Below are positions 1-64,000 of a DNA stretch of 64,000 bases, piece after piece. The stretch is taken from NCBI GenBank assembly GCA_964016885.1, contig CAXHJY010001477.1, positions 310,001 through 374,000 of the forward strand, in the 5' to 3' direction. The position numbers and the translations under genes are program-made. The DNA comes from Eledone cirrhosa. Lineage: Eukaryota. The notes beneath the pieces are model-generated. The model searched no databases and was not told where the DNA came from. It saw nothing but the letters and a program-made list of their open reading frames with translations. Every line of letters begins with the position of its first letter. Within the stretch, counting starts at the first letter, position 1.

Positions 1-2269
1 TGTGTAGGAGAGGAGATTGTGTTGGTATAGTCATGTGATGTGTATGGATGGACTGAGAGAGAAACTAGGTATAAGAGGAATCAGATGTAGTGTGTAGGAG
101 ATGAGACTGTGTTGGTATAGACATGTGATGCGTATGGATGGAGGAGAGAGAAACTAGGTATAAGAGGAATCAGATGTAGTGTGTATTAGAGGAGACTGTG
201 TTGGTATAGACATGTGATGTGTATGGATGGACTGAGAGAGAAACTAGGTATAAGAGGAATCAGATGTAGTTTGTAGGAGATGAGACTGTGTTGGTATAGA
301 CATGTGATGCGTATGGATGGAGGAGAGAGAAACTAGGTATAAGAGGAATCAGATGTAGTGTGTAGGAGATGAGACTGTGTTGGTATAGACATGTGATGCG
401 TATGGATGGAGGAGAGAGAAACTAGGTATAAGAGGAATCAGATGAAGTGTGTAGGAGAGGAGATTGTGTTGGTATAGTCATGTGATGTGTATGGATGGAG
501 AGAGAAACTAGGTATAAGAGGAATCAGATGTAGTGTGTATGAGAGGAGACTGTGTTGGTATAGACATGTAATGTGTATGGATGAACTGAGAGAGAGACTA
601 GGTATAAGAGGAATCAGATGTAGTGTGTAGGAGAGGAGACTGTGTTGGTATAAACATGTGATGTGTATGGATGGAGAGAGAGGGAAACTAGGTATGAGAG
701 GAATCAGATGTAGTGGGTAGGAGAGGAGACCGTGTTGGTATAGACATGTGATGTGTATGGATGAATTGGGAGAGAAACTAGGTATGAGAGGAATCAGATG
801 TAGTGTGTAGGAGAGGAGACTGTGTTGGTATAGACATGTGATGTGTATGGATGGACTGAGAGAGAAACTAGGTATAAGAGGAATCAGATGAAGTGTGTAG
901 GAGAGGAGACTGTGTTGGTATAGACATGTGATGTGTATGGATGGAGAGAGAAACTAGGTATAAGAGGAATCAGATGAAATGTGTAGGAGAGGAGACTGTG
1001 TTGGTATAGACATGTGATGTGTATGGATGGACTGAGAGAGAAACTAGGTATGAGAGGAATCAGATGTAGTGTGTAGGAGAGGAGACTGTGTTGGTATAGA
1101 CATGTGATGTGTATGGATGGACTGAGAGAGAAACTAAGAATAAGAGGAATCAGATGTAGTGTGTAGGAGAGGAGACTGTGTTGGTATAGACATGTGATGT
1201 GTAAGGATGGAGAGAGAAACTAGGTATAAGAGGAATCAGATGTAGTGTGTATGAGAGGAGACTGTGTTGGTATAGTCATGTGATGTGTATGGATGAACTG
1301 AGAGAGAAACTAGGTATAAGAGGAATCAGATGTAGTGTGTAGGAAAGGAGACTGTGTTGGTATAGACATGTGATGTGTATGGATGGAGAGAGAATCTAGG
1401 TATAAGAGGAATCAGATGTAGTGTGTATGAGAGGAGACTGTGTTGGTATAGTCATGTGATGTGTATGGATGAACTGAGAGAGAAACTAGGTATAAGAGGA
1501 ATCAGATGTAGGAGAGGAGACTGTGTTGGTATAGACATGTGATGTGTATGGATGAACTGGGAGAGAAACTAGGTATAAGAGGAATCAGATGTAGTGTGTA
1601 GGAGAGGAGACTGTGTTGGTATAAACATGTGATGTGTATGGATGAACTGAGAGAGAAACTAGGGATAAGAGGAATCAGATGTAGTGTGTAGGAGAGGAGA
1701 CTGTGTTGGCATAGACATGTGATGTGTATGGATGAACTGGGAGAGAAACTAGGTATAAGAGGAATCAGATGTAGTGTGTAGGAGAGGACACTGTGTTGGT
1801 ATAGACATGTGATGTGTATGGATGGAGAGAGAAACTAGGGATAAGAGGAATCAGAGGTAGTGTGTAGGAGAGGAGACTGTGTTGGCATAGACATGTGATG
1901 TGTATGGATGAACTGGGAGAGAAACTAGGTATAAGAGGAATCAGATGTAGTGTGTAGGAGAGGACACTGTGTTGGTATAGACATGTGATGTGTATGGATG
2001 GAGAGAGAAACTAGGTATAAGAGGAATCAGATGTAGTGTGTAGGAGAGGACACTGTGTTGGTATAGACATGTGATGTGTATGGATGGAGAGAGAAACTAG
2101 GTATGAGGGGAATCAGTTGTAGTGTGTAGGAGAGGAGACTGTGTTGGTATAGACATGTGATGTGTATGGATGGACTGGAAGCGAAACTAGGTATAAGAGG
2201 AATCAGATGTAGTGTGTAGGAGAGGAGACTGTGTTGGAATAAACATGTGATGTGTATGGATGAACTGAG

Positions 2270-5200
2270 AGAGAAACTAGGTATAAGAGGAATCAGATGT
2301 AGTTTGTAGGAGAGGAGACTGTGTTGGTATAGACATGTGATGTGTACGGATGAACTGGGAGAGAAACTATGTATAAGAGGAATCAGATGTAGTTTGTAGG
2401 AGAGGAGACTGTGTTGGTATAGACATGTGATGTGTATGGATGAACTGGGAGAGAAACTAGGTATAAGGGGAATCAGAAGTAGTGTGTAGGAGAGGACACT
2501 GTGTTGGTATAGACATGTGATGTGTATGGATGGAGAGAGAAACTAGGTATAAGAGGAATCAGATGTAGTGTGTAGGAGAGGAGACTGTGTTGGTATAGAC
2601 ATGTGATGTGTATGGATGAACTGGGAGAGAAACTAGGTATAAGAGGAAGCAGATGTAGTGTGTAGGAGAGGACACTGTGTTGGTATAGACATGTGATGTG
2701 TATGGATGGAGAGAGAAACTAGGTATAAGAGGAATCAGATGTAGTGTGTAGGAGAGGAGACTGTGTTGGTATAGACATGTGATGTGTATGGATGAACTGG
2801 GAGAGAAACTAGGTATAAGAGGAAGCAGATGTAGTGTGTAGGAGAGGACACTGTGTTGGTATAGACATGTGATGTGTATGGATGGAGAGAGAAACTAGGT
2901 ATAAGAGGAATCAGATGTAGTGTGTAGGAGAGGACACTCTGTTGGTATAGACATGTGATGTGTATGGATGGAGAGAGAAACTAGGGATAAGAGGAATCAG
3001 AGGTAGTGTGTAGGAGAGGAGACTGTGTTGGCATAGACATGTGATGTGTATGGATGAACTGGGAGAGAAACTAGGTATAAGAGGAATCAGATGTAGTGTG
3101 TAGGAGAGGACACTGTGTTGGTATAGACATGTGATGTGTATGGATGGAGAGAGAAACTAGGTACAAGAGGAATCAGATGTAGTGTGTAGGAGAGGAGACT
3201 GTGTTGGTATAGACATGTGATGTGTATGGATGAACTGAGAGAGAAACTAGGTATAAGAGGAATCAGATGAAGTGCGTAGGAGACGAGACTGTGTTGGTAT
3301 AGACATGTGATGTGTATGGATGGAGAGAGAAACTAGGTATAAGAAGAATCAGATGTAGAGTGTAGGACAGGAGAGTGTGTTGGTATAGACATGTGATGTG
3401 TATGGATGGAGAGAGAAACTAGGTATAAGAGGAATCAGATGTAGAGTGTAGGAGAGGAGACTGTGTTGGTATAGACATGTGATGTGTATGGATGAACTGG
3501 GAGAGAAACTAGGTATAAGGGGAATCAGATGTAGTGTGTATGAGAGGAGACTGTGTTGGTATAGTCATGTGATGTGTATGGATGAACTGGGAGAGAAACT
3601 AGGTATAAGAGGAATCAGATGTAGTGTGTTGGAGAGGAGACTGTGTTGATATAGACATGTGATGTGTATGGATGAACTGGGAGAGAAACTAGGTATAAGG
3701 GGAATCAGATGTAGTGTGTATGAGAGGAGACTGTGTTGGTATAGTCATGTGATGTGTATGGATGGACTGGGAGAGAAACAAGGTATAAGAGGAATCAGAT
3801 GTAGTGTATAGGAGTGGAGACTGTATTGGTATAGAGATGTGATGTGTATGGATGGACTGGGAGAGAAACTAGGTATAAGAGGAATCAGATGTAGTGTGTA
3901 GGAGAGGAGACTGTGTTGGTATAGACATGTGATGTGTAAGGATGGAGAGAGAAACTAGGTATAAGAGGAATCAGATGTAGTGTGTATGAGAGGAGACTGT
4001 GTTGATATAGACATGTGATGTGTATGGATGAACTGGGAGAGAAACAAGGTATAAGAGGAATCAGATGTAGTGTATAGGAGAGGAGACTGTATTGGTATAG
4101 AGATGTGATGTGTATGGATGGACTGGGAGAGAAACTAGGTATAAGAGGAATCAGATGTAGTGTGTAGGAGAGGAGACTGTGTTGGTATAGACATGTGATG
4201 TGTAAGGATGGAGAGAGAAACTAGGTATAAGAGGAATCAGATGTAGTGTGTATGAGAGGAGACTGTGTTGGTATAGTCATGTGAAGTGTATGGATGAACT
4301 GAGACAGAAACTAGGTATAAGAGGAATCAGATATAGTATGTAGGAGTGGACACTGTGTTGGTATAGACATGTGATGTGTATGGTTGAACTGGGAGAGAAA
4401 CCATATATAAGAGGAATCAGATGTAGTGCGTAGGAGACGAGACTGTGTTGGTATAGACATGTGATGTGTATGGATGGAGAGAGAAACTAGGTATAAGAAG
4501 AATCAGATGTAGAGTGTAGGACAGGAGACTGTGTTGGTATAGACATGTGATGTGTATGGATGAACTGAGAGAGAAACTATGTATAAGAGGAATCAGATGT
4601 AGTGTGTAGGAGAGGAGACTGTGTTGGTATAGACATGTGATGAGTAAGGATGGAGAGAGAAACTATGTATAAGAGGAATCAGATGTAGTGTGTAGGAGAG
4701 GAGACTGTGTTGGTATAGACATGTGATGTGTATGGATGAACTGGGAGAGAAACTAGGTATAAGAGGAATCAGATATAGTGTGTAGGAGAGGACACTGTGT
4801 TGGTATAGACATGTGATGTGTATGGATGAACTGGGAGAGAAACCATATATAAGAGGAATCAGATGTAGTGCGTAGGAGATGAGACTGTGTTGGTATAGAC
4901 ATGTGATGTGTATGGATGGAGAGAGAAACTAGGTATAAGAAGAATCAGATGTAGAGTGTAGGACAGGAGACTGTGTTGGTATAGACATGTGATGTGTATG
5001 GATGAACTGAGAGAGAAACTAGGTATAAGAGGAATCAGATGTAGTTTGTAGGAGAGGAGACTGTGTTGGTATAGACATGTGATGTGTACGGATGAACTGG
5101 GAGAGAAACTATGTATAAGAGGAATCAGATATAGTTTGTAGGAGAGGAGACTGTGTTGGTATAGACATGTGATGTGTATGGATGAACTGGGAGAGAAACT

Positions 5201-7760
5201 AGGTATAAGGGGAATCAGAAGTAGTGTGTAGGAGAGGACACTGTGTTGGTATAGACATGTGATGTGTATGGATGGAGAGAGAAACTAGGTATAAGAGGAA
5301 TCAGATGTAGTGTGTAGGAGAGGAGACTGTGTTGGTATAGACATGTGATGTGTATGGATGAACTGGGAGAGAAACTAGGTATAAGAGGAAGCAGATGTAG
5401 TGTGTAGGAGAGGACACTGTGTTGGTATAGACATGTGATGTGTATGGATGGAGAGAGAAACTAGGTATAAGAGGAATCAGATGTAGTGTGTAGGAGAGGA
5501 GACTGTGTTGGTATAGACATGTGATGTGTATGGATGAACTGGGAGAGAAACTAGGTATAAGAGGAAGCAGATGTAGTGTGTAGGAGAGGACACTGTGTTG
5601 GTATAGACATGTGATGTGTATGGATGGAGAGAGAAACTAGGTATAAGAGGAATCAGATGTAGTGTGTAGGAGAGGACACTCTGTTGGTATAGACATGTGA
5701 TGTGTATGGATGGAGAGAGAAACTAGGGATAAGAGGAATCAGAGGTAGTGTGTAGGAGAGGAGACTGTGTTGGCATAGACATGTGATGTGTATGGATGAA
5801 CTGGGAGAGAAACTAGGTATAAGAGGAATCAGATGTAGTGTGTAGGAGAGGACACTGTGTTGGTATAGACATGTGATGTGTATGGATGGAGAGAGAAACT
5901 AGGTACAAGAGGAATCAGATGTAGTGTGTAGGAGAGGAGACTGTGTTGGTATAGACATGTGATGTGTATGGATGAACTGAGAGAGAAACTAGGTATAAGA
6001 GGAATCAGATGAAGTGCGTAGGAGACGAGACTGTGTTGGTATAGACATGTGATGTGTATGGATGGAGAGAGAAACTAGGTATAAGAAGAATCAGATGTAG
6101 AGTGTAGGACAGGAGAGTGTGTTGGTATAGACATGTGATGTGTATGGATGGAGAGAGAAACTAGGTATAAGAGGAATCAGATGTAGAGTGTAGGAGAGGA
6201 GACTGTGTTGGTATAGACATGTGATGTGTATGGATGAACTGGGAGAGAAACTAGGTATAAGGGGAATCAGATGTAGTGTGTATGAGAGGAGACTGTGTTG
6301 GTATAGTCATGTGATGTGTATGGATGAACTGGGAGAGAAACTAGGTATAAGAGGAATCAGATGTAGTGTGTTGGAGAGGAGACTGTGTTGATATAGACAT
6401 GTGATGTGTATGGATGAACTGGGAGAGAAACTAGGTATAAGGGGAATCAGATGTAGTGTGTATGAGAGGAGACTGTGTTGGTATAGTCATGTGATGTGTA
6501 TGGATGGACTGGGAGAGAAACAAGGTATAAGAGGAATCAGATGTAGTGTATAGGAGTGGAGACTGTATTGGTATAGAGATGTGATGTGTATGGATGGACT
6601 GGGAGAGAAACTAGGTATAAGAGGAATCAGATGTAGTGTGTAGGAGAGGAGACTGTGTTGGTATAGACATGTGATGTGTAAGGATGGAGAGAGAAACTAG
6701 GTATAAGAGGAATCAGATGTAGTGTGTATGAGAGGAGACTGTGTTGATATAGACATGTGATGTGTATGGATGAACTGGGAGAGAAACAAGGTATAAGAGG
6801 AATCAGATGTAGTGTATAGGAGAGGAGACTGTATTGGTATAGAGATGTGATGTGTATGGATGGACTGGGAGAGAAACTAGGTATAAGAGGAATCAGATGT
6901 AGTGTGTAGGAGAGGAGACTGTGTTGGTATAGACATGTGATGTGTAAGGATGGAGAGAGAAACTAGGTATAAGAGGAATCAGATGTAGTGTGTATGAGAG
7001 GAGACTGTGTTGGTATAGTCATGTGAAGTGTATGGATGAACTGAGACAGAAACTAGGTATAAGAGGAATCAGATATAGTATGTAGGAGTGGACACTGTGT
7101 TGGTATAGACATGTGATGTGTATGGTTGAACTGGGAGAGAAACCATATATAAGAGGAATCAGATGTAGTGCGTAGGAGACGAGACTGTGTTGGTATAGAC
7201 ATGTGATGTGTATGGATGGAGAGAGAAACTAGGTATAAGAAGAATCAGATGTAGAGTGTAGGACAGGAGACTGTGTTGGTATAGACATGTGATGTGTATG
7301 GATGAACTGAGAGAGAAACTATGTATAAGAGGAATCAGATGTAGTGTGTAGGAGAGGAGACTGTGTTGGTATAGACATGTGATGAGTAAGGATGGAGAGA
7401 GAAACTATGTATAAGAGGAATCAGATGTAGTGTGTAGGAGAGGAGACTGTGTTGGTATAGACATGTGATGTGTATGGATGAACTGGGAGAGAAACTAGGT
7501 ATAAGAGGAATCAGATATAGTGTGTAGGAGAGGACACTGTGTTGGTATAGACATGTGATGTGTATGGATGAACTGGGAGAGAAACCATATATAAGAGGAA
7601 TCAGATGTAGTGCGTAGGAGATGAGACTGTGTTGGTATAGACATGTGATGTGTATGGATGGAGAGAGAAACTAGGTATAAGAAGAATCAGATGTAGAGTG
7701 TAGGACAGGAGACTGTGTTGGTATAGACATGTGATGTGTATGGATGAACTGAGAGAGAAA
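2270..7760 (+). repeat. Higher-order duplication, period 2742 bp (about 31 monomers), 2 copies
   Basis: Rare variants recur at a fixed offset: gtgtaCggatg at 2347/5089 and ggaaGcag at 2649/5391. Boundaries approximate. Confidence 0.85.
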
Positions 7761-10700
7761 CTAGGTATAAGAGGAATCAGATGTAGAGTGTAGGAGAGGA
7801 GACTGTGTTGGTATAGACATGTGACGTGTATAGATGGAGAGAGAAACTATGTATAAGAGGAATCAGATGTAGAGTGTAGGACAGGAGACTGTGTTGGTAT
7901 AGACATGTGATGTGTATGGATGGAGAGAGAAACTAGGTATAAGAGGAATCAGATGTAGTGTGTAGGAGAGGAGACTGTGTTGGTATAGACATGTGATGTG
8001 TATGGATGAACTGGGAGAGAAACTAGGTATAAGAGGAATCAGATGTAGAGTGTAGGAGAGGAGACTGTGTTGGTATAGACATGTGACGTGTATAGATGGA
8101 GAGAGAAACTATGTATAAGAGGAATCAGATGTAGTGTGTAGGAGAGGAGACTGTGTTGGTATAGACATGTGATGTGTATGGATGAACTGGGAGAGAAACT
8201 AGGTATAAGAGGAATCAGATGTAGAGTGTAGGAGAGGAGACTGTGTTGGTATAGACATGTGACGTGTATAGATGGAGAGAGAAACTATGTATAAGAGGAA
8301 TCAGATGTAGTGTGTAGGAGAGGAGACTGTGTTGGTATAGACATGTGATGTGTATGGATGAACTGGGAGAGAAACTAGGTATAAGAGGAATCAGATGTAG
8401 TGTGTTGGAGAGGAGACTGTGTTGATATAGACATGTGATGTGTATGGATGAACTGGGAGAGAAACTAGGAATAAGGGGAATCAGATGTAGTGTGTATGAG
8501 AGGAGACTGTGTTGGTATAGTCATGTGATGTGTATGGATGAACTGGGAGAGAAACAAGGTATAATAGGAATCAGATGTAGTGCGTAGGAGACGAGAATGT
8601 GATGGTATAGACATGTGATGTGTATGGATGGACTGAGAGAGAAACTAGGTATCAGAGGAATCAGGTGTGTAGGAGAGGAGACTGTGTTGGTATAGACATG
8701 TGATGTGTATGGATGGAGAGAGAAACTAGGTATCAAAGGAATCAGATGTAGTTTGTAGGAGAGGAGACTGTGTTGGTATACACATTCTATGTGTATGGAT
8801 GAATTGAGAGAGAAACTAGGTATAAGAGGAATCAGATGTAGTGTGTAGGAGAGGAGATGGTGTTGGTATAGACATGTGATGTGTATGGATGGAGAGAGAA
8901 ACTAGGTATAAGAGGAATCAGATGTAGAGTGTAGGAGAGGAGACTGTGTTGGTATAGACATGTGATGTGTATGGATGGAGAGAGAAACTAGGTATAAGAA
9001 GAATCAGTTGTAGTGTGTAGGAGAGGACACTGTGTTGATATAGACATGCGATGTGTATGGATGAACTGGGAGAGAAACTAGGTATAAGGGGAATCAGATG
9101 TAGTGTGTATGAGAGGAGACTGTGTTGGTATAGTCATGTGATGTGTATGGATGAACTGGGAGAGAAACAAGGTATAAGAGGAATCAGATGTAGTGCGTAG
9201 GAGAGGAGATGGTGTTGGTATAGACATGTCATGTGTATGGATGGAGGGAGAAACTAGTTATGAGAGGAATCAGATGTAGAGTGTATTAGAGGAGTCTGTG
9301 TTGGTATAGACATGTGATGTGTATGGATGGACTGAGAGAGAAACTAGGTATAAGAGGAATCAGATGTAGTGTGTAGGAGAGGAGACTGTGTTGGTATAGA
9401 CATGTGATGTGTATGGATGGACTGAGAGAGAAACTAGGTATGAGAGGAATCAGATGTAGTGTGTAGGAGAGGAGACTGTGTTGGTATAGACATGTGATGT
9501 GTAGGGATGGAGAGAGAAACTAGGTACAAGAGGAATCAGATGTAGTGTGTAGGAGAGGAGACTGTGTTGGTATAAACATGTGATGTGTATGGATGGAGAG
9601 GGAAACTAGTTATAAGAGGAATCAGATGTAGTGTGTATTAGAGGAGACTGTGTTGGTATAGACTGTGATGTGTATGGATGGACTGAGAGAGAAACTCGGT
9701 ATAAGAGGAATCAGATGTAGTGTGTAGGAGAGGAGACTGTGTTGGTATAGTCTTGTGATGTGTAGGGATGGAGAGAGAAACTAGGTATAAGAGGAATCAG
9801 ATGTAGTGTGTAGGAGAGGAGACTGTGTTGGTATAGACATGTGATGTGTATGGATGGAGAGGGAAAGTAGTTATAAGAGGAATCAGATGTAGTGTGTATT
9901 AGAGGAGACTGTGTTGGTATAGACTGTGATGTGAATGGATGGACTGAGAGAGAAACTAGGTATGAGAGGAATCAGATGTAGTGTGTAGGAGAGGAGACTG
10001 TGTTGGTATAGACATGTGATGTGTAAGGATGGAGAGAGAAACAAGGTATAAGAGGAATCAGATGTAGTGTGTATGAGAGGAGACTGTGTTGGTATAGTCA
10101 TGTGAAGTGTATGGATGAACTGAGACAGAAACTAGGTATAAGAGGAATCAGATATAGTGTGTAGGAGTGGACACTGTGTTGGTATAGACATGTGATGTGT
10201 ATGGATGAACTGGGAGAGAAACCATATATAAGAGGAATCAGATGTAGTGCGTAGGAGACGAGACTGTGTTGGTATAGACATGTGATGTGTATGGATGGAG
10301 AGAGAAACTAGGTATAAGAAGAATCAGATGTAGAGTGTAGGACAGGAGACTGTGTTGGTATAGACATGTGATGTGTATGGATGAACTGAGAGAGAAACTA
10401 GGTATAAGAGGAATCAGATGTAGTGTGTAGGAGAGGAGACTGTGTTGGTATAGACATGTGATGAGTAAGGATGGAGAGAGAAACTATGTATAAGAGGAAT
10501 CAGATGTAGTGTGTAGGAGAGGAGACTGTGTTGGTATAGACATGTGATGTGTATGGATGAACTGGGAGAGAAACTAGGTATAAGAGGAATCAGATATAGT
10601 GTGTAGGAGAGGACACTGTGTTGGTATAGACATGTGATGTGTATGGATGAACTGGGAGAGAAACCATATATAAGAGGAATCAGATGTAGTGCATAGGAGA

Positions 10701-12990
10701 CGAGACTGTGTTGGTATAGACATGTGATGTGTATGGATGAAGTGGGAGAGAAACTAGGTATAAGAGGAATCAGATGTAGAGTGTAGGAGAGGAGACTGTG
10801 TTGGTATAGACATGTGACGTGTATAGATGGAGAGAGAAACTATGTATAAGAGGAATCAGATGTAGAGTGTAGGACAGGAGACTGTGTTGGTATAGACATG
10901 TGATGTGTATGGATGGAGAGAGAAACTAGGTATAAGAGGAATCAGATGTAGTGTGTAGGAGAGGAGACTGTGTTGGTATAGACATGTGATGTGTATGGAT
11001 GAACTGGGAGAGAAACTAGGTATAAGAGGAATCAGATGTAGAGTGTAGGAGAGGAGACTGTGTTGGTATAGACATGTGACGTGTATAGATGGAGAGAGAA
11101 ACTAGTTATAAGAGGAATCAGATGTAGTGTGTAGGAGAGGAGACTGTGTTGGTATAGACATGTGATGTGTATGGATGAACTGGGAGAGAAACTAGGTATA
11201 AGAGGAATCAGATGTAGAGTGTAGGAGAGGAGACTGTGTTGGTATAGACATGTGACGTGTATAGATGGAGAGAGAAACTATGTATAAGAGGAATCAGATG
11301 TAGTGTGTAGGAGAGGAGACTGTGTTGGTATAGACATGTGATGTGTATGGATGAACTGGGAGAGAAACTAGGTATAAGAGGAATCAGATGTAGTGTGTTG
11401 GAGAGGAGACTGTGTTGATATAGACATGTGATGTGTATGGATGAACTGGGAGAGAAACTAGGAATAAGGGGAATCAGATGTAGTGTGTATGAGAGGAGAC
11501 TGTGTTGGTATAGTCATGTGATGTGTATGGATGAACTGGGAGAGAAACAAGGTATAAGAGGAATCAGATGTAGTGCGTAGGAGACGAGAATGTGATGGTA
11601 TAGACATGTGATGTGTATGGATGGACTGAGAGAGAAACTAGGTATCAGAGGAATCAGGTGTGTAGGAGAGGAGACTGTGTTGGTATAGACATGTGATGTG
11701 TATGGATGGAGAGAGAAACTAGGTATCAAAGGAATCAGATGTAGTTTGTAGGAGAGGAGACTGTGTTGGTATACACATTCTATGTGTATGGATGAATTGA
11801 GAGAGAAACTAGGTATAAGAGGAATCAGATGTAGTGTGTAGGAGAGGAGATGGTGTTGGTATAGACATGTGATGTGTATGGATGGAGAGAGAAACTAGGT
11901 ATAAGAGGAATCAGATGTAGAGTGTAGGAGAGGAGACTGTGTTGGTATAGACATGTGATGTGTATGGATGGAGAGAGAAACTAGGTATAAGAAGAATCAG
12001 TTGTAGTGTGTAGGAGAGGACACTGTGTTGATATAGACATGTGATGTGTATGGATGAACTGGGAGAGAAACTAGGTATAAGGGGAATCAGATGTAGTGTG
12101 TATGAGAGGAGACTGTGTTGGTATAGTCATGTGATGTGTATGGATGAACTGGGAGAGAAACAAGGTATAAGAGGAATCAGATGTAGTGCGTAGGAGAGGA
12201 GATGGTGTTGGTATAGACATGTCATGTGTATGGATGGAGGGAGAAACTAGTTATGAGAGGAATCAGATGTAGAGTGTATTAGAGGAGTCTGTGTTGGTAT
12301 AGACATGTGATGTGTATGGATGGACTGAGAGAGAAACTAGGTATAAGAGGAATCAGATGTAGTGTGTAGGAGAGGAGACTGTGTTGGTATAGACATGTGA
12401 TGTGTATGGATGGACTGAGAGAGAAACTAGGTATGAGAGGAATCAGATGTAGTGTGTAGGAGAGGAGACTGTGTTGGTATAGACATGTGATGTGTAGGGA
12501 TGGAGAGAGAAACTAGGTACAAGAGGAATCAGATGTAGTGTGTAGGAGAGGAGACTGTGTTGGTATAAACATGTGATGTGTATGGATGGAGAGGGAAACT
12601 AGTTATAAGAGGAATCAGATGTAGTGTGTATTAGAGGAGACTGTGTTGGTATAGACTGTGATGTGTATGGATGGACTGAGAGAGAAACTCGGTATAAGAG
12701 GAATCAGATGTAGTGTGTAGGAGAGGAGACTGTGTTGGTATAGTCTTGTGATGTGTAGGGATGGAGAGAGAAACTAGGTATAAGAGGAATCAGATGTAGT
12801 GTGTAGGAGAGGAGACTGTGTTGGTATAGACATGTGATGTGTATGGATGGAGAGGGAAAGTAGTTATAAGAGGAATCAGATGTAGTGTGTATTAGAGGAG
12901 ACTGTGTTGGTATAGACTGTGATGTGTATGGATGGACTGAGAGAGAAACTAGGTATGAGAGGAATCAGATGTAGTGTGTAGGAGAGGAGA
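7000..12990 (+). repeat. Higher-order duplication, period about 2993 bp
   Basis: Near-identical spurious ORFs at 8521 and 11514 (offset 2993); shared rare variants cacattctat, tcaggtgtgtagg and gtatcaaagg. The left part differs by monomer indels; boundaries approximate. Confidence 0.8.
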
Positions 12991-15719
12991 CTGTGTTGGT
13001 ATAGACATGTGATGCGTATGGATGGAGGAGAGAGAAACTAGGTATAAGAGGAATCAGATTAAGTGTGTAGGAGAGGAGATTGTGTTGGTATAGACGTGTG
13101 ATGTGTATGGATGGAGAGAGAAACTAGGTATAAGAGGGATCAGATGTAGTGTGTAGGAGAGGAGACTGTGTTGGTATAAACATGTGATGTGTATGGATGG
13201 AGAGAGAGGGAAACTAGGTATGAGAGGAATCAGATGTAGTGTGTAGGAGAGAAGACTGTGTTGGTATAGAATGTGATGTGTATGGATGGAGAGAGAAACT
13301 AGGTATAACAGGGATCAGATGTAGTGTGTAGGAGACGAGACTGTGTTGGTATAGACATGTGATGTGTATGGATGAACTGGGAGAGAAACTAGGTATAAGA
13401 GGAATCAGATGTAGTGTGTAGGAAAGGAGACTGTGTTGGTATAGACATGTGATGTGTATGGATGGAGAGAGAATCTAGGTATAAGAGGAATCAGATGTAG
13501 TGTGTATGAGAGGAGACTGTGTTGGTATAGTCATGTGATGTGTATGGATGAACTGAGAGAGAAACTAGGTATAAGAGGAATCAGATGTAGTGTGTAGGAG
13601 AGGAGACAGTGTTGGTATAGACATGTGATGAGTAAGGATGGAGAGAGAAACTATGTATAAGAGGAATCAGATGTAGTGTATAGGAGAGGAGACTGTGTTG
13701 GTATAGACATGTGATGTGTATGGATGAACTGGGAGAGAAACTAGGTATAAGAGGAATCAGATGTAGAGTGTAGGAGAGGAGACTGTGTTGGTATAGACAT
13801 GTGATGTGTATGGATGAACTGGGAGAGAAACTAGGTATAAGAGGAATCAGATGTAGTGTGTAGGAGAGGAGACTGTGTTGGTATAGACATGTGATGTGTA
13901 TGGATGAACTGGGAGAGAAACTAGGTATAAGAGGAATCAGATGTAGTGCGTAGGAGAGGAGACTATGTTCGTATAGACATGTGATGTGTATGGATGGAGA
14001 GAGAGAGAAACTAGGTATAAGAGGAATCAGATGTAGTCTGTAGGAGAGGAGACTGTGTTGGTATAGACATGTGATGTGTATGGATGAACTGGGAGAGAAA
14101 CTAGGTATAAGAGGAATCAGATGTAGTGTGTAGGAGAGGACACTGTGTTGGTATAGACATGTGACGCGTATAGATGGAGAGAGAAACTATGTATAAGAGG
14201 AATCAGATGTAGAGTGTAGGACAGGAGACTGTGTTGGTATAGACATGTGATGTGTATGGATGGAGAGAGAAACTAGGTATAAGAGGAATCAGATGTAGTG
14301 TGTAGGAGAGGAGACTGTGTTGGTATAGATATGTGATGTGTATGGATGAACTGGCAGAGAAACTAGGTATAAGAGGAATCAGATGTAGAGTGTAGGAGAG
14401 GAGACTGTGTTGGTATAGACATGTGACGTGTATAGATGGAGAGAGAAACTATGTATAAGAGGAATCAGATGTAGTGTGTAGGAGAGGAGACTGTGTTGGT
14501 ATAGACATGTGATGTGTATGGATGAACTGGGAGAGAAACTAGGTATAAGAGGAATCAGATGTAGAGTGTAGGAGAGGAGACTGTGTTGGTATAGACATGT
14601 GACGTGTATAGATGGAGAGAGAAACTATGTATAAGAGGAATCAGATGTAGTGTGTAGGAGAGGAGACTGTGTTGGTATAGACATGTGATGTGTATGGATG
14701 AACTGGGAGAGAAACTAGGTATAAGAGGAATCAGATGTAGTGTGTTGGAGAGGAGACTGTGTTGATATAGACATGTGATGTGTATGGATGAACTGAGAGA
14801 GAAACTAGGTATAAGAGGAATCAGATGTAGTGTGTAGGGAAGGAGACTGTGTTGGTATAGACATGTGATGTGTATGGATGGAGAGAGAATCTAGGTATAA
14901 GAGGAATCAGATGTAGTGTGTATGAGAGGAGACTGTGTTGGTATAGTCATGTGATGTGTATGGATGAACTGAGAGAGAAACTATGTATAAGAGGAATCAG
15001 ATGTAGTGTGTAGGAGAGGAGACTGTGTTGGTATAGACATGTGATGTGTATGGATGAACTGGGAGAGAAACTAGGTATAAGGGGAATCAGATGTAGTGTG
15101 TATGAGAGGAGACTGTGTTGGTATAGTCATGTGATGTGTATGGATGAACTGGGAGAGAAACAAGGGATAAGAGGAATCAGATGTAGTGCGTAGGAGACGA
15201 GACTGTGATGGTATAGACATGTGATGTGTATGGATGGACTGAGAGAGAAACTAGGTATAAGAGGAATCAGGTGTGTAGGAGAGGAGACTGTGTTGGTATA
15301 GACATGTGATGTGTATGGATGGAGAGAGAAACTAGGTATAAAAGGAATCAGATGTAGTTTGTAGGAGAGGAGACTGTGTTGGTATAGACATTCTATGTGT
15401 ATGGATGAATTGAGAGAGGAACTAGGTATAAGAGGAATCAGATGTAGTGTGTAGGAGAGGAGGTGGTGTTGGTATAGACATGTGATGTGTATGGATGGAG
15501 AGAGAAACTAGGTATAAGAGGAATCAGATGTAGAGTGTAGGAGAGGAGACTGTGTTGGTATAGACATGTGATGTGTATGGATGGAGAGAGAAACTAGGTA
15601 TAAGAAGAATCAGTTGTAGTGTGTAGGAGAGGACACTGTGTTGATATAGACATGTGATGTGTATGGAATAAACTGGGAGAGAAACTAGGTATAAGGGGAA
15701 TCAGATGTAGTGTGTATGA

Positions 15720-18700
15720 GAGAAGACTGTGTTGGTATAGACATGTGATGTGTATGGATGGAGAGAGAAACTAGGTATAAGAGGAATCAGATGAAGTGTG
15801 TAGGAGAGGAGACTGTGTTGGTATAGACATGTGATGTGTATGGATGGACTGAGAGAGAAACTAGGTATGAGAGGAATCAGATGTAGTGTGTAGGAGAGGA
15901 GACTGTGTTGGTATAGACATGTGATGTGTATGGATGGACTGAGAGAGAAACTAGGTATGAGAGGAATCAGATGTAGTGTGTAGGAGAGGAGACTGTGTTG
16001 GTATAGACATGTGATGTGTATGGATGGACTGAGAGAGAAACTAAGAATAAGAGGAATCAGATGTAGTGTGTAGGAGAGGAGACTGTGTTGGTATAGACAT
16101 GTGATGTGTATGGATGGAGAGAGAATCTAGGTATAAGAGGAATCAGATGTAGTGTGTATGAGAGGAGACTGTGTTGGTATAGTCATGTGATGTGTATGGA
16201 TGAACTGAGAGAGAAACTAGGTATAAGAGGAATCAGATGTAGTGTGTAGGAGAGGAGACTGTGTTGGTATAGACATGTGATGAGTAAGGATGGAGAGAGA
16301 AACTATGTATAAGAGGAATCAGATGTAGTGTGTAGGAGAGGAGACTGTGTTGGTATAGACATGTGATGTGTATGGATGAACTGGGAGAGAAAGTAGGTAT
16401 AAGAGGAATCAGATGTAGAGTGTAGGAGAGGAGACTGTGTTGGTATAGACATGTGATGTGTATGGATGAACTGGGAGAGAAACTAGGTATAAGAGGAATC
16501 AGATGTAGTGTGTAGGAGAGGAGACTGTGTTGGTATAGACATGTGATGTGTATGGATGGAGAGAGAAACTAGGTATAAGAGGAATCAGAAGTAGTGTGTA
16601 GGAGAGGAGACTGTGTTGGTATAGACATGTGATGTGTATGGATGGAGGGAGAAAGAAACTAGGTATCAGAGGAATCAGATGTAGGGTGTAGGAGAGGAGA
16701 CTGTGTTGGTATAGACATGTGATGTGTATGGATGGACTGACAGAGAAACTAGGTATAAGAGGAATCAGATGTAGTGTGTAGGAGAGGAGACTGTGTTGGT
16801 ATAGACATGTGATGTGTATGGATGGAGAGAGAAACTAGGTATAAGAGGAATCAGAAGTAGTGTGTAGGAGAGGAGACTGTGTTGGTATAGACATGTGATG
16901 TGTATGGATGGACTGACAGAGAAACTAGGTATAAGAGGAATCAGATGTAGCGTGTAGGAGAGGAGACTGTGTTGGTATAGACATGTGATGTGTATGGATG
17001 GAGAGAGAAACTAGGTATAAGAGGAATCAGATGTATGAGAGGCGACTGTGTTGGTATAGACATTCGATGTGTATGGATGGAGAGAGAAACTAGGTATAAG
17101 AGGAATCAGATGTAGTGCGAAGGAGACGAGACTGTGTTGGTATAGACATGTGATGTGTATGGATGAACTGAGAGAGAAACTAGGTATAAGAAGAATCAGA
17201 TGTAGAGTGTAGGAGAGGAGACTGTGTTGGTATAGATATGTGATGTGTATGGATGGACTGAGAGAGAAACTAGGTATAAGAGGAATCAGATGTAGTGTGT
17301 AGGAGAGGAGACTCTGTTGGTATAGACATGTGATGTGTATGGATGAACTGAGAGAGAAACTAGGTATAAGAGGGATCAGATGTAGTGTGTAGGAGAGGAG
17401 ACTGTTGGTATAGACATGTGATGTGTATGGATGGAGAGAGAGAGAAAGTAGGTATAAGAAGAATCAGATGTAGAGTGTAGGAGAGGAGACTGTGTTGGTA
17501 GAGACATGTGATGTGTATGGATGGAGAGAGAAACTAGTTATAAGAGGAATCAGATGTAGTGTGTAGGAGAGGAGACTGTGTTGGTATAGAGGTGTGATGT
17601 GTATGGATGTAGAGAGAAACTAGGCATGAGAGGATTCAGATGTAGTGTGTAGGAGAGGAGACTGTGTTGGTATAGACATGTGATGTGTATGGATGAACTG
17701 AGAGAGAAACTAGGTATAAGAGGAATCAGATGTAGTGCGAAGGAGACGAGACTGTGTTGGTATAGACATGTGATGTGTATGGATGAACTGAGAGCGAAAC
17801 TAGGTATAAGAGGAATCAGATGTAGAGTGTAGGAGAGGAGATTGTGTTGGTATAGGCATGTGATGCGTATTGATGGAGACAGAAACTAGGTATTAGAGGA
17901 ATCAGATGTAGTGTGTAGGAGAGGAGACTGTATTGGTATAGACATGTGATGTGTATGGATGGACTAAGGAGAAACTAGGTATAAGAGGAATCAGATGTAG
18001 TGTGTAGGAGAGGAGAGTGTGTTGGTATAGACATGTGATGTCTATGGATGGACTGAGAGAGAAACTAGTTATAAGAGGAATCAGATGTAGTGTGTAGGAG
18101 AGGAGACTGTGTTGGTATAGACATGTGATGTGTATGGATGAACTGAGAGAGAAACTAGGTATAAGAGGAATCAGATGTAGTGTGTAGGAGAGGCGACTGT
18201 GTTGGTATATACACGTGATGTGTATGGATGAACTGAGAGAGAAACTAGGTATAAGAGGAATCAGATGTAGTGTGTAGGAGACGAGACCGTGTTGGTATAG
18301 TCATGTGATGTGTATGGATGAAGAGAGAAACTAGGTATAAGAGGAATCAGATGTAGTGTGTAGGAGAGGAAACTGTGTTGATATTGACATGTGATGTGTA
18401 TGGATGAACTGAGAGGGAAACTAGGTATAAGAAGAATCAGATGTAGTGTGTAGGAGAGGAGACTGTGTTGGTATAGTCATGTGATGTGTATGGATGGACT
18501 GAGAGGGAAACTAGGTATAAGAGGAATCAGATGTAGTGTGTAGGAGAGGAGACTGTGTTGTTATAGACATGCGATGTGTATGGATGAACTGAGAGGGAAA
18601 CTAGGTACAAGAGGAATCAGATGTAGTGTGTAGGAGAGGAGACTGTGTTGGTATAGACATGTGATGTGTATGGATGGAGAGGGAAACTAGTTATAAGAGG

Positions 18701-21700
18701 AATCAGAAGTAGTGTGTATTAGAGGAGACTGTGTTGCTATAGACTGTGATGTGTATGGATGGACTGAGAGAGAAACTAGGTATAAGAGGAATCAGATGTA
18801 GTGTGTAGGCGAGGAGACTGTGTTGGTATAGACATGTGATGCGTATGGATGGAGGAGAGAGAAACTAGGTATAAGAGGAATCAGATGAAGTGTGTAGGAG
18901 AGGAGATTGTGTTGGTATAGACGTGTGATGTGTATGGATGGAGAGAGAAACTAGGTATAAGAGGGATCAGATGTAGTGTGTAGGAGAGGAGACTGTGTTG
19001 GTATAAACATGTGATGTGTATGGATGGAGAGAGAGGGAAACTAGGTATGAGAGGAATCAGATGTAGTGTGTAGGAGAGAAGACTGTGTTGGTATAGACAT
19101 GTGATGTGTATGGATGGAGAGAGAAACTAGGTATAAGAGGAATCAGATGAAGTGTGTAGGAGAGGAGACTGTGTTGGTATAGACATGTGATGTGTATGGA
19201 TGGACTGAGAGAGAAACTAGGTATGAGAGGAATCAGATGTAGTGTGTAGGAGAGGAGACTGTGTTGGTATAGACATGTGATGTGTATGGATGGACTGAGA
19301 GAGAAACTAAGAATAAGAGGAATCAGATGTAGTGTGTAGGAGAGGAGACTGTGTTGGTATAGACATGTGATGTGTATGGATGGAGAGAGAATCTAGGTAT
19401 AAGAGGAATCAGATGTAGTGTGTATGAGAGGAGACTGTGTTGGTATAGTCATGTGATGTGTATGGATGAACTGAGAGAGAAACTAGGTATAAGAGGAATC
19501 AGATGTAGTGTGTAGGAGAGGAGACTGTGTTGGTATAGACATGTGATGAGTAAGGATGGAGAGAGAAACTATGTATAAGAGGAATCAGATGTAGTGTGTA
19601 GGAGAGGAGACTGTGTTGGTATAGACATGTGATGTGTATGGATGAACTGGGAGAGAAAGTAGGTATAAGAGGAATCAGATGTAGAGTGTAGGAGAGGAGA
19701 CTGTGTTGGTATAGACATGTGATGTGTATGGATGAACTGGGAGAGAAACTAGGTATAAGAGGAATCAGATGTAGTGTGTAGGAGAGGAGACTGTGTTGGT
19801 ATAGACATGTGATGTGTATGGATGGAGAGAGAAACTAGGTATAAGAGGAATCAGAAGTAGTGTGTAGGAGAGGAGACTGTGTTGGTATAGACATGTGATG
19901 TGTATGGATGGAGGGAGAAAGAAACTAGGTATCAGAGGAATCAGATGTAGGGTGTAGGAGAGGAGACTGTGTTGGTATAGACATGTGATGTGTATGGATG
20001 GACTGACAGAGAAACTAGGTATAAGAGGAATCAGATGTAGTGTGTAGGAGAGGAGACTGTGTTGGTATAGACATGTGATGTGTATGGATGGAGAGAGAAA
20101 CTAGGTATAAGAGGAATCAGAAGTAGTGTGTAGGAGAGGAGACTGTGTTGGTATAGACATGTGATGTGTATGGATGGACTGACAGAGAAACTAGGTATAA
20201 GAGGAATCAGATGTAGCGTGTAGGAGAGGAGACTGTGTTGGTATAGACATGTGATGTGTATGGATGGAGAGAGAAACTAGGTATAAGAGGAATCAGATGT
20301 ATGAGAGGCGACTGTGTTGGTATAGACATTCGATGTGTATGGATGGAGAGAGAAACTAGGTATAAGAGGAATCAGATGTAGTGCGAAGGAGACGAGACTG
20401 TGTTGGTATAGACATGTGATGTGTATGGATGAACTGAGAGAGAAACTAGGTATAAGAAGAATCAGATGTAGAGTGTAGGAGAGGAGACTGTGTTGGTATA
20501 GATATGTGATGTGTATGGATGGACTGAGAGAGAAACTAGGTATAAGAGGAATCAGATGTAGTGTGTAGGAGAGGAGACTCTGTTGGTATAGACATGTGAT
20601 GTGTATGGATGAACTGAGAGAGAAACTAGGTATAAGAGGGATCAGATGTAGTGTGTAGGAGAGGAGACTGTTGGTATAGACATGTGATGTGTATGGATGG
20701 AGAGAGAGAGAAAGTAGGTATAAGAAGAATCAGATGTAGAGTGTAGGAGAGGAGACTGTGTTGGTAGAGACATGTGATGTGTATGGATGGAGAGAGAAAC
20801 TAGTTATAAGAGGAATCAGATGTAGTGTGTAGGAGAGGAGACTGTGTTGGTATAGAGGTGTGATGTGTATGGATGTAGAGAGAAACTAGGCGTGAGAGGA
20901 TTCAGATGTAGTGTGTAGGAGAGGAGACTGTGTTGGTATAGACATGTGATGTGTATGGATGAACTGAGAGAGAAACTAGGTATAAGAGGAATCAGATGTA
21001 GTGCGAAGGAGACGAGACTGTGTTGGTATAGACATGTGATGTGTATGGATGAACTGAGAGCGAAACTAGGTATAAGAGGAATCAGATGTAGAGTGTAGGA
21101 GAGGAGATTGTGTTGGTATAGGCATGTGATGCGTATTGATGGAGACAGAAACTAGGTATTAGAGGAATCAGATGTAGTGTGTAGGAGAGGAGACTGTATT
21201 GGTATAGACATGTGATGTGTATGGATGGACTAAGGAGAAACTAGGTATAAGAGGAATCAGATGTAGTGTGTAGGAGAGGAGAGTGTGTTGGTATAGACAT
21301 GTGATGTCTATGGATGGACTGAGAGAGAAACTAGTTATAAGAGGAATCAGATGTAGTGTGTAGGAGAGGAGACTGTGTTGGTATAGACATGTGATGTGTA
21401 TGGATGAACTGAGAGAGAAACTAGGTATAAGAGGAATCAGATGTAGTGTGTAGGAGAGGCGACTGTGTTGGTATATACACGTGATGTGTATGGATGAACT
21501 GAGAGAGAAACTAGGTATAAGAGGAATCAGATGTAGTGTGTAGGAGACGAGACCGTGTTGGTATAGTCATGTGATGTGTATGGATGAAGAGAGAAACTAG
21601 GTATAAGAGGAATCAGATGTAGTGTGTAGGAGAGGAAACTGTGTTGATATTGACATGTGATGTGTATGGATGAACTGAGAGGGAAACTAGGTATAAGAAG

Positions 21701-24700
21701 AATCAGATGTAGTGTGTAGGAGAGGAGACTGTGTTGGTATAGTCATGTGATGTGTATGGATGGACTGAGAGGGAAACTAGGTATAAGAGGAATCAGATGT
21801 AGTGTGTAGGAGAGGAGACTGTGTTGTTATAGACATGCGATGTGTATGGATGAACTGAGAGGGAAACTAGGTACAAGAGGAATCAGATGTAGTGTGTAGG
21901 AGAGGAGACTGTGTTGGTATAGACATGTGATGTGTATGGATGGAGAGGGAAACTAGTTATAAGAGGAATCAGAAGTAGTGTGTATTAGAGGAGACTGTGT
22001 TGCTATAGACTGTGATGTGTATGGATGGACTGAGAGAGAAACTAGGTATAAGAGGAATCAGATGTAGTGTGTAGGCGAGGAGACTGTGTTGGTATAGACA
22101 TGTGATGCGTATGGATGGAGGAGAGAGAAACTAGGTATAAGAGGAATCAGATGAAGTGTGTAGGAGAGGAGATTGTGTTGGTATAGACGTGTGATGTGTA
22201 TGGATGGAGAGAGAAACTAGGTATAAGAGGGATCAGATGTAGTGTGTAGGAGAGGAGACTGTGTTGGTATAAACATGTGATGTGTATGGATGGAGAGAGA
22301 GGGAAACTAGGTATGAGAGGAATCAGATGTAGTGTGTAGGAGAGAAGACTGTGTTGGTATAGACATGTGATGTGTATGGATGGAGAGAGAAACTAGGTAT
22401 AAGAGGAATCAGATGAAGTGTGTAGGAGAGGAGACTGTGTTGGTATAGACATGTGATGTGTATGGATGGACTGAGAGAGAAACTAGGTATGAGAGGAATC
22501 AGATGTAGTGTGTAGGAGAGGAGACTGTGTTGGTATAGACATGTGATGTGTATGGATGGACTGAGAGAGAAACTAGGTATGAGAGGAATCAGATGTAGTG
22601 TGTAGGAGAGGAGACTGTGTTGGTATAGACATGTGATGTGTATGGATGGACTGAGAGAGAAACTAAGAATAAGAGGAATCAGATGTAGTGTGTAGGAGAG
22701 GAGACTGTGTTGGTATAGACATGTGATGTGTATGGATGGAGAGAGAATCTAGGTATAAGAGGAATCAGATGTAGTGTGTATGAGAGGAGACTGTGTTGGT
22801 ATAGTCATGTGATGTGTATGGATGAACTGAGAGAGAAACTAGGTATAAGAGGAATCAGATGTAGTGTGTAGGAGAGGAGACTGTGTTGGTATAGACATGT
22901 GATGAGTAAGGATGGAGAGAGAAACTATGTATAAGAGGAATCAGATGTAGTGTGTAGGAGAGGAGACTGTGTTGGTATAGACATGTGATGTGTATGGATG
23001 AACTGGGAGAGAAAGTAGGTATAAGAGGAATCAGATGTAGAGTGTAGGAGAGGAGACTGTGTTGGTATAGACATGTGATGTGTATGGATGAACTGGGAGA
23101 GAAACTAGGTATAAGAGGAATCAGATGTAGTGTGTAGGAGAGGAGACTGTGTTGGTATAGACATGTGATGTGTATGGATGGAGAGAGAAACTAGGTATAA
23201 GAGGAATCAGAAGTAGTGTGTAGGAGAGGAGACTGTGTTGGTATAGACATGTGATGTGTATGGATGGAGGGAGAAAGAAACTAGGTATCAGAGGAATCAG
23301 ATGTAGGGTGTAGGAGAGGAGACTGTGTTGGTATAGACATGTGATGTGTATGGATGGACTGACAGAGAAACTAGGTATAAGAGGAATCAGATGTAGTGTG
23401 TAGGAGAGGAGACTGTGTTGGTATAGACATGTGATGTGTATGGATGGAGAGAGAAACTAGGTATAAGAGGAATCAGAAGTAGTGTGTAGGAGAGGAGACT
23501 GTGTTGGTATAGACATGTGATGTGTATGGATGGACTGACAGAGAAACTAGGTATAAGAGGAATCAGATGTAGCGTGTAGGAGAGGAGACTGTGTTGGTAT
23601 AGACATGTGATGTGTATGGATGGAGAGAGAAACTAGGTATAAGAGGAATCAGATGTATGAGAGGCGACTGTGTTGGTATAGACATTCGATGTGTATGGAT
23701 GGAGAGAGAAACTAGGTATAAGAGGAATCAGATGTAGTGCGAAGGAGACGAGACTGTGTTGGTATAGACATGTGATGTGTATGGATGAACTGAGAGAGAA
23801 ACTAGGTATAAGAAGAATCAGATGTAGAGTGTAGGAGAGGAGACTGTGTTGGTATAGATATGTGATGTGTATGGATGGACTGAGAGAGAAACTAGGTATA
23901 AGAGGAATCAGATGTAGTGTGTAGGAGAGGAGACTCTGTTGGTATAGACATGTGATGTGTATGGATGAACTGAGAGAGAAACTAGGTATAAGAGGGATCA
24001 GATGTAGTGTGTAGGAGAGGAGACTGTTGGTATAGACATGTGATGTGTATGGATGGAGAGAGAGAGAAAGTAGGTATAAGAAGAATCAGATGTAGAGTGT
24101 AGGAGAGGAGACTGTGTTGGTAGAGACATGTGATGTGTATGGATGGAGAGAGAAACTAGTTATAAGAGGAATCAGATGTAGTGTGTAGGAGAGGAGACTG
24201 TGTTGGTATAGAGGTGTGATGTGTATGGATGTAGAGAGAAACTAGGCATGAGAGGATTCAGATGTAGTGTGTAGGAGAGGAGACTGTGTTGGTATAGACA
24301 TGTGATGTGTATGGATGAACTGAGAGAGAAACTAGGTATAAGAGGAATCAGATGTAGTGCGAAGGAGACGAGACTGTGTTGGTATAGACATGTGATGTGT
24401 ATGGATGAACTGAGAGCGAAACTAGGTATAAGAGGAATCAGATGTAGAGTGTAGGAGAGGAGATTGTGTTGGTATAGGCATGTGATGCGTATTGATGGAG
24501 ACAGAAACTAGGTATTAGAGGAATCAGATGTAGTGTGTAGGAGAGGAGACTGTATTGGTATAGACATGTGATGTGTATGGATGGACTAAGGAGAAACTAG
24601 GTATAAGAGGAATCAGATGTAGTGTGTAGGAGAGGAGAGTGTGTTGGTATAGACATGTGATGTCTATGGATGGACTGAGAGAGAAACTAGTTATAAGAGG

Positions 24701-27700
24701 AATCAGATGTAGTGTGTAGGAGAGGAGACTGTGTTGGTATAGACATGTGATGTGTATGGATGAACTGAGAGAGAAACTAGGTATAAGAGGAATCAGATGT
24801 AGTGTGTAGGAGAGGCGACTGTGTTGGTATATACACGTGATGTGTATGGATGAACTGAGAGAGAAACTAGGTATAAGAGGAATCAGATGTAGTGTGTAGG
24901 AGACGAGACCGTGTTGGTATAGTCATGTGATGTGTATGGATGAAGAGAGAAACTAGGTATAAGAGGAATCAGATGTAGTGTGTAGGAGAGGAAACTGTGT
25001 TGATATTGACATGTGATGTGTATGGATGAACTGAGAGGGAAACTAGGTATAAGAAGAATCAGATGTAGTGTGTAGGAGAGGAGACTGTGTTGGTATAGTC
25101 ATGTGATGTGTATGGATGGACTGAGAGGGAAACTAGGTATAAGAGGAATCAGATGTAGTGTGTAGGAGAGGAGACTGTGTTGTTATAGACATGCGATGTG
25201 TATGGATGAACTGAGAGGGAAACTAGGTACAAGAGGAATCAGATGTAGTGTGTAGGAGAGGAGACTGTGTTGGTATAGACATGTGATGTGTATGGATGGA
25301 GAGGGAAACTAGTTATAAGAGGAATCAGAAGTAGTGTGTATTAGAGGAGACTGTGTTGCTATAGACTGTGATGTGTATGGATGGACTGAGAGAGAAACTA
25401 GGTATAAGAGGAATCAGATGTAGTGTGTAGGCGAGGAGACTGTGTTGGTATAGACATGTGATGCGTATGGATGGAGGAGAGAGAAACTAGGTATAAGAGG
25501 AATCAGATGAAGTGTGTAGGAGAGGAGATTGTGTTGGTATAGACGTGTGATGTGTATGGATGGAGAGAGAAACTAGGTATAAGAGGGATCAGATGTAGTG
25601 TGTAGGAGAGGAGACTGTGTTGGTATAAACATGTGATGTGTATGGATGGAGAGAGAGGGAAACTAGGTATGAGAGGAATCAGATGTAGTGTGTAGGAGAG
25701 AAGACTGTGTTGGTATAGACATGTGATGTGTATGGATGGAGAGAGAAACTAGGTATAAGAGGAATCAGATGAAGTGTGTAGGAGAGGAGACTGTGTTGGT
25801 ATAGACATGTGATGTGTATGGATGGACTGAGAGAGAAACTAGGTATGAGAGGAATCAGATGTAGTGTGTAGGAGAGGAGACTGTGTTGGTATAGACATGT
25901 GATGTGTATGGATGGACTGAGAGAGAAACTAGGTATGAGAGGAATCAGATGTAGTGTGTAGGAGAGGAGACTGTGTTGGTATAGACATGTGATGTGTATG
26001 GATGGACTGAGAGAGAAACTAAGAATAAGAGGAATCAGATGTAGTGTGTAGGAGAGGAGACTGTGTTGGTATAGACATGTGATGTGTATGGATGGAGAGA
26101 GAATCTAGGTATAAGAGGAATCAGATGTAGTGTGTATGAGAGGAGACTGTGTTGGTATAGTCATGTGATGTGTATGGATGAACTGAGAGAGAAACTAGGT
26201 ATAAGAGGAATCAGATGTAGTGTGTAGGAGAGGAGACTGTGTTGGTATAGACATGTGATGAGTAAGGATGGAGAGAGAAACTATGTATAAGAGGAATCAG
26301 ATGTAGTGTGTAGGAGAGGAGACTGTGTTGGTATAGACATGTGATGTGTATGGATGAACTGGGAGAGAAAGTAGGTATAAGAGGAATCAGATGTAGAGTG
26401 TAGGAGAGGAGACTGTGTTGGTATAGACATGTGATGTGTATGGATGAACTGGGAGAGAAACTAGGTATAAGAGGAATCAGATGTAGTGTGTAGGAGAGGA
26501 GACTGTGTTGGTATAGACATGTGATGTGTATGGATGGAGAGAGAAACTAGGTATAAGAGGAATCAGAAGTAGTGTGTAGGAGAGGAGACTGTGTTGGTAT
26601 AGACATGTGATGTGTATGGATGGAGGGAGAAAGAAACTAGGTATCAGAGGAATCAGATGTAGGGTGTAGGAGAGGAGACTGTGTTGGTATAGACATGTGA
26701 TGTGTATGGATGGACTGACAGAGAAACTAGGTATAAGAGGAATCAGATGTAGTGTGTAGGAGAGGAGACTGTGTTGGTATAGACATGTGATGTGTATGGA
26801 TGGAGAGAGAAACTAGGTATAAGAGGAATCAGAAGTAGTGTGTAGGAGAGGAGACTGTGTTGGTATAGACATGTGATGTGTATGGATGGACTGACAGAGA
26901 AACTAGGTATAAGAGGAATCAGATGTAGCGTGTAGGAGAGGAGACTGTGTTGGTATAGACATGTGATGTGTATGGATGGAGAGAGAAACTAGGTATAAGA
27001 GGAATCAGATGTATGAGAGGCGACTGTGTTGGTATAGACATTCGATGTGTATGGATGGAGAGAGAAACTAGGTATAAGAGGAATCAGATGTAGTGCGAAG
27101 GAGACGAGACTGTGTTGGTATAGACATGTGATGTGTATGGATGAACTGAGAGAGAAACTAGGTATAAGAAGAATCAGATGTAGAGTGTAGGAGAGGAGAC
27201 TGTGTTGGTATAGATATGTGATGTGTATGGATGGACTGAGAGAGAAACTAGGTATAAGAGGAATCAGATGTAGTGTGTAGGAGAGGAGACTCTGTTGGTA
27301 TAGACATGTGATGTGTATGGATGAACTGAGAGAGAAACTAGGTATAAGAGGGATCAGATGTAGTGTGTAGGAGAGGAGACTGTTGGTATAGACATGTGAT
27401 GTGTATGGATGGAGAGAGAGAGAAAGTAGGTATAAGAAGAATCAGATGTAGAGTGTAGGAGAGGAGACTGTGTTGGTAGAGACATGTGATGTGTATGGAT
27501 GGAGAGAGAAACTAGTTATAAGAGGAATCAGATGTAGTGTGTAGGAGAGGAGACTGTGTTGGTATAGAGGTGTGATGTGTATGGATGTAGAGAGAAACTA
27601 GGCATGAGAGGATTCAGATGTAGTGTGTAGGAGAGGAGACTGTGTTGGTATAGACATGTGATGTGTATGGATGAACTGAGAGAGAAACTAGGTATAAGAG

Positions 27701-28150
27701 GAATCAGATGTAGTGCGAAGGAGACGAGACTGTGTTGGTATAGACATGTGATGTGTATGGATGAACTGAGAGCGAAACTAGGTATAAGAGGAATCAGATG
27801 TAGAGTGTAGGAGAGGAGATTGTGTTGGTATAGGCATGTGATGCGTATTGATGGAGACAGAAACTAGGTATTAGAGGAATCAGATGTAGTGTGTAGGAGA
27901 GGAGACTGTATTGGTATAGACATGTGATGTGTATGGATGGACTAAGGAGAAACTAGGTATAAGAGGAATCAGATGTAGTGTGTAGGAGAGGAGAGTGTGT
28001 TGGTATAGACATGTGATGTCTATGGATGGACTGAGAGAGAAACTAGTTATAAGAGGAATCAGATGTAGTGTGTAGGAGAGGAGACTGTGTTGGTATAGAC
28101 ATGTGATGTGTATGGATGAACTGAGAGAGAAACTAGGTATAAGAGGAATC
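15720..28150 (+). repeat. Higher-order repeat of 3356 bp (about 38 monomers), about 3.7 copies
   Basis: Deletion-variant marker gatgtatgagaggCgactg at 17043, 20309, 23665 and 27021 (spacings 3266, 3356, 3356; the first copy is one 90-mer shorter). Confidence 0.9.
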
Positions 28151-31100
28151 AGATGTAGTGGGTAGGAGAGGAGACTGTGTTGGTATAGACATGTGATGTG
28201 CATGGATGAACTGAGAGAGAAACTAGGTATAAGAGGAATCAGATGTAGTGTGTAGGATAGCAAACTGTGTTGATATATACATGTGATGTGTATGGATGAA
28301 CTGAGAGCGAAACTAGGTATAAGAGGAATCAGATGTAGTGTGTAGGAGAGGAGACTGTGTTGGTATAGACATGTGATGTGTATGGATGGAGAGAGAAACT
28401 AGGTATAAGAGGAATCAGATGTAGTGTGTATGAGAGGAGACTGTGTTGGTATAGTCATGTGATGTGTATGGATGAACTGAGAGAGAAACTAGGTATAAGA
28501 GGAATCAGATGTAGTGTGTAGGAGAGGAGACTGTCTTGGTATAGACATGTCATGTGTATGGATGGAGAGAGAAACTAGGTATAAGAGGAATCAGATGTAG
28601 TGTGTATGAGAGGAGACTGTGTTGGTATAGTCATGTGATGTGTATGGATGAACTGAGAGAGAAACTAGGTATAAGAGGAATCTGATGTAGTGTGTAGGAG
28701 AGGAGACTCTGTTGGTATAGACATGTGATGTGTATGGATGAACTGAGAGAGAAACTAGGTATAAGAGGAATCAGATGTAGTGTGTAGGAGAGGAGACTGT
28801 GTTGGTATAGACATGTGATGTGTATGGATCGACTGACAGAGAAACTAGGTATAAGAGGAATCAGATGTAGTGTGTAGGAGAGGAGACTGTCTTGGTATAG
28901 ACATGTGATGTGTATGGATGGAGAGGGAAACTAGGTATAAGAGGAATCAGATGTAGTGTGTAGGAGAGGAGACTGTTGGTATAGACATGTGATGTGTATG
29001 GATGGACTGAGAGAGAAACTAGGTATAAGAGGAATCAGATGTAGAGTGTAGGAGAGGAGACTGTGTTGGTATAGACATGTGATGTGTATGGATGAACTGG
29101 GAGAGAAACTATTTATAAGAAGAATTAGATGTAGTGTGTAGGCGAGGAAACTGTGTTGATATGTACATGTGATGTGTATGGATGAACTGAGAGAGAAACT
29201 AGGTATAAGAGGAATCAGATGTAGTGTGTAGGAGAGGACACTGTGTTGGTATAGACATGTGATGTTTATGGATGGAGAGAGAAACTCGGTATAAGAGGAA
29301 TCAGATGTAGTGTGTAGGAGAGGAGATGGTGTTGGTATACACGTGTTATGTGTATGGATAGAGAGAGAAACTAGGTATAAGAGGAATCAGATGTAGTGTG
29401 TAGGAGAGGAGATTGTGTTGGTATAGACATGTGATGTGTATGGATGAACTGAGAGAGAAACTCGGTATAAGAGGAATCAGATGTAGTGTGTAGGAGAGGA
29501 GACTGTGTTGGTATAGACATGTGATGTGTATGGATGGAGAGAGAAACTAGGTATAAGAGGAATCAGATGTAGTGTGTAGGAGAGGAGATTGTGTTGGTAT
29601 AGCCATGTGACGTGTATGGATGAACTGAGAGAGAAACTAGGTATAAGAGGAATCAGATGTAGTGTGTAGGAGAGGAGACTGTGTTGGTATAGACATGTGA
29701 TGTGTATGGATGAACTGAGAGAGAAACTAGGTATAAGAAGAATCAGATGTAGAGTGTAGGAGAGGAGACTGTATTGGTATATACATGTGACGTGTATGGA
29801 TGGAGAGAGGAACTAGGTATAAGAGGAAATAGATGTAGTGCGAAGGAGATGAGACTGTGTTGGTATAGACATGTGATGTGTATGGATGGAGAGAGAAACT
29901 AGGTATAAGAGGAATCAGATGTATGAGAGGCGACTGTGTTGGTATAGACATTCGATGTGTATGGATGGAGAGAGAAACTAGGTATAAGAGGAATCAGATG
30001 TAGTGCGAAGGAGACGAGACTGTGTTGGTATAGACATGTGATGTGTATGGATGAACTGAGAGAGAAACTAGGTATAAGAAGAATCAGATGTAGAGTGTAG
30101 GAGAGGAGACTGTGTTGGTATAGATATGTGATGTGTATGGATGGACTGAGAGAGAAACTAGTTATAAACGGAATCAGATGTAGTGTGTAGGAGAGGAGAC
30201 TCTGTTGGTATAGACATGTGATGTGTATGGATGAACTGAGAGAGAAACTAGGTATAAGAGGAATCAGATGTAGTGTGTAGGAGAGGAGACTCTGTTGGTA
30301 TAGAAATGTGATGTGTTTGGATGGACTGAGAGAGAAACTAGGTATAAGAGGAATCAGATGTAGTGTGTAGGAGAGGAGACTGTGTTGGTACAGGCATGTG
30401 ATGTGTATGGATGGAGAGAGAAACTAGGTATGAGAGGAATCAGATGTAGTGTGTATGAGAGAAGACTGTGTTGGTATAGAAATGTGATGTGTATGGATGG
30501 AGAGAGAAACTAGGTATAAGAGGAATCAGATGTAGTGTGTAGGAGAGGAGACTGTATTGGTATAGACATGTGATGTGTATGGATGGACTGAGAGAGAAAC
30601 TAGGTATTAGAGGAATCAGATGTAGTGTGTAGGAGAGGAGACTGTTGCTATAGACATGTGATGTGTATGGATGAACTGAGAGCGAAACTAGGTATAAGAG
30701 GAATCAGATGTAGTGTGTAGGAGAAAGACTGTGTTGGTATAGACATGTGATGTGTATGGATGGACTGAGAGAGAAACTAGGTATAAGAGGAATCAGATGT
30801 AGTGTGTAGGAGAGGACACTGTGTTGGTATAGACATGTGATGTGTATGGATGAACTGAGAGAGAAACTAGGTATAAGAGGAATCAGATGTAGTGTGTAGG
30901 AGAAAGACTGTGTTGGTATAGACATGTGATGTGTATGGATGGACTGAGAGAGAAACTAGGTATAAGAGGAATCAGATGTAGTGTGTAGGAGAGGAAACTG
31001 TGTTGGTATAGACATGTGATGAGTAAGGATGGAGAGAGAAACTATGTATAAGAGGAATCAGATGTAGTGTGTAGGAGAGGAGACTGTGTTGGTATAGACA

Positions 31101-34100
31101 TGTGATGTGTATGGATGAACCGAGAGAGAAACTAGGGATAAGAGGAATCAGATGTAGTGTGTAGGAGAGGAGACTGTGTTGGTATAGACATGTGATGTGT
31201 ATGGATGAATTGGGAGAGAAACTAGGTATCAGAGGAATCAGATGTAGTGTGTAGGAGAGGACACTGTATTGGTATAGACATGTGATGTGTATGGATGGAG
31301 AGAGAAACTAGGTATAAGAGGAATCAGTTGTAGTGTGTAGGAGAGGACACTGTGTTGGTATAGACATGTGATGTGTATGGACGGAGAGAGAAACTAGGTA
31401 TAAGAGGAATCAGTTGTAGTGTGTAGGAGAGGACACTGTGTTGGTATAGACATGTGATGTGTATGGATGGACAGAGAGAGAAACTAGGTATAAGAGGAAT
31501 CAGATGTAGTGTGTAGGAGAGGAGACTCTGTCGGTATATACACGTGATGTGTATGGATGAACTGAGAGAGAAACTAGGTATAAGAGGAATCAGATGTAGT
31601 GTGTAGGAGAGGCGACTGTGTTGGTATATACACGTGATGTGTATGGATGAACTGAGAGAGAAACTAGGTATAAGAGGAATCAGATGTAGTGTGTAGGAGA
31701 CGAGACCGTGTTGGTATAGTCATGTGATGTGTATGGATGAAGAGAGAAACTAGGTATAAGAGGAATCAGATGTAGTGTGTAGGAGAGGAAACTGTGTTGA
31801 TATTGACATGTGATGTGTATGGATGAACTGAGAGGGAAACTAGGTATAAGAAGAATCAGATGTAGTGTGTAGGAGAGGAGACTGTGTTGGTATAGTCATG
31901 TGATGTGTATGGATGGACTGAGAGGGAAACTAGGTATAAGAGGAATCAGATGTAGTGTGTAGGAGAGGAGACTGTGTTGGTATAGACATGCGATGTGTAT
32001 GGATGAACTGAGAGGGAAACTAGGTACAAGAGGAATCAGATGTAGTGTGTAGGAGAGGAGACTGTGTTGGTATAGACATGTGATGTGTATGGATGGAGAG
32101 GGAAACTAGTTATAAGAGGAATCAGAAGTAGTGTGTATTAGAGGAGACTGTGTTGGTATAGACTGTGATGTGTATGGATGGACTGAGAGAGAAACTAGGT
32201 ATAAGAGGAATCAGATGTAGTGTGTAGGCGAGGAGACTGTGTTGGTATAGACATGTGATGCGTATGGATGGAGGAGAGAGAAACTAGGTATAAGAGGAAT
32301 CAGATGAAGTGTGTAGGAGAGGAGATTGTGTTGGTATAGACGTGTGATGTGTATGGATGGAGAGAGAAACTAGGTATAAGAGGGATCAGATGTAGTGTGT
32401 AGGAGAGGAGACTGTGTTGGTATAAACATGTGATGTGTATGGATGGAGAGAGAGGGAAACTAGGTATGAGAGGAATCAGATGTAGTGTGTAGGAGAGAAG
32501 ACTGTGTTGGTATAGACATGTGATGTGTATGGATGGAGAGAGAAACTAGGTATAAGAGGAATCAGATGAAGTGTGTAGGAGAGGAGACTGTGTTGGTATA
32601 GACATGTGATGTGTATGGATGGACTGAGAGAGAAACTAGGTATGAGAGGAATCAGATGTAGTGTGTAGGAGAGGAGACTGTGTTGGTATAGACATGTGAT
32701 GTGTATGGATGGACTGAGAGAGAAACTAGGTATGAGAGGAATCAGATGTAGTGTGTAGGAGAGGAGACTGTGTTGGTATAGACATGTGATGTGTATGGAT
32801 GGACTGAGAGAGAAACTAAGAATAAGAGGAATCAGATGTAGTGTGTAGGAGAGGAGACTGTGTTGGTATAGACATGTGATGTGTATGGATGGAGAGAGAA
32901 TCTAGGTATAAGAGGAATCAGATGTAGTGTGTATGAGAGGAGACTGTGTTGGTATAGTCATGTGATGTGTATGGATGAACTGAGAGAGAAACTAGGTATA
33001 AGAGGAATCAGATGTAGTGTGTAGGAGAGGAGACTGTGTTGGTATAGACATGTGATGAGTAAGGATGGAGAGAGAAACTATGTATAAGAGGAATCAGATG
33101 TAGTGTGTAGGAGAGGAGACTGTGTTGGTATAGACATGTGATGTGTATGGATGAACTGGGAGAGAAAGTAGGTATAAGAGGAATCAGATGTAGAGTGTAG
33201 GAGAGGAGACTGTGTTGGTATAGACATGTGATGTGTATGGATGAACTGGGAGAGAAACTAGGTATAAGAGGAATCAGATGTAGTGTGTAGGAGAGGAGAC
33301 TGTGTTGGTATAGACATGTGATGTGTATGGATGGAGAGAGAAACTAGGTATAAGAGGAATCAGAAGTAGTGTGTAGGAGAGGAGACTGTGTTGGTATAGA
33401 CATCTGATGTGTATGGATGGAGGGAGAAAGAAACTAGGTATCAGAGGAATCAGATGTAGGGTGTAGGAGAGGAGACTGTGTTGGTATAGACATGTGATGT
33501 GTATGGATGGACTGACAGAGAAACTAGGTATAAGAGGAATCAGATGTAGTGTGTAGGAGAGGAGACTGTGTTGGTATAGACATGTGATGTGTATGGATGG
33601 AGAGAGAAACTAGGTATAAGAGGAATCAGAAGTAGTGTGTAGGAGAGGAGACTGTGTTGGTATAGACATGTGATGTGTATGGATGGACTGACAGAGAAAC
33701 TAGGTATAAGAGGAATCAGATGTAGCGTGTAGGAGAGGAGACTGTGTTGGTATAGACATGTGATGTGTATGGATGGAGAGAGAAACTAGGTATAAGAGGA
33801 ATCAGATGTATGAGAGGCGACTGTGTTGGTATAGACATTCGATGTGTATGGATGGAGAGAGAAACTAGGTATAAGAGGAATCAGATGTAGTGCGAAGGAG
33901 ACGAGACTGTGTTGGTATAGACATGTGATGTGTATGGATGAACTGAGAGAGAAACTAGGTATAAGAAGAATCAGATGTAGAGTGTAGGAGAGGAGACTGT
34001 GTTGGTATAGATATGTGATGTGTATGGATGGACTGAGAGAGAAACTAGGTATAAGAGGAATCAGATGTAGTGTGTAGGAGAGGAGACTCTGTTGGTATAG

Positions 34101-37100
34101 ACATGTGATGTGTATGGATGAACTGAGAGAGAAACTAGGTATAAGAGGGATCAGATGTAGTGTGTAGGAGAGGAGACTGTTGGTATAGACATGTGATGTG
34201 TATGGATGGAGAGAGAGAGAAAGTAGGTATAAGAAGAATCAGATGTAGAGTGTAGGAGAGGAGACTGTGTTGGTAGAGACATGTGATGTGTATGGATGGA
34301 GAGAGAAACTAGTTATAAGAGGAATCAGATGTAGTGTGTAGGAGAGGAGACTGTGTTGGTATAGAGGTGTGATGTGTATGGATGTAGAGAGAAACTAGGC
34401 ATGAGAGGATTCAGATGTAGTGTGTAGGAGAGGAGACTGTGTTGGTATAGACATGTGATGTGTATGGATGAACTGAGAGAGAAACTAGGTATAAGAGGAA
34501 TCAGATGTAGTGCGAAGGAGACGAGACTGTGTTGGTATAGACATGTGATGTGTATGGATGAACTGAGAGCGAAACTAGGTATAAGAGGAATCAGATGTAG
34601 AGTGTAGGAGAGGAGATTGTGTTGGTATAGGCATGTGATGCGTATTGATGGAGACAGAAACTAGGTATTAGAGGAATCAGATGTAGTGTGTAGGAGAGGA
34701 GACTGTATTGGTATAGACATGTGATGTGTATGGATGGACTAAGGAGAAACTAGGTATAAGAGGAATCAGATGTAGTGTGTAGGAGAGGAGAGTGTGTTGG
34801 TATAGACATGTGATGTCTATGGATGGACTGAGAGAGAAACTAGTTATAAGAGGAATCAGATGTAGTGTGTAGGAGAGGAGACTGTGTTGGTATAGACATG
34901 TGATGTGTATGGATGAACTGAGAGAGAAACTAGGTATAAGAGGAATCAGATGTAGTGGGTAGGAGAGGAGACTGTGTTGGTATAGACATGTGATGTGCAT
35001 GGATGAACTGAGAGAGAAACTAGGTATAAGAGGAATCAGATGTAGTGTGTAGGAGAGCAAACTGTGTTGATATATACATGTGATGTGTATGGATGAACTG
35101 AGAGCGAAACTAGGTATAAGAGGAATCAGATGTAGTGTGTAGGAGAGGAGACTGTGTTGGTATAGACATGTGATGTGTATGGATGGAGAGAGAAACTAGG
35201 TATAAGAGGAATCAGATGTAGTGTGTATGAGAGGAGACTGTGTTGGTATAGTCATGTGATGTGTATGGATGAACTGAGAGAGAAACTAGGTATAAGAGGA
35301 ATCAGATGTAGTGTGTAGGAGAGGAGACTGTCTTGGTATAGACATGTCATGTGTATGGATGGAGAGAGAAACTAGGTATAAGAGGAATCAGATGTAGTGT
35401 GTATGAGAGGAGACTGTGTTGGTATAGTCATGTGATGTGTATGGATGAACTGAGAGAGAAACTAGGTATAAGAGGAATCTGATGTAGTGTGTAGGAGAGG
35501 AGACTCTGTTGGTATAGACATGTGATGTGTATGGATGAACTGAGAGAGAAACTAGGTATAAGAGGAATCAGATGTAGTGTGTAGGAGAGGAGACTGTGTT
35601 GGTATAGACATGTGATGTGTATGGATGGACTGACAGAGAAACTAGGTATAAGAGGAATCAGATGTAGTGTGTAGGAGAGGAGACTGTCTTGGTATAGACA
35701 TGTGATGTGTATGGATGGAGAGGGAAACTAGGTATAAGAGGAATCAGATGTAGTGTGTAGGAGAGGAGACTGTTGGTATAGACATGTGATGTGTATGGAT
35801 GGACTGAGAGAGAAACTAGGTATAAGAGGAATCAGATGTAGAGTGTAGGAGAGGAGACTGTGTTGGTATAGACATGTGATGTGTATGGATGAACTGGGAG
35901 AGAAACTATTTATAAGAAGAATTAGATGTAGTGTGTAGGCGAGGAAACTGTGTTGATATGTACATGTGATGTGTATGGATGAACTGAGAGAGAAACTAGG
36001 TATAAGAGGAATCAGATGTAGTGTGTAGGAGAGGACACTGTGTTGGTATAGACATGTGATGTTTATGGATGGAGAGAGAAACTCGGTATAAGAGGAATCA
36101 GATGTAGTGTGTAGGAGAGGAGATGGTGTTGGTATACACGTGTTATGTGTATGGATAGAGAGAGAAACTAGGTATAAGAGGAATCAGATGTAGTGTGTAG
36201 GAGAGGAGATTGTGTTGGTATAGACATGTGATGTGTATGGATGAACTGAGAGAGAAACTCGGTATAAGAGGAATCAGATGTAGTGTGTAGGAGAGGAGAC
36301 TGTGTTGGTATAGACATGTGATGTGTATGGATGGAGAGAGAAACTAGGTATAAGAGGAATCAGATGTAGTGTGTAGGAGAGGAGATTGTGTTGGTATAGC
36401 CATGTGACGTGTATGGATGAACTGAGAGAGAAACTAGGTATAAGAGGAATCAGATGTAGTGTGTAGGAGAGGAGACTGTGTTGGTATAGACATGTGATGT
36501 GTATGGATGAACTGAGAGAGAAACTAGGTATAAGAAGAATCAGATGTAGAGTGTAGGAGAGGAGACTGTATTGGTATATACATGTGACGTGTATGGATGG
36601 AGAGAGGAACTAGGTATAAGAGGAAATAGATGTAGTGCGAAGGAGATGAGACTGTGTTGGTATAGACATGTGATGTGTATGGATGGAGAGAGAAACTAGG
36701 TATAAGAGGAATCAGATGTATGAGAGGCGACTGTGTTGGTATAGACATTCGATGTGTATGGATGGAGAGAGAAACTAGGTATAAGAGGAATCAGATGTAG
36801 TGCGAAGGAGACGAGACTGTGTTGGTATAGACATGTGATGTGTATGGATGAACTGAGAGAGAAACTAGGTATAAGAAGAATCAGATGTAGAGTGTAGGAG
36901 AGGAGACTGTGTTGGTATAGATATGTGATGTGTATGGATGGACTGAGAGAGAAACTAGTTATAAACGGAATCAGATGTAGTGTGTAGGAGAGGAGACTCT
37001 GTTGGTATAGACATGTGATGTGTATGGATGAACTGAGAGAGAAACTAGGTATAAGAGGAATCAGATGTAGTGTGTAGGAGAGGAGACTCTGTCTGTATAG

Positions 37101-37690
37101 AAATGTGATGTGTTTGGATGGACTGAGAGAGAAACTAGGTATAAGAGGAATCAGATGTAGTGTGTAGGAGAGGAGACTGTGTTGGTACAGGCATGTGATG
37201 TGTATGGATGGAGAGAGAAACTAGGTATGAGAGGAATCAGATGTAGTGTGTATGAGAGAAGACTGTGTTGGTATAGAAATGTGATGTGTATGGATGGAGA
37301 GAGAAACTAGGTATAAGAGGAATCAGATGTAGTGTGTAGGAGAGGAGACTGTATTGGTATAGACATGTGATGTGTATGGATGGACTGAGAGAGAAACTAG
37401 GTATTAGAGGAATCAGATGTAGTGTGTAGGAGAGGAGACTGTTGCTATAGACATGTGATGTGTATGGATGAACTGAGAGCGAAACTAGGTATAAGAGGAA
37501 TCAGATGTAGTGTGTAGGAGAAAGACTGTGTTGGTATAGACATGTGATGTGTATGGATGGACTGAGAGAGAAACTAGGTATAAGAGGAATCAGATGTAGT
37601 GTGTAGGAGAGGACACTGTGTTGGTATAGACATGTGATGTGTATGGATGAACTGAGAGAGAAACTAGGTATAAGAGGAATCAGATGTAGT
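24750..37690 (+). repeat. Higher-order duplication, period 6797 bp
   Basis: ORF pairs 27880/34677 and 29727/36524 and marker pairs 27021/33818 and 29931/36728 are all offset by 6797. Boundaries approximate. Confidence 0.9.
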
Positions 37691-40600
37691 GTGTAGAAGA
37701 GGAGACTGTGTTGGTACAGGCATGTGATGTGTATGGATGGAGAGAGAAACTAGGTATGAGAGGAATCAGATGTAGTGTGTATGAGAGAAGACTGTGTTGG
37801 TATAGAAATGTGATGTGTATGGATGGAGAGAGAAACTAGGTATAAGAGGAATCAGATGTAGTGTGTAGGAGAGGAGACTGTATTGGTATAGACATGTGAT
37901 GTGTATGGATGGACTGAGAGAGAAACTAGGTATTAGAGGAATCAGATGTAGTGTGTAGGAGAGGAGACTGTTGCTATAGACATGTGATGTGTATGGATGA
38001 ACTGAGAGCGAAACTAGGTATAAGAGGAATCAGATGTAGTGTGTAGGAGAAAGACTGTGTTGGTATAGACATGTGATGTGTATGGATGGACTGAGAGAGA
38101 AACTAGGTATAAGAGGAATCAGATGTAGTGTGTAGGAGAGGAGACTGTGTTGGTATAGACATGTGATGTGTATGGATGAACTGAGAGAGAAACTAGGTAT
38201 AAGAGGAATCAGATGTAGTGTGTAGGAGAGGAGACTGTGTTGGTATAGACATGTGATGTGTATGGATGAACTGAGAGAGAAACTAGGTATAAGAAGAATC
38301 AGATGTAGAGTGTAGGAGAGGAGACTGTATTGGTATATACATGTGACGTGTATGGATGGAGAGAGGAACTAGGTATAAGAGGAATCAGATGTAGTGTGTA
38401 GGAGAGGAGACTGTATTGGTATATACATGTGACGTGTATAGATGGAGAGAGGAACTAGGTATAAGAGGAATCAGATGTAGTGTGTAGGAGAGGAGATTGT
38501 GTTGGTATAGACATGTGACGTGTATGGATGAACTGAGAGAGAAACTAGGTATAAGAGGAATCAGATGTAGTGTGTAGGAGAGGAGACTGTGTTGGTATAG
38601 ACATGTGATGTGTATGGATGAACTGAGAGAGAAATTAGGTATAAGAAGAATCAGATGTAGAGTGTAGGAGAGGAGACTGTATTTGTATATACATGTGACG
38701 TGTATGGATGGAGAGAGGAACTAGGTATAAGAGGAATCAGATGTAGTGCGAAGGAGATGAGACTGTGTTGGTATAGACATGTGATGTGTATGGATGGAGA
38801 GAGAAACTAGGTATAAGAGGAATCAGATGTATGAGAGGCGACTGTGTTGGTATAGACATTCGATGTGTATGGATGGAGAGAGAAACTAGGTATAAGAGGA
38901 ATCAGATGTAGTGCGAAGGAGACGAGACTGTGTTGGTATAGACATGTGATGTGTATGGATGAACTGAGAGAGAAACTAGGTATAAGAAGAATCAGATGTA
39001 GAGTGTAGGAGAGGAGACTGTGTTGGTATAGATATGTGATGTGTATGGATGGACTGAGAGAGAAACTAGGTATAAGAGGAATCAGATGTAGTGTGTAGGA
39101 GAGGAGACTCTGTTGGTATATACATGTGATGTGTATGGATGAACTGAGAGAGAAACTAGGTATAAGAGGAATCAGATGTAGTGTGTATGAGAGAAGACTG
39201 TTTTGGTATAGAAATGTGATGTGTTTGGATGGACTGAGAGAGAAACTAGGTATAAGAGGAATCAGATGTAGTGTGTAGGAGAGGAGACTGTGTTGGTACA
39301 GGCATGTGATGTGTATGGATGGAGAGAGAAACTAGGTATGAGAGGAATCAGATGTAGTGTGTATGAGAGAAGACTGTGTTGGTATAGAAATGTGATGTGT
39401 ATGGATGGAGAGAGAAACTAGGTATAAGAGGAATCAGATGTAGTGTGTAGGAGAGGAGACTGTATTGGTATAGACATGTGATGTGTATGGATGGACTGAG
39501 AGAGAAACTAGGTATTAGAGGAATCAGATGTAGTGTGTAGGAGAGGAGATTGTGTTGGTATAGGCATGTGATGCGTACTGATGGAGACAGAAACTAGGTA
39601 TTAGAGGAATCAGATGTAGTGTGTAGGAGAGGAGACTGTATTGGTATAGACATGTGATGTGTATGGATGGACTAAGGAGAAACTAGGTATAAGAGGAATC
39701 AGATGTAGTCTGTATGAGAGAAGACTGTGTTGGTATAGACATGTGATATGTATGGATGGAGAGAGAAACTAGGTATAAGAGGAATCGGATGTAGTATGTA
39801 GGAGAGGAGACTGTGTTGGTATAGACATGTGATGTGTATGGATGGACTGAGGGAGAAACTAGGTATAAGAGGAATCAGATGTAGTGTGTAGGAGAGGAGA
39901 CTGTGTTGGTACAGGCATGTGATGTGTATGGATGGACTGAGAGAGAAACTAGGTATAAGAGGAATCAGATGTAGTATGTAGGAGAGGAGACTGTGTTGGT
40001 ATAGACATGTGATGTTTATGGATGAACTGAGAGAGAAACTAGGTATAAGTGAATCAGATGTAGTGTGTAGGAGAGGAGTTTGTGTTGGTCTAGACATGTG
40101 ATGTGTTTGGATGGAGAGAGAAACTAGGTATAAGAGGAATCAGATGTACTGTGTAGGAGAGGAGATTGTGTTGGTATAGACATGTGATGTTTATGGATAA
40201 ACTGGGAGAGAAACTAGGTATAAGAGGAATCAGATGTAGTGTGTAGGAGAGGAGACTGTGTTGGTATAGTCATGTGATGTGTATGGATGAACTGAGAGAG
40301 ACACTAGGTATAAGAGGAATCAGATGTAGTGTGTAGGAGAGGAGACTGTGTTGGTATAGACATGTGATGTGTATGGATGGAGAAAGAGGGAAACTAGGTA
40401 TAAGAGGAATCAGATGTAGTGTGTAGGAGAGGAGACTGTGTTGGTATAGACATTTGATGTGTATGGATGAACTGGGAGAGAAACTAGGTATAAGAGGAAT
40501 CAGATGTAGTGTGTAGGAGAGGAGACTGTGTTGGTATAGACATGTGATGTGTATGGATGGAGAGAGAAACTAGGTATAAGAGGAATCAGATGTAGCGTGT

Positions 40601-42332
40601 AGGAGAGGAGACTGTGTTGGTATAGACATGTGATGTGCATGGATGAACTGAGAGAGAAACTAGGTATAAGAGGAATCAGATGTAGTGTGTAGGAGAGGGG
40701 ACTGTGTTGGTATAGACATGTGATGTGTATGGATGGAGAGAGAGGGAAACTAGGTATAAGAGGAATCAGATGTAGTGTGTAGGAGAGGAGACTGTGTTGG
40801 TATAGACATGTGATGTGTATGGATGGAGAGAGAAACTAGGTATAAGAGGAATCAGATGTAGCGTGTAGGAGAGGAGACTGTTTGGTATAGACATGCGATG
40901 TGTATGAATGAACTGAGAGAGAAACTAGGTATAAGAGGAATCAGATGTAGGGTTTAGGAGAGGAGACTGTGTTGGTATAGACATGTGATGTGTATGGATG
41001 GACTGAGAGAGAAACTAGGTATAAGAGGAATCAGATGTAGGGTTTAGGAGAGGAGACTGTGTTGGTATAGACATGTGATGTGTATGGATGGAGAGAGAAA
41101 CTAGGTATGAGAGGAATCAGATGTAGTGTGTAGGAGATGAGACTGTGTTGGTACAGGCATGTGATGTGTATGGATGGAGAGAGAAACTAGGTATGAGAGG
41201 AATCAGATGTAGTGTGTAGGAGAGGAGACTGTATTGGTACAGACATGTGATGTGTATGGATGAAGTGAGAGAGAAACTAGGTATAAGAGGAATCAGATGT
41301 AGTGTGTAGGAGAGGAGACTGTGTTGGTATAGACATGTGATGTGTATGAATGAACTGAGAGAGAAACTAGGTATAAGAGGAATCAGATGTAGGGTTTAGG
41401 AGAGGAGACTGTGTTGGTATAGACATGTGATGTGTATGGATGGAGAGAGAAAGAAACTAGGTATAAGAGGAATCAGATGTAGTTGGTAGGAGAGGAGACT
41501 GTGTTGATATAGACATGTGATGTGTATGGATGAACTGAGAGAGAAACTAGGTATAAGAGGAATCAGATATAGTGTGTAGGAGATGAGACTGTGTTGGTAC
41601 AGGCATGTGATGTGTATGGATGGAGAGAGAAACTAGGTATAAGAGGAATCAGATGTAGCGTGTAGGAGAGGAGACTGTGTTGGTATAGACATGTGATGTG
41701 CATGGATGAACTGAGAGAGAAACTAGGTATAAGAGGAATCAGATGTAGTGTGTAGGAGAGAAGACTGTGTTGGTATAGACATGTGATGTGTATGGATGGA
41801 CTGAGAGAGAAACTAGGTATAAGAGGAATCAGATGTAAGGTTTAGGAGAGGAGACTGTGTTGGTATAGACATGTGATGTGTATGGATGGAGAGAGAAACT
41901 AGGTATGAGAGGAATCAGATGTAGTGTGTAGGAGATGAGACTGTGTTGGTACAGGCATGTGATGTGTATGGATGGAGAGAGAAACTAGGTATGAGAGGAA
42001 TCAGATGTAGTGTGTAGGAGAGGAGACTGTATTGGTACAGACATGTGATGTGTATGGATGAAGTGAGAGAGAAACTAGGTATAAGAGGAATCAGATGTAG
42101 TGTGTAGGAGAGGAGACTGTGTTGGTATAGACATGTGATGTGTATGAATGAACTGAGAGAGAAACTAGGTATAAGAGGAATCAGATGTAGGGTTTAGGAG
42201 AGGAGACTGTGTTCGTATAGACATGTGATGTGTATGGATGGAGAGAGAAAGAAACTAGGTATAAGAGGAATCAGATGTAGTTGGTAGGAGAGGAGACTGT
42301 GTTGATATAGACATGTGATGTGTATGGATGAA

Positions 42333-42630
42333 CTGAGAGAGAAACTAGGTATAAGAGGAATCAGATGTAGTGTGTAGGAGAGGAGACTGTGTTGGTATAG
42401 ACATGTGATGTGTATGGATGATGATCACTGAGTGAAAAAGTCTTAGAAATTTCCTGAGGAAGGATGTTGCAGTAGTTGAAGACCAAGCAAAACGTGGGAG
42501 GATCTGGTGAGAGATGATCTCAAATTGGTGAAACTCGCAGAAGAGATGACAAAGAATGTGATAAATGGAGAGATGCTGTGCTGAAAAGGACCTGTGCAAC
42601 CCTTGAAATCATGGAACATGTTAATGATGG
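42333..42630 (+). mobile_element. Degenerate 3' end of an RTE-clade non-LTR retrotransposon (ORF C-terminus and tail), seed of the 90-bp satellite
   Basis: From 42333 the + frame reads LREKLGIRGIRCSV*ERRLCWYRHVMCMDDDH*VKKS*KFPEEGCCSS*RPSKTWEDLVRDDLKLVKLAEEMTKN, then after a frameshift DKWRDAVLKRT. This matches the RTE C-terminal motif series RRLRWxGHVxRM...RGRPxKTWxDxVxxDL...DRxxWR. It is followed by a degenerate caaccc..catggaa..gttaatgatg tail. Confidence 0.88.
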
Positions 42631-42978
42631 TGAAGGTGAGGGGGAGTGATGTTAATGGTGGTGAGAATAGAGGAGTGATGGTGGTGAGGGTGGAGGAAAG
42701 GTGATGGAGTGATATGTGGTGATGGCGGAGGGAAGGTGATGGTGGTGGAGGGAAAGTGATGGTGGTGGAGAGATGGTGGTGAGGGTGGAGTGGGAATGAT
42801 GTTGGTAAGCGTGGAGGGAAGGTGATGGTAGTGAGGATGGAGGTAAGGTGGTGGGGATGGAGGTAAGGTGGTGGGGATGGAGGGAAGGTGGTGAGGGTGG
42901 AGGAATGTGGTGAGGTGGAGGGTAGCTGATGGAGGTGAGGGTGGATGGGGGAGTGATGTTACTGGTGGTGAGGATGGA
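42622..42978 (+). repeat. G-rich low-complexity/degenerate minisatellite (GGT/GGA/GAT-based)
   Basis: Repeated gatggtggtgagggtggagg and ggaaggtgatggtggtgg motifs with almost no C; starts directly at the RTE tail. Confidence 0.85.
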
Positions 42979-43017
42979 CAAGAAGAGGAAGCGATGCTAC
43001 ACTGAAATGATACGTAC

Positions 43018-43186
43018 CCAAAGAATTTTTAGACAGTCTACGATGAGTTAATTCCGGACATGAAAGACCATGAGAGTCTTTCCTTGAAGCTCTGTCTGAC
43101 GATCTCATCTCAGATTCTATCTCTTCCCATGCCTTGTTATCACTTAATGTGTAACCATCTGAATCGAGAGATTCTTCACTCTTCTC
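43018..43186 (-). CDS. PDZD8: Internal coding exon (169 nt, phase 0 to 1) of the PDZ-domain gene; acidic/Ser-rich linker
   Basis: Acceptor ttttgttttgtttttttactgtag|GAG and donor TTGG|gtacgt. Open frame EKSEESLDSDGYTLSDNKAWEEIESEMRSSDRASRKDSHGLSCPELTHRRLSKNSL(G); phase matches the preceding exon. The gene name rests only on linkage to the PDZ exons. Confidence 0.7.
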
Positions 43187-43246
43187 CTACAGTAAAAAAA
43201 CAAAACAAAATAAACAAATTTCATTCTAGTTTATAGAGGAATGTGA

Positions 43247-43760
43247 AGGCATGCAGCCTAGTGGTTAGGGTGATGATGATGATGATGATAGACTGTATCT
43301 TTCTCACGTAAGGTCATACATTCTACCAAGTGTACAGGAGAGGTTGTCATGTCTTTTAACACAAACTGAAGGAGTCTCCCAACCCCTTTCTTTGGCAAGC
43401 TTTCTACAGTTGGATGCCCTACCTAATACCAGCCACTTTACAGAGTGTACTGAGTGTTTTTACTGTGTAAATAACCAACACTAGGGAGATTGTCCTTGAC
43501 ACAACTAAAGGGTTCTCCCAACACTGCTTGGCAATTATAAAGCCATGGGTTCTATTCTTGGATTAGGTGTTATGTTGTGTTTTGAGTAAAACATTTCACA
43601 TTGCTTTAGTTAACTGAGCAGTAGCTGCGGGTTAACCCTGTGATGGACTGGTGTCCTGGTCAGGTGTGGTGCTTCTACCCTCAGTCATTTAATGCAAATG
43701 AAATCAAGATAAGCATTGAACTGCTGTGCCTCCAGTCTTTGGGCAAACTTTAACTTTTAT
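43247..43760 (+). mobile_element. Degenerate tRNA-derived SINE interrupted by a nested insertion
   Basis: A-box-like gcagcctagtggttagggtg (about 43254-43272) and B-box-like gggttctattc (about 43547), then ttgtgttttgagtaaaaca...aaccctgtgatggactggtgtcctggtcagg...gaaatcaagataagc...actttaactttta. Confidence 0.6.
43330..43470 (-). mobile_element. SINE fragment (ttggcattaggaagggcatcc-type), antisense, nested in the previous element
   Basis: aactgaaggagtct...ggcaagctttctacagttggatgccctacctaatacc is visibly homologous to 46921-46980 in this window. Confidence 0.6.
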
Positions 43761-43964
43761 GATTGAGAAAATATAATTTTGAAGGCGCTATATTATTCTA
43801 TTTGTCATGACGTGTTCTAGTGTTATGCTTTAAACAACCTCAACTATGAAATGAAATCACTGATATAATCAAAATATTTGAATGATTTGGTGGCTTGTAA
43901 AATTGAGTTTAATTGCTTCTATGGTAAAACCTTACCTATAATCTACTTAACATGGTAAAAATAT

Positions 43965-44270
43965 GAGGCTTAGTGGTTAGAGTGTTGGGCTTGAGTCTCA
44001 GACCAAACAGCACATTATATCCTGAACAAGACACTTTATTTCACGTTACTCGAGATCACTTACCTAGAAAAAACGAGTTGCAACAACACTGGTACCCTGG
44101 CAACAACACTGGTACCCTGCTCTATCAGCCTTTGCTTTTGACAACATTGTTGAGATAGAGAGAAGAGAGACTGACTGCTGGTTTTCCACCACCTTGTTCG
44201 GGGCTGCACCTTAGAGAGGAACAGCAGGTGCAAACCCATGAACATTCATAAATAACCAAAAGGAATGTTA
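43965..44270 (+). mobile_element. Degenerate tRNA-derived SINE of cephalopod type
   Basis: Head ggcttagtggttagagtgttgggc; body tgaacaagacactttatttcacgtt...gactgctggttttcca...aggtgcaaacccatg; internal 20-bp tandem duplication at 44080-44119. Family recognised from memory of octopus repeats. Confidence 0.65.
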
Positions 44271-44380
44271 CTTAACACTGTGGAAACCAAATTTGAACAC
44301 CTATAGATCATTGTCGTTTGGAGAAGGAATAACTGCTGAGTGTGAAGGCTTGATTAAACTACTTGATCTGTTACAATGAA

Positions 44381-44590
44381 TTAACCCTTTTGTTAGCCTC
44401 TTTCAAATGAAAGATGTTCTCTGCAATCTTCAAATAATTTAGGAAATAGTCAAGAATCTAGAAGGATTTAGTAATATAACTAACTTTTTCATTATTAAGC
44501 AGGTGTTTGGAGCATAATTTAACAAAGTTTCTTACATAAAATTATGAGTGAAATTGTAGAACCAGAGACTGTTTCAGGCAGTTTGGTATC
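44381..44590 (+). mobile_element. Possible MITE/DNA-transposon remnant beginning TTAACCC (piggyBac-like terminus)
   Basis: ttaacccttttgtta...atttagtaatataact...cattattaagcaggtgtttggagcataa resembles a common octopus repeat; the second terminus was not found. Confidence 0.35.
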
Positions 44591-44593
44591 AAA

Positions 44594-44655
44594 CTTAATG
44601 CCACAGAAACCAAGATAAGCACCATCCTGATGAGCCTCTAGGTTCGTGATTGTAG
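44594..44655 (+). mobile_element. SINE 3' fragment (gccacagaaacc family)
   Basis: cttaatgccacagaaaccaagataagcaccatcctgatgagcctctaggttcg is homologous to 46048-46135. Confidence 0.65.
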
Positions 44656-44699
44656 ATATATAAGTATATACTGTGTGTCGTGCTGTTTTCAGAGTAGCT

Positions 44700-44840
44700 A
44701 TACTATATCCCTGTGAGTTGTAAGAGTTGAAAGGATTTAGTGTCAGGAAGAACATACAACAAAACACTGCCCCCCAAAAGTCCCATCCAACCCATGTCAG
44801 TTAAACAAGAGATTAAAATGATTATGAAGAGGACGATGTT
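44700..44840 (+). mobile_element. SINE 3' end with RTE-type tail
   Basis: tagtgtcaggaagaacatac...cccatccaacccatgtcag...attaaaatgattatgaagaggacgatg; an inverted relative lies at 46801-46985. Confidence 0.5.
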
Positions 44841-45004
44841 TATGATATGATTGATTTGGAAGAATAGGAACGACAGAAACAAGCATGGAACTTGGTGACA
44901 ATTCTAGAAGAGAGGAGAGTGTGAAATAGTGAAGTATTTACATTTTCCCCTCAAAAACTATTAGCAAAGTAAATAAAAAGTGTTAAAATTTGTCCCAAAC
45001 CGAA

Positions 45005-45180
45005 AGGCTCATCAAACTGGAAGAGTTTATCCTAGTTTCACAGGTATTAAGTGAGTGACAAGACTCAGGACAGGATACCAATCTATCACAGGCATTAAGT
45101 GACCGAGAGTACAAGACTCTGGGCAGGATACCAATCTATCACATGGCTAACAACCAACAGTAACTGATACTCATTTAGCA
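45005..45180 (-). mobile_element. Antisense copy of the gccacagaaacc SINE family with an internal ~50-bp duplication
   Basis: aggctcatca...ttatcctagtttcacaggtattaagtga is the reverse complement of the 44594/46048 motif; the block cacagg.attaagtga...acaagactc..ggcaggataccaatctatcaca occurs twice. Confidence 0.6.
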
Positions 45181-45278
45181 AAGTAAAAAAAAAAAGAAAT
45201 TAATTAAAAAACGTCTATTGTAAACAAGAGTATAATGGAAATGTTTAAAATTCAAAAGACATTAATATATAAACTTAC

Positions 45279-45354
45279 CGAAGCTTCATCTTCATATTTT
45301 GGTTCACTGGGCTGTGTAGTACGGTGGTACTGTCTACGTAGGTGTAATGTTAGT
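45279..45354 (-). CDS. PDZD8: Internal coding exon (76 nt, phase 2 to 0), last beta-strand of the PDZ domain
   Basis: Acceptor ttgtattttgtag|A and canonical donor TCG|gtaagt. Only one frame is open, (R)LTLHLRRQYHRTTQPSEPKYEDEAS, and it is the frame required by the upstream exon (split codon AG|A = Arg). Confidence 0.85.
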
Positions 45355-45495
45355 CTACAAAATACAAGGAGGACTTAAGTTGTAATATCATTATTTTATT
45401 TATTGATTTTGTGAATTTCAACACAACAACAACAATGGTATCTGAAACCACATATGATTCCCAACGCATGAAATAGAAAAAGATCCAATGACTTG

Positions 45496-45802
45496 ATTGG
45501 ACCAAAGAAACTATGTTTCCATTGACCTTTCCATTAATGACACTGTCTGTCACAACTCCTGGTAGAGGTGTCACCATTTCCCAGCGATTACACAGAACCA
45601 GGTCAGATATTTCTGTATTCTACAAACTTAAAAATAATCTCTCCAGATCCTTAATCTCATTCTAAAAAAAAAAGTTAATCGTCAAATTGGACCAAGGAAA
45701 CAATATTTCCATATGTTTTACCATTGCTGATACTCTCTGCCAGTGTCAACTCCTGGCAAGAGGTAGGATTTGATCTCAGAATACACAGAACCAGGTGAGA
45801 TA
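45496..45802. repeat. Diverged direct repeat, two ~115-bp copies 190 bp apart
   Basis: attggaccaa.gaaac.at.tttccat...ccatt..tga.act.tctg...caactcctgg...acacagaaccaggt.agata at 45496 and 45686. Confidence 0.75.
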
Positions 45803-45955
45803 CCACAAAGTATCCTGTATGACTTATTAACAATTCCACCAATCCATCACCTTTCGACTGGTCACACAAAAAGGATGAAAGATAATGGAGACCTTGGCAG
45901 AATTTGATGTCAGAGCACATTGAGACAGAATAAATGCCAAAGTATTTATCTTACC
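45764..45955 (-). mobile_element. Two degenerate antisense SINE head fragments
   Basis: ggatttgatctcagaa...taccacaaagtat...caatccatcacct and gactggt...aggatgaaaga...gaccttggcagaatttga are both homologous to 46140-46283. Confidence 0.55.
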
Positions 45956-46047
45956 ATTTTCTACCACAATAATAGGGGTGGAGTGGTGACAATTGATTAG
46001 ACAACGATGTCTTCCCTTAGTATATTTACTAAGTATATTTAGTATAT

Positions 46048-46135
46048 TTACTCTCAGTCACTTCACGCCACAGAAACCGGGATAAACACCAGCCTGATGA
46101 ACCTCCAGGCTCGAGACAGACTTTAGACTTTTAGA
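46048..46135 (+). mobile_element. SINE 3' end (gccacagaaacc family)
   Basis: tactctcagtcacttcacgccacagaaaccgggataaacaccagcctgatgaacctccaggctcgagacagactttagactttta, with a short repeated tail. Confidence 0.65.
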
Positions 46136-46139
46136 TTCT

Positions 46140-46283
46140 ATGACTGGTACTATGTTATAATCAGCCTTGGATGGATGAAAGACAAAGTTGACTTTGATGT
46201 CAACTCAGAACGGTAGAAAATTGTAACTAAATACCACAAAGTATTTTGTCTGATGCTCTTCCAATTCTGTCAATCCACCACCT
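46140..46283 (-). mobile_element. Antisense tRNA-derived SINE 5' part
   Basis: gactggtact...ggatgaaagacaaagttgac...aactcagaacg...aaataccacaaagtatttt...aattctgtcaatccaccacct; the reverse complement begins aggtggtggattgacagaattg, like octopus SINE heads I recall. Confidence 0.6.
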
Positions 46284-46372
46284 TCAATAACAACAACATT
46301 AACAATAATAACACCCATAACAACAATAAAAATAATGACAATAACATAAACAATAACAACAACAACAACAAA
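46284..46372 (+). repeat. Degenerate (AAC/AAT)n microsatellite
   Basis: caataacaacaacattaacaataata...acaacaacaacaac. Confidence 0.85.
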
Positions 46373-46385
46373 AGTGTTCACTAAC

Positions 46386-46468
46386 CTTTCCCCTGCATTT
46401 TTTGTTAATTTCACAGCTTGTTTCACAGATGTAATTTTTGTTGATCCCAATGACAGGAGTATGTCATT
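46386..46468 (-). CDS. PDZD8: Internal coding exon (83 nt, phase 0 to 2), C-terminal half of a PDZ domain; PDZD8-like
   Basis: Acceptor tttctctctctctacag|AAT and donor GAAAG|gttagt. NDILLSLGSTKITSVKQAVKLTKNAGE(R) fits the PDZ GDxIL..AVxLxKxAG..LTL pattern and aligns without gaps to human PDZD8 as I recall it (GDRLIAIGGVKITSTLQVLKLIKQAGDRVLVYYER). Confidence 0.85.
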
Positions 46469-46471
46469 CTG

Positions 46472-46500
46472 TAGAGAGAGAGAAACAGTACTCTGAGAGA

Positions 46501-46588
<88 letters not shown>

Positions 46589-46615
46589 GAGAGAGGGAGA
46601 GAGAGATGGAGAGAT
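46472..46615 (+). repeat. (GA)n microsatellite, i.e. a (CT)n polypyrimidine tract abutting the exon acceptor on the minus strand
   Basis: About 120 bp of near-pure GA from 46495, plus a short GA run at 46473-46483. Confidence 0.97.
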
Positions 46616-46800
46616 AGTGATACCATTCAGGCAATCACAGACTGACAGACAATCAAACAAGACATAAATATTAATTAGAATATTAATTACAGCAGCATTT
46701 AAGACACATGTAAATATGTAAATATGACAAACATCAAAATAAAGAACTGGACAATCATTATTTGAAACTAGTTAGACCCATGGAAATTCCATAGTTGTTG

Positions 46801-46985
46801 ACATCATCATCATCATCATTTTAATGTCCGCTGTCCTTGCTAGCAAGGTTGGATGGGTCCACACAAAGTCAGTACTGAAGCAGAGCCACTGATCTTCCTG
46901 GAAGGTCAGGTCTTTCAAACAACTGAGGGTCTTCTGACACCTTTGTCAGGCAAGCTTTCTATGGCTTGATGCCCTTCTATTAAAA
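46801..46985 (-). mobile_element. Antisense SINE 3' part with RTE-type (GAT)n tail
   Basis: (cat)6 tttaatgtccgctgtccttgctagcaaggttggatggg...ggcaagctttctatggcttgatgcccttct; the reverse complement ends ccaaccttgctagc..gcggacattaaaatgatgatgat. Confidence 0.7.
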
Positions 46986-47015
46986 CAAAATAATTACTTG
47001 GACATAACATTTGTA

Positions 47016-50000
47016 AAATCACACCTGAGTTTGTTAAATTAATCTATCACCTGAAGAAGGATAAATCATACCTGAGTTTGTTAAATTAATTTATCACCTG
47101 AAGAAGGATAAATCATACCTGAGTTTGTTAAATTAATCTATCACCTGAAGAAGGATAAATCATACCTGAGTTTCTTAAATTAATCTATCACCTGACGACG
47201 GATAAATCACACCTGAGTTTCTTAAATTTATGTATCACCTGAAGAAGGATAAATCACACCTGAGTTTCTTAAATTAATCTATCACCTGAACAAGGATAAA
47301 TAACATCTGAGTTTCTTAAAATTAATCTATCACCTGAAGAAGAATATATCACACCTGAGTTTCTTAAATTAATCTATCACCTGAAGAAGGATAAATCACA
47401 CCTGAGTTTGTTAAATTAATCTATCACCTGAAGAAGTATAAATCACACCAGAGTTTCTTAAATTAATCTATCACCTGAAGAAGGATAAATCACACCTGAG
47501 TTTGTTAAATTAATCAATCACCTGAAGAAGTATAAATCACACCAGAGTTTCTTAAATTAATCTATCACCTGAAGAAGGATAAATCACACCTGAGTTTGTT
47601 AAATTAATCTATCACCTGAAGAAGGATAAATCACACCTGAGTTTGTTAAATTAATCTATCACCTGAAGAAGGATAAATCACGTCTGAGTTTCTTAAATTA
47701 ATCTATCAGCTGAAGAAGGATAAATCACACCCAAGTTTGTTAACTTAATCTATCACCTGAAGAAGGATAAATCACACCTGAGTTTGTTAAATTAATCTAA
47801 CACCCGAAGAAGGATAAATCACACCTGAGTTTATTAAATTAATCTATCACCTGAAAATAGATAAATAACACCTGAGTTTGTTAAATTAATCTATCACCTG
47901 AAGAAGGATAAATCACACCTGAGTTTATTAAATTAATCTATCACCTGAAAATAGATAAATAACACCTGAGTTTGTTAAATTAATCTATCACCTGAAGAAG
48001 GATAAATCACACCTGAGTTTATTAAATTAATCTATCACCTGAAGATGGATAATTAACACCTGAGTTTCTTAAATTAATCTATCATCTGAAGAAGGATAAA
48101 TCACAACTGAGTTTGTTAAATTAATCAATCACCTGAAGAAGGATAAATCACACCTGAGTTTGTTAAATTAATCTATCACCTGAAGGATAAATCACACCTG
48201 AGTTTCTTAAATTAATCTAAAACCTGAAGAAGGATAAATCACACCTGAGTTTATTAAATTAATCTATCACCTGAAGAAGGATAAATCACACCTGAGTTTG
48301 TTAAGTTAATCTATCACATGAAGACGGATAAATAATACCCGAGTTTCTTAAATTAATCTATCACCTGAAGAAGGATAAATCACACCTGAGTTTGTTAAAT
48401 TAATCAATCACCTGAAGAAGTATAAATCACACCAGAGTTTGTTAAATTAATCTATCACCTGAAGAAGGATAAATCATATCTGAGTTTCTTAAATTAATCT
48501 ATCACCTGAAGAAGGATAAATCACAACCAAGTTTGTTAACTTAATCTATCACCTGAAGAAGGATAAATCACACCTGAGTTTGTTAAATTAATCTAACACC
48601 CGAAGAAGCATAAATCACACCTAAGTTTGTTAAATTAATCTATCACCTGAAAAAGGAGAAATCACACCCGAGTTTCTTAACTTACTCTATCACACGAAGA
48701 AGGATAAATCACACCTGAGTTTCTTAAATTAATCTATCAACTGAAGAAGAATAAATCACACCTGAGTTTCTTAAATTAATCTATGACCTGAAGAAGGATA
48801 AATCACACCTGAGTTTGTTAAATTAATCTATCACCTGAAGAAGGATAAATCACACCTGAGTTTCTTAAATTAATCTATCACCTGAAGAAGGATAAATCAC
48901 ACCAGAGTTTCTTAAATTTATGTATCACCTGAAGAAGGATAAGTAACATCTGAGTTTATTAAAATTAATCTATCACCTGAAGAAGGATAAATCACACATG
49001 AGTTTGTTAAATTAATCTAACACCCGAAGAAGGATAAATCACACCTGAGTTTCTTAAATTAATCTATCACCTGAAGAAGGATAATTCACACCCGAGTTTC
49101 TTAACTTAAACTATCACCTGAACAAGGATAAATCACACCTGAGTTTCTTAAATTAATCTATCACCTGACGAAGGATAAATCACACCTGAGTTTGTTAAAT
49201 TAATCTATCACCTGAAGAAGGATAAATCACACCTGAGTTTGTTACATTAATCAATCACCTGAAGAAGTATAAATCACACAAGAGTTTCTTAAATTAATCT
49301 ATCACCTGAAGAAGGATAAATCACGTCTGAGTTTCTTAAATTAATCTATCAGCTGAAGAAGGATAAATCACACCCAAGTTTGTTAACTTAATCTATCACC
49401 TGAAGAAGGATAAATCACACCAGAGTTTCTTAAATTAATCTATCAGCTGAAGAAGGATAAATCACACCTGAGTTTGTTAAATTAATCTATAACCTGAAGA
49501 AGGAGAAATCACACCCAAGTTTGTTAACTTAATCTATCACCTGAAGAAGGATAAATCACACCTGAGTTTCTTAAATTAATCTATCACCTGAAGAAGGATA
49601 AATCACACATGAGTTTCTTAAATTAATCTATCACCTGAAGAAGGATAAATCACACCTGAGTTTGTCAAATTAATCTATCACCTGAAGAAGGATAAATCAG
49701 ACCTGAGTTTATTAAATTAATCTATCACCTGAAGATGGATAAATAACACCTGAGTTTCTTAAATTAATCTATCACCTGAAGAAGGATAAATCACAACTGA
49801 GTTTGTTAAATTAATCAATCATCTGAAGAAGGATAAATCACACCTGAGTTTGTTAAATTAATCTATCACCTGAAGGATAAATCACACCTGAGTTTCTTAA
49901 ATTAATCTAATACCTGAAGAAAGATAAATCACACCTGAGTTTATTAAATTAATCTATCACCTGAAGAAGGATAAATCACACCTGAGTTTGTTAAATTAAT

Positions 50001-53000
50001 CTATCACATGAAGACGGATAAATAACACCCGAGTTTCTTAAATTAATCTATCACCTGAAGAAGGATAAATCACACCTGAGTTTGTTAAATTAATCAATCA
50101 CCTGAAGAAGTATAAATCACACCATCTTTCTTAAATTAATCTATCACCTGAAGAAGGATAAATCATATCTGAGTTTCTTAAATTAATCTATCACCTGACG
50201 ACGGATAAATCACACCTGAGTTTCTTAAATTTATGTATCACCTGAAGAAGGATAAATCACACCTGAGTTTCTTAAATTAATCTATCACCTGAAGAAGGAT
50301 AAATCACACCTGAGTTTGTTAAATTAATCTATCACCTGAAGAAGTATAAATCACACCAGAGTTTCTTAAATTAATCTATCACCTGAAGAAGGATAAATCA
50401 CACCTGAGTTTGTTAAATTAATCAATCACCTGAAGAAGTATAAATCACACCAGATTTTCTTAAATTAATCTATCACCTGAAGAAGGATAAATCACACCTG
50501 AGTTTGTTAAATTAATCTATCACCTGAAGAAGGATAAATCACGGCTGAGTTTCTTAAATTAATCTATCAGCTGAAGAAGGATAAATCACACCCAAGTTTG
50601 TTAACTTAATCTATCACCTGAAGAAGGATAAATCACACCTGAGTTTGTTAAATTAATCTAACACCCGAAGAAGGATAAATCACACCTGAGTTTGTTAAAT
50701 TAATCTATCACCTGAGTTTCTTAAATTAATCTATCACCCGAAGAAGGATAAATCACACCTGAGTTTCTTAAATTAATCTATCACCTGAAGAAGGATAAAT
50801 CACACCTGAGTTTGTTAAATTAATCTATCACCTGAAGAAGGATAAATCACACCTGAGTTTATTAAATTAATCTATCACCTGAAAATAGATAAATAACACC
50901 TGAGTTTGTTAAATTAATCTATCACCTGAAGAAGGATAAATCACACCGGAGTTTATTAAATTAATCTATCACCTGAAGATGGATAATTAACACCTGAGTT
51001 TCTTAAATTAATCTATCACCTGAAGAAGGATAAATCACAACTGAGTTTGTTAAATTAATCAATCACCTGAAGAAGGATAAATCACACCTGAGTTTCTTAA
51101 ATTAATCAATCACATGAAGAAGGATAAATCACACCTGAGTTTGTTAAATTAATCTATAACCTGAGTTTCTTAAATTAATCTATCACCTGAAAAAGGATAA
51201 ATCACACCTGAGTTTCTTAAATTAATCTATCACCTGAAGAAGGATAAATCACACCTGAGTTTGTTAAATTAATCTATCACCTGAAGAAGGATAAATCACA
51301 CCTGAGTTTATTAAATTAATCTATGACCTGAAAATAGATAAATAACACCTGAGTTTGTTAAATTAATCTATCACCTGAAGAAGGATAAATCACAACTGAG
51401 TTTATTAAATTAATCTATCACCTGAAGATGGATAATTAACTCCTGAGTTTCTTAAATTAATCTATCACCTGAAGAAGGATAAATCACACCTGAGTTTGTT
51501 AAATTAATCTATCACCTGAAGGATAAATCAGACCTGAGTTTCTTAAATTAATCTAATACCTGAAGAAGGATAAATCACACCTGAGTTTATTAAATTAATC
51601 TATCACCTGAAGAAGGATAAATCACACCTGAGTTTGTTAAATTAATCTATCACATGAAGACGGATAAATAATACCCGAGTTTCTTAAATTAATCTATCAC
51701 CTGAAGAAGGATAAATCACAACTGAGTTTGTTAAATTAATCAATCACCTGAAGAAGTATAAATCACACCAGAGTTTCTTAAATTAATCTATCACATGAAG
51801 AAGGATAAATCATATCTGAGTTTCTTAAATTAATCTATCACCTGAAGAAGGATAAATCACACCCAAGTTTGTTAACTTAATCTATCACCTGAAGAAGGAT
51901 AAATCACACCTGAGTTTGTTAAATTAATCTAACACCCGAAGAAGCATAAATCACACCTGAGTTTCTTAAATTAATCTATCACCTGAAGAAGGAGAAATCA
52001 CACCCGAGTTTCTTAACTTAATCTATCACACGAAGAAGGATAAATCACACCTGAGTTTCTTAAATTAATCTATCACCTGAAGAAGAATAAATCATACCTG
52101 AGTTTCTTAAATTAATCTATCACCTGAAGAAAGATAAATCACACCTGAGTTTGTTAAATTAATCTATCACCTGAAGAAGGATAAATCACACCTGAGTTTC
52201 TTAAATTAATCTATCACCTGAAGAAGGATAAATCACACCAGAGTTTCTTAAATTTATGTATAACCTGAAGAAGGATAAATAACATCTGAGTTTATTAAAA
52301 TTATTCTATCACCTGAAGAAGGATAAATCACACATGAGTTTGTTAAATTAATCTAACACCCGAAGATAGATAAATAACACCTGAGTTTGTTAAATTAATC
52401 TATCACCTGAAGAAGGATAAATCACACCTGAGTTTATTAAATTAATCTATCACCTGAAGATGGATAATTAACACCTGAGTTTCTTAAATTAATCTATCAC
52501 CTGAAGAAGGATAAATCACAACTCAGTTTGTTAAATTAATCAATCACCTGAAGAAGGATAAATCACACCTGAGTTTCTTAAATTAATCAATCACATGAAG
52601 AAGGATAAATCACACCTGAGTTTGTTAAATTAATCTATCACCTGAGTTTCTTAAATTAATCTATCACCTGAAGAAGGATAAATCACACCTGAGTTTCTTA
52701 AATTAATCTATCACCTGAAGAAGGATAAATCACACCTGAGTTTGTTAAATTAATCTATCACCTGAAGAAGGATAAATCACACCTGAGTTTATTAAATTAA
52801 TCTATGACCTGAAAATAGATAAATAACACCTGAGTTTGTTAAATTAATCTATCACCTGAAGAAGGATAAATCACACCTGAGTTTATTAAATTAGTCTATC
52901 ACCTGAAGATGGATAATTAACACCTGATTTTCTTAAATTAATCTATCACCTGAAGAAGGATAAATCACAACTCAGTTTGTTAAATTAATCAATCACCTGA

Positions 53001-56000
53001 AGAAGGATAAATCACACCTGAGTTTGTTAAATTAATCAATCACATGAAGAAGGATAAATCACACCTGAGTTTCTTAAATTAATCTAATACCTGAAGAAGG
53101 ATAAATCACACCTGAGTTTATTAAATTAATCTATCACCTGAAGAAGGATAAATCACACCTGAGTTTGTTAAATTAATCTATCACATGAAGACGGATAAAT
53201 AATACCCGAGTTTCTTAAATTAATCTATCACCTGAAGAAGGATAAATCACACCTGAGTTTGTTAAATTAATCAATCACCTGAAAAAGTATAAATCACACC
53301 AGAGTTTCTTAAATTAATCTATCACCTGAAGAAGGATAAATCATATCTGAGTTTCTTAAATTAATCTATCACCTGAAGAAGGATAAATCACACCCAAGTT
53401 TGTTAACTTAATCTATCACCTGAAGAAGGATAAATCACACCTGAGTTTCTTAAATTAATCTATCACCTGAAGAAGGAGAAATCACACCCGAGTTTCTTAA
53501 CTTAATCTATCACACGAAGAAGGATAAATCACACCTGAGTTTCTTAAATTAATCTATCACCTGAAGAAGGATAAATCACACCTGAGTTTGTTAAATTAAT
53601 CTATCACCTGAAGAAGGATAAATCACACCTGAGTTTGTTAAATTAATCTATCACCTGAAGAAGGATAAATCACACCTGAGTTTATTAAATTAATCTATGA
53701 CCTGAAAATAGATAAATAACACCTGAGTTTGTTAAATTAATCTATCACCTGAAGAAGGATAAATCACACCTGAGTTTATTAAATTAGTCTATCACCTGAA
53801 GATGGATAATTAACACCTGATTTTCTTAAATTAATCTATCACCTGAAGAAGGATAAATCACAACTCAGTTTGTTAAATTAATCAATCACCTGAAGAAGGA
53901 TAAATCACACCTGAGTTTGTTAAATTAATCAATCACATGAAGAAGGATAAATCACACCTGAGTTTCTTAAATTAATCTAATACCTGAAGAAGGATAAATC
54001 ACACCTGAGTTTATTAAATTAATCTATCACCTGAAGAAGGATAAATCACACCTGAGTTTGTTAAATTAATCTATCACATGAACACGGATAAATAATACCC
54101 GAGTTTCTTAAATTAATCTATCACCTGAAGAAGGATAAATCACACCTGAGTTTGTTAAATTAATCAATCACCTGAAAAAGTATAAATCACACCAGAGTTT
54201 CTTAAATTAATCTATCACCTGAAGAAGGATAAATCATATCTGAGTTTCTTAAATTAATCTATCACCTGAAGAAGGATAAATCACACCCAAGTTTGTTAAC
54301 TTAATCTATCACCTGAAGAAGGATAAATCACACCTGAGTTTCTTAAATTAATCTATCACCTGAAGAAGGAGAAATCACACCCGAGTTTCTTAACTTAATC
54401 TATCACACGAAGAAGGATAAATCACACCTGAGTTTCTTAAATTAATCTATCACCTGAAGAAGGATAAATCACACCTGAGTTTGTTAAATTAATCTATCAC
54501 CTGAAGAAGGATAAATCACACCTGAGTTTCTTAAATTAATCTATCACCTGAAGAAGGATAAATCACACCAGAGTTTCTTAAATTAATCTATCACATGAAG
54601 AAGGATAAATCATATCTGAGTTTCTTAAATTAATCTATCACCTGAAGAAGGATAAATCACACCCAAGTTTGTTAACTTAATCTATCACCTGAAGAAGGAT
54701 AAATCACACCTGAGTTTGTTAAATTAATCTAACACCCGAAGAAGCATAAATCACACCTGAGTTTCTTAAATTAATCTATCACCTGAAGAAGGATAAATCA
54801 CACCTGAGTTTGTTAAATTAATCTATCACCTGAAGAAGGATAAATCACACCTGAGTTTATTAAATTAATCTATGACCTGAAAATAGATAAATAACACCTG
54901 AGTTTGTTAAATTAATCTATCACCTGAAGAAGGATAAAACACAACTGAGTTTATTAAATTAATCTATCACCTGAAGATGGATAATTAACACCTGAGTTTC
55001 TTAAATTAATCTATCACCTGAAGAAGGATAAATCACAACTCAGTTTGTTAAATTAATCAATCACCTGAAGAAGTATAAATCACACCTGAGTTTGTTAAAT
55101 TAATCAATCACATGAAGAAGGATAAATCACACCTGAGTTTGTTAAATTAATCTATCACCTGAAGGATAAATCAGACCTGAGTTTCTTAAATTAATCTAAT
55201 ACCTGAAGAAGGATAAATCACACCTGAGTTTATTAAATTAATCTATCACCTGAAGAAGGATAAATTGACACCTGAGTTTGTTAAATTAATCTATCACCTG
55301 AAGAAGGATAAAACACACCCAAGTTTGTTAACTTAATCTATCACCTGAAGAAGGATAAATCACACCTGAGTTTGTTAAATTAATCTAACACCCGAAGAAG
55401 CATAAATCACACCTGAGTTTCTTAAATTAATCTATCACCTGAAGAAGGAGAAATCACACCCGAGTTTCTTAACTTAATCTATCACACGAAGAAGGATAAA
55501 TCACACCTGAGTTTCTTAAATTAATCTATCACCTGAAGAAGGATAAATCACACCTGAGTTTGTTAAATTAATCTATCACCTGAAGAAGGATAAATCACAC
55601 CTGAGTTTCTTAAATTAATCTATCACCTGAAGAAGGATAAATCACACCAGAGTTTCTTAAATTAATCTATCACATGAAGAAGGATAAATCATATCTGAGT
55701 TTCTTAAATTAATCTATCACCTGAAGAAGGATAAATCACACCCAAGTTTGTTAACTTAATCTATCACCTGAAGAAGGATAAATCACACCTGAGTTTGTTA
55801 AATTAATCTAACACCCGAAGAAGCATAAATCACACCTGAGTTTCTTAAATTAATCTATCACCTGAAGAAGGATAAATCACACCTGAGTTTGTTAAATTAA
55901 TCTATCACCTGAAGAAGGATAAATCACACCTGAGTTTATTAAATTAATCTATGACCTGAAAATAGATAAATAACACCTGAGTTTGTTAAATTAATCTATC

Positions 56001-59000
56001 ACCTGAAGGATAAATCAGACCTGAGTTTCTTAAATTAATCTAATACCTGAAGAAGGATAAATCACACCTGAGTTTATTAAATTAATCTATCACCTGAAGA
56101 AGGATAAATCACACCTGAGTTTGTTAAATTAATCAATCACATGAAGAAGGATAAATCACACCTGAGTTTGTTAAATTAATCTATCACCTGAAGGATAAAT
56201 CAGACCTGAGTTTCTTAAATTAATCTAATACCTGAAGAAGGATAAATCACACCTGAGTTTATTAAATTAATCTATCACCTGAAGAAGGATAAATCACACC
56301 TGAGTTTGTTAAATTAATCTATCACATGAAGACGGATAAATAATACCCGAGTTTCTTAAATTAATCTATCACCTGAAGAAGGATAAATCACACCTGAGTT
56401 TGTTAAATTAATCAATCACCTGAAGAAGTATAAATCACACCCGAGTTTCTTAACTTAATCTATCACACGAAGAAGGATAAATCACACCTGAGTTTCTTAA
56501 ATTAATCTATCACCTGAAGAAGAATAAATCATACCTGAGTTTCTTAAATTAATCTATCACCTGAAGAAAGATAAATCACACCTGAGTTTGTTAAATTAAT
56601 CTATCACCTGAAGAAGGATAAATCACACCTGAGTTTCTTAAATTAATCTATCACCTGAAGAAGGATAAATCACACCAGAGTTTCTTAAATTTATGTATAA
56701 CCTGAAGAAGGATAAATAACATCTGAGTTTATTAAAATTATTCTATCACCTGAAGAAGGATAAATCACACATGAGTTTGTTAAATTAATCTAACACCCGA
56801 AGATAGATAAATAACACCTGAGATTGTTAAATTACTCTATCACCTGAAGAAGGATAAATCACACCTGAGTTTATTAAATTAATCTATCACCTGAAGATGG
56901 ATAATTAACACCTGAGTTTCTTAAATTAATCTATCACCTGAAGAAGGATAAATCACAACTGAGTTTGTTAAATTAATCAATCACCTGAAGAAGGATAAAT
57001 CACACCTGAGTTTCTTAAATTAATCAATCACATGAAGAAGGATAAATCACACCTGAGTTTGTTAAATTAATCTATCACCTGAGTTTCTTAAATTAATCTA
57101 TCACCTGAAGAAGGATAAATCACACCTGAGTTTGTTAAATTAATCTATCACCTGAAGAAGGATAAATCACACCTGAGTTTATTAAATTAATCTATGACCT
57201 GAAAATAGATAAATAACACCTGAGTTTGTTAAATTAATCTATCACCTGAAGAAGGATAAATCACAACTGAGTTTATTAAATTAATCTATCACCTGAAGAT
57301 GGATAATTAACACCTGAGTTTCTTAAATTAATCTATCACCTGAAGAAGGATAAATCACAACTCAGTTTGTTAAATTAATCAATCACCTGAAGAAGTATAA
57401 ATCACACCTGTGTTTGTTAAATTAATCAATCACATGAAGAAGGATAAATCACACCTGAGTTTGTTAAATTAATCTATCACCTGAAGGATAAATCAGACCT
57501 GAGTTTCTTAAATTAATCTAATACCTGAAGAAGGATAAATCACACCTGAGTTTATTAAATTAATCTATCACCTGAAGAAGGATAAATCACACCTGAGTTT
57601 GTTAAATTAATCTATCACATGAAGACGGATAAATAATACCCGAGTTTCTTAAATTAATCTATCACCTGAAGAAGGATAAATCACACCTGAGTTTGTTAAA
57701 TTAATCAATCACCTGAAGAAGTATAAATCACACCAGAGTTTCTTAAATTAATCTATCACCTGAAGAAGGATAAATCACACCTGAGTTTGTTAAATTAATC
57801 TATCACATGAAGACGGATAAATAACACCCGAGTTTCTTAAATTAATCTATCACCTGAAGAAGGATAAATCACACCTGAGTTTGTTAAATTAATCAATCAC
57901 CTGAAGAAGTATAAATCACACCAGAGTTTCTGAAATTAATCTATCACCTGAAGGATAAATCACACCTGAGTTTCTTAAATTAATCTATCACCTGAAGAAG
58001 GATAAATCACACCCAAGTTTGTTAACTTAATCTATCACCTGAGTTTTTTAAATTAATCTATCACCTGAAGAAGGAGAAATCACACCCGAGTTTCTGAACT
58101 TAATCTATCACACGAAGAAGGATAAATCACACCTGAGGTTCTTAAATTAATCTATCACCTGAAGAAGGATAAATCACACCCGAGTTTGTTAACATAATCT
58201 ATCACACGAAGAAGGATAAATCACACCTGAGGTTCTTAAATTAATCTATCACCTGAAGAAGAATAAATCACACCAGAGTTTCTTAAATTAATCTATCACC
58301 TGAAGAAGGATAAATCATGTCTGAGTTTCTTAAATTAATTTATCACCTGAAGAAGGAGAAATCACACCCAAGTTTGTTAACTTAATCTATCACCTGAAGA
58401 AGGATAAATCACACCTGAGTTTGTTAAATTAATCTATCACCTGAAGAAGCATACATCACACCCGAGTTTGTTAAATTAATCTATCACCTGAAGAAGGATA
58501 AATCACACCTGAGTTTGTTAAATTAATCTATCACCTGAAGAAGGATAAATAACACCTGAGTTTATTAAATTAATCTATTACCTGAAGAAGGATAAATCAC
58601 ACCTGAGTTTGTTAAATTAATCTATCACATGAAGACGGATAAATAACACCCGAGTTTCTTAAATTAATCTATCACCTGAAGAAGGATAAATCACACCTGA
58701 GTTTTTCATATTAATCAATCACCTGAAGAAGCATAAATCACACCCGAGTTTGTTAAATTAATCTATCACCTGAAGAAGGAGAAATCACACCCGAGTTTGT
58801 TAACATAATCTATCACCTGAAGAAGGATAATTAACACCTGAGTTTCTGAAATTAATCTATCACCTGAAGGAGAATAAATCACACCTGAGTTTCTTAAATT
58901 AGTCTATCACCTGAAGAAGGATAAATCACACCAGAGTTTCTTAAATTAATCTATCACCTGAAGAAGGATAAATCACACCTGAGTTTGTTAAATTAATCAA

Positions 59001-62000
59001 TCACCTGAAGAAGGAGAAATCACACCTGACTTTGTTAAATTAATCTATCACCTGAAGAAGTATAAATCACACCAGAGTTTCTTTAATTAATCTATCACCT
59101 GAAGAAGGATAAATCACACCTGAGTTTCTTAAATTAATCAATCACCTGAAGAAGTATAAATCACACCAGAGTTTCTTAAATTAATCTATCATCCCAAGAA
59201 GGATAAATCACGTCTGAGCTTCTTAAATTAATCTATCACCTGAAGAAGGATAAATCACACCCGAGTTTGTTAACATAATCTATCACCTGAAGAAGGATAA
59301 ATCACGTCTGAGTTTCTTAAATTAATCTATCACCTGAAGAAGGATAAATCACACCCAAGTTTGTTAACTTAATCTATCACCCGAAGAAGGATAAATCACA
59401 CCTGAGTTTCTTAAATTAATCTATCACCTGAAGACGGATAAATAACACCCGAGTTTCTTAAATTAATCTATCACCTGAAGAAGGATAAATCACACCTGAG
59501 TTTCTTAAATTAATCAATCACCTGAAGAAGTATAAATCACACCAGAGTTTCTTAAATTAATCTATCACCTGAAGAAGGATAAATCATACCTGAGTTTGTT
59601 AAATTAATCTATCACCTGAAGAAGGATAAATAACACCCGAGTTTCTTAAATTAATCTATCACCTGAAGAAGGATAAATCACACCTGAGTTTGTTAAATTA
59701 ATCTATCACCTGAAGAAGGAGAAATCACACCCGAGTTTCTGAACTTAATCTATCACACGAAGAAGGATAAATCACACCTGAGGTTCTTAAATTAATCTAT
59801 CACCTGAAGAAGAATAAATCACACCAGAGTTTCTTAAATTAATCTATCACCTGAAGAAGGATAAATCATGTCTGAGTTTCTTAAATTAATCTATCACCTG
59901 AAGAAGGAGAAATCACACCCAAGTTTGTTAACTTAATCTATCACCTGAAGAAGGATAAATCACACCTGAGTTTCTTAAATTAATCTATCACCTGAAGAAG
60001 CATAAATCACACCCGAGTTTGTTAAATTAATCTATCACCTGAAGAAGGATAAATCACACCTGAGTTTGTTAAATTAATCTATCACCTGAAGAAGGATAAA
60101 TAACACCTGAGTTTATTAAATTAATCTATCACCTGAAGAAGGATAAATCACACCTGAGTTTGTTAAATTAATCTATCACATGAAGACGGATAAATAACAC
60201 CCGAGTTTCTTAAATTAATCTATCACCTGAAGAAGGATAAATCACACCCGAGTTTTTCATATTAATCAATCACCTGAAGAAGCATAAATCACACCCGAGT
60301 TTGTTAAATTAATCTATCACCTGAAGAAGGAGAAATCACACCCGAGTTTGTTAACATAATCTATCACCTGAAAAAAGGATAAATCACACCTGAGTTTCTG
60401 AAATTAATCTATCACCTGAAGGAGAATAAATCACACCTGAGTTTCTTAAATTAGTCTATCACCTGAAGAAGGATAAATCACACCACAGTTTCTTAAATTA
60501 ATCTATCACCTGAAGAAGGATAAATCACACCTGAGTTTGTTAAATTAATCAATCACCTGAAGAAGGAGAAATCACACCTGACTTTGTCAAATTAATCTAT
60601 CACCTGAAGAAGTATAAATCACACCAGAGTTTCTTTAATTAATCTATCACCTGAAGAAGGATAAATCACACCTGAGTTTCTTAAATTAATCAATCACCTG
60701 AAGAAGTATAAATCACACCAGAGTTTCTTAAATTAATCTATCACCCCAAGAAGGATAAATCACGTCTGAGCTTCTTAAATTAATCTATCACCCGAAGAAG
60801 GATAAATCACACCCGAGTTTGTTAACATAATCTATCACCTGAAGAAGGATAAATCACGTCTGAGTTTCTTAAATTAATCTATCAGCTGAAGAAGAATAAA
60901 TCACACCTGAGTTTCTTAAATTAATCTATCACCTGAAGAAGGCTAAATCATGTCTGATTTTCTTAAATTAATCTATCACCTGAAGAAGGAGAAATCACAC
61001 CCAAGTTTGTTAACTTAATCTATCACCTGAAGAAGGAGAAATCACACCTGAGTTTGTTAAATTAATCTATCACCTGAAGAAGGATAAACCACACCCGAGT
61101 TTCTTAAATTAATCTATCACCTGAAGAAGCATAAATCACACCCGAGTTTGTTAAATTAATCTATCACCCGAAGAAGGATAAATCACACCTGAGTTTGTTA
61201 AATTAATCTATCACCTGAAGAAGGATAAATCACACCTGAGTTTATTAAATTAATCTATCACATGAAGACGGATAAATAACACCCGAGTTTCTTAAATTAA
61301 TCTATCACCTGAAGAAGGATAAATCACACCCGAGTTTTTTATATTAATCAATCACCTGAAGAAGCATAAATCACACCCGAGTTTGTTAAATTAATCTATC
61401 ACCTGAAGAAGGAGAAATCACACCCGAGTTTGTTAACATAATCTATCACCTGAAGAAGGATAAATCACACCTGAGTCTCTGAAATTAATCTATCACCTGA
61501 AGGAGAATAAAGCACATCTGAGTTTCTTAAATTAGTCTATCACCTGAAGAAGGATAAATCACACCAGAGTTTCTTAAATTAATCTATCACCTGAAGAAGG
61601 ATAAATCACACCTGAGTTTGTTAAATTAATCAATCACCTGAAGAAGTATAAATCACACCAGAGTTTCTTAAATTAATCTATCACCTGAAGAAGGATAAAT
61701 CACACCTGAGTTTCTGAAATTAATCTATCACCTGAAGAAGGATAAATAACATCTGAGTTTCTTAAAATTAATCTATCACCTGAAGAAGGATAAATAACAC
61801 CTGACTTTGTTAAATTAATCTATCACCTGAAGAAGTATAAATCACACCAGAGTTTCTTTAATTAATCTATCACCTGAAGAAGGATAAATCACACCTGAGT
61901 TTGTTAAATTAATCTATCACATGAAGACGGATAAATAACACCCGAGTTTCTTAAATTAATCTATCACCTGAAGAAGGATAAATCGCACCCGAGTTTGTTA

Positions 62001-64000
62001 ACATAATCTATCACCTGAAGAAGGATAAATCACGTCTGAGTTTCTTAAATTAATCTATCACCTGAAGAAGGATAAATCACACCCAAGTTTGTTAACTTAA
62101 TCTATCACCCGAAGAAGGATAAATCACACCTGAGTTTCTTAAATTAATCTATCACCTGAAGACGGATAAATAACACCCGAGTTTCTTAAATTAATCTATC
62201 ACCTGAAGAAGGATAAATCACACCTGAGTTTCTTAAATTAATCTATCACCTTAAGAAGGATAAATCATACCTGAGTTTGTTAAATTAATCTATCACCTGA
62301 AGAAGGATAAATAACACCCGAGTTTCTTAAATTAATCTATCACCTGAAGAAGGATAAATCACACCTGAGTTTGTTAAATTAATCTATCACCTGAAGAAGG
62401 AGAAATCACACCCGAGTTTCTGAACTTAATCTATCACACGAAGAAGGATAAATCACACCTGAGGTTCTTAAATTAATCTATCACCTGAAGAAGTATAAAT
62501 CACACCAGAGTTTCTTAAATTAATCTATCACCTGAAGAAGGATAAATCATGTCTGAGTTTCTTAAATTAATCTATCACCTGAAGAAGGAGAAATCACACC
62601 CAAGTTTGTTAACTTAATCTATCACCTGAAGAAGGATAAATCACACCTGAGTTTCTTAAATTAATCTATCACCTGAAGAAGCATAAATCACACCCGAGTT
62701 TGTTAAATTAATCTATCACCTGAAGAAGGATAAATCACACCTGAGTTTGTTAAATTAATCTATCACCTGAAGAAGGATAAATAACACCTGAGTTTATTAA
62801 ATTAATCTATCACCTGAAGAAGGATAAATCACACCTGAGTTTGTTAAATTAATCTATCACATGAAGACGGATAAATAACACCCGAGTTTCTTAAATTAAT
62901 CTATCACCTGAAGAAGGATAAATCACACCCGAGTTTTTCATATTAATCAATCACCTGAAGAAGCATAAATCACACCCGAGTTTGTTAAATTAATCTATCA
63001 CCTGAAGAAGGAGAAATCACACCCGAGTTTGTTAACATAATCTATCACCTGAAGAAGGATAAATCACACCTGAGTTTCTGAAATTAATCTATCACCTGAA
63101 GGAGAATAAATCACACCTGAGTTTCTTAAATTAGTCTATCACCTGAAGAAGGATAAATCACACCAGAGTTTCTTAAATTAATCTATCACCTGAAGAAGGA
63201 TAAATCACACCTGAGTTTGTTAAATTAATCAATCACCTGAAGAAGGAGAAATCACACCTGACTTTGTCAAATTAATCTATCACCTGAAGAAGTATAAATC
63301 ACACCAGAGTTTCTTTAATTAATCTATCACCTGAAGAAGGATAAATCACACCTGAGTTTCTTAAATTAATCAATCACCTGAAGAAGTATAAATCACACCA
63401 GAGTTTCTTAAATTAATCTATCACCCCAAGAAGGATAAATCACGTCTGAGCTTCTTAAATTAGTCTATCACCTGAAGAAGGATAAATCACACCCGAGTTT
63501 GTTAACATAATCTATCACCTGAAGAAGGATAAATCACGTCTGAGTTTCTTAAATTAATCTATCACCTGAAGAAGAATAAATCACACCTGAGTTTCTTAAA
63601 TTAATCTATCACCTGAAGAAGGCTAAATCATGTCTGATTTTCTTAAATTAATCTATCACCTGAAGAAGGAGAAATCACACCCAAGTTTGTTAACTTAATC
63701 TATCACCTGAAGAAGGAGAAATCACACCTGAGTTTGTTAAATTAATCTATCACCTGAAGAAGGATAAACCACACCCGAGTTTCTTAAATTAATCTATCAC
63801 CTGAAGAAGCATAAATCACACCCGAGTTTGTTAAATTAATCTATCACCCGAAGAAGGATAAATCACACCTGAGTTTGTTAAATTAATCTATCACCTGAAG
63901 AAGGATAAATCACACCTGAGTTTATTAAATTAATCTATCACATGAAGACGGATAAATAACACCCGAGTTTCTTAAATTAATCTATCACCTGAAGAAGGAT
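47016..64000 (+). repeat. AT-rich 47-bp tandem satellite (about 360 copies)
   Basis: Consensus atcacacctgagttt(g/c/a)ttaaattaatctatcacctgaagaaggataa. Period 47 (e.g. 47581 to 47628), head-to-tail, no spacers, truncated by the right window edge. Confidence 0.99.

Follow-up and report, generated by a model that had tools for sequence, protein, structure and literature searches.

To our knowledge, giant introns filled with satellite DNA have been studied almost only in testis-specific genes of the fly Y chromosome. Two of these, the Drosophila Y-loop genes kl-3 and kl-5, are described as having more than 99% of the locus in introns, with satellite DNA inside megabase-sized introns of simple repeats, and as being Y-linked, spermatocyte-only and served by dedicated RNA-binding proteins (PMC6508621, PMC11207136). 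Drosophila genes of pericentric heterochromatin offer a second comparison, being single-copy conserved genes with enlarged, repeat-filled and transposon-rich introns and with megabase satellite blocks nearby (PMC4981424, PMC9563267). Satellites are also reported to derive from the reading frames of transposable elements, such as PROsat from L1 ORF2 and chicken HinfI from CR1 (PMC9659126). Finally, long reads have revealed arrays of up to ~112 kb in gene-rich regions of Tribolium castaneum, belonging to the nine widely spread families Cast1-9; "intron" is not a word of the main text of that report (bioRxiv 10.1101/2023.04.24.538079). A search of mainly open-access papers and bioRxiv main texts returned nothing on satellite-filled cephalopod introns or on octopus PDZD8, and the main text of PMC13652810 contains neither "satellite" nor "tandem repeat".

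We analyzed a window of 64,000 nucleotides from Eledone cirrhosa, which lies on the unplaced scaffold C1504 and carries part of the PDZD8 gene. The mammalian PDZD8 protein functions in lipid transfer at ER contact sites, and the gene family is broadly expressed. The features of the window are:

1..42420, plus strand: 90-bp satellite (TRF), window part; units mostly 90 or 86 bp; whole array at C1504:295994-352420
1..43017, minus strand: the part of PDZD8 intron 12 inside the window; the intron measures 57,128 nt
42421..42600 (end coordinate approximate), plus strand: LINE reading continued past the last 90-mer unit
43018..43186, minus strand: PDZD8 exon 12, coding for residues 419-474 (169 nt), with a phase 1 end at GT; O. 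vulgaris and O. bimaculoides each match it at 86% identity
45279..45354, minus strand: PDZD8 exon 11; 76 nt, residues 393-418
46386..46468, minus strand: PDZD8 exon 10, coding for residues 366-392 (83 nt), where the PDZ domain has its second half
46469..64000, minus strand: the part of PDZD8 intron 9 inside the window; the intron measures 179,820 nt
46495..46614, minus strand: (TC)n microsatellite just 5' of the exon 10 acceptor, whose pyrimidine tract it lengthens
47016..64000, minus strand: 47-bp satellite (TRF), window part; whole array at C1504:357016-472303, 115.3 kb, ~2,450 units

The two tandem arrays enclose a 4.6-kb island (window 42421-47015) that carries exons 10-12 of octopod PDZD8, with the gene on the minus strand. 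These exons are 100, 88 and 86% identical, respectively, to O. vulgaris PDZD8, far above chance, and their phases (0-2-0-1) are mutually compatible. Exon 10 is bounded by the acceptor ...ctctacag and the donor gttagt and begins at residue 366, within the PDZ_6 match of the orthologues (349-400), and exon 12 ends at the donor gtacgt without a stop codon. An earlier note on this DNA had described such a three-exon island, with junctions 46386>45354 and 45279>43186, a start in the middle of the PDZ domain and an end at a GT donor without a stop, and had proposed that a PDZD8-like gene continues through at least 17 kb of 47-mer and at least 42 kb of 90-mer. Each of these points was borne out: TRF and anchor counts (364 47-mer and 476 90-mer units within the window) recover the arrangement, the junction coordinates are exact, and the arrays exceed the proposed minima, at 115.3 kb and 56.4 kb. 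A lack of collinearity beyond the arrays had been named as what would overturn this reading; the remaining PDZD8 exons were found in order beyond both of them, and the claim stands. The note's further proposal, that Pol II transcribes both arrays as part of the pre-mRNA, would follow from this gene structure.

The complete gene model comprises 23 exons, in which every intron is GT-AG and the frame is open over 1,405 amino acids; over the ~1,210 residues compared, it shares 84% identity with O. vulgaris and 81% with Argonauta (72-100% per exon against O. vulgaris for exons 1-22). Exons 1-22 lie on a single strand in protein order, remain collinear to either side of each array and extend over 476 kb of C1504, and exon 23 sits on C28, beside an assembly gap. 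A genome search with the SMP part and the last exon placed each at one locus. Given this order, the open frame and the single locus of the two parts searched, we reject an orphan duplicate or pseudogene. Among 25 protein candidates, two gave a match, each to a protein named PDZD8. Pfam matches on the orthologues P0006 and P0002 are MMM1 (SMP), PDZ and C2, in that order, and the domain assignment was transferred to the gene analyzed here through exon identities of 83-100%; exon 10 on its own gives PDZ_6 at E 0.098, which misses the cut-off, and exons 18-19 contain a stretch rich in Cys and His that O. vulgaris shares at 100% identity, with no C1 Pfam match at E 0.001. Judged by homology, PDZD8 of this genome is an intact octopod gene, predicted to belong to the lipid-transfer family. 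It is extremely improbable that the gene is silent, or that its parts are trans-spliced rather than transcribed in one piece: transcript continuity is deduced from DNA alone, but the open frame, the high conservation, the single copy of both ends tested and the common strand and order of exons 1-22 argue for an ordinary transcript, and even the megabase introns of Y genes are described as being read through (PMC11207136).

The 4,218 nt of coding sequence are spread over at least 633,065 nt, making the locus over 99% non-coding. Exon 9 ends at C1504:536289, and exon 13 begins at C1504:295889, 104 nt past the 90-bp array, which occupies 56.4 of the 57.1 kb of intron 12 (98.8%). Intron 9, the largest closed intron (179.8 kb), holds two different arrays, the 47-mer of 115 kb and a 38-mer of 46 kb, and besides introns 9 and 12 at least seven further introns contain arrays of at least 1 kb. 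Overall, arrays of 4-115 kb lie between PDZD8 exons, with a unit that differs in nearly every intron and is mostly of 23-99 bp; one array, of 25 kb, has a 9-mer unit. Tandem arrays represent 61% of PDZD8 intron bases on C1504 and 90-99% of introns 9, 12 and 17, and the last intron measures at least 155 kb and contains an unsized gap. Exon-to-exon gaps of at least 50 kb account for 5 of 22 in PDZD8 versus 3 of 173 among matched exons of 50 other genes (median 1.7 kb), a rarity which argues that something local sets PDZD8 apart and which counts against taking neutrality as proven. The second array of intron 9, the further array-bearing introns and the LINE-derived units go beyond the earlier note. 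The idea that intronic arrays follow a rule of strand, being pyrimidine-rich in sense and having lost AATAAA, was dropped on mixed evidence: sense-strand pyrimidine content is above 0.5 in 10 of 14 PDZD8 arrays, myosin IX probes go both ways, and AATAAA occurs in the 47-mer at the background rate.

Read on its plus strand, the 90-mer corresponds to 30 decayed codons of the C-terminal region of a LINE reverse transcriptase, and this reading continues past the last unit into the island. A matching upstream LINE piece at the far end of the array places the array inside a single LINE copy that runs antisense to PDZD8. The unit and both flanks match LINE frames containing RVT_1 and endonuclease domains with 57-60% protein identity, collinear through the array. 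Un-amplified single copies of the segment, 68-78% identical, are present on C3, C4 and C5, whereas sister arrays on C9 and C18 (the latter of at least 101 kb) have no LINE flank. As judged from these matches, the 90-mer is a piece of a LINE reverse-transcriptase ORF that was amplified inside a single LINE copy. Its unit resembles PROsat and HinfI in being a piece of a LINE coding region and differs from them, as they are described, in that the array still lies inside its parent LINE copy and within an intron of a conserved gene (PMC9659126). The upstream 54-mer array is likewise nested in a LINE frame with collinear flanks, two copies from a single LINE subfamily have the 49-mer at their 5' end, and the 48- and 72-mers have 36-47 matches in non-array DNA. 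Several of the PDZD8 array units are evidently derived from LINE fragments. The 47-mer array abuts, at the 5' end, a truncated LINE, and no seed for the 47-, 23- or 65-mers was found in the non-array DNA searched (0 matches for the 47-mer).

The 47-mer is specific to this locus, with 528 of 528 exact matches at PDZD8. On the gene strand only, a pyrimidine tract precedes AG|GT in 1,978 of 2,314 full-length units, such a site being expected in 0.003 of random 47-nt non-array stretches (38 sites in 625 kb). Scored with a matrix built on only 22 introns, the acceptor of the unit has a median of 9.3, compared with 8.1 for the true exon 10 acceptor and a lower quartile of 7.3 for true acceptors, and the regenerated donor is weak (5.1 versus 7.4 for the exon 9 donor; true donors have a lower quartile of 5.06). 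In long introns of Drosophila and vertebrates, recursive splice sites consist of AG|GT behind a pyrimidine tract, and are single conserved points with strong donors. The array could be a working recursive-splicing ladder, in which each unit would provide a 3' site and then an immediate 5' site and the 180-kb intron would be removed stepwise. The retention of AG|GT on the gene strand, an acceptor within the true range and the low chance expectation are consistent with this. However, the 47-mer differs from known recursive sites in its ~2,000 tandem copies with weak donors, is a candidate by sequence alone, and was noticed post hoc among many arrays; its AG|GT columns, 93-98% invariant, are conserved to the same degree as the remaining columns in a within-array comparison, giving no signal of selection; and AG|GT on the gene strand is absent from the other 13 intronic PDZD8 arrays scored. 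We consider a working ladder unlikely. The wider proposal, that a satellite recruited for splicing provides ~2,000 recursive splice points and that octopods have a whole class of ordinary genes under conservation (PDZD8, myosin IX) that could be expressed only if locus-specific satellites hundreds of kb long are transcribed and processed, is likewise unlikely. AG|GT as a general trait of intronic arrays is ruled out by the myosin IX intron probes, in which it occurs in 0 of 22. For arrays that are passive, ~2,000 acceptor-like sites that outscore the exon 10 acceptor should be costly, which counts against passivity.

It is very unlikely that the assembler mis-sized or mis-joined the arrays and that the true introns differ much in length or content. 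C1504 is an unplaced scaffold consisting of 70% arrays, the exact internal duplications within them (4-5 kb blocks at offsets of 3-11 kb) could be assembler expansions, and no contig among those listed spans the entire island; against this, there is no N across 842 kb of C1504, the exon order is correct through every array, 55-100% of 1,000-mers are unique in each of five big arrays, unit variants shift along the 47-mer array, and the LINE reading is collinear through the 90-mer array. One sample, perhaps the one that was assembled, has two runs whose contigs cover 30 of 30 island bins. RAD reads of two other samples, from a second study, contain tandem joints of the 47-mer (119 and 75 reads) and cover only the repeats of the island. 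We take the internal duplications at 3-11 kb offsets to reflect recent unequal exchange.

Myosin IX of the same genome has array-filled introns of about 145, 67, 53 and 148 kb, and 19 of 24 probes of its introns were wholly tandem. Around the last exon of PDZD8, 12 of 14 probes were tandem, and 4 of 20 mid-chromosome probes consisted purely of tandem repeat. The suggestion of the earlier note that such introns would be unusual for PDZD8 in particular was overstated, as myosin IX of the same build rules out a PDZD8-specific trait and the PDZD8 neighbourhood is satellite-rich; the same process in other genes makes this a property of the genome and of the surrounding region, not of PDZD8. At C28:10.5-11.8 Mb, all seven probes consist of one 23-mer (nearest, 97 kb from exon 23; continuity between probes is presumed), and a satellite block of ~1.3 Mb likely adjoins the last exon. 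No overlap was found between the ends of C1504 and the edges of the gap at C28:11,913,304, in which we infer C1504 to be positioned. The structure of these genes suggests that transcription through such repeats is likely routine in these cells.

The PDZD8 locus resembles heterochromatic genes more closely than the megabase-sized Y-loop genes. It shares with Drosophila heterochromatic genes the large, repeat-rich introns of a single-copy conserved gene and, probably, a large satellite block nearby, and differs from their transposon-rich introns in its 61% of tandem arrays of up to 115 kb, as read from sequence (PMC4981424, PMC9563267). The parallel with kl-3 and kl-5 drawn in the earlier note holds for satellite DNA inside introns but went too far in other respects: those are described as testis-only Y genes with megabase simple-repeat introns (PMC6508621), and PDZD8 has introns of 57-180 kb with units mostly of 23-99 bp rather than of 5-10 bp, and none of its closed introns reaches megabase size. 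The array lengths recall Cast1-9, but the 47-mer occupies one locus (bioRxiv 10.1101/2023.04.24.538079).

We consider it likely that the arrays of this intact PDZD8 gene expanded in situ and are passengers which the gene tolerates, probably transcribed as pre-mRNA, as judged from the DNA, and spliced out. Introns would first receive insertions of LINEs and other dispersed repeats, and slippage between short direct repeats, such as the 8-nt ATGGATGA present at each end of the 90-mer seed, would duplicate a short piece. Unequal exchange would then enlarge this piece to tens of kb, with exact internal block duplications of 4-5 kb as a trace. Growth would be tolerated because short exons would still be found by exon definition and because the domain around the locus is rich in satellites and probably heterochromatic, with low recombination. 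Pol II would read through as in any intron. There is a slim chance that large intron size is itself selected, to delay transcription or to serve a particular programme of expression, as in Y-loop genes, with satellites as the current filler. Fragmentary gene models from O. bimaculoides and O. sinensis break at introns that are huge here (two begin at exon 10, one at exon 13, and one ends in exon 9), which counts against drift and may reflect a conserved large size, and conserved size without conserved sequence has been argued to imply function (PMC6508621). However, exons 13-21 lie within a 52.7-kb O. sinensis contig versus 146 kb here, which indicates that intron size is not fixed, and the introns here are ~10x shorter than in Y-loop genes.

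Array-filled introns explain the piecemeal annotation of octopus PDZD8 and serve as a warning that cephalopod assemblies may break up such genes or lack them. The genes described here are ordinary and conserved, yet carry arrays of 30-150 kb, with a different unit per intron. Since the 47-mer unit is found nowhere else in the assembly, its RNA could be mapped and probed unambiguously, and the locus would permit testing whether normal tissue transcribes long arrays of satellite DNA and how splicing skips or uses ~2,000 acceptor-like sites 5' of an 83-nt exon, as well as studying the transition from LINE fragment to satellite.

The three phase-compatible exons that the earlier note had read between two arrays are all present in the window, as are the arrays themselves (90-bp units at positions 1-42420 and 47-bp units at 47016-64000). 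The exons are:

Window 46468-46386, minus strand: exon 10 of PDZD8, AG/GT ends, phase matches
Window 45354-45279, minus strand: exon 11, AG/GT ends, phase matches
Window 43186-43018, minus strand: exon 12, AG/GT ends, phase matches

Of 25 candidates, exon 12 queried alone matched two, the PDZD8 proteins of Octopus bimaculoides (86%) and of Argonauta hians (79%), which places the animal among the octopods. The note had further proposed that the gene continues beyond both arrays, and a tblastn search of the whole scaffold (C1504, whose bases 310001-374000 are the window; 842,314 bases with zero N, in an assembly of 3.0 Gb and 1,796 contigs) found the other parts of PDZD8 to be collinear on either side; the observation was real, and its extent larger than the note had seen. 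The splice-site model comprises 23 exons with GT-AG borders throughout. Its reading frame stays open over 1,405 residues and agrees with O. vulgaris at 84% of 1,207 columns (72-100% per exon for exons 1-22 and 41% for the low-complexity exon 23). Searches with the SMP part and with the last exon found one matching locus apiece. Exons 1-22 extend over 476,435 nt of C1504, and exon 23 is located on C28 (about 136.5 Mb), 14.9 kb from a 200-N gap, suggesting that C1504 likely belongs in that gap, on which placing the gene would span at least 633 kb. Overlap between the ends of C1504 and the edges of the gap was looked for, and none was found.

Arrays of at least 1 kb make up 372,793 of the 613,914 intron bases (61%) and occur in 10 of the 22 introns, the other 12 being without one. 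They include:

Intron 2 (54.5 kb): 23-mer, 38 kb
Intron 9 (179.8 kb): 38-mer (45.8 kb), then a truncated LINE (2 kb), then the 47-mer (115.3 kb), stopping 547 nt short of exon 10
Intron 12 (57.1 kb): 90-mer (56.4 kb), stopping 104 nt short of exon 13
Intron 14, C1504:268870-281192: 49-mer, 12.3 kb
Intron 15 (56.6 kb): four arrays of 1.6-3.6 kb each, among LINEs
Intron 17 (33.9 kb): 28-mer, 31.8 kb
Intron 22 (at least 155 kb): 9-mer (25 kb) and eight smaller arrays

Upstream, a 54-mer array of 130 kb (C1504:624187-754151) starts 7.3 kb from the PDZD8 start codon, and beyond it lie a 14-mer (10 kb) and a 65-mer (76 kb) that reaches the scaffold end. A 255-bp segment of intron 10 (window 45608-45862) has a 99% identical copy in intron 20 (C1504:150615-150869).

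The 90-mer is of LINE origin: on the plus strand it reads as 30 decayed codons of the C-terminal region of a reverse transcriptase, and the LINE reading is collinear past both ends of the array. Its seed carries an 8-nt direct repeat at both ends, and un-amplified homologues are found on C3, C4, and C5. The family has 3,909 exact 29-mer matches genome-wide, 304 of them at the PDZD8 locus. One sister array (C18:5358548-5460500), with many 83-bp units, starts at an assembly gap and was seen in 10 of 14 spaced probes over a length of at least 101 kb; another on C9 is without the LINE upstream flank. From these two comparisons, intron 12 may lie near the origin of the family. The upstream 54-mer likewise lies inside a LINE frame. 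Introns 14 and 22 hold near-identical LINE copies of one subfamily in opposite orientation, and at the 5' end of each the same 49-mer has grown, to 12.3 kb in intron 14 and to 9.4 kb in intron 22 (C1504:124034-133440). These LINE frames, which harbor RVT_1, endonuclease, and PHD domains, are presumably RTE elements. In O. bimaculoides, RTE/Bov-B is a main clade of LINEs (bioRxiv 10.1101/2024.02.21.581452).

A seed for the 47-mer was sought in the non-array DNA examined and none was found; all 528 exact 35-mer matches in the genome (528/528) fall within the intron 9 array. In a second study, RAD reads from two samples contain head-to-tail 47-mer joints; these reads attest to the joints rather than to array length, and the array is thus not limited to the assembled animal. 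Within both window arrays, blocks of 4-5 kb recur exactly at offsets of 3-11 kb, although 67-73% of the 1,000-mers in these arrays occur once. This pattern suggests a recent amplification of blocks that long reads can mostly resolve.

Using splice matrices derived from the 22 introns of PDZD8 itself, we found a pyrimidine tract followed by AG|GT on the gene strand of 1,978 of the 2,314 full-length 47-mer units, whereas 625 kb of background DNA hold 38 sites of this kind (0.003 per 47 nt). The median acceptor score (9.3) exceeds that of the true exon 10 acceptor (8.1), and the regenerated donor scores 5.1 vs. 7.4 for the donor of exon 9. Several points speak against a function of this signal: its four bases vary as much as the remaining columns do, it is absent on the gene strand from the 13 other intronic arrays scored and from 22 myosin probes, and it was spotted after the fact. 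The 28-mer also has acceptor-like sites, without GT. The cell must either ignore or use such sites.

The earlier note held that satellite-filled introns would be unusual in an ER-contact-site lipid-transfer gene such as PDZD8, which overstates how far PDZD8 stands apart. We surveyed exon matches for four families (56/59, 11/11, 69/72, and 87/87 rows used, with single or intronless matches dropped), yielding 173 gaps between matched exons in 50 genes, with a median of 1.7 kb, which exceed the true introns wherever exons went unmatched. Only 3 of these 173 gaps reach 50 kb, vs. 5 of the 22 introns of PDZD8, and thus the build is rare, yet not unique to this gene. The largest gap belongs to myosin IX (C3:716466-1200575, minus strand), where exons covering the query unbroken across the mapped head region delimit introns of about 145, 67, 53, and 148 kb. 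Here 19 of 24 probes were fully tandem (units of 22, 29, 34, 40, 42, and 48 bp, among others), and different introns hold different satellites, including a 40-mer over at least 60 kb and a 34-mer over at least 125 kb. In a second, divergent myosin (C6:99967001-100003000), a 45-mer extends for at least 36 kb (5 of 10 probes) in a gap flanked by two matched exons, and further exons could fall in this gap. The third large gap, on C11, holds simpler repeats.

Round mid-chromosome positions were pure tandem repeat in 4 of 20 probes, and 12 of 14 probes around exon 23 were mostly tandem; the 70 kb directly around this exon hold a single array of 0.8 kb. All seven spaced probes (7/7) in C28:10500001-11800600 consisted of one 23-bp satellite, likely a block of at least 1.3 Mb and a centromere candidate, whose end is no more than 97 kb from exon 23. 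From these probes, PDZD8 probably borders a satellite block of megabase size. C28 is numbered after much smaller chromosomes, and sex chromosomes are often numbered out of size order in curated assemblies. Coleoid Z chromosomes are described as LINE-rich (bioRxiv 10.1101/2024.02.21.581452).

In public octopus annotations, PDZD8 is broken into pieces or cut short. Two proteins (exons 1-7 and exons 10-23) represent the gene in O. bimaculoides; in O. sinensis, a piece with exons 5-9 lies on a contig of 15.8 kb and one with exons 13-21 on a contig of 52.7 kb. Introns 9 and 12 coincide with several of the breaks, an indirect hint that hard-to-assemble repeats may occur in these species as well; introns 7 and 21 account for others. 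The O. vulgaris model has a terminal tail unrelated to other orthologues, probably an annotation artefact.

PDZD8 here would work like the heterochromatic genes of Drosophila, in which introns are enlarged about tenfold and rich in transposons (PMC4981424, PMC9563267). Of the likeness to the Y-loop genes kl-3 and kl-5 drawn in the earlier note, the intronic satellite stands, whereas the size and repeat-type features of those genes (PMC6508621, PMC11207136) are not those of PDZD8. Satellites derived from LINE coding regions (PMC9659126) and 100-kb arrays in gene-rich regions of Tribolium (bioRxiv 10.1101/2023.04.24.538079) are already known, and no closer parallel was found in PMC12506533, PMC11602149, and PMC13652810. 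No report of satellite-filled introns in cephalopods was found in the open literature searched, which is weak evidence of absence.

The PDZD8 intron arrays are most likely passengers. Intronic transposon fragments would seed short tandem repeats, unequal exchange would inflate them within a domain whose chromatin would tolerate repeats, and Pol II, which would transcribe the arrays, would together with exon definition manage these introns like any long intron. Of this account, the DNA establishes the structure of the gene and the descent of the 90-mer from a LINE, whereas the way the arrays expanded, the state of the chromatin, and transcription are inferred. Array-filled introns are a trait of the genome and the neighbourhood rather than of PDZD8.
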